From a virus: a stretch of DNA of 64,000 nt. A program made the position numbers and the translations under genes. The stretch lies in the IMG/VR virus record IMGVR_UViG_3300027708_000023; one strand, given 5' to 3'. Shown piece after piece: positions 1-64,000 of this stretch (positions are counted from its first letter, which is position 1; every line of letters starts with the position of its first letter). The notes beneath the pieces were generated by a model that ran no database searches, had not been told where the DNA came from, and saw only the letters and a program-made list of their open reading frames with translations.

Positions 1-525
1 GTTGGCGTAGCAGTTGGCGTAGCAGTTGGAGTTTCCGTGACCGTTGCGGTTGGCGTAGCAGTTGGCGTAGCGGTTGGAGTATCCGTGACCGTTGCGGTTG
101 GCGTGGCCGTTAAAGTTGCGGTTGGCGTTGCTGTTAGCGTAGCACTTGGCGTGGCCGTTAAAGTTGCGGTTGGGGTTGCTGTGGGTGTTGAAGTATTTGT
201 AACGGTAGAAGTTAGAGTAGGTGTAACGGTTGCTGTTGGAGTAGGTGTTAATGTTGGAGTGGAAGTTAAGGTCGGAGTAGTCGTAATGGTCTTAGTTGGG
301 GTGGCTGTAACAGTGGCTGTTAATGTCGCGGTCGGTGTTGCTGTTAAAGTAGTCGTTGGAGTAGCTGTTAATGTAACTGTTGGAGTAGCTGTAGGTGTTC
401 TAGTTAAAGTTGAAGTAGCTGTAATACTGGATGTGGGCGTTTTTGTTGGAGTGGATGTTTTTGTTGGAGTGGGTGTTGGTGTTTTTGTGGGTGTTGGTGT
501 TTCTGTTAGCTTTGGAGTATTCTGA
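1..525. repeat. Low-complexity coding repeat ([12 protein letters not shown] units)
   Basis: Recurrent 12-bp units such as gttggcgtagca; encodes Thr-Ala-Thr-Pro on the minus strand. Confidence 0.9.
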
Positions 526-1391
526 TCAACAAATCCGAAACAGACTGTGCAGTAATATTCTGCAGTACCATAGTTGAACTTTACACTACTCATTGTTCCG
601 TCGATTCGAATAATGTTGAATCCTTCTGCTCCAATAAATTGAGTATATTGTGTGGGGCTTACTTGATTTAGATATGTTGTTTGCGACCAAGGCTCGCTGG
701 TTAACGACCAAATGGGTGTAAACGGTTTTGGATTGCCATTTTCGTCAAGCACCTGTACTGGAACCGCTGTGCTGGGATTACCAACGCTAGAAAATGCAAC
801 CAGAGCATCTGTGACTGGAGAACTAAATGTTGCAGTAAATACCCCGGCCTGAGTATTTCCAATTTGTGCCGTTCCGATTAGTGGAACCCCGTATTCTTCC
901 GGGAAATTTGTGGCCGCATACATACCATCGTGCTGGAACATACCACCACCATTTTGGGTGACATTTATTGTTATATTATTTTGACCAATTCCTGATGCTG
1001 TAGATTCTGTAATAGAATTCATTGTCATCCACTGAAACCCTGAGCTACCAAAAGTTGGAGGCGTGGGACTAGGAGTGGGAGTGGGTGTAGCTGTAATGCT
1101 AGATGTGGGTGTTTTAGTTAATGTAGATGTTTTGGTTAGCGTTGGAGTTGGAGTTGGTGAAAAACCGTAGCTTGGGGTGGGAGTAGGAGTAGGAGTGGGT
1201 GTAGAAGTGCAATAATAAGAAGACCTATGAAATCTACTTAAAACATTATTTTTTAGTTCATCAAAATAATTATTAGTTCTATTTTGATTATCGGGACATC
1301 TTACTTGTCCTGGTCCTTTTCCTGGTAGGCCGATAAACAAACACCCGTTATCTGGATTATCGTCAGGTTTTATCTTTTCAATATCTGACAT
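1..1391 (-). CDS. Thr/Pro-rich mucin-like putative virion/fibre protein (C-terminus runs off the window; missed by the ORF track)
   Basis: ATG at 1391 opens [28 protein letters not shown]..., a TPTPTP linker, a globular domain ([10 protein letters not shown]...[11 protein letters not shown]), then long TATPTATL repeats to the window edge with no stop. Confidence 0.85.
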
Positions 1392-1483
1392 TATGGGGTG
1401 GTTCCTAAACTTATAAACAGAGTGGTGTCTAACAAGAATTTACACCAAAGTTTTAGGATAAAAGAAGATCAGAGACAGATTGA

Positions 1484-1825
1484 TCACTTAGTTGGACATT
1501 TCCCAGTTGAGCAATTAGGCTGGGAGATTATGACCTTTTTAGGAGCTGTTGGATTAATAGACTGAATTGATCCAATACTAACAGATCCCTTATCTGGCTC
1601 GCAATATGTACATTCTATTTTAAGAATACCATCACCACTTACATAAAATCCTTTGCCCTTGCAAACTGGACAATCTTTTCTTTTGTATTTTGAAGAGGTC
1701 TCTTGTACATGCTTTGCTTTAATAATTCCTCCAGCAAGAGTTACCGGGGCTATTGTTGAACCATAGTAATGAGATTCAGTAAATAATAAACTAACAAAAA
1801 ATAGGCCCATAAATAATTTATTCAT
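1484..1825 (-). CDS. Signal-peptide protein with CxxCxGxG...CxxC zinc-finger-like motif
   Basis: Hydrophobic N-terminus; CPVCKGKG and CTYC. Confidence 0.7.
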   Translation of the reverse strand: MNKLFMGLFFVSLLFTESHYYGSTIAPVTLAGGIIKAKHVQETSSKYKRKDCPVCKGKGFYVSGDGILKIECTYCEPDKGSVSIGSIQSINPTAPKKVIISQPNCSTGKCPTK

Positions 1826-1826
1826 T

Positions 1827-2015
1827 TTACTTTCTCCATGGCAAGATATTATCTACCAAATCTTTGAGAGGTCTTCTGGGTTTTGGTTTTGGTTTTACTG
1901 GGCCATCAGGCTTATCTTCTGGAATATGTTTTTCAAATATCTTGAGTACTGCTAAGATAAAATCCAGAAGCATTTGTACAGCACGATTTAAAGCTATTCT
2001 GTCTATTAGTCTCAT
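1827..2015 (-). CDS. Small hypothetical protein
   Basis: ORF tightly packed with neighbours; amphipathic N-terminus, PKPKP linker. Confidence 0.65.
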   Translation of the reverse strand: MRLIDRIALNRAVQMLLDFILAVLKIFEKHIPEDKPDGPVKPKPKPRRPLKDLVDNILPWRK

Positions 2016-2046
2016 AGAAATAATCTCTTATTAAAAAGGAGGACAT

Positions 2047-2062
2047 AAATATATACACCAAA
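2047..2062 (-). promoter_or_regulatory. Putative late-promoter motif TGGTGTA (representative copy)
   Basis: TTTGGTGTATATATTT; related copies near 1441, 4395, 7462, 8092, 13162, 24196, 28492, 32424, 34854, 47287. Confidence 0.55.
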
Positions 2063-2107
2063 TTACTTTGATTAGTTTTACGTCCCTGATTATTTCAAAT
2101 AGCTAGA

Positions 2108-3034
2108 CTACAAATAGTCGTCAAATCCATAGCTTGGTAGTTTTTGTAATGGAAAACCATCAAAACCACTAAAAGCATACGATCCATTCATAGCTAACAT
2201 TCCAGCAGCATCATCAGCGCGAATTAAAAATGATCCGTCTGGAATTGGACCCCATTCTGGATGACCACCATCATTCCATTTACCCCAGCTATTCTGCACT
2301 AAAAATGCTGGCTCACTACCAGTATCGTCACAAGCTATCCAAGCCATGCAATGACCCCAACTGCCAGACTGTCTAGCAAATCCTTTTTTATCTCTAGTAT
2401 TACTAAAACCATAACTAGAGCATACTGCTAATCCATAACCATTAGCTAGAGCGTCACGAGCTTCTTCTACTGTTCGTATTAGTGAAGCAGTCTTGATTTG
2501 GTGGTCGTTGGCTGTATCTATTACCTTGTCGGGTAATCCCCTGCCGCCCCAACCAGCCCCAAGATTACCATTATATTTACTAAAGTCAGCAACCCCAGGA
2601 TAATTTTTTCTTACTACTATTCCACCAATCTTGCTAACAAACTCTGCGGCCCTAGAGCAACTCATGCCCTCACCAGAAAATCCTCTTGCTCCATAGATAG
2701 CTTCTGTTGCTCCTTTTGCTACCCAATCCTCTCTCTCATTACCAATATCTATTTCTACTGCTCGCGTAACATCAGTAGCATTTCGTGTTCCATGACTTAC
2801 ACAATCTCCAGTGGTTTGTCTTTCATTATAAGGATTTTTATCAAATTTTAACACACTCTTATATGGTGTTGAAAGTTTCCCCTTACCACTACCACTAATT
2901 TTTTTACTAGCATCACCAAATAATGGATACTTGGAGGTTTCCATCAGATGATCATATACGTGCTGCTCCCAGATGCATCCACTAAAACCTTTGCGATAAT
3001 TATCATATAGTTCTTTTGGAGAGAGTCTTGGCAT
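2108..3034 (-). CDS. Papain-like (C1) cysteine peptidase
   Basis: QTTGDCVSH (oxyanion Gln and catalytic Cys), WGHCM (His), QNSWG (Asn). Confidence 0.85.
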   Translation of the reverse strand: MPRLSPKELYDNYRKGFSGCIWEQHVYDHLMETSKYPLFGDASKKISGSGKGKLSTPYKSVLKFDKNPYNERQTTGDCVSHGTRNATDVTRAVEIDIGNEREDWVAKGATEAIYGARGFSGEGMSCSRAAEFVSKIGGIVVRKNYPGVADFSKYNGNLGAGWGGRGLPDKVIDTANDHQIKTASLIRTVEEARDALANGYGLAVCSSYGFSNTRDKKGFARQSGSWGHCMAWIACDDTGSEPAFLVQNSWGKWNDGGHPEWGPIPDGSFLIRADDAAGMLAMNGSYAFSGFDGFPLQKLPSYGFDDYL

Positions 3035-3528
3035 TATTTTGATCCTTGATTACAAGCCCAGGCTAAAGCATTAAGACCTTCTACAGCTTTAACTCTGAGC
3101 TCTTTTGATAAAAGTATTTGGTCATCTCCAATAGCTGCTACTACTACTTCTTTTGCTTCTTTGGCCAGATCAGGATACTTACCCTTAATGTCTAGTCTAA
3201 GCATAACACCAGCTAAACTATTAGCTTGACGAATTTCTTCAGTACTTTTAACCACTTCGTTTTCTCCATCAAGCTCAACAAGCTTTGCTAGATCAAGATA
3301 CAAATCTCGCAATCTTTTAGCATCGCCCTTTGCTCCAGATTCTTTCAAAACCACCACAACATCATCAGCTTCTTTTTTGACAGCTGGATCTGTTGGTTCT
3401 GGTAGTTCTAAAACATCAACAGCATTAGGTCTATTTGGTAGAATACTAAATCTTGATAGATCAAACTTGGTTAAACCAACCAGAATGAGCAAGCCAGCAA
3501 CTACCAGTACTAGGTTATTGTTTTTCAT
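3034..3528 (-). CDS. N-terminally membrane-anchored helical protein
   Basis: LVLVVAGLLILVGL transmembrane segment; translationally coupled to the peptidase. Confidence 0.75.
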   Translation of the reverse strand: MKNNNLVLVVAGLLILVGLTKFDLSRFSILPNRPNAVDVLELPEPTDPAVKKEADDVVVVLKESGAKGDAKRLRDLYLDLAKLVELDGENEVVKSTEEIRQANSLAGVMLRLDIKGKYPDLAKEAKEVVVAAIGDDQILLSKELRVKAVEGLNALAWACNQGSK

Positions 3529-3923
3529 ACTACTTTATCCTCTTTTTTAGCACACACATTGGGACTTAGAAATGGAAACATCTGATCAGCAACCTTAACG
3601 GCTTCGGCACAACCGCTCTTTTCTGCTAAATCACGAGTTTGCTTCCACGATACCACAAGCTTAAAAAATACATCGTCTTTGTCACCGACTGCTTTAGGTA
3701 GTACAACTGGATCAAACTTTGGAACATCAACTGTTGGTAGCTTCATTCCACCGCCAGACGTTAAACCTTTAACTCTGTCAATAACAGAAGTTAGTAATTG
3801 TTGGACGGGACTAAGCTTATCCTTGAATAGCACCCACAATACTAAACCCACACCAGCGTAAAGAGCCAAATCCGTTGTGCTCAACTTGCTACTAAACTCT
3901 TGAAAGCTTTCTGTAAAATTCAT
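3525..3923 (-). CDS. Single-pass membrane protein
   Basis: LALYAGVGLVLWVLF segment; 4-bp overlap with next gene. Confidence 0.75.
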   Translation of the reverse strand: MNFTESFQEFSSKLSTTDLALYAGVGLVLWVLFKDKLSPVQQLLTSVIDRVKGLTSGGGMKLPTVDVPKFDPVVLPKAVGDKDDVFFKLVVSWKQTRDLAEKSGCAEAVKVADQMFPFLSPNVCAKKEDKVV

Positions 3924-3936
3924 TTTAATTCCTCTT

Positions 3937-4368
3937 TTATTTATCTGAAACTTTTGGGGTATTGTCTACACTTGGATCAACGGTATTTGGATCATCAAAT
4001 ATTCCGGTCTTTCTGAAAATTTCAACCATAGAATCTATTGTTGAACTTACCAACAACATCAAAAGAATCTTGATGTACTTTTGTATAATAGGTTGGAACA
4101 TGACTGGGACAAAGGGGATGTTCACTACTAAAAAAACTTTATCATAAAAATTACTTATCATACTCAAAGCAATTTCTTTTTTATTAGATCCCTTCAAAGA
4201 AGGATTATTATCTTCAATAATTTGTATTGCTTCTGCTACTGCTAATTGTAAAATTCCCCACGCTTGAGCTACAGCAACAGATTTATTATTAGACAGAGTG
4301 CTTTTAACTTTATCTATAAGATCTTGTAGCTTGCTAGAAAGTTCAATACCTAAAATTTGATTATCCAT
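3937..4368 (-). CDS. Hypothetical protein (possible holin-like/membrane-associated)
   Basis: LKGSNKKEIAL motif and hydrophobic C-terminal half; GGAG RBS. Confidence 0.65.
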   Translation of the reverse strand: MDNQILGIELSSKLQDLIDKVKSTLSNNKSVAVAQAWGILQLAVAEAIQIIEDNNPSLKGSNKKEIALSMISNFYDKVFLVVNIPFVPVMFQPIIQKYIKILLMLLVSSTIDSMVEIFRKTGIFDDPNTVDPSVDNTPKVSDK

Positions 4369-4411
4369 ATAAAACTCCTCTTGTTATAAGAAAATACACC
4401 AAATAAAGAAA

Positions 4412-4747
4412 TTAGGTCAATGACTGATCTGTGATTTCTGTTGAGGGTTTCTTTTTGGCGGTTTTCTTCTTGCGTCTAGAATTATTTTTATTTGCCACTT
4501 TTCTTTCTTCAGGAGTTGCGGTACTCCACCAAGTTTTTTTAAGTTCTGTTCTTCCATTAATGTATTTAAATAATACTGTTAATTGTCCTATAATAAGAAT
4601 AGTTGCTTCTAAACCCTTGCTTGTTTCTTGAATTAGATCTTCTTTTTGAGAATTTTCTCCAATAATTCCCATTAAATATAATCCACTAAATATAAAGCTA
4701 ACCATTGTGAACCAGAACTCACTGGTTTTGTAGCCGGGTTTTACCAT
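4412..4747 (-). CDS. Holin-like two-TM membrane protein
   Basis: KPGYKTSEFW start, two hydrophobic helices, basic C-terminal tail. Confidence 0.6.
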   Translation of the reverse strand: MVKPGYKTSEFWFTMVSFIFSGLYLMGIIGENSQKEDLIQETSKGLEATILIIGQLTVLFKYINGRTELKKTWWSTATPEERKVANKNNSRRKKKTAKKKPSTEITDQSLT

Positions 4748-4762
4748 ATATTAATCTCCAAA

Positions 4763-4966
4763 TTATGAAGGTGTTCCTCTGGGAATATAATATTCAGTAT
4801 CGTCAAAACGATTATTTGTAAAGCTGTCTAAAGAAGATAGGCCTTGTTCTGTATCTTTGCTATTATCAAAAGTTGTCTCTAAACCAGTTTTTGTAACTGA
4901 TAATAGTGATGCTCCGTTTTTAATTGGATTAGATAATATAACTGTTGTAATATTTAATGTGCTCAT
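4763..4966 (-). CDS. Small paralog of the N-terminal domain of 4985..7075
   Basis: IKNGASLL.V.KTG.E..FD.S.DTEQGL......TNNRFDD..YY.P shared with the adjacent gene. Confidence 0.8.
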   Translation of the reverse strand: MSTLNITTVILSNPIKNGASLLSVTKTGLETTFDNSKDTEQGLSSLDSFTNNRFDDTEYYIPRGTPS

Positions 4967-4984
4967 AATAATTTTATGCCTTGC

Positions 4985-7075
4985 TTACCGGGGTTGACCA
5001 TTATCACAACGTAGGTATGAATAGTTTTCTCTTATGTTTATACCTGGTGGAAGTGCTGGTAAGCAATATCCGGCCGTATCTGGATCTAACCATGTGTGTA
5101 TTCTAGGGCCATAGTCAGGTATGTCAATAAGTATTCTCCATCTGTTGCATCTCTTATAAAGATGAAATGTTATACCATATGCTGCTATCATTCCTTCCTG
5201 ATAACTCATTGCATCATAGTGATTTGTAACACCATCCAATCCAGTTATATCTACACAAAATTTGAGACCCCCTCCAGTTGTTATACCTCTCTGTAAAAAT
5301 TCAGAACAAAAAGTATTTTCACATGAATCAGTCCATAAGACTCCTGGTTCTCCTCTGGATTGATAACTATCATTACATCGCGCAAATGGTATGCGTTGGC
5401 AACCATAAGCCCAAAAATGCTCAGGATCATCATTTACACAACAATGGGGGTCTCCATTGTCAAGGCATTCTGTGCGAGATATGTCAGCAACTTGACCAGC
5501 TGGGCAACAATCTTTTCCTGTGAAGCTGTCATAAACTCTATTTGTTGGACAGCATGATCCATTAACACACTCTTCATCTGATTTGCAGCATTGAGCTCCT
5601 CCACAAATCTTGTCCGGATGACAACATTCTCCATTTATACAAGGATGTCCAGGCTCACAACATATGTCTCCGCAACCCACTCTGCCTGATGGACAACACA
5701 GTCCTGCTCCATTTGGATCGCTAGCATTTGGATAGCAATCCCATCCTGGTTGACAGCATTTTTCTTTGATATATGTATAAGGTTTACCATTAGCAGTGCT
5801 TGTAACGATTTCTTGACCACATTTAGTATGAAATTCTTTGCATACACAATCACAATTAAAATTTTTAGAAACTTGGTCAAACCTAATAGATTTATGAACT
5901 GCGTCACATGAAAAATAATTTGCACATCTGCATTTATCCTTATTTCCTCCCCATACTTTTCCTGGACCACAATCAACGCAAGTCCAGGTGTGTGGAGATG
6001 TACTAAAATCATAAAGAACATTTTGATCCATTGGACATTTGCATTCACATTCATTTGCTGAAGTAAATACAGTACTATCTAGAAATTCATTACCGTCTCC
6101 TGTACACGCATTAACACGACAACAGGTTTCCCATGTTCCAAAAATACCTCCACCATAAGAGTAAGGTCTCCAATAAGTGTGAAACTTATTTTTTCGTAAA
6201 TACTGGCGATCTGCAGAGTAACCTGAGTCTGCATTATCACAATCTTTTTGACTAAGAATAACTTTATTGTTAGTTGTACCACCACTCATAATACCCAATC
6301 CTTGATTTTGGGTATAAGAAATTTTTGCTTGTATTGTTTTAGAAGTATAGTCTCTTGACAGTGTCAAGTCAGTGCTATCTATAAGACTAAACACAGAAAG
6401 ATTATTAAAGTCTGTCAAAGAAATATCGTTTGGTAATAAGAACGTTAAGTTTATATCTCCAATAAAAGAGGCCGTTGTGTCAATTTCTATTCCTCTAAAA
6501 GAGGATGTTGGGTTATTTGCTGAAGGAAACTCACGAAATGTAGTAGTTCCTTGAGCTGTAACTTCTTGAAAAGAAACAGAAAGACCAAGAGATATTCCTG
6601 TCTGTTGTTGAGAGAATGGATTTAATGTTACATTTGTTCCTGTCGAAGTAACTACTGAAGCATTATAGTAACAGTCTCCAGTAGTTGGTTCTAATGTTTG
6701 TCCGCTTGGACAAGTTTCTGGATTTCTAAATAATAAAGTGTTTCCTAAAAACATTTTAGACGTATTGAAATTCTCTAACTCAGGAGAAATTACATATAAA
6801 GTATTAGAATCTCTACTAGTTAAAGCCTTAAAGTTACTTTCTGAAATATTTACTATATTTGTATTACCAGATACTCCAGAAGAGCACTGTGGAGCATAAT
6901 ACATTCTATCATCAAATCTATTATTTGTTTCAGGAGCTAGTACTTCTAATCCTTGTTCAGTATCTCTACTGCTATCAAAGAGTACTTCTGTGCCAGTTTT
7001 ATTGACTAATAGTAATGATGCTCCATTTTTAATATCATTAGCAGAGATGGCCTTTGTTATATCTGGTGTGCTCAT
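4985..7075 (-). CDS. Large Cys-rich putative tail fibre/adhesin
   Basis: ISESNFKALTSRDSNTLYVI resembles a phage fibre motif; C-terminal half has dozens of Cys in CC/CxC repeats. Confidence 0.75.
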   Translation of the reverse strand: MSTPDITKAISANDIKNGASLLLVNKTGTEVLFDSSRDTEQGLEVLAPETNNRFDDRMYYAPQCSSGVSGNTNIVNISESNFKALTSRDSNTLYVISPELENFNTSKMFLGNTLLFRNPETCPSGQTLEPTTGDCYYNASVVTSTGTNVTLNPFSQQQTGISLGLSVSFQEVTAQGTTTFREFPSANNPTSSFRGIEIDTTASFIGDINLTFLLPNDISLTDFNNLSVFSLIDSTDLTLSRDYTSKTIQAKISYTQNQGLGIMSGGTTNNKVILSQKDCDNADSGYSADRQYLRKNKFHTYWRPYSYGGGIFGTWETCCRVNACTGDGNEFLDSTVFTSANECECKCPMDQNVLYDFSTSPHTWTCVDCGPGKVWGGNKDKCRCANYFSCDAVHKSIRFDQVSKNFNCDCVCKEFHTKCGQEIVTSTANGKPYTYIKEKCCQPGWDCYPNASDPNGAGLCCPSGRVGCGDICCEPGHPCINGECCHPDKICGGAQCCKSDEECVNGSCCPTNRVYDSFTGKDCCPAGQVADISRTECLDNGDPHCCVNDDPEHFWAYGCQRIPFARCNDSYQSRGEPGVLWTDSCENTFCSEFLQRGITTGGGLKFCVDITGLDGVTNHYDAMSYQEGMIAAYGITFHLYKRCNRWRILIDIPDYGPRIHTWLDPDTAGYCLPALPPGINIRENYSYLRCDNGQPR

Positions 7076-7091
7076 TATAAAAATTCCTTAA

Positions 7092-7415
7092 TTAAGTTTT
7101 TTCTATTCTATATTCAATTGCTTCAAGAGTTTTGGCTAACATGGCAATTTGCACTTTTAGTTCATTCATTACTTCTGTGTTTCTTTGTAATGCCATTGAA
7201 AATGCATTTTGACTTTCTTTGTTGCTTGCTAATCTTTCCATAATAAATTGACGATCTTGTAGGTATGGAGAGTGTGTTTGTATTAGATTTTCAATTTCAG
7301 ATTTGGTCACAACATGTCTTACTAGTGCTGCCCAAAATGTAATGAGCGTAACTATAATTCCTATACTCGTAGTTGCAATAATCTGCCAAATATGTGCTAG
7401 ATTAGAATCGCTCAT
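7092..7415 (-). CDS. Single-TM plus coiled-coil protein (holin/spanin-like architecture)
   Basis: GGAG RBS before ATG at 7415; TM IIATTSIGIIVTLITFWAALV; heptad C-terminus. Confidence 0.7.
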   Translation of the reverse strand: MSDSNLAHIWQIIATTSIGIIVTLITFWAALVRHVVTKSEIENLIQTHSPYLQDRQFIMERLASNKESQNAFSMALQRNTEVMNELKVQIAMLAKTLEAIEYRIEKT

Positions 7416-7438
7416 AATAATACTCCATAAAATCAGAA

Positions 7439-7480
7439 AGGCCACTGATACTTATGTATTATACACTGTATCAGTGACCT
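7439..7480 (-). terminator. Stem-loop / likely intrinsic terminator
   Basis: AGGTCACTGATAC...GTATCAGTGGCCT 13-bp stem followed by TTCT on the minus strand. Confidence 0.55.
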
Positions 7481-7508
7481 TAATGAAAATTTTAAAATCT
7501 AATATAAA

Positions 7509-8048
7509 TCAACCGCCAGTTTTGGCCTTATAGTTGGCCCTAACAACGCCTTGGCCGAGACCATAGACTAATTTGCCAGGAACAGCTCTGGTTGGACTTG
7601 CTGCAACGTCAGAACCGAAACTATCTGTTGCAGAAGTTGGGTTAACTGTAAACTTGCCTGTGATAAGATTAAAGTTACCAGCTCTCATGGCTGTTGCCTT
7701 GCGAACAACTCTGCGAGACTCAATTTTATGGATACTTTGGATCTGACTTGGAACATTAGCAAGTCCAAGAAGAACATTGCTTGAAGAAGCTCCGACTACT
7801 ACTGATAATCTAGCTGAAATTGGTTTTTGTGTACTATAAGCAAAAACACCAGCAGTAACAGCTTTATCTGTTGTTTCTCTGTCTACTACTACTGAACCAG
7901 TTGTTACAGTACTTCTACCAAGACCTACCTTAGATACTCTGCCTGTTGGACTACCAGCATTGACAGCAACACCATTGTTGTTTTTGGTGGAACCGCCAAA
8001 ACGATAGTTACCAGTTACGGCTGAACCATTAACTTGTTTTGTTGCCAT
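7509..8048 (-). CDS. Gly/Ser/Thr/Val-rich putative structural protein
   Basis: Virion-like composition; GGAG RBS. Confidence 0.65.
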   Translation of the reverse strand: MATKQVNGSAVTGNYRFGGSTKNNNGVAVNAGSPTGRVSKVGLGRSTVTTGSVVVDRETTDKAVTAGVFAYSTQKPISARLSVVVGASSSNVLLGLANVPSQIQSIHKIESRRVVRKATAMRAGNFNLITGKFTVNPTSATDSFGSDVAASPTRAVPGKLVYGLGQGVVRANYKAKTGG

Positions 8049-8104
8049 TTCAATCTCCTAGGATAAAAAGTGATGACTAGTCATACTATTTATACCCCAA
8101 AAAA

Positions 8105-8764
8105 TCAAAAAGCATTATTTTTAGTAGCTAATTCTAAAGATGGTATATTTGATACCCTGAGACCGCTCACTCCAGACTTGCGAACATTCTCCATTTGCTG
8201 CTTAGTCCATACGTTGCCGTTGCAGATAACTTTGATATCAGATTTGGCCATTAAATATTTGGCCGCAATAATATTATCGTTAATATCGTCCAAAAGAAAT
8301 CCAGAAGCTGGGAAAACATGACCAATATCAAAAGTTTTTAGAATCTGGCAAAGTTTGGCCAGTATTTCATGACTAAATACCCTATATTCTAAAACATACC
8401 TTAATTCGACATTGTGTTGTTTGCATGTCTCAGAATTAAGTTTGATATCTTCTCTAAATTTGTCGTATTTTCGATTTACGATTAGTTTGGATGGAATATT
8501 TAGGTCAATAATATTGACTTGATTATTTTTAGCTACTTGTTGAACGATTTGATTTCTTGTTGCTGTATCTGTTAATCCCATGGGGTAATCAATAGAACAT
8601 GAAACTTTTATAGAATCCGGAACTAATGCTTTTATTGAAGATAATGAATATGGATGAATAGAAATAGAATAAGGATTATATTGTACTGCATTTTGAATAT
8701 TTTTTTTTACTTCATCTTCGTTTATTCCTATGTCGTAGCAAGCATATTCTAGTTGCATATTCAT
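8105..8764 (-). CDS. DeoC (deoxyribose-phosphate aldolase)-fold protein, catalytic lysines apparently absent
   Basis: SIDYPMG, IIDLN, LRYVLE, VFPASG, VICNGN align by eye with DeoC VGFPLG, EIDMV, LKVIIE, VKTSTG, VKASGG. Confidence 0.7.
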   Translation of the reverse strand: MNMQLEYACYDIGINEDEVKKNIQNAVQYNPYSISIHPYSLSSIKALVPDSIKVSCSIDYPMGLTDTATRNQIVQQVAKNNQVNIIDLNIPSKLIVNRKYDKFREDIKLNSETCKQHNVELRYVLEYRVFSHEILAKLCQILKTFDIGHVFPASGFLLDDINDNIIAAKYLMAKSDIKVICNGNVWTKQQMENVRKSGVSGLRVSNIPSLELATKNNAF

Positions 8765-9441
8765 CTCTTTGCGTATGTTTTTAAATAGTCTATATTAGGA
8801 AATTTTTTGGTACCCAAAATACCATCAGCAAAACCATAGTCAACAGCTTGTTGTGCGGTTAATATCCAATCGCATTTGCTAGCCAATTGAGAAATGATAT
8901 GCTTTTTGGCCATCATTCTTTTCCAATTTTTTTCTTTATATATGCTACTATTCATACACCGATCAGTAAATACATCCACCATCTTATCACACTCTCTTTC
9001 GTTCCATTCAACACCCGCAGCCGCCGCTTTACTATGTTCTGCATCCATACTAAATGAGCCATAATGAATCAACACATTTGTGTTTGGCATTAATATTCTC
9101 AAATCAGCAGCCTGCAATAAAACACTACTAGAAGATTCTGCTTTGGCATAAGCTAATATTATAACATCTGCTTTAGATGCTTTAATCGCATCATACATAC
9201 CCAAACAGTCTTGCCAGTGTCCTCCGGGCAAATGCATATGAACTAAGATTGGTTCTAAAGACAATAGATTTAAGTATCGTAGATTTTTTTCAAACTTAAC
9301 AGAACTCCTGTAATCTATACCTCCTTCTTCTTCTCCATCTGCCATATAGGAATGTAAATATATTTCTCTGTTTAATATATCTATATTATGGTCATGAAGA
9401 TAAGAGATATCATTTTCTTTATTTGGATTAACCATAATCAT
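8761..9441 (-). CDS. clpP: ClpP-like (S14) serine protease
   Basis: REIYL, HLPGG, AES (Ser), LIH (His), CDWILTAQQAVDYGFAD (Asp). Confidence 0.85.
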   Translation of the reverse strand: MIMVNPNKENDISYLHDHNIDILNREIYLHSYMADGEEEGGIDYRSSVKFEKNLRYLNLLSLEPILVHMHLPGGHWQDCLGMYDAIKASKADVIILAYAKAESSSSVLLQAADLRILMPNTNVLIHYGSFSMDAEHSKAAAAGVEWNERECDKMVDVFTDRCMNSSIYKEKNWKRMMAKKHIISQLASKCDWILTAQQAVDYGFADGILGTKKFPNIDYLKTYAKR

Positions 9442-9863
9442 CCTAAGTGTTCATATACGCTATCGTTTATATTTTTCATTACACTAGAATCTGTAAAGGC
9501 TTTGCCTATAGCAATTCTAAATCGATATCTAGTAAAAACATCTAATGTTTCTACTCCTTCTGTTTCCTCAATAATTTCTGCTACTCTATGGGTAATAGAA
9601 AAGTTTGTGTGTCCCATCCAAAAGTTAAAGATTTTACTGCTAGAAGTATTTTCTGTTATGGGTATGATTCCCATGGGGGTTGCCATTACTCTGATTGAAG
9701 ATGCTTTTTTACTGTTTTTGTCTTCATCTTCGTCTATTCCCCCTTCTGCTTTAATAGCATTATTCTCTTCATCATAAAATTCTGGTTCTAATTGATCTAG
9801 AATCTCCTCGTCATCTGAACCAAAAGGGTCCATCCATTTTTGCCATATTATTAGATTTTGCAT
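9438..9863 (-). CDS. Hypothetical phage protein
   Basis: Coupled ORF; FWMGHTNF and TRYRFRIAIGKAF motifs. Confidence 0.75.
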   Translation of the reverse strand: MQNLIIWQKWMDPFGSDDEEILDQLEPEFYDEENNAIKAEGGIDEDEDKNSKKASSIRVMATPMGIIPITENTSSSKIFNFWMGHTNFSITHRVAEIIEETEGVETLDVFTRYRFRIAIGKAFTDSSVMKNINDSVYEHLG

Positions 9864-9925
9864 TTTGTTATATTGTTAGAGGACAGAGCCTAAAACTATT
9901 ATAAGATGAGCTTGCTTTTAGGCAA

Positions 9926-10351
9926 TCACGAACGGAATACGGCTGATGGTCTTACTAGCGGATGATTAGATTTTGACCTTTTTGTCTTTAAGTTCTCCAC
10001 ATGAGACAAACCCCAGAATACTAATATGTTCTCTAAAAAAAGTTTTTCTCTTTCGTCTTCAGCTTTATCTATTATTCCATTAATAAACTTGACTATTTTA
10101 GGAGCTAATATTCCATCATTAATTAGTGATAATAATTCAGCATAATCTTCTGATAGTTTTGTCATGCTTCCAACAGACAAAGAAGAAATCTCTGGAGTAT
10201 AACAGGATATATCTATTGTTTTGTCTTTATTTAGTTTGAATGTTACGGCACCTATAGATTCATCGTCATCTATCTCTTTTTTTGAAGAGGGCGTGATGTT
10301 TGGTTTGGTGTTTAACAAAGAAACCAGATATGAGACGATTTGTTTTATCAT
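9926..10351 (-). CDS. Hypothetical protein
   Basis: Coupled to the sigma-factor gene. Confidence 0.7.
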   Translation of the reverse strand: MIKQIVSYLVSLLNTKPNITPSSKKEIDDDESIGAVTFKLNKDKTIDISCYTPEISSLSVGSMTKLSEDYAELLSLINDGILAPKIVKFINGIIDKAEDEREKLFLENILVFWGLSHVENLKTKRSKSNHPLVRPSAVFRS

Positions 10352-10944
10352 GTGTTTATGGTATCATAACTCTTGATTGTTTCTAGTCCTCGTTTAATAT
10401 TTTGTCTAACCGCCTCTCTAGATACTCCAAACTCTTTGCCTATTTCAGAAAGTGTCTTATCTTCAAAGTAATACATCTGAATCTGTTTCTTCTGCTTATC
10501 GCTTAATAGATTATTGTCTAATAAATTAGTAATACATTTACTAAGATTATCAGTATATTCACTATCAATTACTATATCAAGAGGAGATCGAGCTTTATTA
10601 TCTTTAATAGTAGAGTCTAGAAACGTATCGTCTTCTAATTCAAAATCTAAACTAGATACTTTATGTTGCCTATACTTGTTTGTAACATAAGTCTTGATAG
10701 CCCAAATAGCGCACTGATTTCTGTAGGAATATAAGGTTTTCTGCAAACCTGTTTTTCCTTTTCTGTTTTCATCATATCTCCAATCAGCATACATTAACGC
10801 TGTTGCTATATCAGATATGGCTTCTTCGCTTTTGAGCATTTCTACAGATAAACCGTTGTAGAATTTAGGGGCAAACTTGGATATGGTTTTTTTAGCCAAA
10901 TTAATATAGAAAGATAGAGGCTCAAAGTTTTTATTTTGTAACAT
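10348..10944 (-). CDS. Phage-encoded sigma70-family sigma factor (regions 2 and 4)
   Basis: LSDKQKKQIQMYYFEDKTLSEIGKEFGVSREAVRQ region-4 HTH; ADWRYD...LYSY region 2; start taken at MLQNKNF after AAGGA. Confidence 0.85.
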   Translation of the reverse strand: MLQNKNFEPLSFYINLAKKTISKFAPKFYNGLSVEMLKSEEAISDIATALMYADWRYDENRKGKTGLQKTLYSYRNQCAIWAIKTYVTNKYRQHKVSSLDFELEDDTFLDSTIKDNKARSPLDIVIDSEYTDNLSKCITNLLDNNLLSDKQKKQIQMYYFEDKTLSEIGKEFGVSREAVRQNIKRGLETIKSYDTINT

Positions 10945-11018
10945 AGTTTCCTTGGTCTTGGTTGTCATTTTTGTCCTGTTTGTCCTGTTTGTCCTAGTTG
11001 TTTTCTTTTTACAAACTT

Positions 11019-12026
11019 TTACTTTTGTTTGTTTTCTTTTGTTAACTTTTTCCATGTCTTTGTATCCGGTCTGTCCTTGTCTCCTGTCTTTGCTGGTTTA
11101 TAGTTTTTACCTTCTCTTTCTTTTTTTCTTCTTATGTTTTCCCATAATCCTGGTCTGTCTGCAGCTGGTGCTGCTGGTGTGGATATTGATGGACTTTCGC
11201 TAGGAGTTTCATTAGTCTCGGTTGTTAGTTCATTATTTTCGTTTGGCTCTTCATGAGATTCATGCTCGTTCTGTTCATTATGAGGCATATTAACATGAGT
11301 TATGATAGTAGGTAATCCTCTATATAAAAGATTGACAGCTGGTTTCTCTTTATGATGATGTTTGCGATGACGATCTATTTCTTTGCGAGCTGCCTCTGTT
11401 TCTTCACTATCGTCTTCAGAGTCATAAAACTTTACAAAATCGTGAATCGTACCCATATTGTCATCAACAACAGCAATCATACCCTGAAGCCAGGGTTCTG
11501 TCAAATTTTCTTTTACTCGCTCCAGATCAGAATTGTTTAAAATATCAGATACATTATGTAGTATCTTATTTAAAGAGCCTAGTACCATTTGAAGATACTC
11601 TGTTTTATATTCATCAAGCTCCAACATACTATCATCGTCAGATTCATCTTCAATATCATCGGCCTCATTTGTATTTTGTGGGTCCGGATTCAATATTAGT
11701 CTATCGTCAAAAATAGTATCAGATTTTGATTTTATATCTAATTTTTCTTTACTTGTTTCTGGTAATGCAGCAACGAATTCTGATCCTTTTCTTTTGCACA
11801 TATTATACAATTTATTTAAAAAAGCATCATAACTCATCTTGCCACTCATTCTTCCATAATTACTAATAGCATCTTTTACGTCTGCTGGAGTAGTTATTGG
11901 AAAAGAACGAGTTTCTGGAAAAAGAAAATCACTATCTTTAAGATCATTTCTTTTTTTGCCGTCAAATGTCTTTTGTGCAGAGACGGACTTTTGTATACCA
12001 TTTAATATGTTATGAATTCTATCCAT
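11019..12026 (-). CDS. Modular acidic phage protein (DUF6582-like N-terminal motif), possible head/internal protein
   Basis: LKDSDFLFPETRSFPI motif; C-terminal PGLWENIRRKKER motif. Confidence 0.65.
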   Translation of the reverse strand: MDRIHNILNGIQKSVSAQKTFDGKKRNDLKDSDFLFPETRSFPITTPADVKDAISNYGRMSGKMSYDAFLNKLYNMCKRKGSEFVAALPETSKEKLDIKSKSDTIFDDRLILNPDPQNTNEADDIEDESDDDSMLELDEYKTEYLQMVLGSLNKILHNVSDILNNSDLERVKENLTEPWLQGMIAVVDDNMGTIHDFVKFYDSEDDSEETEAARKEIDRHRKHHHKEKPAVNLLYRGLPTIITHVNMPHNEQNEHESHEEPNENNELTTETNETPSESPSISTPAAPAADRPGLWENIRRKKEREGKNYKPAKTGDKDRPDTKTWKKLTKENKQK

Positions 12027-12040
12027 TATAAATATCCCTA

Positions 12041-12592
12041 TTAAACTTGTAGTGTTAAGAAATTATCTATGCCCATTTGCTCAATCAGCTTTAAAAAACC
12101 CTCATAAAGAATAATACCATCTTCACTGCCTTCTAATAGCTCAATAAACATGTTGGCGGTTATCTCATCTCCTACTGCTCTAGCAGCAACTATTGTTGCT
12201 CTCTCTGCTGCTGATGCTTCTCTTACTGAAGCAAGATTATAATTGATCATAGCAACCATATCGTGTCTTTTCCAGACGGGAGGATTTAGTACTAATGGTT
12301 GGTAATCAGCATCAAAAAATTCTAATCTTTTAATGTTGATTGCGGCATGTGTTTGTTCTTGGATAGCGTCCTCTTTGATGATTGCTGCTAATTTCTTGTA
12401 TCCCCATCTTTCAAGATGTTCTGCTTGTGCTGTTAAAACAGTGGTCTGTTGCCAGTGGATATTGAGTGATTTTTTAATTAATTCAATAACAGCATCAGAT
12501 GAGTATCCTTGAACTTCTTGTGATATTGCTTTGTTATCCATCTTGTGCTCTCCCTTTTGTTCGTTGATTAGTTCTTGTATAGTTTTATTCAT
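12041..12592 (-). CDS. Bacterioferritin-fold protein
   Basis: RWGYKKLA, EQTHA..IKRL, KLIEQMGIDNFL match Bfr helices. Confidence 0.8.
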   Translation of the reverse strand: MNKTIQELINEQKGEHKMDNKAISQEVQGYSSDAVIELIKKSLNIHWQQTTVLTAQAEHLERWGYKKLAAIIKEDAIQEQTHAAINIKRLEFFDADYQPLVLNPPVWKRHDMVAMINYNLASVREASAAERATIVAARAVGDEITANMFIELLEGSEDGIILYEGFLKLIEQMGIDNFLTLQV

Positions 12593-12621
12593 AATTAGAA
12601 ATACTCTTTTTGTAGTTTATA

Positions 12622-13131
12622 TTACCAACTCTTACATGCCCAGTATCGAGCTTTCCATTTTGGACCAGGACTATCACATCTCATTCTAGCTCTAAAGCTT
12701 TTTCTTCTTGCGGGAATATCTTTTTTGATTTCCATATTTGGGTCACCAAAATTTACTTTGACAACATTACCACTGCCATTTTTTACATAAACGCTAAATT
12801 TTTTAGGACCGTCAGGTGTTCTAAAAGGTTTATTAAGCGTAACTTTACGGCCATTTTTTTCGGCAGCTATCAACTTTTCATCTTCATCATAAATATTAAA
12901 TGCTTCAACATTATATACAAACTCATCCCATTCTTCATCATATTCTTGACTAGACAATATTACATTTTGAACTTCATTCAATAAGCAGTTTTCTTCTCCC
13001 TTAGTTTGGCCCAAGCAAACAGCTATTCTTTGTTTGCTGTCGCCATAGTCTTTTTTCATCGTTTCATCGCCCATACAGCGTGAAACAAAGGCGTTTTTAT
13101 CTTCATTGGGTTTTGGTGAGGGAATCGGCAT
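12622..13131 (-). CDS. Conserved phage protein (DUF6321-like C-terminus)
   Basis: MPIPSPKPNE..FVSRCM N-terminus; KVTLNKPFRTP...RRKSFRARMRC...YWACKSW. Confidence 0.7.
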   Translation of the reverse strand: MPIPSPKPNEDKNAFVSRCMGDETMKKDYGDSKQRIAVCLGQTKGEENCLLNEVQNVILSSQEYDEEWDEFVYNVEAFNIYDEDEKLIAAEKNGRKVTLNKPFRTPDGPKKFSVYVKNGSGNVVKVNFGDPNMEIKKDIPARRKSFRARMRCDSPGPKWKARYWACKSW

Positions 13132-13153
13132 TTTAAAACTCCTGTGTGAGATA

Positions 13154-14221
13154 TTAGTTTATACACCCAGAGATTTTATCGGCTGAGTTTTTCCAAGAAT
13201 AAATTTGAGCCGTTTTTAAACCATTTTCATTAGAATTGAGCCTATTCTCATAAGCATATCTCATATATTCTATTATGGTTTTTTTCTCTTGTGGTCCAAT
13301 TTTAGCCCAATTACCCTGCCCATAAAATGCTTTGCCATCAACAGCTTTTTCTGTTGCTGCTATGTCCACCAACATACTATTTTGGGGAGTACAGAATTCT
13401 GTATGACTAGAATAATTTGTTGCAATAGCAGGTTTGTTCATGGCCATTGTTTCCAAAAGCTCTAAATTCCAACCTTCTGCTCTAGAGATATATATTCCAC
13501 AATTACTATTAGCTATGAGTTGAGCTACGTCTTTATGGGTCTTAACTCCAGAGATAACTTTCATATTAGGAAAACTATACAAATTTTTCCATTCTTTTAT
13601 TTCTTCTTCTTTTGAATAGTTATTAGTATGTTCTGCTGCTAGTATCCACAATTCAACATCTTTTTCATCTGGAAATGCCTGCTTAAATAAAACAGGAATA
13701 AGGTCGTGGGACTTGCGAGCTTCCCATTTGCCTATTGTCAAGAAAACGTATTTATTGTCATATATCGTTTTTGGTAGTTGATAATCAAAAACCTTTGTAT
13801 CAACACCAAGAGGAACAACATCTATAGGACAATTTATCCCATTATTTATTAAAACGTCCTTGGACCATTTTGATGTTGCCATTAGATGATCTGGTATGCT
13901 TAAATGTTTTTTCTCAAGATCATTTAAGGTATCTAGTTCAAAAAAGGGATATGCATAATATTTGCCTTTTCCGAAATGATTACCCAAATCAAATTGGTGC
14001 CATATTTTTAGATATGGAGCATAGATATCTATATCTGTAACTTTTGAAGATCTTTCTAGGATAGACACTAGCGCATCATATTCTTCTTGTGTGTTTACCG
14101 TTGGTTCTCCTATGGGAAAATATGATATGTCGTTAAGACTTGCTAGTTCTCTCAGAATATTATAAGATGCTATTCCATATCCTGTATTATTGATCGGGCA
14201 AGAGAGATTAATTCTTTTCAT
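13154..14221 (-). CDS. GT-B (GT4-like) glycosyltransferase
   Basis: TGYG start, VVPLGVD, GKWEARK, SRAEGWNLELLETMA. Confidence 0.85.
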   Translation of the reverse strand: MKRINLSCPINNTGYGIASYNILRELASLNDISYFPIGEPTVNTQEEYDALVSILERSSKVTDIDIYAPYLKIWHQFDLGNHFGKGKYYAYPFFELDTLNDLEKKHLSIPDHLMATSKWSKDVLINNGINCPIDVVPLGVDTKVFDYQLPKTIYDNKYVFLTIGKWEARKSHDLIPVLFKQAFPDEKDVELWILAAEHTNNYSKEEEIKEWKNLYSFPNMKVISGVKTHKDVAQLIANSNCGIYISRAEGWNLELLETMAMNKPAIATNYSSHTEFCTPQNSMLVDIAATEKAVDGKAFYGQGNWAKIGPQEKKTIIEYMRYAYENRLNSNENGLKTAQIYSWKNSADKISGCIN

Positions 14222-15348
14222 TTTTCGTATGTTTTTGTATGAGTATTGTTAACCATTATGAATGTAGTCTTTTTACCAAAGTCCTTCATTCTTGACGCTC
14301 CAATATATGTGCAAGCACTTCTTAGTCCTCCAAAAATATCTAATAGAACATCACTAACGGGGCCTTTGTATGCGACACTAACGCATCTGCCTTCGCTTGT
14401 TCTATAGTTTGCAACTCCATTATTGTGTTTTTCCATGGCTTCTTTACTACTCATGCCATAGAATTTAAGTTTTGTTTTTCTTTTGGGTCCATCATGACCA
14501 GGATAAAAAGGTTGCCAAAATGGTTCTGCTAATGCTACTCCAAATCCAGACTGGTATTCGTATTCCCAGTCTCCTTCGCACTCATCACATCCCGCGAAGA
14601 AGTTACCGCACATTACAAAATCAGCATTACTACCAAATACTTTGCATATATCTCCAACGTGTTTACAACCACCATCTCCACAAATATGACCTCCGTGACC
14701 ATGAGCAGCATCAGAGCATTCTAGACAGGCAGAAATTTGACCATAGCCAACTCCTGTTTTTAGTCTTGTTGTACAAACAGATCCTGGTCCTATTCCTACC
14801 TTAACTATATCAACCTTACCATGTAAGATCAATTCTTCTACCATTTCTGGAGTTACTACGTTTCCAGCCATTATTACTATGTCTTCGTATAGCCTTCTTA
14901 TGTGTGCTACTGTTTTAACGAACTTCTCACTGTAGCCATTAGCAACATCAACACAAACATTTGGGAGATCACACCCTTTTTCTCTGAGAGCATTAAATAC
15001 AAAAGTTAGTTTTTCAATATCTGACGATGATGTTCCTGTAGAATAAAATGTTAATTCTTTATGGTCGTTTTGACTGTTTTGGTAATAATTTATTAACTCT
15101 TCTGGTTTGTAGTGTTTGTGTAATGCTACCATTCCATCATTATGACAAACTGAATTTGCCATAGCAAAAGTGCCTGTTGTGTCCATATTTGCTACAACAA
15201 CAGGGATAGCTGAAAATTTTCTAGGAGAGTGTTTGAAATGAAAATCTCTTATCAGACAAACTTCTGATCTGCTAGATAGCGTGGATCTTTTGGGCCTAAT
15301 AAGAACATCATCAAAGTCTAGTTTTATCTCATTTATGATTTTTTGCAT
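14218..15348 (-). CDS. guaC: GMP reductase
   Basis: LDFDDVLIRPKRS, ANMDTTG, DVANGYS, KVGIGPGSVCTTR, FYGMSS, YRTSEG. Confidence 0.95.
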   Translation of the reverse strand: MQKIINEIKLDFDDVLIRPKRSTLSSRSEVCLIRDFHFKHSPRKFSAIPVVVANMDTTGTFAMANSVCHNDGMVALHKHYKPEELINYYQNSQNDHKELTFYSTGTSSSDIEKLTFVFNALREKGCDLPNVCVDVANGYSEKFVKTVAHIRRLYEDIVIMAGNVVTPEMVEELILHGKVDIVKVGIGPGSVCTTRLKTGVGYGQISACLECSDAAHGHGGHICGDGGCKHVGDICKVFGSNADFVMCGNFFAGCDECEGDWEYEYQSGFGVALAEPFWQPFYPGHDGPKRKTKLKFYGMSSKEAMEKHNNGVANYRTSEGRCVSVAYKGPVSDVLLDIFGGLRSACTYIGASRMKDFGKKTTFIMVNNTHTKTYEK

Positions 15349-15349
15349 T

Positions 15350-15760
15350 TTATAGTTCTATTTTTTTCTTGTTTAAGAAATACATTGGTCCATAAGATAT
15401 GTATATTTCTTGATTTGCTTCTATGTCTTTGATGGCTGTAATATCTGCTGTTAAATTAGTATAATCAAAACTAATCATAGCGTTTGCGTTATCTTGATGA
15501 TTATATACCATTCCATAACCTAGTACCATATACAGATAATGTCCATGATTATTGCAGTTATCACATGGTTTACAGTGTTTAGCATAAACATAATCTAAAA
15601 GTTTTAGGTCACAATGGTATTTTGATGGGAAATCTAGTGGGATTATGGGACATCTTTCAATAAGATCATTTTCATTAATCTGATCTGTTGAAAATACTCC
15701 TCTTCCATGTATCTCTGAATCATTGACTATTATTTTGCGATATTTTTGAAATATATTCAT
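15350..15760 (-). CDS. SET-domain protein (lysine methyltransferase fold)
   Basis: SEIHGRGVF, YNHQDNAN, DIEANQEIYISYG. Confidence 0.85.
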   Translation of the reverse strand: MNIFQKYRKIIVNDSEIHGRGVFSTDQINENDLIERCPIIPLDFPSKYHCDLKLLDYVYAKHCKPCDNCNNHGHYLYMVLGYGMVYNHQDNANAMISFDYTNLTADITAIKDIEANQEIYISYGPMYFLNKKKIEL

Positions 15761-15960
15761 TTCTGTATTTCTTTTAGGAAAGGATCAATGTCATAACATT
15801 CCAGATTGGTAGACCATCCTGTTTCTGATAAGCATATTTTTTCTACTGTCAACAGTCCTTTTCCATAAAATTTAGCTAATATGAATAATATGGCAGATCT
15901 GTGGTCTGGGTGATCCAGTATTGACTTGATCTGTCCTGATTGAACATAATATTTAGGCAT
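15757..15960 (-). CDS. Small hypothetical protein
   Basis: Coupled ORF. Confidence 0.65.
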   Translation of the reverse strand: MPKYYVQSGQIKSILDHPDHRSAILFILAKFYGKGLLTVEKICLSETGWSTNLECYDIDPFLKEIQK

Positions 15961-15963
15961 GTT

Positions 15964-16509
15964 CTATACAGAGAAAAAATACCATCTCTTATGCGTATCT
16001 ATGTTTTCTGAGGTGTGTATATGCATAAGATATGATCTAATCTCATCCCATGTAGAAAAAATAGTCTGGTGAGGAATTGTACCAAAAAGCCAGTCGGGTG
16101 TTTGTATTTTACCCTGAACCATATGAACTATAATAGGTTTTTTCTGTCTGTTTGCCCAGAAAATCTCTTCTAGTGTACCACAAGGATGAACATTAAGATC
16201 CAGATTTACTATCATAAAATCACTAATGTCAACAAGTCGTAAATCTACAGACCGTATAGTTTTCATCATGGCAGATAGTTCGTCATACCTAGCCTGCTGT
16301 TTCAACTTTGTTTTAATAAGATGGGTATCTTGATCTTCTAATCCTATATTTGTTGGTTTAGTAATTGGATTAAAGACCTCTATGCCCATTTCTTCAAGAA
16401 AAGGAGTTATGTTATCTCTCCATGTCGCTCCTCTGTCTGGAACTCTATCCATAGCTCCAGCAAGATATACTCTTTGATTATTTAATCTGTTTATATTATT
16501 ATTTGACAT
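15964..16509 (-). CDS. Nucleoside 2-deoxyribosyltransferase / Rcl-like N-glycosidase
   Basis: VYLAG, VFNP, DLRLVDISD, GTLEEIFWA. Confidence 0.8.
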   Translation of the reverse strand: MSNNNINRLNNQRVYLAGAMDRVPDRGATWRDNITPFLEEMGIEVFNPITKPTNIGLEDQDTHLIKTKLKQQARYDELSAMMKTIRSVDLRLVDISDFMIVNLDLNVHPCGTLEEIFWANRQKKPIIVHMVQGKIQTPDWLFGTIPHQTIFSTWDEIRSYLMHIHTSENIDTHKRWYFFSV

Positions 16510-17176
16510 ATTTTACGGTTGCTCTTAGTCCACCATTTTCTATAACTTCAAAATGTTCAGCTTTGTATTCCATTGCTACTCTCTCTAGCCAACTAATGGT
16601 TGGATAGAAATAGTTTGTTGGATCATTATCATGACCAGGACGATATTCTAGTACGGATTTATGGAAATCTGATATGGCTGTTTCAACTAAAATTATACCA
16701 CCAGAAGGAATCAAAGAAAATAAGTTTTCCATTGCTTTTAGCGGTGACTTAAGGTGATATAGAATACCATAACACATACAAAAATTAAAATTGTGCTTAT
16801 TAGCTAGCTCAAGAACAGCGTTAGTATTTTCTATATTTAGTTCTTCTAGATTTATTTTTGAATTAAGCTTATATTTAGCATAATGAAAACCTAGTCCTTC
16901 TCTTTTATTTCCTCCTGGTTCTTGTAAGAGATCTGTTGCTAAGACAAACTCAGCCCCTCTTTTTTCTGCCTCGAAAGAAAAGAAACCATCCCATGCTCCA
17001 ATGTCTATGCACCTATATCCAGACATATCTTTTGGCATACCAAATCTTGTAGTAGGCCAATCTCCTCCATCTGGACCATGAAAAACATTGCCAGGAGTTA
17101 GGCTACCATCAGGGAGTTCAATTCGATGCCACCAGAATGAGGGTTGTTTTGGTTCTGTAGGTTCTTGATTATCCAT
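16499..17176 (-). CDS. Class I SAM-dependent methyltransferase (DUF1698-like)
   Basis: WWHRIEL, IDIGAWDGFFSF, GILYHLKSP. Confidence 0.85.
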   Translation of the reverse strand: MDNQEPTEPKQPSFWWHRIELPDGSLTPGNVFHGPDGGDWPTTRFGMPKDMSGYRCIDIGAWDGFFSFEAEKRGAEFVLATDLLQEPGGNKREGLGFHYAKYKLNSKINLEELNIENTNAVLELANKHNFNFCMCYGILYHLKSPLKAMENLFSLIPSGGIILVETAISDFHKSVLEYRPGHDNDPTNYFYPTISWLERVAMEYKAEHFEVIENGGLRATVKYVK

Positions 17177-17242
17177 ATTGATTATATTCCTTATTTAGGT
17201 GACGTATTGAAATTATAGTATTACAAAAGAATTAGTATGCCA

Positions 17243-17755
17243 TTAACCAATCTTTTTAAGAACCAAATACCAGCAGTATGCTCCAGCTTCAGGTTGTTCA
17301 AAAATTGTTTCCCACTGACCAATAGTGTGAGCAACTTGCTTAAATGTCTCAAGAGAAAAATCTTGTTCTTTATGTGCTGCGTTTGCGGTCACTGACGAAT
17401 TATTTTTACAAAAAGATTCGTATCTTTGTTGGTCTGGACAGTTGGTAATAAGCAAGCCCCCAGACCTTAGAATTCTTCTCCATTCTGTTAAAATTGGTAC
17501 TAATTCAGCATAAGTAAAATCTTCTAATACGTGAGAGCTGTAAATATAGTCTAGAGCATTATCGCAAATAAAACTAAGATTTCTACAATCCCCTCTTAAT
17601 ATTTGTTTGTGTTTCTCTTGATAGAAAGCATATGGTTGGGGCAAATCGAAAGTAATCGCAGAATCTACTATTGCAGAACCTCCGAACCCAATATCCAGTC
17701 CTAAACCAGAACAAAATGAAGATAGGACCGATCTTGCGATTGCTGTTTCGCTCAA
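17243..17755 (-). CDS. Class I SAM-dependent methyltransferase
   Basis: GLDIGFG, DYIYSSHVLED, EWRRILRSGG. Confidence 0.8.
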   Translation of the reverse strand: MSETAIARSVLSSFCSGLGLDIGFGGSAIVDSAITFDLPQPYAFYQEKHKQILRGDCRNLSFICDNALDYIYSSHVLEDFTYAELVPILTEWRRILRSGGLLITNCPDQQRYESFCKNNSSVTANAAHKEQDFSLETFKQVAHTIGQWETIFEQPEAGAYCWYLVLKKIG

Positions 17756-17917
17756 TTTTTTCTCCTAGTCATGATCACAGAATAAATAAGAAATTAGATT
17801 TTTAGAAGATTTGACTCCGGGACGTTTGCCTAAACGAAAATCTCTATCTTCTTTAATGGCTGAATAAATACCACCAATAATACCTATTCCAAATAGTAAA
17901 GCTAATCCAAAATCCAT
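17753..17917 (-). CDS. Small single-TM protein (not in ORF track)
   Basis: MDFGLALLFGIGIIGGIYSAIKE...; AGGAG RBS; stop overlaps next start. Confidence 0.6.
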
Positions 17918-17970
17918 GTTATTGCTCCTTGTAAGAGGTAATACAAGTAATAGTACTCGATCCGTCTGGT

Positions 17971-18543
17971 TTAGGCAAGTACATTTTTTTCTGGATACAG
18001 TAGTGTTAAAGCGGCTTCGGCTATATGTTCTGGTGGTATCTTATTTATCATGCCATGGGGATCATTATTCTCAAATATTGGTTTTTGATTTGTGTATCTA
18101 TAAGCCTCAAATAAATAAACATCATCTGTTTTAGAAAAGTATGGTCCTGTATTTTTAGCATATTGAGGATATAATGCTACAATTTTTTTATTATAGTGAG
18201 AAGCTAAATGTACTGGAAAGCTATCAAACCCCAAGTGCATATCTGAGTTTTTGATTAAATATGCCAGACTATTATAAGATGTTTTGCCTAAAAAAGAAGT
18301 ATTAATATCATACCTAAAATCATCTTCTCCACCAACCTGTACTATTTCATGTTGAAATCGTGGATCTTTTTTTAGAGTTGATACGACCTTATTCCAGTGA
18401 AGATACTGTCTAGCTGTACCTTTGGGATTATATGCGTGTAATGTTATGTATTTGTTTTTTGGAAGCTCTATAGCCTTCTCTTGTATAAAACACTGATCAA
18501 TAAAGCAACCACAAGTTAAAGCATACGATTCAATTAGATGCAT
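17971..18543 (-). CDS. GT9 heptosyltransferase-like, C-terminal half
   Basis: LGKTS...LIKNSDMHLGFDSFPVHLAS...IVALY. Confidence 0.8.
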   Translation of the reverse strand: MHLIESYALTCGCFIDQCFIQEKAIELPKNKYITLHAYNPKGTARQYLHWNKVVSTLKKDPRFQHEIVQVGGEDDFRYDINTSFLGKTSYNSLAYLIKNSDMHLGFDSFPVHLASHYNKKIVALYPQYAKNTGPYFSKTDDVYLFEAYRYTNQKPIFENNDPHGMINKIPPEHIAEAALTLLYPEKNVLA

Positions 18544-18934
18544 TGTTCTCTCTTTTTAGAGGTAATAGGATGTTTGTTTTTCCGTTATTTAAATAATTTG
18601 TGTGTATTTGTGTGGATGCTGCAATCTGTATAGAAATATCAAATAATCCAGGCCAATCTCCTGTTCCTTCCATTAAAACCTGATGCATCATTATTTTGCT
18701 ATATTCTATAGTTTTGTAAATGTATGGATTATTATCTAGTATATCAAAAAATTGTTGATGACAAGCATAATATAGGTCATGGTTTGGATATGCTTCTTTG
18801 ATACTCGGAAGCAAAGATGTAGACAAAAATATGTCTCCCGCACTTTCTGGTAAACATAATAGTATTCTAGGTTTTGCAGAAATATCTAGTTGGTTTTCAA
18901 CTATGGCTAGTTGTGCTTGTATTGCTGGTGTCAT
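18530..18934 (-). CDS. GT9 heptosyltransferase-like, N-terminal half
   Basis: RILL...SAGDIFLSTSLLPSIKEAYP...DILDNNPYI. Confidence 0.75.
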   Translation of the reverse strand: MTPAIQAQLAIVENQLDISAKPRILLCLPESAGDIFLSTSLLPSIKEAYPNHDLYYACHQQFFDILDNNPYIYKTIEYSKIMMHQVLMEGTGDWPGLFDISIQIAASTQIHTNYLNNGKTNILLPLKRENNASN

Positions 18935-19313
18935 TTATAATCTGAGAGGTTGATAGTGAGGGTATTCTGGTAAAAAAAATAGTTTGTTTTACTAGTTCGG
19001 AGCCTATTACTAGCTTAGTCTTATAGTCATCTCCAACAACTATGGAGTCAATATTGTGTTCTTTAATGAGGCTTTTAAGTTTATCACTAGTGTCGAATAT
19101 GTAAACTTCATCTATATATTTGATCGATTCTAAAATTTCTTTTCGGTATTGTTCGTTATTGATTGGCCTATTATTTCCTTTAAGTTCTTTGACTCTATTG
19201 TCGCTGTCTATTCCGACTATTAGTTTATTTCCTAACGATTTAGCATATTGAAATAATCTGATATGACCCAGATGCAATATATCATAGCATCCGTTTGTCC
19301 AAATATTTTTCAA
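18897..19313 (-). CDS. hldC: Heptose-1-phosphate adenylyltransferase (HldE domain II / HldC)
   Basis: TNGCYDILHLGH, VGIDSD..VKELKG..RPIN, GDDY, STS. Confidence 0.85.
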   Translation of the reverse strand: MKNIWTNGCYDILHLGHIRLFQYAKSLGNKLIVGIDSDNRVKELKGNNRPINNEQYRKEILESIKYIDEVYIFDTSDKLKSLIKEHNIDSIVVGDDYKTKLVIGSELVKQTIFFTRIPSLSTSQIINDTSNTSTTSHS

Positions 19314-20080
19314 GGTGTTGAAACTCCGAACTTTGATACTACCTTAGAAGAACACTCATTTGCAAATTTTATACTTTGTGATATGTCTTTAGTCTCAATG
19401 TATTTAATAACAAGACCAGCTAAAAAAGTATCTCCGGCCCCGCAAACATCTCTAACGTCTATCTTGGGAGTTTCATAGATGGTTTCTTTGCTTTTGTCTA
19501 TATGCAAAGCCCCAAGCTCTCCTTTTGTAACAATAATTTGACAAGTATTTTTAATCTTATTTATGTCTGTTACATTTTCAGTGAACTCTTTATTGTTGAT
19601 TTTTAAAAAATTAACTCCATTAATAAAGTCTCCAATTTTCTTTTTTGTGTCAATAAAACTTACCGATGGTTTTTCTATTCTTTTAAGGATACCGGAAATG
19701 TCTGTCTCTTGTAAAAATCCTTTGCAGTAGTCTGAGAATATTACAGCATCGTAATTAGAGTATTGGTGTTTGTCTATATCTATTCTGTTACAGGAGTCGT
19801 TGATGTCTTGTCTAAAGACGATAGAGTTGTACCTTTTGTCAATGAACCGTCTTTTGATAATAGCAGAGTCTAGGTTTGTGATGATATCAACATGAAATTC
19901 TGGCCTAATAGATTTGATATTTGCCATAACATTCCCCGCCATACCTAAACCGCTTTGCATTTTACCATTACTTTTAAAACATATTGCTGGAGCTTCTGGA
20001 CATATTCTGTCACAGTGACCATAGACATATTCGTCTATGCAGGATTCTCCAATTAATAAAATTTTAATAAGATGGCTCAT
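19310..20080 (-). CDS. hldA: Heptose-7-phosphate kinase (HldE domain I / HldA, PfkB family)
   Basis: IGESCIDEYVYG...RICPEAP, GMAGNV, SDYCKG, DVCGAGDTF. Confidence 0.85.
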   Translation of the reverse strand: MSHLIKILLIGESCIDEYVYGHCDRICPEAPAICFKSNGKMQSGLGMAGNVMANIKSIRPEFHVDIITNLDSAIIKRRFIDKRYNSIVFRQDINDSCNRIDIDKHQYSNYDAVIFSDYCKGFLQETDISGILKRIEKPSVSFIDTKKKIGDFINGVNFLKINNKEFTENVTDINKIKNTCQIIVTKGELGALHIDKSKETIYETPKIDVRDVCGAGDTFLAGLVIKYIETKDISQSIKFANECSSKVVSKFGVSTP

Positions 20081-20679
20081 TAAGATTTTCCTATTGCCCA
20101 GCAATGACCTGGATGAGCACCATTTAATGGATGTCTAATTTTGATGATTTGTTTATTTAATCTTTGTAGTTCTTTTTTAACTTCCTTGTATGTGTCGTGG
20201 CACTCTATTAAAAATAGGGTATTTTTCCACAATCTCAAATCTTTACATCCTTGAAGAGCTAGGGTTTCTCCTCCTTCGATATCTATTTTTACAAAATCTG
20301 CTACGGACGAAGAACAGATATCATCTAAGCAAATACAATCTACAAGCTTAACTTCTGTATGAGGTAAGTCTCTGGTTTCTGCATTACCTATTGGGTGTAT
20401 CTCTAGCAAAGAATTTTGATCTGGCTCTGGCCTATAAAAAAGTGTTCTTTGTTCAGTTTTATCTGCTACGGCTTTAGTAATAAGTGTTACATTATTTGAT
20501 ATTGTAATTTTCTCATATGCTCTTGGATCAGGCTCGACCGCTATAACACTTCTGAATAAACCGGACAAAGTTTCTGTCCAACTTCCAACATTAGCCCCTA
20601 TGTCTAGAGCTAAGTCTCGATGTTGTAGTAAATGTATCTCGTCTAATATTGGTTTTTTAAGCCATGTTTCTATATTCAT
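20080..20679 (-). CDS. FkbM-family methyltransferase
   Basis: LDIGANVG, AVEP, FVKIDIEGGE. Confidence 0.85.
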   Translation of the reverse strand: MNIETWLKKPILDEIHLLQHRDLALDIGANVGSWTETLSGLFRSVIAVEPDPRAYEKITISNNVTLITKAVADKTEQRTLFYRPEPDQNSLLEIHPIGNAETRDLPHTEVKLVDCICLDDICSSSVADFVKIDIEGGETLALQGCKDLRLWKNTLFLIECHDTYKEVKKELQRLNKQIIKIRHPLNGAHPGHCWAIGKS

Positions 20680-20682
20680 ATT

Positions 20683-20979
20683 CTATTCTCTAAAAAAGGC
20701 TTTATCATTTATGCTTTTATCGTCTATGTAAATATCGTAGTGGGGCTTGCCTAATAAAATAGACTGTCTCAAGCATCCCCAAGAATCTAGTTGTTGATTT
20801 GTAAAATCATACCAGTCTATGCCACTGTTTGCTCCTCTTGCTGTCCAATAAATAATAGTATGTCCTTGTTGGAAAAGCTGGTTAACTTTTTCTATTCTTT
20901 CATAGATGGGTTTGCTATTAGTATAGTCGCTATTTTCAGTAATGCAAATAGTATTATCTATGTCTACATAATATATCAT
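20683..20979 (-). CDS. Minimal HAD-family phosphatase
   Basis: VDIDNTI, WTAR, GKP, YIDDK. Confidence 0.8.
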   Translation of the reverse strand: MIYYVDIDNTICITENSDYTNSKPIYERIEKVNQLFQQGHTIIYWTARGANSGIDWYDFTNQQLDSWGCLRQSILLGKPHYDIYIDDKSINDKAFFRE

Positions 20980-21377
20980 ATGCTTTCAATGATCCTGTAT
21001 GAGTCTTCATCATCATGATGAGTGGATATTTCTATAAAATCACATGCATATGAAGTATTACTTGTAAATCTATGTGCAACGTATGGCTCTATAGTAAAGC
21101 TTTCTCCCTGCTTGAGAACAATAACGTCAGAGAGTGAAAGATCCCATATTTCTTTGTTCAGATTAGTGGAGTATTGTAAAGATAATTCTCCGTTAATAAT
21201 GTAAAAAGTTTCTTTTTTATTTTTATGATAATGCACAGAGCAGTATTTGTTTGGTAGAACATGCAAGTGCTTACCACAGTAGAGATCGTTATTTTCTATC
21301 CAGATCTCATAACCCCATTTTTTATTAACCATAGTATGATTATTCTTCATTAAGAGTCTCATAAAAAGGTTTATCAA
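20976..21377 (-). CDS. Cupin sugar-phosphate isomerase-like protein
   Basis: KWGYEIW, SVHYH..KKETF, AHRF, EISTHH. Confidence 0.8.
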   Translation of the reverse strand: MINLFMRLLMKNNHTMVNKKWGYEIWIENNDLYCGKHLHVLPNKYCSVHYHKNKKETFYIINGELSLQYSTNLNKEIWDLSLSDVIVLKQGESFTIEPYVAHRFTSNTSYACDFIEISTHHDDEDSYRIIESI

Positions 21378-22242
21378 AGTATTTTGAGTATTCTGGGTCG
21401 TTTTCTATTGGCCACGGATTATTTTTAGGGTCCCATCTTTCATAGGCATTATTGTATTTCTTATGAAACTCTTTAACAAGAGGCAGGTGTCTGTGGAGTA
21501 AGTAGGCGGGACTTGAGTGAAACCATTGCACCATGCAAGATCTATCAAATGACGATCCTGAAAATCCATGGAAAGAATTTGGACAAACCTCAAAAGCAAA
21601 AAGGGTATTATTGAGAGGTGGTATTTCTTTCACAAAACTATCAAAGTTCCATCCTGTATAAATGCTTGTTCCTCCTTTGTCTGACTCTTGCCAAGAATCT
21701 TTATTATTTAAATAGAACAATAAAGCAACACTTCTTATCATTTTTATTGAATCTGGCTGTTTATCAATAGAGTCATCAGAATAGTAGCATTCTCCAGTTA
21801 GTTTTATTCTTTCATCAGAGCGAACATTGCAGACTATATTTAAGTCTCTGTGTACAAAACCTGCTTCTGCCGGGGCTTTATGCCAATGCGCACTAAGAGC
21901 AGTGTGATTATTGAATTCAATATTGAAAACATTAGCCATGAATTCTTGCCAAATAGAATCAATAAAAAAATCATAACCATTGACACAGTCTGATTGATTC
22001 ATACCGTATATGTAACCAGCATAATTATGTACTGCTCCTGGCTGATCTTTATATGGTTTTGTCCTACCTATATATGACATGAAATTATCACATAGTCTAT
22101 CGTAAATATTCTGTTTAAATACATTCGACAGTCTGATGTGATGAAACGGCTCTGGACAATACTCTATTTGAATATTGTCATTTATATATGGATGTGTTTT
22201 AAGTTGGTCTAAAAACAGTGGATCTGTATTTAAGATGTACAT
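21340..22242 (-). CDS. 2OG-Fe(II) oxygenase (prolyl-hydroxylase-like)
   Basis: PEPFHH, HRD (HxD), ALLFYLN, GGT, SFHG, distal Arg. Confidence 0.8.
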   Translation of the reverse strand: MYILNTDPLFLDQLKTHPYINDNIQIEYCPEPFHHIRLSNVFKQNIYDRLCDNFMSYIGRTKPYKDQPGAVHNYAGYIYGMNQSDCVNGYDFFIDSIWQEFMANVFNIEFNNHTALSAHWHKAPAEAGFVHRDLNIVCNVRSDERIKLTGECYYSDDSIDKQPDSIKMIRSVALLFYLNNKDSWQESDKGGTSIYTGWNFDSFVKEIPPLNNTLFAFEVCPNSFHGFSGSSFDRSCMVQWFHSSPAYLLHRHLPLVKEFHKKYNNAYERWDPKNNPWPIENDPEYSKYFDKPFYETLNEE

Positions 22243-22243
22243 A

Positions 22244-22876
22244 TTATCCTATATTATAGATGTGAATTCTTTGCTCTTGATTGGTCTCATCAGCCAAAAG
22301 ATCCACCAAGGATTTGGTTACGTCCGCAACAAAAACGCAGCCTGTTTCTTTGGATGCTTTTACGTTATTGGTATGCTTCCAAAAAAAATCATCTCCTCTT
22401 CTTTCAAATCTGTTCGTATAGTCATGATCACCATAAACAGCGCATGGTCTCACTATTGTTATGTTTTTTATATCTTCATTATTTATGATGTAGTCTTCTA
22501 ATCTCTTTTTTTGCACACAATAATGATAATAGGGGTCTGATGTATCCCCGTTTTCTAATACTTCAGTATCAAGCACACTCTGTGTAGAAATTAGAATATA
22601 TCTACTGTATTGTAAATAAGAGAAAGTATTATTGAATTGATTAATATTGTAACAAGAAAAGTCTATCACATAGTCGTATCTTTGACCCAGTAAAGACTCG
22701 CATTTGTCAGGGTCGTTTCTGTCTACATTCAACCGACTTACGTTAGGAAATAAAGGCGGATTGGTTAGTCCCCTATTAGCTAGTGTGGTCTTATATTCGG
22801 ATAGATTAAGTAGGACTTCTACAAAATCTCTTCCCAGCATTTGAGTCCCACCCAGAACTAAAACATTGAAAGCCAT
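22244..22876 (-). CDS. NAD-dependent epimerase/dehydratase (atypical SDR)
   Basis: LVLGGTQMLG, YCVQK (YxxxK), VRPCAVYG. Confidence 0.8.
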   Translation of the reverse strand: MAFNVLVLGGTQMLGRDFVEVLLNLSEYKTTLANRGLTNPPLFPNVSRLNVDRNDPDKCESLLGQRYDYVIDFSCYNINQFNNTFSYLQYSRYILISTQSVLDTEVLENGDTSDPYYHYCVQKKRLEDYIINNEDIKNITIVRPCAVYGDHDYTNRFERRGDDFFWKHTNNVKASKETGCVFVADVTKSLVDLLADETNQEQRIHIYNIG

Positions 22877-22889
22877 CTAACTTTTCCAA

Positions 22890-23441
22890 TTAGTAGTTGT
22901 AAATAAATACATTATATTTGCCCCAAATGTCTTCTATTAGATCGCTAATGAAATTCCAATTTCCTCCAGCTAATCCACTGCCAAATTTTGGAGCATGAAT
23001 TTCGATATTCTCGTTGTTCTTTAGAAAGCCCGTGTGAGAATGTATGTGCTGAGAGAGTTGAATCATGCTTCTTACTAATGCTGCATAATTTAGTGGTCTA
23101 GGGTTGTTGAAGTTTTTAACTCCGTTCTGAGATATCATATTGACAAAGTACAATCCATGTTTATATTTAGGTTGTTCATAAACTTTAATTATTTGTGAAT
23201 GTCCTAAATTATTTCGTAAAAAGGTTTTGCCTAACATATGGTAATTAGCTTTGACTTCGGGATATTTCTCTGCTATTTGTGCGGCGAATCCTGCGTCAAA
23301 TAGATCTATATTATTGCAAACATGAGGAACAAATACTGTTGAGCCAGTACTTTCTGCTGTGGCTCTGCTTTTAGCAATATCAAAGATATTTTCGTTGTAA
23401 ACTAATCTGTATTTTTTTTGATTTTGTGTTTTGGTTTGCAT
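22890..23441 (-). CDS. Macro-domain (Poa1p/TARG1-like) protein
   Basis: PHVCN, AGFA, PKFGSGLAGGNW. Confidence 0.8.
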   Translation of the reverse strand: MQTKTQNQKKYRLVYNENIFDIAKSRATAESTGSTVFVPHVCNNIDLFDAGFAAQIAEKYPEVKANYHMLGKTFLRNNLGHSQIIKVYEQPKYKHGLYFVNMISQNGVKNFNNPRPLNYAALVRSMIQLSQHIHSHTGFLKNNENIEIHAPKFGSGLAGGNWNFISDLIEDIWGKYNVFIYNY

Positions 23442-23468
23442 TTTAAAATCCTAATTAAGTTTGAGCGA

Positions 23469-23717
23469 TTAAATTAATTTTTTCCATTTTCCTATCGGAC
23501 ATTCCTGATCAGCCCAAGCTAGTTTATTTAAGAATATTTTTTTGTTGTTAATAGCGCATCCACAAACCATACATTCTGATCGTTCTTTATTATATTTTTC
23601 ACAGGCAATGCAGATAGAATATCTTTCTTGTATTTGGGTTTTAGACGATTTGGGTAGCCCTGCTTGTACATGAAATAGTAAAGATTTAAGGAATGTTTTT
23701 AATCTGAGGAGATACAT
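23469..23717 (-). CDS. Small Cys-rich protein
   Basis: ERYSICIAC...ECMVCGC...CPIGKW. Confidence 0.7.
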   Translation of the reverse strand: MYLLRLKTFLKSLLFHVQAGLPKSSKTQIQERYSICIACEKYNKERSECMVCGCAINNKKIFLNKLAWADQECPIGKWKKLI

Positions 23718-23940
23718 CTGATTTAATTTCCTTTATTGGCATAAAATTACTATTACTATCCACAGTATATAGATTGATAGTATTAACAGGATAATCAGAT
23801 TTTATCCATCTGCTATTTCCTGTAGCTATATCTATACAAAGCCTATCTCCGTTTTTCTTGAAATCAGACGTTATAATAAAAGATCTACCCTCAAGCTCAA
23901 GGGCATCTCCAGATTCCAATTCCTCAATAAATTTTAGCAT
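23686..23940 (-). CDS. Hypothetical protein
   Basis: Packed ORF. Confidence 0.65.
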   Translation of the reverse strand: MLKFIEELESGDALELEGRSFIITSDFKKNGDRLCIDIATGNSRWIKSDYPVNTINLYTVDSNSNFMPIKEIKSDVSPQIKNIP

Positions 23941-23942
23941 AA

Positions 23943-24140
23943 TTACCTATTATAAAACCTATCCCACTCTTCCCACTCTTCCTCTTCCGTTTCTTGCTTT
24001 TTCTTCTTAAACTCTTTTTTTAGAGAATGAGATACACTGGGTTCGTTCTTATCTTCCTTAAAATTGTTTTTTTCTTGAATTTTCTTCCTTCTTAGATCCT
24101 TCTTATCCCAATCGTCTTCCTTGGGTTGGTTTGTATTCAT
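23943..24140 (-). CDS. Small highly charged protein
   Basis: Packed ORF. Confidence 0.6.
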   Translation of the reverse strand: MNTNQPKEDDWDKKDLRRKKIQEKNNFKEDKNEPSVSHSLKKEFKKKKQETEEEEWEEWDRFYNR

Positions 24141-24247
24141 CGCACTGTCATTAGCCTCAATTTATTTGAAATTGACCTGAAACCTATATATCTTATACAC
24201 ACTTTGCCAAAAAAAGTCAAGACGTTGATTTCAAAAATTTCCATGCA

Positions 24248-24290
24248 TTGACAGAATCCAGGTCAAGACTAATATTATGCAGGTCCGACA
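24248..24290 (+). promoter_or_regulatory. Plus-strand promoter region: TTGACA..TAATAT plus degenerate TCAA-N17-TCCGACA
   Basis: TTGACA 24248-24253; TCAA 24263-24266; TCCGACA 24284-24290, upstream of the 24315 ORF. Confidence 0.45.
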
Positions 24291-24314
24291 GATAATATCT
24301 TATATACAACTCTA

Positions 24315-25967
24315 ATGAATAACACTACCCTAGTAACTGGCATTTGGGATCTCGGTAGAGGTGATGCTAGGGTTGGATGGAGCAGGAAATTTGACCACTA
24401 TATCTCAAATTTTAAGCACCTTCTAGCTGCAACAGAAATACCCATGTGTATTTTTATAGATCCATCAATAGAAGATATTGTATGGAGTATAAGAAGCAGA
24501 GATAATACTAGCATAGTATACCATACAAAAGACCAGTTTGGAGGGTCTTTCTTTCCTTTTTTTGATAAAGTTCAGTCTATAAGGACTAGCGAAGAATGGC
24601 TAAGTCAGGTTGGATGGCTAAGGGATAGTACTCAAGCAACTATGGACTATTATAATCCTATGGTTATGAGTAAAATGTTCTTGCTGCACAACGCTAAAAT
24701 ATTCAACTTTTTTAACACGGACTATTTATTCTGGATAGATGGAGGAATAACAAACACTGTTCATCCAGGATATTTAACTCATGATAAAGTCATAGAAAAA
24801 ATAGAACAAATTGTAAAAAAATTCCTGTTTGTTTGCTTTCCTTATGAAACAGACACAGAGATACATGGATTTAAATTAGACGCAATGAAACAATTTGCTA
24901 ATTCTTCTACGGTTAATAGAGTAGCTAGGGGAGGTTTTTTTGGAGGACATAAAGATACCATATCTAAAGCAAACGATCTCTACTATTCCTTACTAAAAGA
25001 CACATTAGATTCTGGATATATGGGTACTGAGGAGAGTATTTTTACTCTTATGACATATTTAGATCCAGAAACATATCAATATGAAGATATAGAAGATAAT
25101 GGTCTTATTAATAAATTTTTTGAGAATGTCAAAAACAACACAACAAAACTATCAATAAAAACCCAAACTAGAATTCAATCTAAAAATAACAATACTGTTT
25201 TGTATATCAATGCATTTAATTCACCAGAACAACTACAGATGGTGATGGACTCTTTTGAAAAGTACGATACGGGCTTTCTGAACAAGACGGATAAGTACCT
25301 GATTAACAATACGAATAAAGAAGAGTTATTCCCCAAATATGATATACTATCTAATAAGTATGGATTTAAAGAAATAAGAAAAGGGAATATAGGAATATGC
25401 GGAGGACGACAACTAGCAGCAGAACATTTCGCTGACCTCGGTGCTAAATACATGATGTTTTTTGAAGACGACATGTTAATAGATCTAGATAAAGAGAAAA
25501 GATGTTCATTTGGTTTTTCTAAGTATGTTAATGATTTATTTGATAGCTTATTAAGAATTATGGATTTAGAAGAATATGATTTTCTTAAATTTAGTTTTAG
25601 TGAATTTTATGGCCATAATGGAGAGCAATGGGCTTGGCATAATGTTCCATTAGAGAATAAAATCAAATACTTCGGAAATATTAATAAGCGACCATTGACG
25701 AAATTCAAAAATATAAAAACCATGAATTGTGTTGCTTATGCAGAGGGGGAGATTTACTATTCTAACTGGCCTCATATTATAGATCAGGAAGGTAGTAAAA
25801 AATTATTCCTTGATACCAAGTGGGCTCATCCCTATGAACAAACATGGATGAGTCATATTTATAATCTTACTGTAGAAAACCAAATTAACGCAGCAATACT
25901 ATTAGCTAGTCCCATAACCCATAACAGAGTACATTTCTATGAAGACGGCGAAAGAAAAGAAAACTAA
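24315..25967 (+). CDS. HtrL/WlaTC-like glycosyltransferase fused to a GT-A domain
   Basis: TLVTGIWDLGR, SKMFLL, FWIDGG, GGFFGG, GTEESIFT; second domain with FFEDDM. Confidence 0.75.
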   Translation: MNNTTLVTGIWDLGRGDARVGWSRKFDHYISNFKHLLAATEIPMCIFIDPSIEDIVWSIRSRDNTSIVYHTKDQFGGSFFPFFDKVQSIRTSEEWLSQVGWLRDSTQATMDYYNPMVMSKMFLLHNAKIFNFFNTDYLFWIDGGITNTVHPGYLTHDKVIEKIEQIVKKFLFVCFPYETDTEIHGFKLDAMKQFANSSTVNRVARGGFFGGHKDTISKANDLYYSLLKDTLDSGYMGTEESIFTLMTYLDPETYQYEDIEDNGLINKFFENVKNNTTKLSIKTQTRIQSKNNNTVLYINAFNSPEQLQMVMDSFEKYDTGFLNKTDKYLINNTNKEELFPKYDILSNKYGFKEIRKGNIGICGGRQLAAEHFADLGAKYMMFFEDDMLIDLDKEKRCSFGFSKYVNDLFDSLLRIMDLEEYDFLKFSFSEFYGHNGEQWAWHNVPLENKIKYFGNINKRPLTKFKNIKTMNCVAYAEGEIYYSNWPHIIDQEGSKKLFLDTKWAHPYEQTWMSHIYNLTVENQINAAILLASPITHNRVHFYEDGERKEN

Positions 25968-27228
25968 TAATCCTAGTCCTAATACTATTTTCATACAGAT
26001 TGCGGCTTACCGCGATCCTCAGTTGCTTCCAACATTAAAAGATATGTTGGATAAGGCTAAATTTCCAGAAAATCTCAGAATAGGAATAGCTTGGCAACAC
26101 AAGCCAGACGATGACTGGGATAAACTAGAAGAATTTAAAAACGACTCAAGATTCAGAATATTAGATATTCATTATAAAGAATCTCAAGGAGTATGTTGGG
26201 CAAGAAATGCTGTTCAAAAACTATATCAAGGAGAAAAATATACACTCCAATTAGATAGTCATCATAGATTTGCTCAAGACTGGGATGATACGTTGATTAA
26301 TATGTTAAAAGACTTACAAAAAAATGGTAGTCCCAAACCACTACTTACTGCTTATATCCCAAGTTTTGACCCTGACAACGATCCGGCAGCCAGAGTTCAA
26401 GAACCTTGGAAAATGAATTTTGATAGATTTATTCCGGAAGGAGCTGTATTCTTCCTGCCTGCATCTTTCGACGAATGGGATGATAAAGACAAGCCTTTAT
26501 TAGGACGTTTTTATAGTGCTCATTTTGCTTTTACCGTTGGGCAATTCTGTAAAGAAGTTACACATGATCCCAACTACTATTTCCACGGTGAAGAAATTAG
26601 CATAGCGGCTAGAGCTTATACTCACGGTTATGATATTTATCACCCGCATAAGGTAGTGTGCTGGCATGAATATACCAGAAAAGGCCGATCAAAACAATGG
26701 GACGATGATCCTGTATGGGGCAATCGCAACAATGAGTGCCATCTTCGTAATCGCAAACTATTTGAAATGGACGGAGAAAAAAGAGATATAGATTTTGGTC
26801 CTTATGGATTTGGAACAGAAAGGACACTAAGAGATTATGAAAAATATGCAGGTATGAGTTTTGGAAAAAGAGCAATACAAAAAAATGTAATTGATCATAA
26901 AGCACCACCAGAACCTCTGCAGTTTGCATCAGATGAAGAATTTGATAATGCTCTTCTTAAGATTTTTAAGCATTGTATTGATGTAGGATATGATGCGGTT
27001 CCTGAGAATGATTATGATTTTTGGGTTGTTGCTTTCCATGACGAAAACGATAATACCATTTACAGAAAAGATGCAGATGTTAATGAAATTAATATGATGA
27101 AAAATGATCCAGATGGTTATTGTAAGGTGTGGAGAGAATTCTCTACAGATGTTAAACCAAAGTATTGGGTTGTCTGGCCCCACAGTTTCTCTAAGGGGTG
27201 GTGCGAAAGAATGACCGGGGATTTATGA
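25939..27228 (+). CDS. GT60/Gnt1-like polypeptide (hydroxyproline) GlcNAc-transferase
   Basis: IFIQIAAYRDP, SQGVCWAR, LQLDSHHRF..WD, SAHFAF, FHGEEI...RAYTHGYD. Confidence 0.85.
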   Translation: MKTAKEKKTNNPSPNTIFIQIAAYRDPQLLPTLKDMLDKAKFPENLRIGIAWQHKPDDDWDKLEEFKNDSRFRILDIHYKESQGVCWARNAVQKLYQGEKYTLQLDSHHRFAQDWDDTLINMLKDLQKNGSPKPLLTAYIPSFDPDNDPAARVQEPWKMNFDRFIPEGAVFFLPASFDEWDDKDKPLLGRFYSAHFAFTVGQFCKEVTHDPNYYFHGEEISIAARAYTHGYDIYHPHKVVCWHEYTRKGRSKQWDDDPVWGNRNNECHLRNRKLFEMDGEKRDIDFGPYGFGTERTLRDYEKYAGMSFGKRAIQKNVIDHKAPPEPLQFASDEEFDNALLKIFKHCIDVGYDAVPENDYDFWVVAFHDENDNTIYRKDADVNEINMMKNDPDGYCKVWREFSTDVKPKYWVVWPHSFSKGWCERMTGDL

Positions 27229-27834
27229 TTTTTTTATATGTATCCAACAAAATTCGTGATTAACTATCTGCACATCTGAGCCGAAAGCTTCATGTACAGC
27301 AAGATTCACTCCCGGCCAGTTGTTGTTATAATCGTGCCCAGATAAAATTCCCCCAACTTTAACTTTGGGTAGCCAACACTCTATGTCTTTTTTTACGCAC
27401 TCATATTCATGACAAGCATCTAAAAACACAATATCTAAAGAATTATCCTGAAAATCTTTTGATGCTTCAATTGAGTTTTTTCGTATTGGTGAAATAATAG
27501 ATTTGACCGGCTCAGTATTACTTAGAAACGATTCATAAAGTTTATCTATGTTTGGATCATAAAATCTTGATCGAGTATCTCTATGTTCGGGAGAACCAAG
27601 CCAAGTATCAACACAGAATAATTTAAGATTTTTATTACTGTTCACAATCTCTACTGCTAAAAATGCAGCACTTTTACCTTTCCAAGATCCAACTTCTACT
27701 ATTGTTCCATTGTTCGGTATTTGATTCACAAAATTAGTATATGTGCCTTGGAATGTAAACCAGTCTTCTCCAAATTTAGGGTCGCTAAAAAAATGATTCA
27801 TGTTTTTAATCCCAGCTAGGTGATATTCTTCCAT
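27223..27834 (-). CDS. Class I SAM methyltransferase (Methyltransf_24-like)
   Basis: VEVGSWKGKS, VDTW, FLDACHEY, GGILSGHDY. Confidence 0.85.
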   Translation of the reverse strand: MEEYHLAGIKNMNHFFSDPKFGEDWFTFQGTYTNFVNQIPNNGTIVEVGSWKGKSAAFLAVEIVNSNKNLKLFCVDTWLGSPEHRDTRSRFYDPNIDKLYESFLSNTEPVKSIISPIRKNSIEASKDFQDNSLDIVFLDACHEYECVKKDIECWLPKVKVGGILSGHDYNNNWPGVNLAVHEAFGSDVQIVNHEFCWIHIKKS

Positions 27835-28441
27835 CCCAGTTTAAATATATTGGACCCAAATGATCAACGTCTTCTGGTAAGCACTTTTGACACTCAAACC
27901 TTTTAGCAAATTCACAATCATAATACGATCCGTTTTTAAACTCATACAAAAAACCCTGATTATCATTTAAATATTTAAGTATTTTATCTTTGTGGAACAA
28001 CTGAAAGTATCCCAGAAAGTGACACATCCCCTGAACAAAGTTTTTATTGGCATAGTCATCTCTGGTATTATAAATTTTCCTCCCACAACCATATAAGCAA
28101 TCCTTATCTTTATCAAAATGCCAAGCTATATGAATAAGATTTTTAACTACAACATCAGCATCTAACATCAATACCCACTCAACACTATTCGTGTCTAATT
28201 TACCACTTAAAAAAAGACTATTTATAGCTGCTCCTTTATTAAAAGTACTTCCTCCTTTATAAAAAGAATCAGTTACATGACAATTAATATTATTAGCAAC
28301 ACAAAATTCTTGGGTTTTAATATCTTTACTATCTGTAATTACCCAATAATCATGACCAGATAAAGCTTCTATATTTTCTTTATAGGCTGAAGCTAGAAAA
28401 TCCACGTAATTTACACAAACAGTTACTATAGTAAAAACCAT
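27806..28441 (-). CDS. GT-A fold glycosyltransferase-like protein
   Basis: VCVNYVDFL, FNKGAAIN, LDAD (DxD), GYFQLF. Confidence 0.7.
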   Translation of the reverse strand: MVFTIVTVCVNYVDFLASAYKENIEALSGHDYWVITDSKDIKTQEFCVANNINCHVTDSFYKGGSTFNKGAAINSLFLSGKLDTNSVEWVLMLDADVVVKNLIHIAWHFDKDKDCLYGCGRKIYNTRDDYANKNFVQGMCHFLGYFQLFHKDKILKYLNDNQGFLYEFKNGSYYDCEFAKRFECQKCLPEDVDHLGPIYLNWDGRISPSWD

Positions 28442-28573
28442 AAATTGTAGCCATTAATAGGTTTAATTAAACAGGGTTTCTTAATATATGTTACACCAAT
28501 ACTCGTCTTTGTTGCCTCGGTTGTTTCCGATTCTATCATATTGTGTCACCACTCCCAGTATTACGGCAATATA

Positions 28574-29581
28574 ATGAAGTATATCATCAGGCATCAATTT
28601 AGAGACATTAGCGCTTTTGGCTACAAATATTATGTTACTAATTTTTTCCAAAAACTATACGATAACCTAATAGAGTATTATCCACAACATGAATTTGAAA
28701 TAAAAAACGATCAATCATATGAAAATAATGGTTATGGAAGTATCTATAGCTGCATGAATTTTTCAATAGTAAATCCAGAAAATGATAACTATATTGTATT
28801 ATCGTTTTTTGATAATTGGAAATACCATTTTATGCAGCATATAGGGTGGAAACCCGAAAAAATGAAAGCCTTCTTTTATGCTGGAGGATTTGATTATTGG
28901 GATTATTTTTCCTATAAAACCACAGCTTCTTATAATTTAGACTTAGCTTTTCCACAAGATATCAGAAATGTATATCGTCCATTGTTCTATTCCCCATACT
29001 ACGACTGCTGTTATGACCAAATGGAAAATTTTTATCAGTCTAGAAAAAATAAAGAACTAATACCAAAATTGTTTTTTAGAGGATATATGTGGGATTTTAG
29101 ACAAGCCATGACTAGCAAATTATACGATCATGATGATATCCTAATTGTAGATAAAAATCAAGACGGGCAAAATCTAGATTATTCAGACTATCTTCTTGAA
29201 ATGTCAGACTACGCAGCTTGTTTAAGTCTTCCGGGAGGAACAGAGGTTTGCAATAGAGATATTGAATGTTTTGGTGTTGGTGTTCCTGTAGTAAGACCCT
29301 TCCTACAAGTTCATTATCAAGATCCTCTTATCTCCAATTATCATTATATTAACTGTTATCATTCTTGTGATTATTCTGATTCTGGATATCCTAAATATAT
29401 TTCAACAAATGATTTTCAAGATAATCTGTTGTATGTTTGGGATAAAATTAAAAATAACACAGAATATCTGAATTTTGTATCAGATAATGCCAGAAACTGG
29501 TTTGTTAAAAATTGCTCGGCAGATTCCAACGTACAATATGTTCTCACCAACCTAAACTTAGAAAGCCTACACAATGACTAA
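28574..29581 (+). CDS. Glycosyltransferase-like protein (GT90/exostosin-like C-terminus)
   Basis: KLFFRG, CLSLPG...CNRDIECFGVGVP, DNARNW; start placed at MKYII. Confidence 0.6.
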   Translation: MKYIIRHQFRDISAFGYKYYVTNFFQKLYDNLIEYYPQHEFEIKNDQSYENNGYGSIYSCMNFSIVNPENDNYIVLSFFDNWKYHFMQHIGWKPEKMKAFFYAGGFDYWDYFSYKTTASYNLDLAFPQDIRNVYRPLFYSPYYDCCYDQMENFYQSRKNKELIPKLFFRGYMWDFRQAMTSKLYDHDDILIVDKNQDGQNLDYSDYLLEMSDYAACLSLPGGTEVCNRDIECFGVGVPVVRPFLQVHYQDPLISNYHYINCYHSCDYSDSGYPKYISTNDFQDNLLYVWDKIKNNTEYLNFVSDNARNWFVKNCSADSNVQYVLTNLNLESLHND

Positions 29582-30275
29582 AGTAAATTTAAGAGAAGAA
29601 CTATCATGCTCATCCAATAATTGTTTTGATAATGATTTTTTTGCAAACAGCTTGTCTGCAGAACATATAGCTCATTTGTCTTATAAAGGACTTGGAACAG
29701 AACAAAACCCCAACATAATCTATCCGTTTGATAAACTAATTGCAGAAACTAGACCATCCAGAATAGTAGAAATAGGAACTTTCGCTGGAGGGCTAACTCT
29801 TATTTTAAGAACCATTTTAGACAACAATGGCCTGGAAAACTCTATTATTACAACGTACGATGTTCATACTCCAACATATTTATTACCATTAATAGAGAAT
29901 ACTCCTAATGTTGTTTCTTTTACAAAAAACCTATTTTCATCTGACTATCAAGACTTTGGTGGAGAATCAGAGAAATCTCAAATAGTTAGTCTTATTAAAA
30001 GCCCAGGAACAACACTATTACTCTGTGATGGAGGATGCAAGAAGTGCGAATTCAACATATTTGCTAAATATTTAAAGACAGGAGATGTAATAATGGCTCA
30101 TGACTATGCTCCTAATCAAGAGTATTTTGACAATACTATGCAAGGTAAGATTTGGAACTGGCTAGAAATCCAGGACAGTGATATAATGGAATGTTGTGCT
30201 TCAAATAGCTTGGAACCGTATATGTCTGAGGACTTTCTGAAAGTCGCTTGGGCCTGTAGAAAGAAAATACAATGA
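29574..30275 (+). CDS. CmcI-like SAM methyltransferase (sugar O-methyltransferase family)
   Basis: RPSRIVEIGTFAGG, CDGG, MAHDY. Confidence 0.7.
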   Translation: MTKVNLREELSCSSNNCFDNDFFANSLSAEHIAHLSYKGLGTEQNPNIIYPFDKLIAETRPSRIVEIGTFAGGLTLILRTILDNNGLENSIITTYDVHTPTYLLPLIENTPNVVSFTKNLFSSDYQDFGGESEKSQIVSLIKSPGTTLLLCDGGCKKCEFNIFAKYLKTGDVIMAHDYAPNQEYFDNTMQGKIWNWLEIQDSDIMECCASNSLEPYMSEDFLKVAWACRKKIQ

Positions 30276-30718
30276 AAAAACTATTGGTAATATTAGTAGT
30301 CTTATGCTCAATAGATGTTTATGCTCAATCACCGATAGCATACAATCTTCATGCCATTACAACAACTTCAGCTTTAGCTAATTCTTCGCCTCCTGGCGAA
30401 TGGTCAAGAGTTGTGTCTGATGGTGCATTTTTTGCTTTTGATAGAGTAGCTCAAACCTATGGCGACCCAAATAGAGCTTTGCCTCCTGAATACTATCAAA
30501 TTGACGCAGAAGCAAGATCAAGACTATACAATAGTTATTCGCCATCCGGTTCTGAAAATGCTCCTCCAAGAAATAATCCTACAGCTAATTTCTTCGATAC
30601 TCGCAGAATGAACGGATATAATAGAGATATGGAAGAATGGAGAAAATCAGAAAAGGCTAAACTTAAAAGATATGGGGCCTACGACAGAGAAGCTATTCGC
30701 TATCTTTATAGTCCTTGA
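30272..30718 (+). CDS. Secreted hypothetical protein
   Basis: Signal peptide MKKLLVILVVLCSIDVYA. Confidence 0.65.
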   Translation: MKKLLVILVVLCSIDVYAQSPIAYNLHAITTTSALANSSPPGEWSRVVSDGAFFAFDRVAQTYGDPNRALPPEYYQIDAEARSRLYNSYSPSGSENAPPRNNPTANFFDTRRMNGYNRDMEEWRKSEKAKLKRYGAYDREAIRYLYSP

Positions 30719-31466
30719 TGCTTTTTTGAATCCATTTTGTATATAGACTAACTCTAGTGTGACAACTCTCGTCACCATAAGTAGAGTCAGACTTTCCATC
30801 ATAACCAATCACCGAAGAATTAATACCAGCTAATTTTCCATCAATAAAAAGTCCTCCACCACTATCTCCACTACATATTATATATTCTAGCTCAGTTATC
30901 TTCTCATGTTTTCTTGAAGGTGAGCATATTAAAACTTTTCTTTCTATCTTGTCCACAAAATTAGACCCTCCTCTTCTCTGACCATCGTTAAATTTTGTTC
31001 CAGTATTAAATGTTCCAGTAAATCCCCAGCCAGCTATTGAACAAATCCTCCCTATCTCGTCGTTCTTTTCATATATTGGGGGATAAAAATCAAGATTGAT
31101 TGGTTTTTCTAAATGACCCAGAGCAATGTCGTTGTGGCCAAATATTTCAGTTTTGTATTCTGAATGAGGGATCATTTTATCTATGTTATATTTCTCTTCG
31201 CCAACACTCACTGTCCAACTATGACAATTTTCAACAACATGAGCAGCAGTGATTATCCAATCTGGAGCTATTACAACAGCAGATCCACAGGACATACCCT
31301 TGCCGTCAAAGCAACACAACTTTACAACACTATGGAATTTTTTACCATATTCAACATATTTTGTATCACTAGTATTCGGGTCAATAGTTCCAGAGATCGC
31401 ATTACTAGATAAAACTAATAATAGCATCAGCACAGATACTAAATTTTTAATCATAAATTCCTCCAT
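30693..31466 (-). CDS. Trypsin-like (S1) serine protease with signal peptide
   Basis: ITAAHV, DIAL, GDSGGG catalytic triad motifs. Confidence 0.9.
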   Translation of the reverse strand: MEEFMIKNLVSVLMLLLVLSSNAISGTIDPNTSDTKYVEYGKKFHSVVKLCCFDGKGMSCGSAVVIAPDWIITAAHVVENCHSWTVSVGEEKYNIDKMIPHSEYKTEIFGHNDIALGHLEKPINLDFYPPIYEKNDEIGRICSIAGWGFTGTFNTGTKFNDGQRRGGSNFVDKIERKVLICSPSRKHEKITELEYIICSGDSGGGLFIDGKLAGINSSVIGYDGKSDSTYGDESCHTRVSLYTKWIQKSIKDYKDSE

Positions 31467-32395
31467 CCGTTGAACTTAGTTGGATCTATCAGTCCATTAC
31501 CACTATATGTTTTATCAATATGATTAGGATTGAGTAAATTAATTGTGTATTTTTTCATTACATTAATGTAGTCATCTGCTGTTTTAAGAGTTAAATTTAA
31601 ATTATTCTTTTTCTTATAGGATAGAAGAAGAGATGCGCAGCCAACCATAAATGGATTAGCCATACTAGTACCACTCATTAAAGCATATCTATTATGAGGA
31701 ACTGTACTTAAAATATTTTGTCCGGGAGCTAAAAAATCTAACTCTATTCCTTTACAAGTAAAATAAGCTCTCATTAGACGCTCATCGACTGCTCCAGTAC
31801 TAACTGTTTGTTCGTATTTTGCAGGATAATATATGTCTGACTGTTCTCCTCCATTACCAGCAGCACAAAAAGATACGGTTCCTTTAGATAAAGCATAGTC
31901 TATTGCTCTTTCTAAATCTTCGGATTTGTATGGGGATCCTAGAGACATGCATATAAGGTCAGCACCATGATCTGCGGCCCACACGATAGCCTGTGAGACA
32001 GTATTATTATTCCCACGACCATCGGCACCAAAAACTTTAACGGGCATGATTTTGGTATTTGGAGCTACTCCCACAACACCCATACTATTATTTTTAGCGC
32101 ATATTGTTCCGGCCACATGAGTGCCATGACTATTGTCATCATATGGGTCTTTTCCTGACTCAACAAAGTTCTTTCCTTGAACAAAATTAGATTTAAGATC
32201 TTCATGATCAAGATCACATCCGCTGTCTATTACTGCAACAGTAACACCAGCACCATCAGAAACTTCCCATGTTTCGTCTACTTTAAACTTAGACAAAGAC
32301 CAAGGTATGCTCTGACCTGACTCAAAACTTCCATATACTTCTTCTTTAATATATGGGAATAGGCCACAATCTTTTTTAAGTCTTTTTCTAGCCAT
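31451..32395 (-). CDS. Subtilisin-like (S8) serine protease
   Basis: VIDSG, HGTHVAG, AAGN, SGTSMA. Confidence 0.95.
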   Translation of the reverse strand: MARKRLKKDCGLFPYIKEEVYGSFESGQSIPWSLSKFKVDETWEVSDGAGVTVAVIDSGCDLDHEDLKSNFVQGKNFVESGKDPYDDNSHGTHVAGTICAKNNSMGVVGVAPNTKIMPVKVFGADGRGNNNTVSQAIVWAADHGADLICMSLGSPYKSEDLERAIDYALSKGTVSFCAAGNGGEQSDIYYPAKYEQTVSTGAVDERLMRAYFTCKGIELDFLAPGQNILSTVPHNRYALMSGTSMANPFMVGCASLLLSYKKKNNLNLTLKTADDYINVMKKYTINLLNPNHIDKTYSGNGLIDPTKFNGWRNL

Positions 32396-32430
32396 AAAAA
32401 TCTCCTTTTGGCTATATTATTAATACACCA

Positions 32431-32832
32431 TTAATCACATTCTATTCTTACTTGAAAAGATCCACCATTATCCCCCTTGCAATAGTCATTAGTAAACATA
32501 GAAAGCTCACCGACCTCTCCTGGAATTCCCAAATATGAAGATCCCACTAAAAATACTGTTCCATTATCTCCAACCCTTCCCAGTATGGCTTCATGCAAGA
32601 AATTTAGATCAGAACAATAAGGATGATAGATACCATCTGGGCCACTAGTATAAGATGACCCCATCCAATAGACAGTTCCACTAGCAGTAATTTTAAGTTT
32701 TTGATTTGGTTCCACTATCCATCCTGTTGATTGCCACCCTCCGCGAGAATCAACGCTCGTATTAATCGGGTCTGGGCAGCATTTTAAGCAAAAATTTCCT
32801 ATTTTTTCTGGAGCGAATGGAAAATTTGACAT
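32431..32832 (-). CDS. FPFAP-leader protein with LecA/PA-IL-like beta-sandwich
   Basis: MSNFPFAPEKIGNFCLKCC then WQSTG...ITASG...GPDG...LGRVG...NDYCKGDNGGSFQV. Confidence 0.65.
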   Translation of the reverse strand: MSNFPFAPEKIGNFCLKCCPDPINTSVDSRGGWQSTGWIVEPNQKLKITASGTVYWMGSSYTSGPDGIYHPYCSDLNFLHEAILGRVGDNGTVFLVGSSYLGIPGEVGELSMFTNDYCKGDNGGSFQVRIECD

Positions 32833-32849
32833 TTTATTTTTTTTCCATA

Positions 32850-33323
32850 TTAGGCAAAAGAACAAGCATCAATAAGAATTGGAGATTCACCAACAGTCCT
32901 AGATACAAGATAAGCTATTCGACCTTCATCATCTTTTTTTATTGCTACCAAGTTTGCTATCCCAGTATGGCATTGACCAGGACCAAAACCATTATCTTCA
33001 TCTGGAGCAGCTCCGCATTCTAGTTTAGCATAAACTCTACAACAATTATCATCATCAAGATCTTTTGTCATTTCTTCAATTTGTTTTGCAGTAATTTTGA
33101 GTTTAACATATCTTTCTTGACAATCATCATCATTATTTAGATCTACTGTTCCCAATACAGATTTTTTAGATGGATCTATATAAACATAAGCGATAAAAAC
33201 AGCAGCATGACAACAGTGCCCTGTTGATGGTCCAGCGCTATATGTTAATTCTACATTTTCTATACCACAGCATTTTCTGCAAAAATTACCCTTTTTTATT
33301 GGAGCAAATGGGAAAGTTGACAT
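32850..33323 (-). CDS. FPFAP-leader Cys-rich protein
   Basis: MSTFPFAPIKKGNFCRKCC then an unrelated Cys-rich domain; GAGGA RBS. Confidence 0.7.
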   Translation of the reverse strand: MSTFPFAPIKKGNFCRKCCGIENVELTYSAGPSTGHCCHAAVFIAYVYIDPSKKSVLGTVDLNNDDDCQERYVKLKITAKQIEEMTKDLDDDNCCRVYAKLECGAAPDEDNGFGPGQCHTGIANLVAIKKDDEGRIAYLVSRTVGESPILIDACSFA

Positions 33324-33324
33324 A

Positions 33325-33645
33325 TTATCCTCTTAATTTTGGTTTATTGTTAACTTTATTTAAGTATGAATTAGAGTCTATTAAAACATCAATATTCCAA
33401 CTTTTAAAATTCATTAAATGACCAAATACTATATGACAAGGATCAGCACAAAGAGTAACCAAATTTGATGGGTCCAATTCTAATTCTGGAAACAAATGAA
33501 CCGGTTTTACATGATGAACTTCAAGTTTTTTGTCTCGTCCACAAGCAGCGCAAGTTCCATGATTTTTTAAGTGTTCTTTTCTTACATTACTCCATTTTGG
33601 CGACCTTATTGCATATCTGAGTTTCTTCAGAAAATCAAACATCAT
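33325..33645 (-). CDS. HNH endonuclease
   Basis: CAACG..LEVHHVKP...NLVTLC..CH. Confidence 0.85.
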   Translation of the reverse strand: MMFDFLKKLRYAIRSPKWSNVRKEHLKNHGTCAACGRDKKLEVHHVKPVHLFPELELDPSNLVTLCADPCHIVFGHLMNFKSWNIDVLIDSNSYLNKVNNKPKLRG

Positions 33646-34643
33646 AACACCTTAGCTGCAATTAAGCATCCTTTAGCTACTGCATGTAAGGGGTCCACGG
33701 CATGTCTGACCTCTTTGATTTTTAGTGGAAAATTATTTTCTTGAAGTTTAGAAGAAAACAACTCTACATAGCCTTTGGCCTGTGATGTTCCTCCAGCAAC
33801 AACAATACTTAATGGGTCTTTGAATTTTGGCAATAATTTATGATCAGTTAAAGCTGCGCTCAGCTGTTTGGTTGTATAATCTATTAATCTCTCATAATAA
33901 GCGGATACGGCTCCTAGTATTTGACTATCATTAGGTTGACCAACAACAAATCCACCACCTTCTTTTTCTGCCTGAACAACGCTGTCTGGCTCCCCCGTAG
34001 CTACTGCACTCATTCTATCAACCCAGTCTCCGCTCTTGGTTGTACTAAAAACTACTGTTGGTTCACCATTAAGCATAACGCAAACATTAGTCATTCCAGC
34101 ACCACAACTAACAGCAATTCCAGTATAATCATTATTTTCTAATTCAGCATAGCATAAAGCTTCAGCTTCATTAATTGATCTGGCAGCATATCCACATTCA
34201 CTCAAAATAGTCTTGACTACATCTTCATGATAGCCAACATCAAAGTCCTCATCTTCTTGATCTACCGGTTGAGCAGGAACGCAGAACACTAGCTTCTCAT
34301 TAGGCTCTGAGGCTTGTCCCACGACCTCTTTTAAAATAAAGGCCAGCACCCGCTTGGCATCCTTTTCTTTAGCTGAGACCACGCCTTTGTACATGGGGCG
34401 TTTTGCTGTATCATTTCTTTCAATAGCTTTTTCAATAGCGTCTTTACCTAAGAGAATGAATGATCCATCATGATCTTTAATAAAAACCTTACCAGCGAGA
34501 CCCTTTTCTATCATTTTAGTAGCAACGGGAGTTGTTGGTTTTATCACATAAAACGCATCTCTAAAATCTTTGTAGACAACACCATCATTAGAATCTTTGG
34601 ATAAAACAATATAACTTGTACCAACATCAAGACCACAACTCAT
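33642..34643 (-). CDS. Actin-fold ATPase (volactin/MreB-like)
   Basis: GLDVGT (phosphate 1), INEAEA (connect 1), SCGAGMTN (phosphate 2), VVAGGTS (adenosine), AVAKG (connect 2). Confidence 0.85.
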   Translation of the reverse strand: MSCGLDVGTSYIVLSKDSNDGVVYKDFRDAFYVIKPTTPVATKMIEKGLAGKVFIKDHDGSFILLGKDAIEKAIERNDTAKRPMYKGVVSAKEKDAKRVLAFILKEVVGQASEPNEKLVFCVPAQPVDQEDEDFDVGYHEDVVKTILSECGYAARSINEAEALCYAELENNDYTGIAVSCGAGMTNVCVMLNGEPTVVFSTTKSGDWVDRMSAVATGEPDSVVQAEKEGGGFVVGQPNDSQILGAVSAYYERLIDYTTKQLSAALTDHKLLPKFKDPLSIVVAGGTSQAKGYVELFSSKLQENNFPLKIKEVRHAVDPLHAVAKGCLIAAKVL

Positions 34644-34646
34644 ATG

Positions 34647-34979
34647 TTACCTCTTTAAATTCTTAAGCTTGTTAATGGAGTCCGTTATGTTTTCAGTAGA
34701 CTGTTTGATTTCACCCAAATTTTCATATTTCTTTTCCATACCGTCCGTCTTAATTTCAGTAACAAATTTAGTATCATTTATTACTACTTTGGTCTTTTTC
34801 TCTTCTTTTGGATTGTCAAAAAAGCTATTTGGTCTATTTATGGTATTATTATATACACCGTTACCAGACCGTTTGCCCACAAAATAGCCTATTAAAAAAA
34901 AACACACCCCTATTGCTAGGAGTGTGATTAAGAAGAAAATAACTGTTGGTATATTAAATGTTAAAGATATGTCATTCAT
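34647..34979 (-). CDS. Single-pass membrane protein adjacent to the actin-like ATPase
   Basis: TM VIFFLITLLAIGVCFFLIGYFV; 3-bp gap to the ATPase gene. Confidence 0.7.
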   Translation of the reverse strand: MNDISLTFNIPTVIFFLITLLAIGVCFFLIGYFVGKRSGNGVYNNTINRPNSFFDNPKEEKKTKVVINDTKFVTEIKTDGMEKKYENLGEIKQSTENITDSINKLKNLKR

Positions 34980-35904
34980 TTTTCTTATATGAGCCTATTA
35001 CTCTTCCCTTTTGGGTTCGTACAACAAACCCTTTCCGTACTAGAAAAGGCTCTATGCTGTTTTCGATTGTGTCTATAGCGATTCCTGTCATAGATGAGAT
35101 ACTTTTAAGTCCAAGAGCAGCACCCTTTGACTTTAATAGCACATCCAAATACAATCTATCATACACATCCAACCCATTTTTATCAATGCCCTGACCTTCA
35201 AAAATCTCATCAATAGTCATATTCTTATCCTTATAGAATGCCACGCAGTTTTTATACCACTGTAGCCTACCATTCAAAATACGAGGAGTTCCCTTGCTTC
35301 TTCTAGCTATCTCAATTAGTTCAGAAGGTTGAATCATTAGTCCAAGCTTTTGTGCGTTTGACTCTGCTAGTTTAGCTAACTCAAATTCATTGTAAAAGCA
35401 CAAATGTTCCTTAATTTGAAATCTATCATAAAATGGCTGACTAAGACTACCACCACTAGTTGTAGCTCCAACAATAGTAAACATTGGAAGTTCAATATTT
35501 TCTGGCTTATCTTTATCTTCTTCATCCTTAACGGTAATGCTTAGAACAAAATCTTCCATAACGGGATAAAGAAATTCTTCTACAATTTTGGGCAACCTAT
35601 GAATTTCATCAATAAATAGAACTGATCTAGGAGCAATGCCCATGATATATGGTAGAATATTTTTAATGCTACGAATACCAGCGCCATTGACGGTATACAT
35701 ATTAACATCCATCTCATTTGCTATGGCACTTGCTATGGTGGTCTTACCAAGTCCCGGCGGGCCGTCTATTAAAACATGAGGCATAACTCCCTGAGAGTCT
35801 TTGCACCCAGCCACCATAATTTGCAGTCTTGTTAGAACATCCTGCTGACCAATAATATCACTGAACTTCGACGGACGAATCACATTTGCCATTTTTTTCT
35901 CCAA
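34972..35904 (-). CDS. ruvB: Holliday junction branch migration ATPase RuvB
   Basis: GPPGLGKTT, LFIDEIH, EEFLYPVMED, GATT, DRF, GTPR, EPFL. Confidence 0.92.
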   Translation of the reverse strand: MEKKMANVIRPSKFSDIIGQQDVLTRLQIMVAGCKDSQGVMPHVLIDGPPGLGKTTIASAIANEMDVNMYTVNGAGIRSIKNILPYIMGIAPRSVLFIDEIHRLPKIVEEFLYPVMEDFVLSITVKDEEDKDKPENIELPMFTIVGATTSGGSLSQPFYDRFQIKEHLCFYNEFELAKLAESNAQKLGLMIQPSELIEIARRSKGTPRILNGRLQWYKNCVAFYKDKNMTIDEIFEGQGIDKNGLDVYDRLYLDVLLKSKGAALGLKSISSMTGIAIDTIENSIEPFLVRKGFVVRTQKGRVIGSYKKNE

Positions 35905-36280
35905 ATTTAGACAAAGAAAGCTTAACCAAATTTATACAATCTTTACTTTTACTCTCAGAGTAACATTCTCTTACCAAAGATTCTGATTCTTTTCTAGAAA
36001 ATCCATAGGCACTCAAAGAAATACAACACCTATTTAATAGGTCTGGCTGTATCTCTTCTTTGTTATCTATTTGTTTCTTGGGTTTTCTTTTGAATTTTAG
36101 TTTTATTAATTCGATTGGTTTGATTTTTAGGATAGTATCACAATCACAAACAATAACAAACTTCTCATATTGAACTTGCTTTAGTCTTACCCAATGATCA
36201 TTAAAACAATTAGGACAAACATACCTAAAAGTAATATCATAGTCAGTTGGCTTCAGGTTTTTGATTTGATTTTGTATCAT
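35858..36280 (-). CDS. Zn-ribbon plus RuvA C-terminal-like domain protein
   Basis: CPNC...CDC; LSAYGFSRKES...LVKLSL resembles RuvA domain III. Confidence 0.55.
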   Translation of the reverse strand: MIQNQIKNLKPTDYDITFRYVCPNCFNDHWVRLKQVQYEKFVIVCDCDTILKIKPIELIKLKFKRKPKKQIDNKEEIQPDLLNRCCISLSAYGFSRKESESLVRECYSESKSKDCINLVKLSLSKFGEKNGKCDSSVEVQ

Positions 36281-36680
36281 CCTCTTCTTTCACCCAAAAG
36301 ATAAAGTCATTTTGATCACTATCATAGGCACTATCAAGAACTCCCTTGTTAACCAAAGAGTTCAATATATTGCTAATCATTCTATTGTTCAGATCTTCTA
36401 TGATGGATTGAAGAAGTTTATCTGTTAGACAATATCTGATTTCTTTTGTTTTCTTATTGACTTGTTTTCTTGCGTGATTTTTGATGATAATAGCAGATTC
36501 ATCATGAGTTAGTGTCTCATTCATCTCTTCTGTTTCTTTTTTGCTCATCTCATAAAGAGATGCTGTCATCGCATCGTCTGCTATCTTATTTGCTTCTCCA
36601 AAAAACTTAAATACCAAAGATCTAGAATGCTCAACAAAATCATCAAAATCGTTAATAAAAAACCATTGATCGTTGTTCAT
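36243..36680 (-). CDS. Hypothetical protein (family with 55284..55637 and 55627..55998)
   Basis: LVNKGVLDSAYDSDQNDFIFW motif. Confidence 0.75.
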   Translation of the reverse strand: MNNDQWFFINDFDDFVEHSRSLVFKFFGEANKIADDAMTASLYEMSKKETEEMNETLTHDESAIIIKNHARKQVNKKTKEIRYCLTDKLLQSIIEDLNNRMISNILNSLVNKGVLDSAYDSDQNDFIFWVKEEDDTKSNQKPEAN

Positions 36681-36919
36681 GATATTAATGTGATGCCGTC
36701 CTCGTATTTTGGTATCTCAGTCCATTCCAGTTTAACAGAGAAGTTGGGCTTGTAAATGGTTATGGTTCTGTGTGTTTTGCTATCTTTTTCTACTACTCTT
36801 TCAGCTATGGCTCTGTCCTCATTAAGAACTTTGGCTATAGCAATATTAGTCTCTGACATTGTGTGAAATCTATTGTTATATTGACTTCTATTAAAAATTA
36901 CCTCAAAATAAGTATTCAT
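36677..36919 (-). CDS. Hypothetical protein
   Basis: Coupled ORF. Confidence 0.6.
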   Translation of the reverse strand: MNTYFEVIFNRSQYNNRFHTMSETNIAIAKVLNEDRAIAERVVEKDSKTHRTITIYKPNFSVKLEWTEIPKYEDGITLIS

Positions 36920-36921
36920 AT

Positions 36922-37170
36922 TTATTTCTTTAATTCTGACTGACAGTTATTATGTTTATCTACAAAAGTTCTTTCAAAACCTAGTTCATCTAAAATTGGC
37001 ATCTTATGAAATGTAATAGTAAATCTTACGTTTCCATTATCGTCAGTCATTTTTGTCCATTCTACTCTTTGTGCTTTACTCATATGAATCGCTAAATCAT
37101 AAGCTACAAAAGGGGTTTCTGTTAACGAACCAAGAGCCATAGCTAAATACAAAAGTGTTGCTGGTAACAT
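36922..37170 (-). CDS. Hypothetical protein with signal-like N-terminus
   Basis: AAGGAG RBS; hydrophobic N-terminus. Confidence 0.6.
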   Translation of the reverse strand: MLPATLLYLAMALGSLTETPFVAYDLAIHMSKAQRVEWTKMTDDNGNVRFTITFHKMPILDELGFERTFVDKHNNCQSELKK

Positions 37171-37179
37171 CCTTGCTCC

Positions 37180-37590
37180 TTAGTTTAAGATATCGAACAT
37201 CCCTTTATAGTAATTTGGTTGTTGAAGGAAGTGAACGGCGTGTGATCTTAAATGGTTTTTATATTCGCTATGAAGTTTATCATGAACAAAGTATTGAGTT
37301 TTATATATTGGTTCTTTGTAATGATTGTTCCCCAAGTACAGGGAGTTTTTGAAGTTCCCTGACTTGGAGAAGTAATCATTCACAGGTAACGAACCCTTAG
37401 GAAAGCTTGGTCCAATATACCATACATTTGAAGGATATTCAACTATTTCATTCAGAGTATCATATAGCATTTTCCCCCAAGCGTCCCAAGCATCGGGATC
37501 AAACTTGAAGTATTTTTTATAATGACTCTCTGGAGTGTCCTGACTATCGTCATTGTCATCATAGTTGTCATCTTCATAATCTTCGTGCAT
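37180..37590 (-). CDS. Hypothetical protein, acidic N-terminus
   Basis: Packed ORF. Confidence 0.65.
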   Translation of the reverse strand: MHEDYEDDNYDDNDDSQDTPESHYKKYFKFDPDAWDAWGKMLYDTLNEIVEYPSNVWYIGPSFPKGSLPVNDYFSKSGNFKNSLYLGNNHYKEPIYKTQYFVHDKLHSEYKNHLRSHAVHFLQQPNYYKGMFDILN

Positions 37591-37593
37591 ATT

Positions 37594-38748
37594 TCACCCG
37601 ATACAAAATTTGTCACTGATCTTAGACGCTAGTTCTTTGGCGGCATTGGATAGAAACCTGTTGTTGCTAAAGTAAAGCGGTGTTGAGACTTGATTAAGGA
37701 ACTCCACGACCGTCTTTAAAAGCTTGGTCTGGGAACCGTCAAGATCTAAATCCTCGCCACCAGCGTCAACAGGAAGCGGCTCAAGAGCGTCTGTGTCATC
37801 CTCAGTCACGGGCAATACTGGAGTAGGATCACCATAAGCCTTATTGAACAGAGCGCCGCTACTAGTATAAACATACTTAGAATTGTTATACTTCTTGATA
37901 TCGTCTGTGCTATTGGTATAGGTGTTAAGGTTTAAAGAGTTCATCTGGCTGGCAATGGTTGCAGCAACATTAACTGATACCGGAACTCCCGTAACGTCAG
38001 ACCTCTTATAAGCCTTAGCATATTCTTTAAACCACTCGTCACTGGTTTTATTAGCAACAATATTAACAACAGCAGAAACACCATCAAGAGCTTGTTTAAG
38101 ATGTTCAATATTTACTGGATTACCCGTTGATCCTGACAGAATACTGGTAAAGTAAGACTGCTTACCCTCCCAACCTTTTCTCCACCAAGTATACGGGATA
38201 CGATAAATCTGATTAATCTTGATAGCTCGGGCATCACCCTCAAAATAGTTTACCAATTTCTTTTGAATTCCATTCCAATAAGTCTTATGAGGACTATTGG
38301 CATTATGATCCAAAATCCAGTAACACTGATAGCCATTACGAGTATCGACAACCCAGCTTGGCTTTACAGGAAAGCTATTAATCTTCTTGAGGAACTCCCG
38401 CTTCTTCTGCATCACAATACTAGGCTTAAAATAACTACCGTTATCATCTCGTCCAGCATCCATATCAACGAAACAAGCACGAACCCTGCTAATGGCATAC
38501 TGTTTACGTCCACCATTAACATAGAAGTAAGCATCAGCACCTTGACTATCATTTGCAATAGCAACGGTAGTAAGATGATCTGTATGATTCATACTACTGA
38601 TCTTCTTACGAGGATCTCCGTTGTAACAGAAAATCTGCTGACCACCAAAAGAATCAAAGAACTTATTTCGCAAAACAATCTGATCTTTTGTTCCAATGGC
38701 ACTATGAGTCTTATCGAACGGATTAAAAGCCAAAGTATCGCTAAACAT
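37594..38748 (-). CDS. AEP-superfamily (RepB-like) DNA primase
   Basis: CFVDMD (DxD), PSWVVDTRNGYQCYW, GD...IYRIPYTWWRK. Confidence 0.75.
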   Translation of the reverse strand: MFSDTLAFNPFDKTHSAIGTKDQIVLRNKFFDSFGGQQIFCYNGDPRKKISSMNHTDHLTTVAIANDSQGADAYFYVNGGRKQYAISRVRACFVDMDAGRDDNGSYFKPSIVMQKKREFLKKINSFPVKPSWVVDTRNGYQCYWILDHNANSPHKTYWNGIQKKLVNYFEGDARAIKINQIYRIPYTWWRKGWEGKQSYFTSILSGSTGNPVNIEHLKQALDGVSAVVNIVANKTSDEWFKEYAKAYKRSDVTGVPVSVNVAATIASQMNSLNLNTYTNSTDDIKKYNNSKYVYTSSGALFNKAYGDPTPVLPVTEDDTDALEPLPVDAGGEDLDLDGSQTKLLKTVVEFLNQVSTPLYFSNNRFLSNAAKELASKISDKFCIG

Positions 38749-38828
38749 TTGTTATTCCTTTTTCCAACTTCCTACCTACATTTTTGATATTGGGACAGTA
38801 AACACTACCATCAAAAGCAATATCTTAA

Positions 38829-38909
38829 AAGATGGTAACGGAATCGAACCGTTATTGTATGATAGTAAAAACTATATAGGTACTATCTTACAAGTTCCAA
38901 ACACCACCT
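38829..38909 (-). ncRNA. tRNA-like structured RNA lacking a canonical anticodon arm
   Basis: Acceptor-like AGGTGGT/ACCATCT; T-arm AACGG-TTCGATT-CCGTT; long central helix TTGTA.GATAGTA/TACTATC.TACAA. Confidence 0.55.
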
Positions 38910-38922
38910 TGACTATCAAGAA

Positions 38923-39798
38923 TCAATACTGATCATCCTCATCGTCATAATCTTCATCCTCATCCTCGTCATCATCTTCATCTTCGTTATCAAACTGATC
39001 CCAATAGCTTTCATCATAATCATTTAGATAATCGTCCTCATCATCCTCGTAATCGTCCTGACTAAAATCAGCCTTATAAAGAGGCTTGAGCAATTCGCCC
39101 TCATACTCACCAACTACTTCGTAGCGGCAAGTGCGGAGCTTTTCATAGTTGCAATCACTAGGAACACTCACAACATCCTTGGGATTAATCTTGACAATCA
39201 CGATGCGGTCGCCAGCCTCAAGACTACCATAACCAGCAACATAATTCAATGCTCCAGCATGAAGTCCATTAGAACAACCACGACCACGATCATCATCTAC
39301 CTTTGCTCTTTGCATTTGGCAGACCTGACCAACCCTATTGTCGAAAACTCCTCTGTACTTATCCTTAAAGTCTGAACGAACAGCCTTATAAGCGAGGAAG
39401 AAACCATCCTCAGTGATAGGCAGATGCTCATGCTCCAAGAAATCATACAGTTCCTTCTGACTCTGCATACTTGGATTTTCCATGAGATTATTCAGAAAAT
39501 TAACAAGGGGCTGGAACGGCAATCCCTTGCTCATAAACTCCAGAATACGCTTACTGATACTACCATGAACTTCTTCACCCTCATAAAGAACCTGTCCATT
39601 CTTGATCTCCACAAGACCATCGCTAAAAGCAGCAACAGCCTTTTGAACATCAACAACTTCCAACAGTTCCTCTGCCGTAGCAGAAGGAAGTCTTTCCAGA
39701 ATCAACTTATAGTTGATATGATCTGGCAACACCTGATAACTCTGATTATTAAGAACCAGCGTCAAATTACCATCAACAAACATAAACGGAACAGCCAT
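38923..39798 (-). CDS. rIIB: rIIB-like protein
   Basis: LPITEDGFFLAYKAV, CSNGLH, VKINPKDVVSVP.D...KLRTCRYEV; acidic tail. Confidence 0.9.
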   Translation of the reverse strand: MAVPFMFVDGNLTLVLNNQSYQVLPDHINYKLILERLPSATAEELLEVVDVQKAVAAFSDGLVEIKNGQVLYEGEEVHGSISKRILEFMSKGLPFQPLVNFLNNLMENPSMQSQKELYDFLEHEHLPITEDGFFLAYKAVRSDFKDKYRGVFDNRVGQVCQMQRAKVDDDRGRGCSNGLHAGALNYVAGYGSLEAGDRIVIVKINPKDVVSVPSDCNYEKLRTCRYEVVGEYEGELLKPLYKADFSQDDYEDDEDDYLNDYDESYWDQFDNEDEDDDEDEDEDYDDEDDQY

Positions 39799-39842
39799 AA
39801 TCCAAACTCCTAGTTTTTAGTTACGATACCTGTGATACTGTC

Positions 39843-39880
39843 ATTTTACACTAATCGGCAAGCTTGTCAAGGGGTCTTGA
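39843..39880 (-). promoter_or_regulatory. Dual promoter: TTGACA-N16-TAAAAT plus TCAA-N17-GCCGAT
   Basis: Read directly upstream of rIIB. Confidence 0.7.
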
Positions 39881-39891
39881 GAAATTTCTGA

Positions 39892-42570
39892 CTACTTGAT
39901 CAAACTACTCAACTGAATCTTAAATAGGTCAATATTTTCCTGGCTCATCTGCTCGACCCAATCCCTACTCTGCTTTCCATAGTATGAGCGATCTTCAATG
40001 ATAGGATTCTGATTAGACTTAAGATCTACCAGATTGCCTGTTACTTGATGATTTCCCATAATGACCTTGAGCATAGGATTCTTGTCTACCTCAGTCTTAA
40101 TCTTTTCTCTAATCTCAGAGATTTTCCATGTTTTAATATCTTGAGTAGAAGTTCCACGAATAATTTTGAGATAGCTCTCTACCTCATCTTCTTGACCACT
40201 ATACAAGTAGCCAGAAATCATTCTTGTCAAGGTATTATAAGCCAAGTTAGCATTACGAATCTCTTTACCGTCAACATCTTCGATCCCAGCCTCTTTCATA
40301 AGTTTAGAGATATGGGAAAGATATTCTGTTTGACTGAACCGAGCAATATTAAAAGGACTAAGATGAACAGTATTAGCAAAGAACTCTGTGAGGATAGTTT
40401 TATTCAAGCAATCTACAAGAGTCTTGTTATTAATAAACTTGTCATAATCTAGACCAAAAATATTCAGAATATGAAACATAAACTGCTTATCTGTTGTTCC
40501 GTGCTGATAATATCTGTATCCACCACCACTCTTCTCTTCTGTTGCATAATCCTTCTTGCAATATTCAACAAGCTTGTTGATAGAGCCAAGATTCTTAAAG
40601 TGCTTTTGTGTTACAATTTTGAGTTGACGCTTCAAAAAATCATTGAAGCTAACAAGATTATAGCCATCCTTCTCAAGCTTTTTAATGAAAGCTGTTTTGA
40701 TAGCATAAATCTTACTATTACCAACCAAGTCCTTGACTATGCTCTTCAAAGTATCTTCTTGGAGAGTTTTAGTAATGCTACCGATCTCTGGACAACCAGA
40801 CTCAGACTCAGTTCCATATCTCAGCATGGGAACATAAACAATCTCATCTTGTTCCAGAAAATTCTCTAGCTGTTCTTCTGAAAGAATTCTCAGATGCGTA
40901 GCATCATTGTAAGGATTTGTAATCTGCTTACTGTCCTTGTCATAACCGTGAATAAAGAATACATCTTGGTCACTAACACTACCATTAGAATTTCTATTAT
41001 AAGACTTTCTTGGGCCAGAACTTTGTGTCAGATGCTTATAGTCTGAAACCTTGAGCAGATTTTCAGCCCCTACATCTTCGATCAGTTGATCAAAACCCTC
41101 ATTGCTTTTTGTATGATCCTTAGTGTCGATCATCAGATAAGCAAAGCAATCGTTCGCATTACAAAACCTTGTAAGAATCTTCTTGGCAGTTTCTTCACCC
41201 TTAACATCACACACAAAGAAACTCATCTTACCCTTCTTCTTCTGGTTATTCCAATAATAGGAACCCTTACCAGTAAGAGTTTCATGATGGATTCTGTCTG
41301 TCAGAGCAACTTGGCGGCGAGAACGATAGCCAGCAGTCTTATAATTAAAAACGTACAGACTCTTGCCAGCCGGAATTTTATATTCCAGATCGTTGCCAGA
41401 GTTGATGGGATGATCTTTACCCTTGGGATCAGTCCAAGTAGCACCAACACCCCAGCCGCCAGCCAATTCATTCATAGTATAGTATGAAGTAATTGCCTCT
41501 ACCTTATTCTGGGCAGACTTAATTTTCTTGGAGAATTCTTCCTTCATCTCCATATAGATTTCTTGAGTCTTTTTACGCAGAGTCTTGATAACATCCTTGG
41601 TATACTGCAAACCTTCACGGGAAACGTCCATTTCCAATTGTCCGATACCAAAATCAAGCTCAAGATACAGACCGGAGTTAAGAATCTCTCCCACAAAGCT
41701 CTTCCAAGAATCAATATCTGCTTTCTGAAAAGCCCTATTCCACTTCTGAATATGATCGGGCATCTCATCCTTCTCTTGCCCAACAATCTGTGCGGTCTGA
41801 ACAGGGTACGCAATATTACCCATGATAGCTACGATACCACTATCAATTCGATGATAACCATTAGGGAAATAACTATTATCATTATTGAGCCTGCAAACCC
41901 TCCAACCTTCACCACTAATGATGATATTGGTGTTGCTATACTTATGATCTTGAAGATTATTTCCGATACCACCTTCAATAATGGGTTTCATGCGAAAATA
42001 GTGGAAGATTCTCTTAGCCTTGTCGGTAAACTCTTGAAAGTCATGCTGCTTAACAGCGAAACTAATCTCAAGACCATTAGGCTCAGACGTATCTGAAGTA
42101 TTGAAAAGATTCAGAGTAGGAACACCACTCTCATCAATCGCAGCAATATAGGTATACTTCTTACCATTATAGTATGATGCAGTAGTAAAACTCTTTGTAT
42201 AGGCAAATGGACTCTTAGACCCTAGACCAAGACAACCAACAAAATCATTACTATCGTTCTTGTTAGATGCACCATAAGTTGTATACAAGTCCTCCATATC
42301 GGCCTGACTAAGACCAGTACCATAATCTCTCACCACAAAAGTGGGATTAGCAGCAGTGGGCAAAGTCACCTTAAAGGGGTTCTTATTCCCGGCAGAGATA
42401 TGACTATCATAAGCATTAGTAGAAAGCTCACGAATCGCAGCCATAACCTTATCAGAGTAAAGAGAGTCTGAAAGGATTTTAAACATTTTGCTCGTCTGAG
42501 CAATGTTAAACTGATTCCTGCTTGTAACACCAACACTATGCGTCTCAATCGTCCTATCTGCCAACTTCAT
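39892..42570 (-). CDS. rIIA: rIIA-like protein (GHKL/Hsp90-like ATPase N-terminus)
   Basis: ILSDSLYSDK, RELSTNAYDSH, RDYGTGLS, GCLGLGSKS; adjacent to rIIB. Confidence 0.9.
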   Translation of the reverse strand: MKLADRTIETHSVGVTSRNQFNIAQTSKMFKILSDSLYSDKVMAAIRELSTNAYDSHISAGNKNPFKVTLPTAANPTFVVRDYGTGLSQADMEDLYTTYGASNKNDSNDFVGCLGLGSKSPFAYTKSFTTASYYNGKKYTYIAAIDESGVPTLNLFNTSDTSEPNGLEISFAVKQHDFQEFTDKAKRIFHYFRMKPIIEGGIGNNLQDHKYSNTNIIISGEGWRVCRLNNDNSYFPNGYHRIDSGIVAIMGNIAYPVQTAQIVGQEKDEMPDHIQKWNRAFQKADIDSWKSFVGEILNSGLYLELDFGIGQLEMDVSREGLQYTKDVIKTLRKKTQEIYMEMKEEFSKKIKSAQNKVEAITSYYTMNELAGGWGVGATWTDPKGKDHPINSGNDLEYKIPAGKSLYVFNYKTAGYRSRRQVALTDRIHHETLTGKGSYYWNNQKKKGKMSFFVCDVKGEETAKKILTRFCNANDCFAYLMIDTKDHTKSNEGFDQLIEDVGAENLLKVSDYKHLTQSSGPRKSYNRNSNGSVSDQDVFFIHGYDKDSKQITNPYNDATHLRILSEEQLENFLEQDEIVYVPMLRYGTESESGCPEIGSITKTLQEDTLKSIVKDLVGNSKIYAIKTAFIKKLEKDGYNLVSFNDFLKRQLKIVTQKHFKNLGSINKLVEYCKKDYATEEKSGGGYRYYQHGTTDKQFMFHILNIFGLDYDKFINNKTLVDCLNKTILTEFFANTVHLSPFNIARFSQTEYLSHISKLMKEAGIEDVDGKEIRNANLAYNTLTRMISGYLYSGQEDEVESYLKIIRGTSTQDIKTWKISEIREKIKTEVDKNPMLKVIMGNHQVTGNLVDLKSNQNPIIEDRSYYGKQSRDWVEQMSQENIDLFKIQLSSLIK

Positions 42571-42610
42571 CTTATTTCTCCAAAAGTGTTATCGTTCCTG
42601 TGATGGCCCA

Positions 42611-42639
42611 AGTATATCATCGGCAAACCGTCTTGTCAA
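42611..42639 (-). promoter_or_regulatory. Promoter TTGACA-N17-TATACT with embedded GCCGAT
   Basis: Upstream of rIIA. Confidence 0.7.
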
Positions 42640-42887
42640 GCTCCAGTTTTCTTTTCTTGTCTGTCGGCTATTATTTTAAAGCCTATAGCTATGTCTATCA
42701 GACCCAAAACTTTTAAAAAGACCACAGGCAACGTGAATGTCATTCCTCCAACAAATATGCAGAGAAGTCCCATAATCCAGACAACAAGCTTTGGCATCCA
42801 AGAGAATAATGATAAGAGGTAACTTAATGGCCCGATAATTAGCACAGATAAAAAAATAATTGTTACTAGTAGAGCTAAACTAGCCAT
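42636..42887 (-). CDS. Small multi-pass membrane protein
   Basis: Three hydrophobic segments. Confidence 0.7.
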   Translation of the reverse strand: MASLALLVTIIFLSVLIIGPLSYLLSLFSWMPKLVVWIMGLLCIFVGGMTFTLPVVFLKVLGLIDIAIGFKIIADRQEKKTGA

Positions 42888-43201
42888 TAGTATTGATCTT
42901 CTTCATTATCTTCTGGCTCATAATCTTCCTTTTGGTCATAAGGAGTCCAATCTTCATTCTCTTCTTCGTCGTCAATATCTGAGTCATCCATATCATCCAT
43001 ATCAGAAATTAGAATAGTGAATGTATTTAAAAGATCTATAGCTTGTTCGATTTTATTTTCTAAGACCTTCATCTTATTTTCGATATTTTTAATACCCTTT
43101 TTTACTTCAAGAATATCTTTAGTTAAATGGGTATCCATATTATGAATTTCCTTATTGCTTTTCATTACCTCTCTGATTACATCATCAATATTTTTAGACA
43201 T
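42887..43201 (-). CDS. Coiled-coil protein with acidic tail
   Basis: Heptad pattern; GAGG RBS. Confidence 0.7.
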   Translation of the reverse strand: MSKNIDDVIREVMKSNKEIHNMDTHLTKDILEVKKGIKNIENKMKVLENKIEQAIDLLNTFTILISDMDDMDDSDIDDEEENEDWTPYDQKEDYEPEDNEEDQY

Positions 43202-43211
43202 TTTGGCCTCT

Positions 43212-43577
43212 TTATTTTAGGCGTTTGTATTCTTTAATATCACCATTCTCAAGCATCTTCTTATCTTCATAACCTTCTGCCACTCGACGATAATATTCTT
43301 GCTTGATATTTTCTAATACACCAGTAATCACAGCAATCTTAGGGTATGAAACATCCCCCATAACACCCCCTAAAATACGACTAAAAGCATAATTAATGTC
43401 TCCACAAATATCAAGTAATTCTTGATTCGATATTCCTCTATTCTGAGGATTAGACCAAGGATTTTTAATATTGTCATTTGGAACATTGTTTTTCAGACAA
43501 TTTACCATAACATCTATACAATCATCCAAACCTTTTCTATGATCTTCTTTAATATATGGCATTTTAAATTCCTTCAC
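43212..43577 (-). CDS. Conserved phage protein (DUF6899-like)
   Basis: MPYIK...GDINY...GVLENIKQEYYRR...YEDKK..NGD. Confidence 0.7.
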   Translation of the reverse strand: MKEFKMPYIKEDHRKGLDDCIDVMVNCLKNNVPNDNIKNPWSNPQNRGISNQELLDICGDINYAFSRILGGVMGDVSYPKIAVITGVLENIKQEYYRRVAEGYEDKKMLENGDIKEYKRLK

Positions 43578-44088
43578 ACTTACATTTATATCTTAAACAA
43601 TATGAACACTTTGGGCCAGGATCAGAGTTCCCAAAATAATTAGCATAACCATCCCAAGTCTCCTTGCCCGTATCAATACAAACCAATTTCTTTTTTCCTT
43701 CTCTTATAATATAGCCAATATTTAACGAATGGCAGTCCCAAAATTTTAACTTTGTTTTATCGTAAATAGCATCGACCAGCCTTTGTATTTTCCATGATTG
43801 TATATTTACATTAGTGGATTTAGCCAATTCAGTAATATATCCCCACCCACTTATTTGATTAGTAAAAAGTGGCTCGTAACCCATCTTGCATAATTCAGAA
43901 CATACTTTGGGAGCAAGATCATGCTTGCTTAACTTAATCTGAATTTTTCTGGCATATTCTGCCCTAGACTTGGAGATAAATTCTTTAAAGCCTAAAAACG
44001 GTTGGTTAGATATTTTGTATAGAGTACAATAACCACCATCTTCATGATAGTAGTCTGATAGATCAATCTTATATTTAGAATTTACCAT
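43564..44088 (-). CDS. Minimal protein-kinase-like protein
   Basis: GGYCTLY, GFKEF, APKV, ITE, DCHSLN (catalytic loop), IDTG (DFG-like). Confidence 0.65.
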   Translation of the reverse strand: MVNSKYKIDLSDYYHEDGGYCTLYKISNQPFLGFKEFISKSRAEYARKIQIKLSKHDLAPKVCSELCKMGYEPLFTNQISGWGYITELAKSTNVNIQSWKIQRLVDAIYDKTKLKFWDCHSLNIGYIIREGKKKLVCIDTGKETWDGYANYFGNSDPGPKCSYCLRYKCKCEGI

Positions 44089-44089
44089 A

Positions 44090-44407
44090 TCAATAAGAGA
44101 TAATGTCTGGAATTTCGCCAGTAAGATTGTAGAGAAATTCTTTGGCCTTGTCTAGAGTATAAAATTCACCAAGAAAAATAGACTTGTATTCAGCATCGTG
44201 GGAGTATCTTTCTCCATAGATTTGATAATAAGGCTCATCAAGACCTTCTTCTTCTGAATCTAGAAAGTGTTCAGCACTCCTAATCTCATCTATATAAGAC
44301 CCACCCTCATAGTCGCTGAACTCTCGCACAGTAACCAATAAGAAATATTCTATGGGTGATTTAGGATTATTATTCTTAACCCTACCATTACACAAACTAT
44401 TGCTCAT
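44090..44407 (-). CDS. Hypothetical protein
   Basis: Packed ORF. Confidence 0.65.
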   Translation of the reverse strand: MSNSLCNGRVKNNNPKSPIEYFLLVTVREFSDYEGGSYIDEIRSAEHFLDSEEEGLDEPYYQIYGERYSHDAEYKSIFLGEFYTLDKAKEFLYNLTGEIPDIISY

Positions 44408-44418
44408 GATTTTTCCTA

Positions 44419-44649
44419 TTAAGACTCAAGGGAATTTTTTAAAGCTTGCATCTGTTGAGATATTTTTAGATACTCATTAGTTTGCTGAACAGCAAATTCA
44501 TTAGCTCTATAAACTTCTGCTGCCCATTCTTTATTCTTATCTCTTAGTTTTTTAAGTTCGTCTTTGGCATTTTGAACAAAGAAAAGATCAGCACCAGCAC
44601 TCCATGCAAAATCAATAATAGCTTCAAGAGGATCAGAATTTTTATTCAT
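44419..44649 (-). CDS. Hypothetical protein
   Basis: Packed ORF. Confidence 0.6.
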   Translation of the reverse strand: MNKNSDPLEAIIDFAWSAGADLFFVQNAKDELKKLRDKNKEWAAEVYRANEFAVQQTNEYLKISQQMQALKNSLES

Positions 44650-44651
44650 AT

Positions 44652-44882
44652 TTATATCCTACGATTTTTAAGTTGTTCTATTTCTCTTTCCAACTTAGCT
44701 ACTCTTTCGTATATATCATAGTTAGCTAATCGTGGCAAATCTTTTGCTGGAGTTTTGCCGTCTCCAATTCTGGTATCCCATAATTTAGCAACACAATCAT
44801 ACTCGTATAAAAATAACTCACCAAGCTTGGGAATAAGATCACAATCCTTCTTGGCTTTCGGCAGACTAAAAGATCCATTCAT
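44652..44882 (-). CDS. Hypothetical protein
   Basis: PKLGE...RIGDGKT...LP resembles the fibre-associated KIGDG motif. Confidence 0.6.
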   Translation of the reverse strand: MNGSFSLPKAKKDCDLIPKLGELFLYEYDCVAKLWDTRIGDGKTPAKDLPRLANYDIYERVAKLEREIEQLKNRRI

Positions 44883-45079
44883 TTTAATACAGTAATTTCT
44901 GCTCCCTTGAATTCAGGCTTATAATAACCAGTCATACTATCTTTCTGATAAGTTTCTTCAACGATAAATTTAATATCACAGTCTGGAGCTTCAACACCAA
45001 CTTCTGTAAGATATCTCTCAATAGCTTCTCTAATATCGTCAGGAGTTAAAGTAATATGTTTTCTATCGTGAATTTTCAT
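44879..45079 (-). CDS. Hypothetical protein
   Basis: Coupled ORF. Confidence 0.6.
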   Translation of the reverse strand: MKIHDRKHITLTPDDIREAIERYLTEVGVEAPDCDIKFIVEETYQKDSMTGYYKPEFKGAEITVLK

Positions 45080-45081
45080 AA

Positions 45082-45312
45082 TTAAAAGTCATCCCCCATT
45101 CGATATTCATCAAACTTTTCTTTACACTCTTCATTAGCGTCATAATATCCAATATCATAACCTTGTTCGTGGCCCATAGCATACGCCGCCATCATCCATT
45201 TGATTATATCGTCAGTTTTACCTTTTGCAACACAATTTCTTATATCGCTTATAGCTCTTTCATGTCTAAGGCTATATCCTTCAACTTCATTTATCCAGTG
45301 GTCGAATGTCAT
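45082..45312 (-). CDS. Hypothetical protein
   Basis: Packed ORF. Confidence 0.6.
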   Translation of the reverse strand: MTFDHWINEVEGYSLRHERAISDIRNCVAKGKTDDIIKWMMAAYAMGHEQGYDIGYYDANEECKEKFDEYRMGDDF

Positions 45313-45341
45313 AAGAGTAAACTCATTTTAAAAAGATGAAG

Positions 45342-45414
45342 TAGGAGTGGTGAGAATCGAACTCACACTGGATGGATTTTAAGTCCATTGTCTCTGCCGT
45401 TGGACTACACTCCC
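45342..45414 (-). tRNA. tRNA-Leu(UAA), short variable loop, no encoded CCA
   Basis: GGGAGTG/CACTCCT acceptor; ATGGA-CTTAAAA-TCCAT anticodon arm; GTGAG-TTCGATT-CTCAC T-arm. Confidence 0.9.
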
Positions 45415-45416
45415 AT

Positions 45417-45505
45417 ATACTTCCAAGCTACATATCATAACAATTAGTTAGATGTTTGTCTATATTGTCTCTAATAATGTTTATGAGGGATGTAGTTGGA
45501 AGCAT
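45417..45505 (-). ncRNA. Long irregular hairpin immediately 5' of tRNA-Leu
   Basis: ATGCTTCCAA.CTACAT..TCATAA..ATTAG pairs with CTAAT..TTATGA.ATGTAG.TTGGAAGTAT. Confidence 0.4.
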
Positions 45506-45521
45506 TTGGTTTACACTAAAC

Positions 45522-45806
45522 TCAACCGTTAGAGTGAGCAGCCTTTAGACGGCGAACTGTCTCAGCCATAGCCTCGACATTATCCACGGTCTTTGTGGGC
45601 TTTGCTCGCTCCATCGCGGGCAGTTCCTCACCCTTCTTAGCCAGAGATGCCTTGGTACGGGCATAACGAGCCATCGTACTAGCAATCTTCTGACCCGTCT
45701 TTGACGCAATTTCAGCATAAGTCTTGCTGGAAAAAACTGCCTCAAGGAACTGGTCATCACTGCAACGAATACGACTCTGCTTCTCTGTAGTAGTAACTTC
45801 AGCCAT
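45522..45806 (-). CDS. Small HTH-like protein
   Basis: GGAGG RBS before MAEVTT; TYAEIASKTGQKIASTMAR helix-turn-helix-like. Confidence 0.65.
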   Translation of the reverse strand: MAEVTTTEKQSRIRCSDDQFLEAVFSSKTYAEIASKTGQKIASTMARYARTKASLAKKGEELPAMERAKPTKTVDNVEAMAETVRRLKAAHSNG

Positions 45807-45866
45807 AATAAAATCCTCCAAATTATTAACCAATCTTACAAGCAAGGCTCAGTCGCATGACTGATC

Positions 45867-46484
45867 TTACCTCGCGTTGTTCCTTCGATTATACAGCATT
45901 GTATCGTCAATGTCAATGGGCGACCTTGAAATTTTTTTCGTTCTCGCCAGAAATTGTTGTTGAACGTCTTTAAAACTCCAAGGAGTACCAAACTGTACCC
46001 CATCTCTTTTATTATCCACGCCTACATCAAGCGTGAGGCTTCCAGAAGCAACGTCCTCACGATGCAGTCTGCCATGAACATGACCATAAAGCATCCAGCT
46101 TTTCCTATAGCTACCAGACCAACTTCTCATAGGATAATGACACATGAATATTTTTTGATTAATATACAGAATCATTTTTTGGTCAGAAACACTAGAGAAT
46201 CCACTAGTGAATCTAGTTGGTTCATCATGATTACCAAGAATAATATGAACATTCTCACAAACTATTCTTTCTCTATAAGATAGAGCAGTTCCACCCTTAT
46301 GGCAGAAATCTCCTATAATATAAAGAATATCGTTTTGTCCAACAGTTTCGTTTATAGAAGAAATAATTTTAGCATCCATTTCTCCACCATCAGAGAATGG
46401 ACGATTACAATATCCTATGATATTCCGATGTCCAAGATGAAGATCAGCAGTAAAAAATACTTTCTGACCGACTATCTTATCCAT
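45867..46484 (-). CDS. Calcineurin-like metallophosphoesterase
   Basis: ADLHLGH, IGDF, GNHD, CHYP, GHVH. Confidence 0.9.
   Translation of the reverse strand: MDKIVGQKVFFTADLHLGHRNIIGYCNRPFSDGGEMDAKIISSINETVGQNDILYIIGDFCHKGGTALSYRERIVCENVHIILGNHDEPTRFTSGFSSVSDQKMILYINQKIFMCHYPMRSWSGSYRKSWMLYGHVHGRLHREDVASGSLTLDVGVDNKRDGVQFGTPWSFKDVQQQFLARTKKISRSPIDIDDTMLYNRRNNAR
45888..45929 (-). promoter_or_regulatory. Dual promoter: TTGACA-N17-TATAAT plus TCAA-N17-GACGATA
   Basis: Read directly; overlaps the 3' end of the phosphoesterase ORF. Confidence 0.7.
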
Positions 46485-46488
46485 TGTA

Positions 46489-46674
46489 TTAATCCTCTGT
46501 TGGAAGAACCAGTGCCATTATTAAATATACCCAGAAAAGAATACTGCCAGTGAAAATTGCACCAGCAACAAATCCTAGTCTTATTACAGAAACATCTACT
46601 CCTATGCTCTCCGATATTCCCCCACAAACACCCAAGAAAACTCTGTTCTTATTACTCTTGTGAAGTTGGCTCAT
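46489..46674 (-). CDS. pspC: PspC-domain membrane protein
   Basis: NRVFLGVCGGISE...IRL...YLIMALVLP. Confidence 0.85.
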   Translation of the reverse strand: MSQLHKSNKNRVFLGVCGGISESIGVDVSVIRLGFVAGAIFTGSILFWVYLIMALVLPTED

Positions 46675-46770
46675 AAGTAGACCCCTTAGTTATTTGTTGA
46701 ATCTGATAGTCTGAATATCCAGACATTAACATTGCTTGGTGGTAGCCGATAATTGGAATTAGTTCGTGTA

Positions 46771-47064
46771 TCATGATTTTTCCTTTGGTGAGTATAGAGT
46801 AACCTTAATTATTATATACCCGTCCTGCTCACTGTCAATATTTTGTATTGAGGATATTCTTCCCTTACCCAAGAAAGAGTCGCCAACTAATAAGAATGGC
46901 CCACCATCTAGATTAGCAGAAGTTATTACTGATATGTCTGATTGACAACCAAATCTAGCCCAATCGCTTTCTCCCTCAATTAAATATTCGTATTCGCCAA
47001 CTTGTGTTATTATTCTTTTATTTTTGTCTTTAGATCGTAAGCACTGGCTCATTAAAAGCCTCAC
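46771..47064 (-). CDS. Hypothetical protein
   Basis: LDGGPFL motif; packed ORF. Confidence 0.6.
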   Translation of the reverse strand: MRLLMSQCLRSKDKNKRIITQVGEYEYLIEGESDWARFGCQSDISVITSANLDGGPFLLVGDSFLGKGRISSIQNIDSEQDGYIIIKVTLYSPKEKS

Positions 47065-47245
47065 TGTCGAGAATATAACCTTGATTATTTTCTGACGCTA
47101 GGTTAGCAAGAGCGTCTTTTAGTCTTTGATTTTCTGATTCAAGCGTGTTCATTATTCTTTCAGCTTGATTTAAAGCTTTCTGAAGAGATTTAACTCTGTT
47201 TGCTAATTGATCGTTCATATATTCTGCTGCTGTTCTGACAACCAT
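47030..47245 (-). CDS. Coiled-coil protein
   Basis: AAGGAGG RBS; heptads. Confidence 0.65.
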   Translation of the reverse strand: MVVRTAAEYMNDQLANRVKSLQKALNQAERIMNTLESENQRLKDALANLASENNQGYILDSEAFNEPVLTI

Positions 47246-47292
47246 GATTAGCCTCCTTAATATAAGAGCTTGACAACCCTATATTATACACC

Positions 47293-47571
47293 CTATAAGC
47301 TAAGTTCATTTAAGAATTCTTGTAAATCTTTGAGTTGTTTTTTGTCTAGCACCATCTGATCAGCATAAGGTTTTTTGTATACTAAAACTTGAAAACAGTA
47401 TCGTAGTCTCTGCCATAATGACATCTTATTACTGTAGTTTGTATAATTCTCAAATATAGCCAAATCAGCAATATTCCACTCATGATCATATTCGATAACT
47501 AAAATCTCACTCTTACAGGAACACGGAATGAACAGTGTTTTATTTTCTTTTAGATTTGTTACGCTTCCCAT
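47293..47571 (-). CDS. Hypothetical protein
   Basis: CSC..E motif; packed ORF. Confidence 0.6.
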   Translation of the reverse strand: MGSVTNLKENKTLFIPCSCKSEILVIEYDHEWNIADLAIFENYTNYSNKMSLWQRLRYCFQVLVYKKPYADQMVLDKKQLKDLQEFLNELSL

Positions 47572-47668
47572 TTTTTCCCTTTCTAAAAATTCTTTCGTAA
47601 TTTTTTCCCCAAGTTTTTTGATCTATACTTTTTGGTCTAGACCTAGAGCCTTTGCCATTTTGATTCAT
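47540..47668 (-). CDS. Small basic phage protein (not in ORF track)
   Basis: MNQNGKGSRSRPKSIDQKTWEKNYERIF... Confidence 0.55.
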   Translation of the reverse strand: MNQNGKGSRSRPKSIDQKTWGKNYERIFRKGKNGKRNKSKRK

Positions 47669-47711
47669 AATATGTTATTAATTTGAGAGCCTTATAAATT
47701 GAAATAATTTC

Positions 47712-48251
47712 TCAAGCATCCCTAACTTTATATATAACCTTGTTGACAAATTCAACCGGCCTATTCTTGGAAAGAGCTTCATAGAAAAAAAAGTCGCCAC
47801 CATGAATAGGGGGCCATTCGGGCAGATCCCTGTTCTTATAAACTCCACAAGGAGTTCCTATGTTGCCTAAAGCCAAGGTATTATTTCTTGGCAATTCTCC
47901 CGCCCCCGGCATAAGCATCTGAAAGACATACAGTTTGTCCTCAATGCAATGATCTCTAACTGTTTTCATGGCATCAAAAACATAAATATCATCGTCGTCA
48001 GCGTTCATCATAAAATCTCCAGGTAGATGACTCTGCCATTTTGTTCTGGAGCCATGCCCCCAACTACCTAAAGTTTCACTGTTTTCGATAATAATCGTAG
48101 TAGCGTTTGTCTTCAGATTCAATTCTGCTGGTCTCGTATCAAATATGATCGTTAAATAGTCTTCTTTATTAAGTTGTGGGGTTATGCTATCTAACATTCT
48201 ATTTAAAGTTGATCTTCCTGTTGTAGTCAAAACCACGTTGAAAGAATTCAT
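47712..48251 (-). CDS. GT2/GT-A glycosyltransferase
   Basis: TTTGRSTL, WGHGSR, NADDDD, GDF. Confidence 0.75.
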   Translation of the reverse strand: MNSFNVVLTTTGRSTLNRMLDSITPQLNKEDYLTIIFDTRPAELNLKTNATTIIIENSETLGSWGHGSRTKWQSHLPGDFMMNADDDDIYVFDAMKTVRDHCIEDKLYVFQMLMPGAGELPRNNTLALGNIGTPCGVYKNRDLPEWPPIHGGDFFFYEALSKNRPVEFVNKVIYKVRDA

Positions 48252-48280
48252 AATTACCCCTTTTTGCTTTTGGTATTTTA

Positions 48281-49000
48281 TTAAGACGCACTTTTAGAAA
48301 AAGAATCTTCAAGAACATAAGACCAGTATCTAGAATCTTCTTTCTTTTGAAGATTATCCCAATAGATCGACCTTGCTACATAAGATGGGACTTTCAACTT
48401 ACCGCAGTTAACCATCCAATGACGCTCCATCTTCTTATAAATCTGTGACCCGACCTTGCTCTTATTATATTTAAGAGCCTCAACATCGTAAAGCCGAAGC
48501 TGATGAATGTCCCCACACAATACTCTTGCCTCATTAGGATGAATCATCTCCAGAGCAAAGCTAATCTTAGCCAGACCAATTCCGCTAATCTTATTTAGGA
48601 TACTGTCGCGTTTCTTAACGTGATACTTCTTGGTTGTAAGATAAAAATCTTTAGGATTAGCCCAAAACTTGGTGCTAAAATCCCAGATATAAGTAGTGCG
48701 ATTATTATGTAGACCAACACCGCTCTTGTGTAGTTTTTCCAAAAGAACTTCCTTACTGTCCACCCATTCACTAAAATTTTTGATAGCATTATATCCCTTG
48801 ACATTTCCCTGCCAAGTTGTGTGGACACTGCAATATGCAAAGAGATAGCGACGAAAAATATCTTCATCAGTCTTGGGGCGAACAGTTTCCCAATAGTCCC
48901 TATAAGCAACTACCTTGTCCTTGGGAAAATTCTTAAAAAACTCATCAGCCTTGCTCGTACTCATCACGACCGGTTTTTTCTCAACAACAATCTCTGTCAT
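48281..49000 (-). CDS. HhH DNA glycosylase/lyase (Ogg2-like)
   Basis: LFAYCSV, GLHNNRT.YI, ISGIGLAK (HhH), GDIH; start at MTEIVV after GAGGA. Confidence 0.65.
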   Translation of the reverse strand: MTEIVVEKKPVVMSTSKADEFFKNFPKDKVVAYRDYWETVRPKTDEDIFRRYLFAYCSVHTTWQGNVKGYNAIKNFSEWVDSKEVLLEKLHKSGVGLHNNRTTYIWDFSTKFWANPKDFYLTTKKYHVKKRDSILNKISGIGLAKISFALEMIHPNEARVLCGDIHQLRLYDVEALKYNKSKVGSQIYKKMERHWMVNCGKLKVPSYVARSIYWDNLQKKEDSRYWSYVLEDSFSKSAS

Positions 49001-49037
49001 GTTATCCTCAAAAGTTGGTTCCAAAGTGTATGCTGCC

Positions 49038-49080
49038 ATTCTACACTAAGCGTATCGTCTTGTCAAGTAGTCAGTCTTTA
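49038..49080 (-). promoter_or_regulatory. Dual promoter: TTGACA-N17-TAGAAT plus TAAA-N17-GACGATA
   Basis: Read directly. Confidence 0.7.
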
Positions 49081-49767
49081 GTCCGTTTTGTAGGTTATTG
49101 ACTGTAAGATTTTATTATTTTGAAACTTGACATAAGCATCCTCTATTTCCCTATCAAAAATATAGTCCTGTTCTTTTGGTCTTGACCGAACATAAGGAAC
49201 CCAATAAGGATGATAAACAAACTCATTATGGTCATCATATGGAAATAAATTTTCTATGATATTTTCTAAACCAATTTTACTCAATAATTGTACAGTATTT
49301 TGTATTTGCAAAGTTTCTTGAGATAAGATCATAAACTTATTATTTTTTATGACATCTATGGCTTTTAAGCAATTATTCTCTATTTCTAGAAAGCTATTTT
49401 TTTCTAGTTTTAGAAAATCTTTGTATTCCATTTGTGATTCTATTGCCTTATATTTAATTCTGTGTTTATATAGACTATAAAAAACATCATTAAATGGTCT
49501 ATACAATAATAAAAATAATGTTTTTGTAGATATTTGATCTATATGCTGAATCCATTTCTCAAAAATATCGTCTTTGTGATACGAAAATAACATATCGGGA
49601 TTTTTACCAAAAGAATAATCAAATTTTTGTATGTCTACTATATTATGATGAAATTCATCAGAAGTGTCTCTTATGACACTGTAAGCGGATTGCTTTAAAA
49701 AAAATTTAGATAAATATGTGGTTCCAGATTTTGGTAAACCCAAAACAATAAGTGAGTTATATGCCAT
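49078..49767 (-). CDS. Sulfotransferase-like protein
   Basis: GLPKSGTTYL (5'-PSB loop), YRP...FYSLY (3'-PB). Confidence 0.7.
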   Translation of the reverse strand: MAYNSLIVLGLPKSGTTYLSKFFLKQSAYSVIRDTSDEFHHNIVDIQKFDYSFGKNPDMLFSYHKDDIFEKWIQHIDQISTKTLFLLLYRPFNDVFYSLYKHRIKYKAIESQMEYKDFLKLEKNSFLEIENNCLKAIDVIKNNKFMILSQETLQIQNTVQLLSKIGLENIIENLFPYDDHNEFVYHPYWVPYVRSRPKEQDYIFDREIEDAYVKFQNNKILQSITYKTD

Positions 49768-50602
49768 TGTGTAAATAATAAATATTAAGATCAGGATTTA
49801 GGTCATTCTGAAAATTTGAGTAATTCTCAATAAGATTATCAAACGAAGAATAATCAATCTGTTTTTTAAAATCGTTACTATAATTCAATTCCAGATCATT
49901 GAGATTCGTTTCTCTGAATTTTTTTTGTAAGAATTCTATTTTGTCTTCATGGTTTTGATGAGAATGAATATCTTCATATCTGAGAATAGTTCTGTTTTTA
50001 TTTGAGCTAACTTTTAGCCATAAATTAATATTCTCAACAATTCTTCTATAAAAAACGTCGTATTCTTCTTTATTCCAAATGATGCGTAAGTCTTGAATAG
50101 ATGGGTCTACTATGTCTCTGCTTGACCAAGCCCCTGTTTTGATTGCTATTTTCCAGCTTAAAAAAGTTTCTAGGACATTAGATCTATAGTTGACAATGAT
50201 ATGGTCTGATATTTCTATTATGTCCTGTATTTTTATATGATTATTTAGATGCTCAGGAAAAACTTTAAAACAAAAATTTCTATCCTGATCATAAGCCTCT
50301 GATTGAAAGTCTTTTAGTAAGTCTATACTAAATGGCTCTTTAGCCAACATATTTTGTTTAATTTTGGCAAAAGATTTGGCATCGGTGAATAAATTTTTTG
50401 GATAGTATATCTTTTTAAAGGTTTCTATTGCAGATAGTGGAATGTTATCTTTGATTTTTAAAAGAGCCAACATATTCCAATAATATAATGCTGGATTTCT
50501 AGAAAAAATTTCAAAAACACACCAAGTTTGGTGGGTATTTAATGCTGTGCATAACCATGTACTACCAGTTCTTTCGTAAGATAAAACACAAATGGTTTTC
50601 AT
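49757..50602 (-). CDS. Stf0-like sulfotransferase
   Basis: ERTGSTWL, FEIF, FKVF, YRSNVLETFLS..IAIKTGAW, YED. Confidence 0.75.
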   Translation of the reverse strand: MKTICVLSYERTGSTWLCTALNTHQTWCVFEIFSRNPALYYWNMLALLKIKDNIPLSAIETFKKIYYPKNLFTDAKSFAKIKQNMLAKEPFSIDLLKDFQSEAYDQDRNFCFKVFPEHLNNHIKIQDIIEISDHIIVNYRSNVLETFLSWKIAIKTGAWSSRDIVDPSIQDLRIIWNKEEYDVFYRRIVENINLWLKVSSNKNRTILRYEDIHSHQNHEDKIEFLQKKFRETNLNDLELNYSNDFKKQIDYSSFDNLIENYSNFQNDLNPDLNIYYLHNGI

Positions 50603-50615
50603 TCTATAGTTTTTT

Positions 50616-50804
50616 TCATGTTCTTTTTTTGCGTTTTACTTGATTCTTGAGCTTTGTCTTAGTCTCAAGTTCTTTGTTTTTTTGTTGTGCTAGGTTATCT
50701 AATGCTCCTATGCGACGGGACTCTTCAAAACCATATTCTTGGATCATTCTTCGACTTATTTTAAAATCAGCGCTTTTACTATATTTATTTGGTTGATATT
50801 TCAT
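50616..50804 (-). CDS. Small basic protein
   Basis: Coupled to the ligase stop. Confidence 0.5.
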   Translation of the reverse strand: MKYQPNKYSKSADFKISRRMIQEYGFEESRRIGALDNLAQQKNKELETKTKLKNQVKRKKRT

Positions 50805-52108
50805 TAAATGTCCCTTTCTTCTCCATGAAGAATCTTGAAGGTTGGAAATCGCAGACTAATGCCACCTTTCTCGTTCTCTGTCTCCTCGAAATATTGTACA
50901 GTTATTTGTTTTCCAAGAATTTTCTTAGGATTCTTATAAAACTCCTGTCTTTGTTCGATACTAAAACCAGACCCTACTCTTACAGTATGACCCTTATGTT
51001 GAATCATAACACAACTCAACATAGTCTCCTCACACTCTGCACCATCCTTAACATAACGGAATGGCCCCATTTCTGTATCCAAAACTTCGTATTCGTCATC
51101 AAAGAACGATTTATATTTCAATAGGTCTTTGGATCGCTTGCCTTTATATGGAGCGTCAGATCGAAGCATAAGCCCCTCCCAGCCATTCTGAGTAGATTGT
51201 TCAACAAACTCTTGGAAATGACTTTCATTCTTAATTAGAGATTGCTCCAACAATGTCAAGCATGGACATTCATTCTTTTTCATAACTTCTGTAAGATTCT
51301 TCAGTCTAATACCAAAAGGTCTATTATATTCTCCCTTCTGACTATAAAACTCATCATGAGTAATCATATCAAAAATCTTGTAAGAAGGATTAGGAATAGT
51401 ATGGTCTTTCTTACGAAGTTCCTTCATTACTCCTTGGAAATCCTCGTTACCATCTTCATCAACCAGACAAAGCTCACCATCAAGAACTACATTAGTAAGT
51501 CCCAGAGCTTTAATGCCGTCGCCAACAACACCAAGAGTATCAAAGATTTTTCCCGTGCGGGAATAGAAGGTAGTATTGCCATTAGTATCAACAATACCAA
51601 TACATCTAGCACCGTCGATCTTTCTGCTAACATACCAACCATCCTTCCAGTCTACAATCTTAGGAACATACTTATCTGCTAGAGCAACACTAAATGTTGG
51701 GATATGATCTGGAATAGCCTTATTGATAAGTTTATCTCCAGCACGAGTTTTCAAATCTTTATCAATGACACAGTGAATGAGTTCCTCATACTCTGAATGA
51801 TTATCAATAAATGTGTTTACGGCAGCAATAGCATCATGTCCAGTAATAGCACGACCTTTAAGATCATCCAAAAGATCAAAAAAGTTTTTGTAACAATTTT
51901 TTGCTTTCAAATGATTCTTCTTCTTGAGATTATCACTGGTAACATTGTACTGCCAAAGAGGGTGATAGGTATATAGCAAAATCTTTTTGATAAACTTAGC
52001 TCCATCATCATTGGATGAAGTATAATCTTCAATAATTCCAACCTTATCAAGAGTGCTACTAGTTGCTTTCAGATCACGAACAAAACCATTAAGATGCTCA
52101 AACGACAT
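50804..52108 (-). CDS. lig: ATP-dependent DNA ligase
   Basis: KIDGAR (motif I), LDGEL, IFD, EGLMLR, LLKYK, VGSG, LRFP; start at MSFEHL. Confidence 0.95.
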   Translation of the reverse strand: MSFEHLNGFVRDLKATSSTLDKVGIIEDYTSSNDDGAKFIKKILLYTYHPLWQYNVTSDNLKKKNHLKAKNCYKNFFDLLDDLKGRAITGHDAIAAVNTFIDNHSEYEELIHCVIDKDLKTRAGDKLINKAIPDHIPTFSVALADKYVPKIVDWKDGWYVSRKIDGARCIGIVDTNGNTTFYSRTGKIFDTLGVVGDGIKALGLTNVVLDGELCLVDEDGNEDFQGVMKELRKKDHTIPNPSYKIFDMITHDEFYSQKGEYNRPFGIRLKNLTEVMKKNECPCLTLLEQSLIKNESHFQEFVEQSTQNGWEGLMLRSDAPYKGKRSKDLLKYKSFFDDEYEVLDTEMGPFRYVKDGAECEETMLSCVMIQHKGHTVRVGSGFSIEQRQEFYKNPKKILGKQITVQYFEETENEKGGISLRFPTFKILHGEERDI

Positions 52109-52133
52109 TTCTAATTTCTCCTGTGTTTTCCAA

Positions 52134-52190
52134 ATTCTACCATAGGGTAGTCCTCTTGTCAAGTATCGGTTATTTGCGATTTGGCCTTGA
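52134..52190 (-). promoter_or_regulatory. Dual promoter: TCAA-N16-ACCGATA upstream of TTGACA-N17-TAGAAT
   Basis: Read directly upstream of the ligase. Confidence 0.7.
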
Positions 52191-52511
52191 AAGAAAATAA
52201 TTCATAGCGTTCACAATACTCTGAAAATCATCCCCAAGTTTACCTATACCAGTATTGCAAGGCTCACAGAGCCAGCCCCTAAAGCTATTATCATCATGAT
52301 CGTGATCTAAAGCCCACTTATAAGGAACTTTTTTACAGCACTCACAAACTTCTGGTTTTGGTGGGGCTTTTTTGTGTAATTTAACTCTGATCTTAGAATG
52401 TTTTTTGACACATTTTCTGCATCTACTATCTAGATTATCTTTATACATACTATGTTTGGGAAAACTGGCTAAGTTTTTACGCTTTTTACAGTATGAACAA
52501 ACTTTACGCAT
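52170..52511 (-). CDS. Endonuclease VII-like HNH nuclease
   Basis: CECC...LDHDH...FRGWLCEPCNTGIG; N-terminal CxxC pairs. Confidence 0.85.
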   Translation of the reverse strand: MRKVCSYCKKRKNLASFPKHSMYKDNLDSRCRKCVKKHSKIRVKLHKKAPPKPEVCECCKKVPYKWALDHDHDDNSFRGWLCEPCNTGIGKLGDDFQSIVNAMNYFLSRPNRK

Positions 52512-53184
52512 ATTTAGTCTTATTTGCATGGGGTATCTCGTTAGTATTAAACTCAATGCCGCACTCAGCAAAAAAACTTTTAAATTTTTCGATAGTGTCT
52601 TTCTCTATATCAAATACCAGCAGATCTTTTGGTCTGTCTTTAAAGTAAGTCTGGACAAAATCTATGTGATCATTCCAGCTTTCTCTCCAATGATATTCTA
52701 TTTGTTCATCATTAGAACATCCAAAAAACTCTTTGTGTAATTCTTTGTATGGAACTCTGGGATGTAATCTGTCTAGTTTATCTTTATTTTTTTTAACAGA
52801 TTCCAATCCCATTAAGTGGGACATTCTACTATTAATCCAACCGTCTACGTCTCTAACATTTAGAATAAATTTACTGTTAGGGTATTGTTCGTCTAAAATT
52901 GGAATGTGGTTTTTGTCATACATAAATATCCAATTAGTAGAACCATCATCTTCTACAAACTGACATTCCATATCAGAGTAAAAACCAAAGTGTTCGTATT
53001 TGCCAGATAAAAGAGGTTTTGACTCTCTCTCGTTCATAGCCATAGAATATCCCAAAAATCCACTATCCCAATGGCAGCATTTGATTCTTGGAACCGAATA
53101 ATCCTGAAACATTATATTGATAGAATTTGTACCACACTTATTAAATCCTATCTGGAATATTTTGTTGAATTTTCTCATAGTCAT
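52504..53184 (-). CDS. Sulfotransferase-family protein
   Basis: IFQIGFNKCGTNS, YPNSKFILNVRDVDGWINS, YFKDRPKDLL, PHAN. Confidence 0.8.
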   Translation of the reverse strand: MTMRKFNKIFQIGFNKCGTNSINIMFQDYSVPRIKCCHWDSGFLGYSMAMNERESKPLLSGKYEHFGFYSDMECQFVEDDGSTNWIFMYDKNHIPILDEQYPNSKFILNVRDVDGWINSRMSHLMGLESVKKNKDKLDRLHPRVPYKELHKEFFGCSNDEQIEYHWRESWNDHIDFVQTYFKDRPKDLLVFDIEKDTIEKFKSFFAECGIEFNTNEIPHANKTKYA

Positions 53185-54428
53185 TATAAAAGTTCTTTAA
53201 TGAGTTTGCCACTATTAGCGATTTTCATTGGCCTGCCATTTTTAGCAGTAAAATTTGTTTCTAGAGATATTCCTAGTGATTTAAGAACACTTGCCATCAA
53301 ATCCTGTGACGTATATGGTTCAGTAATTACTTCCTTGCCATCGCTATTAGTTTCTCCAACAATTGTGCCACTGGTAAATCCTGCTCCACCAACAACGACA
53401 CTCCAACTTTTAGCCCAATGATCTCGACCTCCATTAGCATTGATATTTGGGGTTCTTCCAAATTCTCCCATACAAATAATAGCAGTGTCTTGTAGTAGAC
53501 CTCTATCATTTAGGTCACTTATTAAGGCACTCATAGCTTTATCCAATTCTGGTAGTTTCTGATCTTGTAGAGTCTTAAAAATATCAGTATGATTATCCCA
53601 GCCACCAAGATCAACTTCAATAAATGGAATACCCTTCTCTACTAATCTTCGTGCCATCAAACAACCACGACCAAATCCAGTATTGCCATATCTTTCTTGA
53701 ACTTCTTTTGGTTCTTTAGATACTTTGAATACATCCATCTGAGAACTGGTCATTAGTTTAACTGTTTTAGTCAAAAGTTTAGAGTGGTCAGAAGCATAGT
53801 CTCCGCGTTTTTCATTGACAAATTTATCTTCAATAGTTTTAAGCATACGAAGTCTTTGATCTAATCTAGATTGATCTATATCCATAGTAAGATCACGAAC
53901 AGTTCCATTAGAATTAACTACAAATGGAGAATAAGATGTTCCTAAAAATCCAGCACCAATACTGGCTCCTCCAATACTAACAAACGGAGGAATATCAATC
54001 TGTGGTATGCTAGACATTAATTCATGAGAGATTACTGAACCATAACTAGGATGTTCAATATTAGGATTGGGAACATATCCTGTGTGCATATAGTAGCGAC
54101 CCCTAGTATGATCTGCTTCTCTTGTACTCATTGAGCGAACAATATTCATGTGGTGCATTTGTTGTGCCATTAACGGCAGATGTTCACATATTTGAATTCC
54201 ATCAGCACTAGTAGATATTGGCTTAAAAATTCCACCAGTAGCAGCACCCGGCTTTAAATCCCACAAATCAATAGTGCTTGGGCCTCCACTCATCCATAAA
54301 AGAATAGCACTCTTATTTCTTTTCTTTAAGTCATTAGCATTAGCTAAAATAGACTGTGTAAAAAAAGACGAAGATGCTGCTATTGATGATGCGGCAGCAC
54401 AATGATTGATAAAATGGCGACGATTCAT
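53184..54428 (-). CDS. DUF1501-family protein with TAT-like signal
   Basis: MNRRHF signal; LWMSGGPSTIDLWDLKP; RYG..FGRGCLMARRLVE.G; GGWDNH; GEFGRTP; GRDHW. Confidence 0.9.
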   Translation of the reverse strand: MNRRHFINHCAAASSIAASSSFFTQSILANANDLKKRNKSAILLWMSGGPSTIDLWDLKPGAATGGIFKPISTSADGIQICEHLPLMAQQMHHMNIVRSMSTREADHTRGRYYMHTGYVPNPNIEHPSYGSVISHELMSSIPQIDIPPFVSIGGASIGAGFLGTSYSPFVVNSNGTVRDLTMDIDQSRLDQRLRMLKTIEDKFVNEKRGDYASDHSKLLTKTVKLMTSSQMDVFKVSKEPKEVQERYGNTGFGRGCLMARRLVEKGIPFIEVDLGGWDNHTDIFKTLQDQKLPELDKAMSALISDLNDRGLLQDTAIICMGEFGRTPNINANGGRDHWAKSWSVVVGGAGFTSGTIVGETNSDGKEVITEPYTSQDLMASVLKSLGISLETNFTAKNGRPMKIANSGKLIKELL

Positions 54429-54449
54429 AATCTATCCTTTTAAAGTCAG

Positions 54450-54802
54450 TGGACTAGAGGGGAGTCGAACCCCTGTCCAGAATAAACATCAATATAAACT
54501 TCTACATCGTTAGTTGATTGTTATCACACTACCAACAAAGCTATCAGAGTTATCTGCGTCAGATTGAGTACAATCATCATTCCTATTTATGTCTGGTAGG
54601 ACTACCATATCCGAATATCGGAGTCAGCATGATTTGGTAATAAGGCTCATGCCGCCCCACCCATTACCTAATTAATTAGGCAGCGAGAGCGAGAGTTGAA
54701 ACTTCGCCAATTAACAATTTTAATCGACTTTTAAACTGGCCGGTCGATTAACCAGTCGATGCAATCTATACCTATTTTACCTGTCGATACCTTTACTAGC
54801 CC
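54450..54802 (-). ncRNA. ssrA: tmRNA; tag peptide (A)GEVSTLALAA
   Basis: GGGCTAG/CTAGTCC acceptor with G3.U70 and discriminator A; T-arm AGGGG-TTCGACT-CCCCT; tag ORF 54708-54676 ending LAA-stop. Confidence 0.92.
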
Positions 54803-54984
54803 TATTTAGTATACCCCCAAACTTTTGGTTTGATAATAATTTCTGGTTGTCTTTCTATAATAATCCTGGCTGGCTTGTTGTCCAGCCTCTTGAGTCTTTG
54901 AATATCTGAATAAAGGAGGAAATTAAATCCCAAGGATGTTAGAAATAATCCTGCAAAAATTGCCGTCAGTGGTTGAAGTTTCAT
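54802..54984 (-). CDS. Small single-TM protein
   Basis: Hydrophobic N-terminus; lies between tRNA-Ile and tmRNA. Confidence 0.55.
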   Translation of the reverse strand: MKLQPLTAIFAGLFLTSLGFNFLLYSDIQRLKRLDNKPARIIIERQPEIIIKPKVWGYTK

Positions 54985-55005
54985 CAGAATCCTTCCTGTT
55001 TAAAG

Positions 55006-55081
55006 TAGGGCGTGTCTGAGTCGAACAGACCTATGAACACCTTATAAGAGTGTCGGATGCAACCGGCTTACCTTACGCCCC
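55006..55081 (-). tRNA. tRNA-Ile(UAU)
   Basis: GGGGCGT/ACGCCCT acceptor; ACACT-CTTATAA-GGTGT anticodon arm; T-loop TTCGACT; weak D-stem. Confidence 0.85.
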
Positions 55082-55091
55082 GTGTTGAGTT

Positions 55092-55128
55092 ATTGTATCC
55101 TATCGACCAACTACTGTCAAGACTTTTA
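55092..55128 (-). promoter_or_regulatory. Dual promoter: TTGACA-N17-TACAAT plus TAAA-N17-GTCGATA
   Basis: Directly upstream of tRNA-Ile and tmRNA. Confidence 0.7.
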
Positions 55129-55281
55129 GGAATTTTGTTGTGATTCTAGTTGAATTAGTCTTTCATTAATTTTATCTAGAGCTAGTGCTGCGTCCCCACA
55201 AGCTTTACACAAATCAGAATATAAATATTCTTTCAAATCACTTATTTGATCTTTTAGTTCTGATATTTCTGATTTTGACAT
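55126..55281 (-). CDS. Small coiled-coil protein (not in ORF track)
   Basis: MSKSEISELKDQISDLKEYLYSDLCKAC... Confidence 0.55.
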   Translation of the reverse strand: MSKSEISELKDQISDLKEYLYSDLCKACGDAALALDKINERLIQLESQQNS

Positions 55282-55283
55282 AA

Positions 55284-55637
55284 TTACTTTGCAATATTAA
55301 AGATTTCATTTGATTCTGGATGCCAAAAAAACATCTCGTTAGATTCATCGTCCCAAGCACATTCTATCTTTCCAGAGGATGCTACTAGGCTCAAGCTTGA
55401 GTTATAAATCCATTTTTTGATTGCATCACAAAGAAGATTATAGTTCTCATCACTAATAATAAATTCGTCATTATATCCTGGCTCAATATATTCTCTAACC
55501 AAATTTTCTGTTTGAGACAAAGAAATCAAATTATCTATTTGATAATAGTATTCTCTAGGAAAAACCCACACCACGTTTTTTCTAATGCTTTTAGTAAAAA
55601 GTTTTAGATTCTTAATCTTGATATAATTACTCATCAT
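55284..55637 (-). CDS. Hypothetical protein, tandem paralog
   Basis: GKIECAWDDESNEMFFW; start at MMSNYIK. Confidence 0.75.
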   Translation of the reverse strand: MMSNYIKIKNLKLFTKSIRKNVVWVFPREYYYQIDNLISLSQTENLVREYIEPGYNDEFIISDENYNLLCDAIKKWIYNSSLSLVASSGKIECAWDDESNEMFFWHPESNEIFNIAK

Positions 55638-55998
55638 TGTCCTTTGAGGGTTTGGCAGAAATTTCTGTCTTATCTTTATTAGCCAACCAGAATACCATTT
55701 CATTAGATTCGTCATCCCATGCACACTCTATAAAACCTTTTGCCGCCAGCTTGGAAAGACCAACCTCATAAAGTTGATTTCTAATTCCCTCAAATATCTC
55801 ATTAAAGATATCTTCGTTTATGATATAGTTTCCTTCCTCATCCAGCCCAAGATTATTCTTTTTGACCATATTGATCACTTGGGGAATGGTAATGAATTCA
55901 TCCAAATTCTCTGTATAATTTTCTTCAAAAGAAGATGCTGCTCCATCCCTCATGGCTTTTGCATAACCTTCCAAATCCATAACACTATAGCTTTCCAT
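55627..55998 (-). CDS. Hypothetical protein, tandem paralog
   Basis: GFIECAWDDESNEMVFW; start at MESYSV. Confidence 0.75.
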   Translation of the reverse strand: MESYSVMDLEGYAKAMRDGAASSFEENYTENLDEFITIPQVINMVKKNNLGLDEEGNYIINEDIFNEIFEGIRNQLYEVGLSKLAAKGFIECAWDDESNEMVFWLANKDKTEISAKPSKDNDE

Positions 55999-56011
55999 TA
56001 TTAGTTCCCAA

Positions 56012-56293
56012 TTAGAGATATTTTGTAGTACCCTTGCCGCTATCATTAGTTTTACACCGCTCCAACAGATTGTCAATAGTGTTCTGCAAACTATACTCGC
56101 CTCTATTTAGCCACTTTTTATCCTCATAGAGAGCAGTGGTAATTTGAGGCAGATAAAACTGGATCGCTCTTTCGAATTCTTCTGGAAAATAAGTTTTCAG
56201 AATACGCTCAATATGATAGAGACTATCTACTATTTTATCTCTATTATTAAGCAGATTATTGATTTGGTCTTTTTGTTCTTGATTAAGAGACAT
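56012..56293 (-). CDS. Hypothetical protein
   Basis: Coupled ORF. Confidence 0.65.
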   Translation of the reverse strand: MSLNQEQKDQINNLLNNRDKIVDSLYHIERILKTYFPEEFERAIQFYLPQITTALYEDKKWLNRGEYSLQNTIDNLLERCKTNDSGKGTTKYL

Positions 56294-56697
56294 TACGCCT
56301 CCACTCTTGGCTTGAGTTTCATAAGCTTATGTTTAATCTTCCAAATATTGGTTTCTTTGTTGTGGATATCTGGCCCCATATAGATATGACAGAATCCTGC
56401 GTGTTTGTCGATACCCCATGCCTTAATTCCCTCATGGTCAATACCCTCTACAACAAAACGTCCTCTATAACCCATTGGGACAAACTCTCCTTTGGATACA
56501 AAGTATGGGCCTCCACCAACCCTAATACGATCTCCCTTAACCAATTCTTTCCAATTAAAATCTCTAATAATCTTAGTGTTCTTTGCTTCTTTGCTCTTTG
56601 CCTTAAAGACGAACGGAGCATTGCACTTCGGACACATATAAGCTCGCGGGCCTGTGGTAGCTCCACATTTATCACAAGTTTTTTGACCCTTACCCAT
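56293..56697 (-). CDS. Zn-ribbon protein
   Basis: CDKCG..GPRAYMCPKC; AGGAG RBS. Confidence 0.75.
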   Translation of the reverse strand: MGKGQKTCDKCGATTGPRAYMCPKCNAPFVFKAKSKEAKNTKIIRDFNWKELVKGDRIRVGGGPYFVSKGEFVPMGYRGRFVVEGIDHEGIKAWGIDKHAGFCHIYMGPDIHNKETNIWKIKHKLMKLKPRVEA

Positions 56698-56731
56698 TTT
56701 TTTCTCCTGTGTTTGTTGACGTTACACCCTA

Positions 56732-56772
56732 AGTATAACTCAGTTATCGGCAGTGTCAAGAGGGATTCTTTA
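56732..56772 (-). promoter_or_regulatory. Dual promoter: TTGACA-N16-TATACT plus TAAA-N17-GCCGATAA
   Basis: Both sigma28-type boxes are perfect in this copy. Confidence 0.75.
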
Positions 56773-56797
56773 GTGGTTCTGAGATTTTTTCAAAAAC

Positions 56798-57484
56798 CTA
56801 CAGAATATCCACATAATTTATTTTAATGTGACCATCTTTAATTGATATATATGAACAAGGATGATCTGTCCAACATCCGCTATTATAGTAGTTTGTTGAT
56901 CCAGAAACATCTGTAGTAGCCAGATGAGTATGTCCACAAATTATTGAGTCGCATTTCTTAATAAGACAATAAGATTTAGCCCTATCACAAACTTCTTGAG
57001 AACATCTTAAAAAGGTTTTACTACTACGTTTAGCAAGATTGGAGAAGTATAGTCCAGCATAAATCTGTAGCCATCGGTAAACATAGTCAGCTACTTTAGT
57101 TAGTCTAGGATATCTGGAGATAACATTGTCAAAAATATCCCCATGCAAAATTAGTATTTTTTCATCTCCACTAATAAAACTATATTCATTCATAAAATCG
57201 ACCCCAATCAAATGACTCACCATATCAGCAGGCCCATCATGATTGCCACTAATCCAGATAACTTTAATAGTGTCAGAGATTTTACGGATTTGAGATAATA
57301 TTTTCCAGTGGTCTTTTTTAAGTTTACGAAAATCCCAGCTATCAAATAAATCACCATTAATAATTAGAGTGTCAGTATCAGTCTCTCCAAGTTCAATCCT
57401 AGATAAGAAAGATGCCAAAGTTTTAGCTTGACAAACATTACTCCCTAAATGAATATCGCTAATAACTATAGCATCAAAAGTCAT
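56798..57484 (-). CDS. LpxH-like metallophosphoesterase (UDP-2,3-diacylglucosamine hydrolase family)
   Basis: ISDIHLG, GDLFD, GNHD, HGD.FD, GHTH, NSGCW. Confidence 0.8.
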   Translation of the reverse strand: MTFDAIVISDIHLGSNVCQAKTLASFLSRIELGETDTDTLIINGDLFDSWDFRKLKKDHWKILSQIRKISDTIKVIWISGNHDGPADMVSHLIGVDFMNEYSFISGDEKILILHGDIFDNVISRYPRLTKVADYVYRWLQIYAGLYFSNLAKRSSKTFLRCSQEVCDRAKSYCLIKKCDSIICGHTHLATTDVSGSTNYYNSGCWTDHPCSYISIKDGHIKINYVDIL

Positions 57485-57888
57485 ATCACATAGCCCTGTT
57501 TAGTTGCTTCATTATCACAAAGAGTTCTAACCCACGCATGAATAGGATACCCATTTTCATCAAGTTTTTTATATCGAACCTTTCCTTTTTCTCCGGTAAC
57601 TTCACAAGTTATATAGCTCATGCTTTCAGCCATCTCTATTGCTCCGCGAATAAACTCATCTGCACCATAACAGTAAGCTCTTAAACCTCCAAATTTTTCT
57701 TTAATTTGACTCCAATAAAAGAATTCTAGTGGCTCGTTAAGTCTTCGTTTATAGTCAATACGATTATTTACAATATAACAAAGCCTAGACAGAATCTCGT
57801 ACCAACCGTCATCACACTCTAAATATTTGAGATTTTTAAACTGTTCTGAGTATTGTTCAATTAGTTTATTGGATAGTTCAGGACTCAT
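57481..57888 (-). CDS. Conserved phage hypothetical protein
   Basis: ECDDGW, QIKEKFGGLR, CEVTG, WVRTLC. Confidence 0.75.
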   Translation of the reverse strand: MSPELSNKLIEQYSEQFKNLKYLECDDGWYEILSRLCYIVNNRIDYKRRLNEPLEFFYWSQIKEKFGGLRAYCYGADEFIRGAIEMAESMSYITCEVTGEKGKVRYKKLDENGYPIHAWVRTLCDNEATKQGYVI

Positions 57889-58150
57889 TGTAGTTTACCT
57901 TGTGTATAATTCGTGTTCCAAGATGAGCATTGCTAAGTTCTGCACCGTCTTTCATGGACTCGTTGCAAATTCTTTCAAATTCTTTGCGGCCAATCTTTCG
58001 ACCGTCAATAATATTTTCGTCCAGATACTTTTGGGTTAGAGCTTCTGGATGGTCAATAAGTACGGTATCATAAGCGTGTTCAAGATTTTTGGCCTCAATA
58101 ACATACTTATGACGAAACAAAGAAACTGTACTAACTTCAAAAAGTGGCAT
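57878..58150 (-). CDS. Hypothetical protein
   Basis: AAGGAG RBS. Confidence 0.65.
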   Translation of the reverse strand: MPLFEVSTVSLFRHKYVIEAKNLEHAYDTVLIDHPEALTQKYLDENIIDGRKIGRKEFERICNESMKDGAELSNAHLGTRIIHKVNYNES

Positions 58151-58160
58151 AATAATCTCC

Positions 58161-58382
58161 TTAGTCTATGTTGATATTATATTCAGTAACTAATCTGTGA
58201 AATTCTGATCTAATCTTATCAAGAGCATCACCAGCATCGGTAAAATCATTGCTATATTTCTGCCAAGATCGTAATTGTTGAGAAAAATCCCACAACATTC
58301 TTTTAGCATCACTAGCTTGGATAGCAGTATCAAATTCGTATTGTTCTTCTGGTAGTTTAAATTTTAAAGTTGCTATTGGCAT
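58161..58382 (-). CDS. Hypothetical phage protein
   Basis: ATLKFKLPEEQYEF motif. Confidence 0.65.
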   Translation of the reverse strand: MPIATLKFKLPEEQYEFDTAIQASDAKRMLWDFSQQLRSWQKYSNDFTDAGDALDKIRSEFHRLVTEYNINID

Positions 58383-58385
58383 ATA

Positions 58386-58640
58386 TCACCACATCTTTTT
58401 AGTTCTGTTAGCATCTGTTTTCTTATCCGAATCTAGAATAATAGTTAAAACATCATTTCTAAAAGTTGTCATATAGCTTTGAGAAATTTTTCTCTTCAGC
58501 AAACCATCTTCTTCGATTTGAGTATAAACATTAATTCGATAGTAGTCATGGAATACATTAATAACTTTTGTCATCAAATGATTCTTTGGCTTACTAACTT
58601 GTTTAAAAAGCAAACCTTCAATTTCATAATCACTAATCAT
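58386..58640 (-). CDS. Hypothetical protein
   Basis: NVFHDYYRINVY motif; coupled ORF. Confidence 0.65.
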   Translation of the reverse strand: MISDYEIEGLLFKQVSKPKNHLMTKVINVFHDYYRINVYTQIEEDGLLKRKISQSYMTTFRNDVLTIILDSDKKTDANRTKKMW

Positions 58641-58855
58641 CTAGCTCTCCTATTTGCTCTGTCTAAAATCCTAATAGTTTCTTTTGCATTGCTGGGAACC
58701 ATAACCAGACTTGGTGCGGTCTTATGTCCCCAATCCATAAACCCCACAGCTTTTTTTTCTGCTGAACATTCCTTACAAAGTATATTTCTATTTGTTTCAA
58801 CAAGAAATTCGTATCTCTCAACACCAACGCAATTTTTGCAATAAATACAGTTCAT
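58637..58855 (-). CDS. TraR/DksA-like C4 zinc-finger protein
   Basis: CIYC...ER...LCKEC. Confidence 0.6.
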   Translation of the reverse strand: MNCIYCKNCVGVERYEFLVETNRNILCKECSAEKKAVGFMDWGHKTAPSLVMVPSNAKETIRILDRANRRAR

Positions 58856-58889
58856 CGTGTCTCCAAAGAATAGGCTGGCAACGCTCTCT

Positions 58890-58931
58890 TTTATACCATG
58901 CTTATCGGCATTGTCAAGCGTTCAATCTTAA
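58890..58931 (-). promoter_or_regulatory. Dual promoter: TTGACA-N16-TATAAA plus TAAG-N17-GCCGATAA
   Basis: Read directly; overlaps the 3' end of the deaminase ORF. Confidence 0.65.
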
Positions 58932-59346
58932 TGGTTTTGGTGGGACAAACAAAGTTTCCATTATCGTCGCTATAATAAACTTCATTAAGTCCAACAGCAC
59001 TTAATAATTTGGAACAATTAACACAAGGCTTGCTTCCAAGAATTAATCCCTGTCTGTTAATTCGTAAGACACATATGCTCCAATTAGGATCAATGGAATT
59101 ATAGCGATCAAGTAATTTAGAAATAAGATGAGATTCACTATGAACATAAGGATACTCCAAGTATTTGGGAATATTAAATCTTTTGCCTATTCTGAAAGCT
59201 TTTGTACTCATCTTAATAGGATTATTCTGAGCAAACTCAATCATTCTTGTTCCATCAAAAGCTGAACAGTAATGATAGCAACGAACTAAGGAATTGGGAT
59301 TCCAGTTTTCGTATGCTTTCTTGATGGTTTTATGAATTATCTTCAC
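58891..59346 (-). CDS. Cytidine/deoxycytidylate deaminase-fold protein
   Basis: HSE (HxE) and SKPCVNC (PCxxC). Confidence 0.75.
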   Translation of the reverse strand: MKIIHKTIKKAYENWNPNSLVRCYHYCSAFDGTRMIEFAQNNPIKMSTKAFRIGKRFNIPKYLEYPYVHSESHLISKLLDRYNSIDPNWSICVLRINRQGLILGSKPCVNCSKLLSAVGLNEVYYSDDNGNFVCPTKTIKIERLTMPISMV

Positions 59347-59524
59347 GATTAATTTTATCCAATGTTTTATTTATCTCATCCAAATCAGATTCAACATACA
59401 TATCATCATTATCTTGACCAGAAATATTCCATTCGGGCTTGTCTGATGGTAGTAGTCTATATCTAGGTGGTTCTTTGGGTGTTGGTGTTTCTGGACTAAG
59501 TTTAATTCTTTGTGGTTCTTTCAT
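59330..59524 (-). CDS. Small hypothetical protein
   Basis: AGGAG RBS. Confidence 0.55.
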   Translation of the reverse strand: MKEPQRIKLSPETPTPKEPPRYRLLPSDKPEWNISGQDNDDMYVESDLDEINKTLDKINREDNS

Positions 59525-59533
59525 AAAAGTCTC

Positions 59534-59683
59534 CTACTTAGAAGCTAACATATACAATCCAACATTAGCTGCCGCATAACCAAGATACGCAATAAACATA
59601 CCATAGTTATTATGTAGATAACCTTGTTCTATGGCTATATAAAGATATATTATGCCTGTAATGAGAATAAGGTTAGCTGACAT
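59534..59683 (-). CDS. Small two-TM protein (not in ORF track)
   Basis: MSANLILITGIIYLYIAIEQ...YAAANVGLYMLASK. Confidence 0.6.
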   Translation of the reverse strand: MSANLILITGIIYLYIAIEQGYLHNNYGMFIAYLGYAAANVGLYMLASK

Positions 59684-59684
59684 T

Positions 59685-59831
59685 TTAGTTCTTTTCTATG
59701 GGAATATAGCGACTACCATCTGGAGCAATTTGTTCCTGACCAATAGTAATCTTCTTATCTTCCTTTAGCAAGTTAATGATTGCTTGAGTATTAACATTAG
59801 GACTAATTAAAATTGCACCAATCTGAGCCAT
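59685..59831 (-). CDS. Small hypothetical protein (not in ORF track)
   Basis: MAQIGAILISPNVNTQ...; fills the gap exactly. Confidence 0.55.
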   Translation of the reverse strand: MAQIGAILISPNVNTQAIINLLKEDKKITIGQEQIAPDGSRYIPIEKN

Positions 59832-59841
59832 AATTATTTCC

Positions 59842-60753
59842 TTATTTAGATAGTGTAGTTAAATTTTCATTATATTCTGCAATAGCGAGGTCTTTGCCTT
59901 TGACCTCAAAATCAATATCAAATTCTAGACCATAAGTATCAAAGGGTTGAGTAGGAACATCGCAATGCGCCCGTGGATTATTACCGGGGCGACTCTCACT
60001 ATAATGAAATAATGGAGTGGTTTGCCAAGTATCCCAACACATATTAATTGCTTCACGTTCTGTAAGACCATTTGGATGACATTTATGATGCAGATAATCG
60101 AAGCATATTGGAATACGAGTTATCGGATGGAAAATATCTACTAGTTCTTTTACACTCCAGCAGTTAAGTTTGTCATCGTTTTCGATTGTGATGCGGGCTT
60201 GACAATTATTGTCCAGTTTCTTGAAGTTGTTGTAGAATCTATGAGCAATTTCTTCTCTGGTTCCATTATTATTATGAACATGAAAATTCATTGGCGATCT
60301 ACGATCTGCTGGAAGTCCAATTCTGTCAAAGAAACTGCTGTAGAAGTTAAGTTCTGTAATGGTTTTTTCGACAACTTTTTCACTGAGGCTTGATAAACTA
60401 TTAAATTCACTAGGATGAGCAGAAACCCGTACATTAGTAGAGGTAATAGTTTCCGAAAGATTATCAAACTCGTCTTGTATTTCGTCATAGTTAGGCAAAT
60501 CCCCAAGATCCACATTAGCCTCATCATAAGTAATAAGAGGAAAAATGTCGCTACTAACACGATAAACATAATTATTTTCTGCACAAAATTGGATAGTCTT
60601 GTTAGTCACCATCAGATTATTTTGGATTCGTGATCCAAGAATTTCTAGTGCCTCTTCTCGCGGCAAAGAATTGAAACGCTTAAAAGTCATGGTCTGATGA
60701 CCGAAACCTTGTTCTTTAAGTTTGAGCGAAATGCAACACAGTCCGATACGCAT
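59842..60753 (-). CDS. uvsE: UV damage endonuclease UvsE/UVDE
   Basis: RIGLCC, YRVSSDIFP, RVSAHP, IENDDK, FDYLHH, FHYSE, RAH.D, EVKGKD. Confidence 0.92.
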   Translation of the reverse strand: MRIGLCCISLKLKEQGFGHQTMTFKRFNSLPREEALEILGSRIQNNLMVTNKTIQFCAENNYVYRVSSDIFPLITYDEANVDLGDLPNYDEIQDEFDNLSETITSTNVRVSAHPSEFNSLSSLSEKVVEKTITELNFYSSFFDRIGLPADRRSPMNFHVHNNNGTREEIAHRFYNNFKKLDNNCQARITIENDDKLNCWSVKELVDIFHPITRIPICFDYLHHKCHPNGLTEREAINMCWDTWQTTPLFHYSESRPGNNPRAHCDVPTQPFDTYGLEFDIDFEVKGKDLAIAEYNENLTTLSK

Positions 60754-60771
60754 AAATTCTCCTTTGATTCG

Positions 60772-60810
60772 ATTATACTCTAGTATCGGCAGTTGTCAAC
60801 TGCTTCTTGA
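60772..60810 (-). promoter_or_regulatory. Dual promoter: TTGACA-N16-TATAAT plus TCAA-N16-GCCGATA
   Basis: Directly upstream of uvsE. Confidence 0.75.
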
Positions 60811-60813
60811 GAA

Positions 60814-61455
60814 TTATTTGTATTCAGCCAGCAATGCTTGTCGAATAGGATCAGTTAAATTATACTTGTCTAAATAAAAAGACAGATCATTATTAAAGGT
60901 ATTAGGCATATGCTCTAATAGTTCTTGTGAATATATTGGGGTTTTGGGTCTCATTCTTAATTCTCTATTAATATGATAGCTCCACAAATAAGCATTAGCA
61001 GCACGAATGTATTTATCTGTATCAAAATCTTCAATAGGACAATTCTTAACTAATTTAAGAACTCTTCTTTCGCAATCGTGTTCTATCTCTAAAATATCAT
61101 GTAAGCTTTGATCTAATTGTTCTGGAGTAATCTTGCAGTCTTTGAGAAATGGACTATAAACTAATGAAGGATAACTAATCCAATCAAAAAGAATATCATA
61201 TGTTAACATACTTCTATTCCATAGTTTACGATCATCTCTCCATTGTAAGAAATGACAATATTCATGAAGAATAATCTCAAAACTCATGTGGTGTTTCATG
61301 GCAATAGCAAATTCTTTACCATCTTCATCAATAGAACACCATCCCCCACAAGCATCTGGCAATTGTTCTTTATCATATAACAGCACAGAGAATTCATAAT
61401 CTAGTAATTCTCTAACTATCTTGATTGTAAGATTAGATTTGGTTTCCATATTCAA
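60814..61455 (-). CDS. HExxH zinc metallopeptidase-like protein
   Basis: LHEYCHFLQ plus downstream EHDCE. Confidence 0.65.
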   Translation of the reverse strand: MNMETKSNLTIKIVRELLDYEFSVLLYDKEQLPDACGGWCSIDEDGKEFAIAMKHHMSFEIILHEYCHFLQWRDDRKLWNRSMLTYDILFDWISYPSLVYSPFLKDCKITPEQLDQSLHDILEIEHDCERRVLKLVKNCPIEDFDTDKYIRAANAYLWSYHINRELRMRPKTPIYSQELLEHMPNTFNNDLSFYLDKYNLTDPIRQALLAEYK

Positions 61456-61627
61456 ATTGCTCTACAGAGTGTATTTTAACTACCTGAAACTTAATACGAT
61501 GCTGATCTTTAAATTGAAAAATAGCATCCTCTTCTGATGCTGCATCCATAACTTGATTAATTAAAAGATGCTGTTTAGAATGATCATGTAAGTCATAAAC
61601 TTGTGCTGTTATGTTATACATTTTCAT
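61433..61627 (-). CDS. Small hypothetical protein
   Basis: Packed ORF. Confidence 0.6.
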
Positions 61628-62261
61628 TCTTCCATCCTAGTGCTTCTGATACTGTGGGAAATTGTTGTGAAAAAATTTCTTTGATTTCTTCTGCAATAAG
61701 CCTGTGTTCTTTTTGAGTACCATTAGAAGATCGTAATTCTATATAGTGAATCCAACTGCGAACAGAACCGCTCATATAAAGTCTGGTAGGAGTTGCTAAG
61801 GGTAATACAAATCTAGCACATTCTTTAGCAATACCATCTGCTATCATACCATCATAGATAGACTTAGCTTTTGCAAAATGTTCACGAATTTTTACATTCC
61901 ATTTTACTTTAGTCTCATCTGATATGTCGTCAATACTATTTTGTCTATTTTTATTATCTTGTCTTCGTAATTCAAATATTGGAATATCTTCAGCTAGTAA
62001 TGTAGCATCAGCATATCTCTGCGAGAACTCTTGAAAAGTAAACGATCTGTGTCTAAGAATTTGAGCAGCTAATCCTCTAGTGGTGTTTATCTCAACAGTG
62101 AAAAAAGCTTGTTCAAATATACTCCAGTGCTGATGCTTAATACAATATGCTAACAGCTTTGCATAATTGTCGTTATCTTGATTACTTGGATTACTTACTC
62201 TGGCACAATATGCCATTAGTTTTTCTGCGTCAGGAGTGACGCTAATTAGTTTTACATTCAT
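61614..62261 (-). CDS. thyX: Flavin-dependent thymidylate synthase
   Basis: [42 protein letters not shown]. Confidence 0.95.
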
Positions 62262-62497
62262 ATTTGATCCTCTGTATATGATATTTCAAATTCTTCTAAT
62301 GGACAAAGTTCTTCATCCCAAAAACCATTTTTTATTCCTCTGCCAAGTATATGACCAGCTTTAATCCATATGTTTTTATAATCCTCTATAGACATTCTTT
62401 TTAGAATCCTACCCCAATCACATATTGTGGCATCAAAAACTTCTGTGCCATTATCAAACCATTCATTTGATTTAGATATAAATTTAACGTATTTCAT
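62258..62497 (-). CDS. Hypothetical protein
   Basis: Coupled ORF. Confidence 0.6.
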
Positions 62498-62988
62498 CTT
62501 TTAAACTTGTCTGTTCTTGTTTCCCACCAGAAGTGACAGATATGATTATTGCCATCAAAATATATTGGACAAAAATCTGGATGAAAAATACTATTCAGAT
62601 CACAAGCTATGCAAGTAAAAAATAACTGCGATCTTGGATAACCATAATCTAAAAGCTTTTTCTCTATTTTTCTAAAGTTATTTCCACTCAAACATCCACT
62701 ATCTACAACAATTAATGAGGAGTATGGGTCTAATTGATCTGGATGAATAACTGCTTCAAATTCATCTTTGTATGGAATATTGACTGGTTCTATGTCTAGT
62801 GGTTCATCCTTATCAGATAATTTATGAGCTATTAGTTGAGCCATTAATCCAGAATACTCATAGCTTAACTGTAATATTGCTGTTTTACTAGCTAGATTAA
62901 TAAGACTATTATTACGAATCTCTTCACAGATTTTATCTATACATTTAGTTTCCCATTCTCTGTCGATATATAGATTTTTAAGAGCCAT
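62494..62988 (-). CDS. Type I phosphoribosyltransferase-fold protein
   Basis: LIVVDSGCLSGNN resembles the PRPP-binding loop; C-terminal FWWE. Confidence 0.55.
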   Translation of the reverse strand: MALKNLYIDREWETKCIDKICEEIRNNSLINLASKTAILQLSYEYSGLMAQLIAHKLSDKDEPLDIEPVNIPYKDEFEAVIHPDQLDPYSSLIVVDSGCLSGNNFRKIEKKLLDYGYPRSQLFFTCIACDLNSIFHPDFCPIYFDGNNHICHFWWETRTDKFKR

Positions 62989-63229
62989 AGTCGCTCACAG
63001 TAAATTTAACGTCATCTTTTGTTTCTTTAAACTTAGTTTGATGTTCAACCCACTTATCATCTGTCATATGATTAAAAATAGCAGTAGCTACTTTACTAAC
63101 GCTTTTTGCTACTCCACTAGCATCTGGCCCAGCATCTAACTTAGCCCAATAATAAAGACCATCTTCCTTGTCTTTAATTACTTCATAACCTTGGGTTTTG
63201 GCCCACTTTTTAATTTCAGAGATCATCAT
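62978..63229 (-). CDS. Hypothetical protein
   Basis: Coupled ORF. Confidence 0.65.
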   Translation of the reverse strand: MMISEIKKWAKTQGYEVIKDKEDGLYYWAKLDAGPDASGVAKSVSKVATAIFNHMTDDKWVEHQTKFKETKDDVKFTVSDYGS

Positions 63230-63573
63230 TTTTGCATAGCCTCTTCATGGGATAGCTTTCTTTTATGATCAAAGCCCATAGAGAATCCCTGCATATAAAC
63301 AGTCTTGAATAGGCGAGAATTTTCTCCAATAAATTGCTTATTGTCTTTAGCCCACAAAACAAAACTCTTTTCTTCATCACAAATATCAGATAAGTCTGGA
63401 TAATAAATATCATCAAACCAAAGATAGTGTTTTTGTAGCATAGTGTCTACTGCAATAAATACTGGTGGTTTTGGATCATAACTATGGTCTATGTTTGATA
63501 TAACAAGCTCGTCCATAAACACATTAACAATCTTGTCTCCAACTTTTAATCCCATAGCCAAATCAAGACGCAT
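63226..63573 (-). CDS. Hypothetical protein
   Basis: AAGGAG RBS. Confidence 0.65.
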   Translation of the reverse strand: MRLDLAMGLKVGDKIVNVFMDELVISNIDHSYDPKPPVFIAVDTMLQKHYLWFDDIYYPDLSDICDEEKSFVLWAKDNKQFIGENSRLFKTVYMQGFSMGFDHKRKLSHEEAMQK

Positions 63574-63763
63574 TGGTTATCTCCTTGCTAAAATGATCCA
63601 TATATGAATTATAAGCATCCTCTAAATTTTCAATAAGCTTAAATTTCCAAACTGGAGCATTACTCCAATCAGTATTTTCATCAATACTTTCAATCAAGCA
63701 CTGTAGGGCTTTTTCTATTCCTATTGTTTGTAGTGCTATTTTGATCTCGTCTCTACTATTCAT
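63563..63763 (-). CDS. Hypothetical protein
   Basis: Packed ORF. Confidence 0.6.
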   Translation of the reverse strand: MNSRDEIKIALQTIGIEKALQCLIESIDENTDWSNAPVWKFKLIENLEDAYNSYMDHFSKEITNAS

Positions 63764-63852
63764 CTAATAATTAATTCCTAAAAAATACCCGAAAATAAAA
63801 AAAACAACTATTACTAAAAGCAATTCGATTAACCAAGTATAATCCCAACTCA

Positions 63853-64000
63853 TCAAGCAAAACCTATTTTCTGTTTTGTTGTAGAGAGAGTGCTTTCAAG
63901 TTCATAATCGGCAAAAGATCGACAATCATAACTTCGACCATTCCACCAACCAACCTCGTAGGTAATTGAATTATTTCCTCTAATATTGACTCCAGTAACT
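63853..64000 (-). CDS. Partial hypothetical protein (5' end outside window)
   Basis: ...ITYEVGWWNGRSY...KQKIGFA-stop. Confidence 0.55.
   Translation of the reverse strand, partial: VTGVNIRGNNSITYEVGWWNGRSYDCRSFADYELESTLSTTKQKIGFA

Follow-up and report, generated by a model that had tools for sequence, protein, structure and literature searches.

An uncultured freshwater jumbo phage with a genome of ~230 kb encodes an actin of the volactin family next to a small membrane protein, and probably builds membrane-tethered actin filaments. The two genes lie on the minus strand of the window, the 64,000-nucleotide stretch of viral DNA analysed here (IMG/VR record IMGVR_UViG_3300027708_000023). Membrane-tethered filaments are probable because the conserved tail of the upstream protein also ends the bacterial partner genes of this actin. 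Cytoskeletons built by phages are known almost exclusively as PhuZ/TubZ tubulins, with one prophage actin, AlpC, beside them. A literature search returned no paper on a phage volactin-type actin combined with a membrane adaptor.

The pair had been proposed in an initial annotation made from the DNA sequence. Both reading frames were recovered as described there (333 and 110 aa), every motif it had quoted is present in the actin translation, and genome and database comparisons bear out that the actin is phage-encoded. Both genes are real, because the actin is under purifying selection (dN/dS 0.056 against 50 relatives) and because the two occur together in every one of the 80 related viral loci, so the proposed pairing is a conserved one.

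Table 1. Features of the actin locus, with positions in the window and the basis of each assignment.
Feature	Position	Strand	Basis
HNH homing endonuclease, overlapping the actin stop	33325..33645	(-)	Pfam HNH and PHROG HNH families
Volactin-family actin-fold ATPase, 333 aa	33642..34643	(-)	Pfam, AF2, structural matches, tree, dN/dS
Predicted single-pass membrane adaptor, 110 aa, no known family	34647..34979	(-)	AF2, conserved position
Conserved cytoplasmic tail of the adaptor, aa 63-110 (about 46 residues), proposed actin-binding module	34650..34793	(-)	Conservation, tail homology
Shine-Dalgarno AAGAGG for actin, in the last adaptor codons (K-R), 6 nt before ATG	34650..34655	(-)	Read from sequence
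Terminal helix of the adaptor tail, aa 98-109	34653..34688	(-)	AF2
Transmembrane helix of the adaptor, aa 10-37, N-out/C-in	34869..34952	(-)	pLDDT 92-96, positive-inside rule
RuvB-like AAA+ ATPase, conserved neighbour	34972..35904	(-)	RuvB_N 159.7 bits, RuvB_C 62.5 bits (Pfam)
Best sigma70-like promoter upstream of the gene string down to actin	39843..39870	(-)	TTGACA-16-TAAAAT, 11/12, consensus match only

Gene organisation

As annotated, the membrane protein gene ends just upstream of the actin gene, its stop codon (TAA, 34649–34647) being separated from the actin ATG (34643–34641) by 3 nt (CAT). The position of the actin Shine-Dalgarno sequence inside the final codons of the adaptor implies translational coupling. 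At its other end, the adaptor start is overlapped by 8 nt by the end of the RuvB-like gene. The order ruvB-like, membrane protein, actin is kept in all 80 related loci, with mean identities of 85.6% for the actin, 73.3% for RuvB and 50.4% for the membrane protein, which makes the actin the most constrained of the three. The RuvB neighbourhood is limited to this phage clade. No convincing terminator was found between the sigma70-like promoter and the actin gene; a terminator-like hairpin at 34926–34903 was dismissed, as it lies within the coding region of the membrane protein.

The phage actin belongs to the volactin family

The second gene encodes a volactin-family ATPase with an actin fold, and not an MreB, ParM, Hsp70, EutJ or FtsA. 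The Pfam family Volactin (PF25216) matched the reading frame with 219.2 bits (E 1.2e-64; cut-off 35), covering residues 1–330 and profile positions 1–321 of 321. MreB_Mbl (PF06723) reached 26.8 bits against a cut-off of 27 in a partial match to residues 58–209, and neither Salactin (PF25229) nor ParM matched at E≤0.01 in Pfam. The closer likeness to volactin than to MreB or ParM had already been proposed from the motifs RPMYKG, GQASEPNEKLVFCVPAQPVD, GYHEDV, INEAEALCYAEL, TGIAVSCGAGMTNVC and GDWVD. The PHROGs contain no family for the protein.

The AF2 model of the actin has a pLDDT of 96.9, and its 50 best structural matches are all filament-forming actins with four subdomains. The Z scores were 28.8 for MamK, 28.2 for BeeR, about 27 for MreB and about 26 for F-actin; for MamK, BeeR and MreB (5ljv, 8r2n, 1jce/4cze), values of 27–29 went with an rmsd of about 3 Å over 280–297 residues. 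These three proteins share the four-subdomain polymerising bacterial actin fold with the phage protein but are only 18–24% identical to it, and the phage locus is without the MreCD, RodZ or magnetosome context of MreB and MamK. EutJ, PilM, FtsA and DnaK scored far lower (TM 0.52–0.60 versus 0.69–0.75), and the grouping with FtsA, EutJ or Hsp70-like proteins that had been weighed earlier was not seen. A sequence search of the PDB returned BeeR alone (E 0.015). BFVD held no close viral structure, the best being Hsp70s and gp506 of Bacillus phage G (TM about 0.5–0.6).

The nucleotide-binding motifs phosphate 1, phosphate 2 and adenosine are present, apart from a Ser in phosphate 2, and residues D6, G8, T9, G181, G183, G284, G285 and T286 show little or no variation among 57 sequences. 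The Ser (S179) replaces the Asp of canonical actins throughout the family, so the kinetics of the ATPase may be unusual.

A deep phage-only branch of a widespread family

In an MreB-rooted IQ-TREE phylogeny, 61 family rows, including Haloferax and Halorubrum, formed one clade (SH-aLRT 100), separated from MreB by a long branch. In keeping with the volactin assignment, the phage actin falls inside this clade, where it occupies a deep phage-only subclade outside the archaeal one. It is about 33–40% identical to the wider family.

Relatives of the phage actin amount to 1,694 clusters at 90% identity (E≤1e-5) and occur in 452 IMG/VR stretches, and the family as a whole comprises 977 clusters at 50% identity. 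Cellular relatives in genome contigs were sought with a two-motif DNA pattern scan. In the phage GenBank set, the DNA search gave no match to the locus and the protein search gave two matches only, both huge phages of the Al-Shayeb type with 33–35% identity. Conservation of the phage actin is extreme, its occurrence among uncultured phages of aquatic habitats is very wide, and a haloarchaeon is the only organism in which its family has been studied so far. The family is also common in Planctomycetota, which connects the phage protein with a large group of volactin paralogues, as yet unstudied, in a phylum with many members that lack FtsZ.

The upstream gene encodes a putative membrane adaptor

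Neither Pfam nor the PHROGs contain a family for the upstream protein, and the ESM Atlas gave nothing usable, with scores below 0.9. In the AF2 model, the well-defined transmembrane helix is followed by a disordered stretch (residues 38–97) and the short terminal helix. Positively charged residues are concentrated behind the membrane helix: the mean number of K+R is 0.07 on the N-terminal flank and 1.22 on the C-terminal flank, with more on the latter in 25 of 27 orthologues, pointing to an N-out/C-in topology. The helix itself is kept in all orthologues of the phage clade though its sequence drifts, and the tail is the best conserved part of the protein.

The adaptor tail is shared with partners of other volactins

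Sequence comparison supports an extension of the membrane-protein pairing to cellular relatives and distant phages, on the basis of the C-terminal tail that they have in common. In Planctomycetota and other bacteria, the partner proteins encoded directly upstream of volactin-family genes end in a tail of the type LESN..V.VK...GIAANLAKLKKLKGG, and the phage membrane protein ends in a homologous tail. An hhalign comparison of phage with bacterial partner tails gave a probability of 84.3% and an E value of 7.2e-6 over 33 ungapped columns, the homology lying at the C-termini. When an HMM was built from the bacterial tails alone, its top-ranking matches out of 13,521 six-frame segments were C-termini of the phage membrane proteins, with a best E value of 2.8e-4; the window's own tail reached an E value of only 0.71, and the signal is carried by its orthologues. 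The same HMM also matched the partner of a phage with a 44%-identical actin (E 1.5e-4). An HMM from close phage tails only, which is too narrow, found one outside match, in Aerophobus (E 0.002).

Among viral actins less than 60% identical to ours, an HMM of the core motif matched 8 of 41 upstream open reading frames versus 10 of 1507 (Fisher 4e-9). About a quarter of the distant viral relatives have another small partner (MAQLIRP...WAIPDF...FGK) without the LKxLK helix. Natural fusions of tail and actin were absent from 150 representatives.

The phage tails resemble the haloarchaeal ones weakly (P 0.011 over 14 columns in hhalign), and the bacterial and haloarchaeal tails gave P 0.0016 over 21 columns. 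Archaeal volactin neighbours match PF23600 (DUF7139; 124, 49.6 and 30.4 bits), a family that the window's membrane protein, with one transmembrane helix and not four, does not match even at E≤1. The N-termini of the partners differ while the tail persists or, in archaea, may persist: transmembrane helices, amphipathic helices, wHTH-like modules and, in archaea, the four-helix DUF7139. Some of these partners are soluble, namely those with wHTH-like N-termini in candidate phyla and proteins of roughly 210 aa in huge phages. Judged from these sequences, variable N-termini with a constant tail are the pattern expected of an adaptor.

A proposed membrane-anchored filament

The reading we favour, and regard as moderately likely, is that the two genes make a cytomotive actin system, anchored in the membrane and employed while the phage replicates lytically, for which we infer polymerisation, contact between tail and actin, and the cargo and purpose of the filaments. 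The first gene would give a single-pass membrane protein with its N-terminus outside and a tail of roughly 75 residues reaching into the cytoplasm. In this cytoplasmic part, a disordered linker would lead to the conserved last 46 residues, which close with an amphipathic, basic helix (..ITDSINKLKNLKR). The second, translationally coupled gene would supply the volactin-family actin, which is predicted to bind ATP and polymerise. The conserved tail would then bind the actin, probably at a filament end, like the tail of ParR on ParM, and the inner membrane would thereby serve as a nucleation or tethering site for filaments. The filaments may extend across the cytoplasm like those of volactin in Haloferax, and would most likely place or hold replicating DNA or assembly sites, which is the job of PhuZ tubulin in other jumbo phages. 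A complete 230-kb relative (G001) contains no tubulin, as judged by the lack of a PF00091 match, which makes the replacement of a PhuZ-type spindle by this actin a fair idea.

A wider reading, to which we give somewhat less than an even chance, treats the tail as a universal docking peptide for volactins. Archaea, Planctomycetota, bacteria of candidate phyla and several unrelated clades of large phages would all encode an upstream adaptor composed of the tail peptide and an exchangeable N-terminal module (one transmembrane helix, the four-helix DUF7139, an amphipathic helix or a winged helix). Volactin systems would then be a third general adaptor-driven actin machine of prokaryotes, beside ParMRC and MreB-RodZ, and in abundant freshwater jumbo phages the membrane-anchored version would take over from the PhuZ tubulin spindle, as a spindle or scaffold made of actin. 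Should docking of the tail on the filament prove true, it would name the missing "volactin-binding factor" that explains tip-anchoring in Haloferax, offer a testable peptide–groove interaction, and suggest how large phages that form no nucleus organise the infected cell.

Alternative functions

The anchored filaments might instead act on the host, deforming or enlarging its cell or blocking its division without positioning any phage material. By analogy this has some appeal: volactin is a cell-shape factor in Haloferax volcanii, with a role in the rod-to-disk transition (PMC10869688), anchors of the CdpA type work at the division ring, the family is abundant in Planctomycetota, and the adaptor would bind membrane and not DNA. 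However, the genes around that of the actin belong to replication and recombination (primase-like, RuvB-like), with a promoter of early type upstream, AlpC, the one phage actin that has been studied, serves replication, and nothing in our data ties the pair to envelope or division proteins of the host. We therefore regard such a take-over as unlikely.

It is more doubtful still that the upstream protein regulates the actin as a nucleator, capper or sequestering factor, its transmembrane helix only localising or limiting it. A terminal peptide that folds on binding at the end of a disordered linker would suit a regulator as well as an anchor, and the soluble partners of some relatives carry the same tail. 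The retention of the membrane helix across the phage clade argues for an anchor, as do the archaeal partners, which are likewise integral membrane proteins, and the contact of volactin filaments with the membrane by their tips.

Segregation of a plasmid-like prophage in lysogens, in the manner of ParMRC, is very improbable. Pairs of an actin and an adaptor classically segregate plasmids, one Planctomycetota relative (P0142) has its actin fused to a ParB-type HTH, and some bacterial partners have wHTH-like N-termini; but the phage adaptor, a membrane protein, lacks a DNA-binding domain, the actin matches no ParM family, the genome carries rIIA and further markers of a lytic T4-like style, and G001 contains neither a tyrosine integrase nor ParB.

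A non-polymerising chaperone or assembly factor of the Hsp70, EutJ, FtsA or PilM kind, with a membrane protein beside it by chance, is just as hard to credit, for although a Ser stands in place of the phosphate-2 Asp, volactins of the H. volcanii type have the same residue and their founding member does polymerise in vivo, the structural comparison favours filament-forming actins throughout, and the pairing is conserved across domains.

Relation to known filament systems

The nearest studied system is volactin of H. volcanii (VolA, HVO_2015), whose filaments are dynamic in vivo and contact the membrane with their tips (PMC10869688). Haloarchaeal volactin is adjoined upstream by a CdpA-like membrane protein of the DUF7139 family, HVO_2016, and volactin was enriched, at borderline significance, in a CdpA pull-down (log2FC 2.5, p=0.06; PMC12126565). 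The two actins belong to the same full-length Pfam family and share the phosphate-2 Ser, and in both cases the membrane protein encoded upstream has a cytoplasmic linker that is disordered, together with a small region at its C-terminus. The phage actin differs in being phage-encoded, bacterial in style and on a deep branch of its own; its partner has a single transmembrane helix and no DUF7139, and the tail is clearly similar to those of bacterial partners (E 7e-6) but weakly to the haloarchaeal ones.

AlpC of the Corynebacterium glutamicum prophage CGP3 is expressed early, is co-transcribed with its adaptor AlpA and is needed for efficient replication of phage DNA (PMC4446434). As in our locus, a phage-encoded actin is paired with an adaptor gene; our adaptor, however, is a membrane protein where AlpA attaches to phage DNA, and CGP3 is a temperate prophage and not a lytic jumbo phage. 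The Volactin profile found no match in a C. glutamicum control genome, so AlpC apparently belongs to a different actin family, provided that this strain carries CGP3.

In ParMRC, too, actin and adaptor lie side by side. The short C-terminal peptide of ParR inserts into the end groove of its actin, and by analogy the phage adaptor may likewise combine a variable, cargo-binding N-terminus with a short C-terminal peptide. Its cargo domain would be a transmembrane helix and not a ribbon-helix-helix, the actin is no ParM, and the complete relative is without lysogeny genes. The PhuZ spindle is found in the nucleus-forming jumbo phages, the Chimalliviridae (PMC7950403, PMC8314001). Here again a jumbo phage would possess its own cytomotive filament for positioning replication or assembly, but one with an actin fold in place of tubulin and tethered by a dedicated membrane protein.

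Host and passenger genes

The initial annotation had linked the phage to a planctomycete host, a link that our data do not uphold: the tree places the phage clade away from those of the Planctomycetota, and the G+C content of the window is about 35%. The assignment of two close relatives to MAG bins labelled 'Chitinophagia bacterium' and 'bacterium' was judged too weak as a clue, and RuvB matches in the phage set were rejected as another, as they resemble bacterial RuvB from records of prophages or contaminants. The HNH endonuclease gene downstream of the actin is present in only 47 of the 80 related loci and at varying places; it is a mobile passenger outside the module.

Structure and phylogeny of the phage actin

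The initial annotation had proposed a phage actin gene paired with the gene of a membrane protein (TM protein), and a likeness of the actin to volactin in preference to MreB or ParM. All the motifs on which it relied were found in the actin translation and both ORFs lie where it had placed them; its coordinates and description of the gene pair are therefore correct. Read from the sequence, the TM-gene stop codon (TAA, 34649-34647) and the actin ATG (34643-34641) are separated by 3 nt. A Shine–Dalgarno sequence (AAGAGG) falls within the final two codons of the TM gene, with the actin ATG 6 nt further on.

Coordinates of the gene pair and neighbouring features
Feature	Position	Strand	Detail
Actin ORF	33642-34643	-	333 aa
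Upstream TM-protein ORF	34647-34979	-	110 aa
Phage RuvB-like AAA+ protein	34972-35904	-	RuvB_N, lid, RuvB_C
Best sigma70-like promoter of the region	39870-39843	-	consensus 11/12
Adjoining Cys-rich paralogues	32431-33323	-	144 and 157 aa
Subtilase and trypsin-like serine protease	30693-32395	-	

The preference for volactin was borne out in Pfam, where the actin matched the entire Volactin profile (PF25216; 219 bits, E = 1.2e-64). MreB_Mbl reached 26.8 bits, slightly below the cut-off and covering part of the protein, and neither Salactin nor ParM matched. The structure predicted by AlphaFold2 from a 57-sequence alignment (pLDDT 96.9, pTM 0.93) had the MamK filament, the BeeR filament and MreB as its top Foldseek matches (TM 0.69–0.75), with EutJ, PilM, FtsA and DnaK ranking far lower. 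VIA-align gave a Z score of 28.8 for MamK (r.m.s.d. 2.8 Å over 291 residues), 28.2 for BeeR, about 27 for MreB and about 26 for F-actin; all of the best 50 entries were polymerising actins. Nucleotide-binding residues are invariant or nearly so across the alignment, except in the phosphate-2 loop, where S-C-G-A-G replaces the canonical D-x-G-x-G. This serine (residue 179 of the window actin) is a family-wide trait, conserved in at least 90% of the 57 diverse members.

In an IQ-TREE phylogeny rooted on two MreBs, all 61 volactin-family sequences formed a single clade (SH-aLRT 100), which grouped the window actin with Haloferax, Halorubrum, Methanosarcinales, Planctomycetota, candidate-phyla bacteria and phages. 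The window actin sits on a branch of phage and metagenome sequences only (support 88, inner nodes 97–99), separate from the archaeal and Planctomycetota clades, as in a larger FastTree phylogeny. Pfam match and tree position thus identify it as a volactin-family member in the Pfam sense, yet not as one acquired recently from haloarchaea or Planctomycetota.

The TM protein and its conserved tail

The order ruvB-like gene, TM gene, actin was kept in 80/80 retrieved relatives, and the proposed pairing of actin with a membrane-protein gene is conserved to the same extent. An HNH gene follows the actin at variable positions in 47 of the 80, much as a homing endonuclease would. Mean identity was 85.6% for the actin, 73.3% for RuvB and 50.4% for the TM protein, and the actin is the most constrained of the three genes (dN/dS 0.056). 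The final 46 residues of the TM protein are conserved (xKIxIDDTKxVTDIKTDGLEKKYxxLGExKxSxENISxSINKLKNMKx), while the hydrophobic helix and linker drift. The AlphaFold2 model contains a TM helix (10–37), a disordered stretch (38–97) and a terminal helix (98–109). Because Lys and Arg are in excess on the C-terminal flank of the TM helix (1.22, against 0.07 on the N-terminal side; 25 of 27 orthologues agree), the tail is predicted to be cytoplasmic.

When one genome for each prokaryotic species was scanned with a two-motif DNA pattern, at least 120 loci were returned. Among the matches listed were about 45 Halobacteria, Methanosarcina and Methanolobus, Archaeoglobaceae and Thermoplasmata; about 55 Planctomycetota, often with a tandem pair of paralogues; and a few Omnitrophota, Patescibacteria, Saganbacteria, Nitrospirota and others. 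Among these listed loci, a related tail ends the gene directly upstream of the actin. It reads ..LESNMDNVxVKxKxGGGIAANLAKLKKLKGG in Planctomycetota, ..LELESNINKVG...L..V+KGG after a wHTH-like N-terminus in candidate-phyla bacteria, and ..LKTKLNSIRR in the TM protein of Methanolobus.

Profile–profile comparison aligned the phage tails (alignment A3) with the bacterial tails (A4) over 33 ungapped columns (probability 84%, E = 7.2e-6). An HMM trained solely on bacterial tails was searched over 13,521 six-frame segments from the window and phage loci, and every one of its top matches was a phage TM-protein C-terminus (best E = 2.8e-4). The window tail was its best match inside the window, though with E = 0.71. 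This HMM also matched the partner in L086, a phage with a 44%-identical actin (E = 1.5e-4). For viral actins less than 60% identical to the window actin, taken as an independent set, a bacteria-trained HMM of the 15-column core reached 6 bits or more in 8 of the 41 upstream ORFs versus 10 of 1,507 other ORF C-termini (Fisher 4e-9, Mann–Whitney 8e-7). By these comparisons, the tail is not private to the window's phage clade.

The type of partner tracks the actin clade: a single-TM protein with an LKxLK tail; a protein of about 210 aa ending in FIPxG...DDAAxALKxxRKK; or one of 76–85 aa (MAQLIRP...WAIPDF...FGK) without the basic helix. This third, soluble type (MAQLIRPSDVKIITKDGELKVSITLDLN...WAIPDF....KIxFGK) occurs with a distinct clade of actins from huge and large phages (loci L082, L226, L232, L233, L237, L239, L259, L261, L268, L270, L285, L298 and L303). 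It has the first half-motif (h-I-P-D-F) alone in common with the other tails, the LKxLK helix being missing.

In archaea, the gene upstream of the actin encodes a membrane protein in 36 of 47 loci, matching Pfam DUF7139. HVO_2016 of H. volcanii, a CdpA-like four-TM protein, adjoins volactin, and volactin enrichment in a CdpA pull-down was of borderline significance (log2FC 2.5, p = 0.06) (PMC12126565). The HVO_2016 tail carries the motifs VxxAVxGLKxLKGG and DDQTAKLKELREQ; the haloarchaeal likeness is weak (P = 0.0016 to the bacterial tail, 0.011 to the phage tail). Volactin filaments of H. volcanii are reported to be dynamic and to contact the membrane through their tips, and yet-unknown volactin-binding factors have been called for (PMC10869688).

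Genomic context and proposed role

The window is phage DNA by its gene content, which includes rIIA, DNA ligase, glycosyltransferases, a primase-like gene and HNH endonucleases. Close actin relatives are encoded by 452 IMG/VR stretches, whose contigs reach 244 kb; no cultured relative was found in the phage GenBank set. The relative G001 (230,097 bp, complete per CheckV) encodes no tubulin, tyrosine integrase or ParB, which points to a lytic phage that lacks both a PhuZ spindle and a plasmid-prophage stage. A planctomycete host, hinted at initially, is unsupported because of the G+C content of about 35% and the separation of the actin branch from the Planctomycetota clades.

The sigma70-like promoter is followed on the minus strand by genes for a 291-aa acidic protein, a primase-like protein, small ORFs, the RuvB-like protein, the TM protein and actin. 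No RuvA was recognised near the RuvB-like gene; L087, a distant phage with an actin gene, instead encodes a Holliday-junction resolvase (Endonuc_Holl), located a few genes upstream of the actin. The Cys-rich paralogues, between the HNH gene and the two proteases, both start with (M)S(N/T)FPFAPxKxGNFCxKCC and have no family match. Just downstream of the module are the subtilase (Peptidase_S8, 180 bits) and the trypsin-like protease (Trypsin, 76 bits; signal-like N-terminus), whose homologous ORF extends into the TM-protein frame in the related locus L068.

The simplest reading is an adaptor-plus-filament pair, in which a variable N-terminal module, a TM helix in the window phage, would anchor a conserved filament-binding peptide to a site or cargo. 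The outcome in this phage would be membrane-tethered actin filaments, produced along with the replication genes. We infer polymerisation, the tail–actin contact and the cargo. By analogy with PhuZ and AlpAC, the filaments would most likely position replication or assembly; the main alternative is that they remodel host shape or division. Full-text searches on volactin, phage actins and jumbo- or huge-phage actins turned up no account of volactins in phages or of the common tail, and the CdpA paper records just the HVO_2015/HVO_2016 adjacency (PMC12126565).

Unusual family members

In several family members of about 700 aa (P0122, P0131 and P0154), an intein that contains a LAGLIDADG endonuclease is inserted in the phosphate-2/adenosine region; the P0122 intein (Pfam Intein_splicing, LAGLIDADG_3, Hint_2) has STTK before it and (S)GDW after it. 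Among the single-chain variants, P0126 is a double actin, P0142 is fused to a ParB-HTH, and P0159 is fused to Wzz plus a P-loop ATPase of the BY-kinase type with TM segments. Tandem paralogues, one copy with a 140–170-aa N-terminal extension, are common in Planctomycetota and Omnitrophota (loci L101, L140, L153, L168, L169, L171, L178, L193 and L197). Loci in a MAG labelled Thermoplasmata (L183) and in Legionellales (L108) and Neisseriaceae (L144) MAGs are apparently binned phage contigs: the actin of L183 has that of huge phage LR745208 as its sister, and the partner in L108 belongs to the huge-phage type of roughly 210 aa.

Follow-up and report, generated by a model that had tools for sequence, protein, structure and literature searches.

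A sigma28/FliA-type promoter unit probably overlaps the sigma70 early promoters of a lake jumbo phage family

Most early promoters of an uncultured 230-kb lake phage (G+C content, 35%) are rather likely to be overlapping promoters for the sigma70 and the FliA of its host. Two different host sigma factors can probably start the phage early genes, because the spacing of a FliA-type unit found at these promoters matches that in genomes of the likely host. The analysis covered a 64,000-nucleotide stretch of the phage (the window; IMG/VR record IMGVR_UViG_3300027708_000023), with three complete genomes of 228 to 238 kb as the relatives used for comparison.

RESULTS AND DISCUSSION

Early sigma70 promoters carry a second bipartite unit

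Matches to TTGACA-N15-18-TANANT occurred 11 times in the window, compared with 2.0 expected, and none of 100 shuffled sequences reached 11. Between 39.8 and 60.8 kb, the minus strand holds ten consensus promoters of the form TTGACA-N16/17-TAnAnT. Nine had been listed in an earlier note on this DNA, of which eight are among these matches and the ninth, at 58890, has TATAAA, as claimed; the tenth is at 46811 (Table 1). The sigma70 member of each pair is a near-consensus housekeeping (sigma70/RpoD) promoter.

A second motif, T-N-AAG-N15/16(17)-G-N-CGATA, was sought as [TCA]AAG-N15-17-[GA]NCGAT within 60 nt of each sigma70 site and was found at eight of the ten, in agreement with the number given earlier. 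All eight copies are in gaps that precede either a tRNA or genes on the minus strand. The rIIA promoter at 42611 has GCCGAT in its spacer (42624-42619) and no TNAAG 15 to 17 nt upstream and so does not carry the full unit, while the promoter at 46811 has neither box and is conserved by relatives in the same form, free of the second unit.

The enrichment over randomized sequence expected from the earlier note was present, with 16 matches to the second unit on the minus strand of the whole window compared with 4.1 ± 2.1 for sequences simulated under a first-order Markov model (at most 9 in any of 60). The plus strand had 3 matches, and the region from 39.8 to 60.9 kb had 12, compared with 1.35 expected. 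A plus-strand copy reported before the glycosyltransferase genes does exist in degenerate form but is indistinguishable from chance. When spacings from N6 to N28 were scanned without bias, N15, N16, and N17 occurred 4, 4, and 2 times in the window, where no other bin exceeded 2, and 14, 13, and 7 times in one complete relative, where background was mostly 2 to 4 per bin (maximum of 7). The peak at N15-16 was sharp and confined to the coding strand, with N14 at background level.

Forward and reverse counts in the three complete relatives were 30/0, 27/4, and 36/1, compared with 2 to 7 for controls, giving 27 to 36 sites per genome. Promoter-like copies in a complete relative fell only within 161 to 229 kb and almost all were beside a sigma70 promoter; copies without TTGACA were rare (e.g., G001 177465). 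The second unit is limited to the early-gene strand and the early region.

TABLE 1 Positions of promoters and related features in the window
Feature	Position	Strand	sigma70 member	Second unit	Remarks
Composite promoter	60772..60810	-	TTGACA 60799-60794, TATAAT 60777-60772, spacer 16	TCAAG 60810-60806, N15, GCCGATA 60790-60784	Offset 3 nt after -35; predicted starts ~60765 (sigma70) and ~60775 (FliA type)
Composite promoter	58890..58931	-	TTGACA 58917-58912, TATAAA 58895-58890	TTAAG 58931-58927, N17, GCCGATAA 58909-58902	
Composite promoter	56732..56772	-	TTGACA 56759-56754, TATACT 56737-56732	TAAAG 56772-56768, N16, GCCGATAA 56751-56744	Example given in the earlier note
Composite promoter	55092..55128	-	TTGACA 55120-55115, TACAAT 55097-55092	TAAAAG 55128-55123, N15, GTCGATA 55107-55101	Offset +7
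tRNA-Ile(TAT)	55005-55081				Behind composite promoter 55092..55128
DUF1501 gene	53184..54428	-			Link from phage to candidate host
Tandem promoter	52134..52190	-	TTGACA 52162-52157, TAGAAT 52139-52134	TCAAG 52190-52186, N15, ACCGATA 52170-52164	Before DNA ligase gene; second unit fully upstream of sigma70, offset -14
Composite promoter	49038..49080	-	TTGACA 49066-49061, TAGAAT 49043-49038	TAAAG 49080-49076, N16, GACGATA 49059-49053	
Sigma70 promoter	46811..46838	-			Tenth consensus promoter, not listed in the earlier note
Composite promoter	45888..45929	-	TTGACA 45916-45911, TATAAT 45893-45888	TCAAG 45929-45925, N16, GACGATA 45908-45902	
rIIA promoter	42611..42639	-	Sigma70 type, extended -10 (TGATATACT)		
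Composite promoter of rIIB	39843..39880	-	TTGACA 39870-39865, TAAAAT 39848-39843	TCAAG 39880-39876, N16, GCCGATT 39859-39853	
Degenerate copy	24264..24290	+		TCAAG-N16-TCCGACA	Before glycosyltransferase genes
Phage sigma70-family factor	10348..10944	-			Regions 2 and 4, ~196 aa

The second unit is of sigma28 type in both boxes

Across 66 nonredundant promoters, from which the consensus and box conservation were counted, the second unit reads cT(A/C)AAG(a/t)t-N-G(c/a/t)CGATA, mostly with 15 to 16 bp between TNAAG and GNCGATA (N16 in 40 promoters, N15 in 23, and N17 in 3). Positions left free by the search conform as well: 58 of the 66 have T two bases ahead of AAG, and in the -10-type box, 59 have A after CGAT and 57 have G in front of NCGAT. 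Many copies have TAAAGTTT or TCAAGTTT as the -35-type box.

These features agree with sigma28 promoters in the -35 box (TAAAG(TTT)/TNAAG), in the -10 box (GCCGATAA, with its CGA core), and in position upstream of a gene and pointing at it, which supports assignment of both boxes (TNAAG and GCCGATA) to the sigma28/FliA type, the identity first suggested for the motif. The E. coli consensus is TAAAGTTT-n11-GCCGATAA (PMC2859248), the P. aeruginosa fliC promoter has TCTAAAG (-36 to -30) and GCCGATAA (-15 to -8) (PMC12784957), and the gamma-proteobacterial consensus is TNAAG-N14-GCCGATA (PMC3333780). Only the spacer departs from the canonical form (N14, or N11 between two 8-mers), being longer in the phage; the excess of 1 to 2 nt over the FliA consensus noted earlier is borne out against both the E. 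coli and the gamma-proteobacterial spacers.

Spacing is kept while the register changes

In the window, GNCGATA begins 1, 2, 2, 2, 3, 5, or 7 nt after TTGACA, with the exception of 52164-52170, where it lies 14 nt before the TTGACA end and the entire second unit is upstream, as had been described. Registers relative to the -35 hexamer were +1 to +3 (46 promoters), -14 (6 promoters), +7/8 (5 promoters), and +22/23 (7 promoters), and internal spacing was constant across all of them. The earlier claim of constant spacing and variable offset therefore stands for the spacing, but the offset is not continuous, taking only a few discrete registers, partly because promoter cassettes share descent. The CGATAC-TTGACA register of the promoter before the DNA ligase gene recurs in six nonredundant promoters of the phage family. 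One register accounts for about 70% of sites, which could reflect cassette descent from one ancestor, not independent placement.

Retention of its own spacing across registers supports the view that the second unit is a self-contained bipartite element overlaid on the sigma70 promoter, a separate promoter rather than a spacer element, as the earlier note had it. In orthologous promoters represented by 13 to 32 distinct copies, both boxes are invariant apart from the second -10 base, and flanking spacer bases vary. The 17 distinct copies of the promoter at 45888 keep TCAAG, TTGACA, and G-CGATA constant while spacer bases change, and in 32 distinct copies of the rIIB promoter, only the degenerate second base changes within GNCGAT (C or T). 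Judged from these substitution patterns, the second unit is under purifying selection.

Sigma28-type sites of the candidate host family have the same spacing

The DUF1501 protein shares up to 77% identity with proteins encoded in freshwater Pirellulales/Planctomycetaceae (Pirellulales-like) genomes, which supports the planctomycete host guessed at earlier; on the evidence of this one transferred gene, the host is likely a freshwater planctomycete. The closest host genomes have G+C contents of 46 to 70%, compared with 35% in the phage, a difference that speaks against the favored reading. All five genomes examined from the candidate host family, a family assigned from that single gene, carry a FliA/WhiG orthologue scoring above the curated cutoff, with flhA beside it and an flgM-like gene after it. 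A search for flagellin in the candidate host genomes detected none.

In model organisms, sigma28 promoters are said to allow little change in spacer length, which counts against this reading of the phage unit. In 41 genomes of the candidate host family, AAGTTT-N6-20-GCCGATA gave 72 matches, compared with about 27 for the reversed control; 50 of the 72 were at N12 or N13, equivalent to TNAAG-N15/16, and 2 had the E. coli spacing. The longer spacing was a weaker mode in a phylum-wide sample (23 of 71 sites), and lower-G+C members of the candidate host family gave no clear sigma28 spacing signal above background. Host-family sites stand in front of orthologous genes and are oriented toward them, and sites with the geometry of the phage unit occur without any TTGACA box. 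The host-family sites precede genes for the envelope and for division rather than flagellar ones, and judged from these positions, the candidate-host FliA regulon seems to take in envelope, export, and division functions. The second unit thus has the same spacing as the sigma28-type sites of the candidate host family. Because the longer spacing is the norm there, reading by host FliA would explain a spacer otherwise too long.

Which factor reads the second unit

The earlier note had offered the phage's own sigma factor as an alternative reader, with the second unit acting as a middle promoter. Early genes started by host sigma70 would in that case stay transcribed once the phage factor appears, but we consider this reading unlikely. 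This factor, the sole region-4 sigma detected in the three complete relatives, has both region 2 and region 4 and therefore needs a bipartite promoter, and the second unit is the only orphan bipartite motif seen; a single-boxed GGTGTA late-type motif could serve a second, region-2-only sigma-like protein (a weak match). The phage factor is not FliA-like, however: it is 31% identical to host FliA over 49 residues, scores 21 to 33 bits against the FliA model compared with 260 for the host protein, and in a profile comparison gives 27 bits for SigA/RpoS and 20 for FliA. Its invariant region 4.2 helix, GVSREA(V/I)RQNIKR, is of the sigma70/RpoS type. Where FliA has SRVSQ, whose S and Q read the -35 box in a P. 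aeruginosa structure and are retained in host FliA, the phage factor has REAVRQ (R-E-x-x-R-Q), lacking the serine that reads TNAAG in sigma28. Determinants for a TNAAG -35 box were therefore not found in its region 4.2 (SREAVRQ, not SRVSQ), and the factor is disfavored as the reader by this homology argument, which concerns -35 recognition. The second unit is also confined to the early region, nearly always beside a sigma70 promoter and not before middle or late genes; the block containing the sigma gene has no sigma70 promoter, and a site of the GGTGTA type lies upstream of it, near 13166; and reading by the phage factor does not predict the match to host-family spacing.

That match also bears on whether the second unit binds a nonsigma regulator, of phage or host, that represses or modulates the sigma70 early promoters, for instance in early shutoff. 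Most sites do overlap the -35 hexamer and spacer, so that a protein bound there would obstruct RNA polymerase, and other conserved protein-docking elements have been noted upstream of early promoters in neighboring windows. Yet the motif lacks symmetry, with two unlike boxes that each fit sigma28, and it is always oriented along transcription; registers of -14, +2, and +22 would give one regulator unlike outcomes, and host genomes show the same arrangement ahead of genes that have no TTGACA box, all of which makes such a regulator improbable. Least plausible of all is that the sites mainly soak up host FliA holoenzyme and silence its regulon with little phage transcription. The 27 to 36 sites per genome, with more than 30 strong sites proposed per replicating genome, and a regulon seemingly made up in part of envelope, export, and division genes would suit such a role, but all sites are just upstream of phage genes and point at them, neither of which a decoy needs.

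Proposed mechanism and implications

In the favored reading, in which host sigma70 and host FliA share the early promoters, each would comprise two promoters within 40 to 60 bp, one of the sigma70/RpoD type and one of the sigma28/FliA type. A sigma28-type start is expected about 7 to 8 nt after the -10 box. Counted from the first G of GNCGATA, RNA polymerase with host FliA is predicted to start about 15 nt downstream. Relative to the sigma70 start, this would be 8 to 13 nt upstream in the common register, about 28 nt upstream in the upstream register, and about 10 nt downstream in the downstream register. If FliA holoenzyme reads the second unit, either host holoenzyme would therefore turn on the early genes, depending on which is available when the phage infects, and the two would be rivals for one stretch of DNA in the common register. 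More tentatively, this lake jumbo phage family may wire its immediate-early genes to a developmental as well as the housekeeping sigma of the host and so read the host cell-cycle state. The swarmer-versus-sessile rationale given earlier for dual promoters is speculative, given that the candidate hosts yielded no flagellin and that their sites do not precede flagellar genes.

We found no literature report of sigma28-type early promoters in phages. If the proposal is true, it concerns an abundant lake jumbo phage family; host FliA would control mraZ (the division-cluster leader), polysaccharide export, and outer-membrane genes, not a detectable flagellin; and lineage-specific spacing of alternative-sigma boxes would offer a new means of linking uncultured phages with their hosts from sequence alone.

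Comparison with known systems

The second unit shares with sigma28 (FliA/SigD/WhiG) promoters the same boxes, order, and orientation, together with an invariant CGA core and a degenerate second -10-box base. It differs in its N15-16 spacer, rather than N14, between TNAAG and GNCGATA, and in belonging to a phage, where it overlaps a sigma70 promoter with no flagellar gene involved. A closer parallel in spacing is the sigma28 promoter of hctB in Chlamydia, a member of the PVC superphylum without flagella, which in C. pneumoniae reads TNAAG-N15-GCC (PMC3333780). There, too, the spacer is longer than the gamma-proteobacterial consensus and sigma28 serves developmental, nonflagellar genes, as the candidate-host sites seem to; unlike the phage unit, hctB belongs to a cell and has just one promoter, and N16, the more frequent spacing in the phage, is not reported for it.

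The flgMN, flgKL, and fliDST operons of Salmonella and E. coli have both sigma70 (class 2) and sigma28 (class 3) promoters. They resemble the phage arrangement in placing one transcription unit under two host holoenzymes through two promoters of the same direction, but their promoters are separate and used successively during flagellar assembly, whereas those of the phage overlap and are viral. Among large phages, T4 has early and middle promoter sets, and SPO1 uses sigmaA for early genes, followed by gp28 and gp33/34. Like these, the lake phage combines strong consensus sigma70-type early promoters, extra promoter classes on the same genes, and phage-encoded sigma factors. The extra classes of T4 and SPO1 are read by phage-encoded factors or phage-modified host sigma70, whereas the extra class described here looks, from its sequence, as if made for an alternative sigma of the host, already present at infection.

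Probable composite promoters in the early region

The phage has a G+C content of 35%, and nearly all genes of the window lie on the minus strand (see the table). Matches to TTGACA-N15-18-TANANT numbered 11 in the window against 2.0 expected, and 9 of the 11 lay on the minus strand in the 39.8 to 60.8 kb interval. All nine consensus minus-strand promoters listed in the earlier note are present, with TATAAA as the -10 hexamer of site 58890, but that list was short by one (46811), which brings the total to ten. The eight sites credited with a second motif also stand, as [TCA]AAG-N15-17-[GA]NCGAT lies within 60 nt of 8 of the 10 consensus promoters. At the rIIA promoter (42611), GCCGAT adjoins an extended -10 and the upstream box is absent, and at 46811 neither box is present. 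The enrichment check that had been called for was run and bore out the motif, as Markov simulations gave 4.1 +/- 2.1 occurrences where the minus strand has 16, and the plus strand has 3; the 39.8 to 60.9 kb region has 12, versus 1.35 expected. When box-to-box spacing was scanned from N6 to N28, the sole peak was at N15-17 (4/4/2 matches in the window, 14/13/7 in a complete relative), and the opposite strand gave no peak. A plus-strand copy proposed at 24264-24290 (TCAAG-N16-TCCGACA) was indistinguishable from chance.

Features of the window and predicted transcript starts
Feature	Position	Strand	Remark
rIIA	39892-42570		
rIIB	38923-39798		
ATP-dependent DNA ligase	50804-52162		
ClpP-like protease			Recognisable
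Two tRNAs			Recognisable
Sigma70-family factor	10348-10944	minus	
DUF1501 gene	53184-54428		342 bits
Shared leader element	39815-39842 and 42583-42610	minus	Just 3' of rIIB and rIIA promoters
GGTGTA-type one-box motif	about 54816, 47291, 13166, 8097, 2058, about 4400, about 1430	minus	
Predicted sigma70/FliA-type starts	about 60765/60775, 58883/58894, 56725/56736, 55085/55092, 52127/52155, 49031/49044, 45881/45893, 39836/39844		

Searching the GenBank phage collection by DNA did not find a close relative. IMG/VR contained 341 related contigs, 3 of which are complete genomes of 228 to 238 kb with direct terminal repeats; these three (G001 to G003) were used for whole-genome motif counts, and one was examined in full. 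Forward/reverse counts of AAG-N15-17-GNCGATA in them were 30/0, 27/4, and 36/1, with 2 to 7 matches for reversed-pattern controls.

Other elements were noted near these promoters. A composite promoter lies directly in front of a tRNA-Ile(TAT) gene (window 55005-55128), an arrangement kept at about 178264 in G001. Both the rIIB and rIIA leaders contain ATCACAGG(T/A)A(T/A)CG(T/A)TAAC at about +10 to +30, which is conserved in relatives and may be an operator or an element of the leader RNA. A number of gene starts lacking a TTGACA box have in common a one-box motif, (T)GG(T/G)GTATA(A/T)(A/T), 30 to 90 nt 5' of them; it is probably a late promoter class, and GTGTAGAAT is the reading of many early -10 regions as well.

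The second motif is a separate bipartite unit

Pooling instances of the second motif from the window, the three complete relatives, and 80 loci around rIIB gave 147 non-redundant contexts, 66 of which had a good sigma70 promoter beside the motif. Register was measured from where the -35 hexamer ends to where GNCGATA begins. GNCGATA lay directly 3' of TTGACA in 46 promoters (register +1 to +3), deeper in the sigma70 spacer in 5 (+7/8), ahead of the hexamer as CGATAC-TTGACA in 6 (-14, the arrangement of 52164), and after the -10 as TATAAT-GTCGATA, with a purine-rich leader next, in 7 (+22/23); such discrete registers suggest that promoter cassettes multiplied by descent, so there are fewer independent offset events than these counts imply. 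The two boxes stayed 15 to 16 apart whatever the register, and a few copies occurred without any TTGACA (e.g., G001 177465).

Orthologous versions of three promoters (13, 17, and 32 versions) had invariant TNAAG, TTGACA, G-CGATA, and -10 hexamers, with variation limited to the bases between boxes and the second base of GNCGATA. Because the boxes are invariant while the intervening bases vary, two superimposed constrained units is the right description, in agreement with the earlier proposal of a separate bipartite promoter. A sigma70 spacer element or UP element was rejected, since the unit keeps its spacing when wholly upstream (-14) or downstream (+22/23). Early promoters with GTCGATA right after TATAAT were seen at G001 161493, 164116, and 167307 and at similar places in G002 and G003, as a repeated module at one edge of the early region, with a long purine-rich leader (TAAGAGAAAGAAAG...) next.

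Assignment to the sigma28/FliA class

Derived from unforced positions, the consensus of the second unit is c-T-(A/C)-A-A-G-(a/t)-t ... G-(c/a/t)-C-G-A-T-A, and many copies read TAAAGTTT or TCAAGTTT. The E. coli sigma28 consensus is TAAAGTTT-n11-GCCGATAA (PMC2859248), the solved P. aeruginosa fliC complex has TCTAAAG at -36 to -30 and GCCGATAA at -15 to -8 (PMC12784957), and gamma-proteobacterial sigma28 promoters follow TNAAG-N14-GCCGATA, with N15 at Chlamydia pneumoniae hctB (PMC3333780). Both phage boxes match these published boxes, as the FliA-like reading had held, and judged by its sequence the second unit is of the sigma28/FliA promoter type. Its spacer was N16 in 40 promoters, N15 in 23, and N17 in 3, which makes it 1 to 2 bp longer than the canonical N14; N14 was at background level in the phage.

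Two other promoter classes were rejected. An ECF-type promoter (AAC...CGT) was considered because, for the sigma70-family factor encoded by the phage, the generic sigma70-ECF model gave the best score; the sigma28 boxes fit far better. A T4-type MotA box or gp55 late promoter does not suit a phage distant from T4 (rIIA about 32 to 36% identical), a sigma factor with region 4, and a bipartite motif.

The phage sigma factor is also the alternative reader of the second motif that the earlier note had allowed for. Such a factor needs some bipartite promoter, and none was found for it; one region-4-bearing sigma was detectable per complete relative. However, it scored only 21 to 33 bits on the FliA/WhiG model, shared 31% identity over 49 residues with FliA of the candidate hosts, and as a profile gave 27 bits with SigA/RpoS, to which it is thus closer, and 20 bits with E. 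coli FliA. S224 and Q228 are the residues that read the -35 box in the sigma28 structure of P. aeruginosa, and they fit the S and Q of an S-R-V-S-Q stretch that host FliA has. The corresponding helix of the phage sigma is G-V-S-R-E-A-(V/I)-R-Q, invariant in 18 diverse homologues, and in this region 4.2 comparison it has E at the -35-reading serine position. Housekeeping sigmas have E at that position. The block that contains the phage gene has no sigma70 promoters, and the gene is 3' of a GGTGTA-type site. On the basis of the low FliA scores, the sigma70-like region 4.2, and gene location, the phage sigma was ranked the less likely reader. Its 997 homologues all fall in the same phage group and carry only a generic name. 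In G002, a 235-amino-acid frame (C1:106698-106910, minus strand) weakly matched region 2 of the FliA model (E = 0.006).

FliA and its candidate promoters in freshwater planctomycetes

The closest cellular relatives of the phage DUF1501 protein, with up to 77% identity over the full length, were all in freshwater Pirellulales, Planctomycetaceae, or Planctomycetota genomes, many from the same lake types as the phage contigs. This favors the planctomycete host guessed earlier, through a link of one gene: when 151 host-family genomes were searched with 20 kb of phage DNA for CRISPR spacers and prophage remnants, DUF1501 was the only match. The DUF1501 similarity (loci L093-L172 and L201-L206) persists although the phage gene has a G+C content of about 35% and the host-family loci that were sampled range from about 46% to 70%, a very wide compositional gap for proteins this alike.

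A FliA/WhiG orthologue was present in five of five candidate host genomes at about 260 bits (cut-off 190), with one copy, cut by a contig end, at 224 bits. The host fliA lies just 3' of flhA, and the product of the next gene ends like FlgM; this flhA-fliA-flgM-like cluster was seen in planctomycete genomes G004-G009 and G020. Flagellin domains (N-terminal PF00669 and C-terminal PF00700) had no match in the candidate host genomes searched. Either flagellin is very divergent, or the genomes are incomplete, or FliA is kept for another purpose, and the idea that dual promoters serve both swarmer and sessile cells is therefore not established.

In 41 host-family genomes, AAGTTT-N6-20-GCCGATA had 72 matches versus about 27 for the reversed control. 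Spacing was N12/N13, equivalent to TNAAG-N15/16, in 50 of 72, and the E. coli N11 in 2 of 72. Across the phylum (46 genomes) the same mode was weaker (23 of 71, plus 8 at N11), and a looser sigma28 pattern gave no clear signal over background in lower-G+C family members. By these spacings, the spacer, the sole feature in which the phage unit departs from sigma28, is the one that fits the candidate host lineage.

Host sites lay 5' of genes and oriented toward them, with orthologous genes recurrently behind, including those for three DUF6666 proteins, three Wza-like polysaccharide export proteins, and one outer-membrane efflux-family protein. The best-conserved site, ggtt-N-ttcaAAGTTTGsCGG-N9/10-GCCGATA, is about 600 nt 5' of mraZ, which heads the division and cell-wall gene cluster, in three genomes (L174, L176, and L179 in G019, G009, and G045). 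Judged by the genes behind these sites, FliA may have a developmental or envelope role in these bacteria, similar to the developmental-type role of sigma28 in Chlamydia. A literature search did not find a description of planctomycete FliA promoters; aAAGTTT-N12/13-GCCGATA, with the genes behind it, is a first sketch of this promoter in freshwater Pirellulales-like bacteria.

Predicted transcription and relation to known systems

Both holoenzymes would be host components already there at DNA entry, which fits confinement of the motif to the early region. The fliC complex places the first G of GCCGATAA at -15; by analogy, a FliA-type start would be expected 15 nt 3' of the first G of GNCGATA. 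In the common register this start would precede the sigma70 start by 8 to 13 nt, and at 52134 by about 28 nt; in promoters of the TATAAT-GTCGATA register it would follow the sigma70 start by about 10 nt. Overlapping promoters would make the holoenzymes compete rather than bind at once, and two transcript starts per locus are predicted.

In the textbook view, phages rely for early transcription on the housekeeping sigma of the host or on a polymerase that they inject. A targeted full-text literature search did not find a phage with sigma28-type early promoters, and adding a host alternative-sigma promoter to early promoters would be a new strategy, if true. Literature searches also turned up no phage-host culture system for planctomycetes. 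Promoter geometry may offer a host-range signature even where phage and host base composition differ by 10 to 30 percentage points. Flagellar regulons include genes with a sigma70 as well as a sigma28 promoter, and in large phages the genes come under several layered promoter classes.
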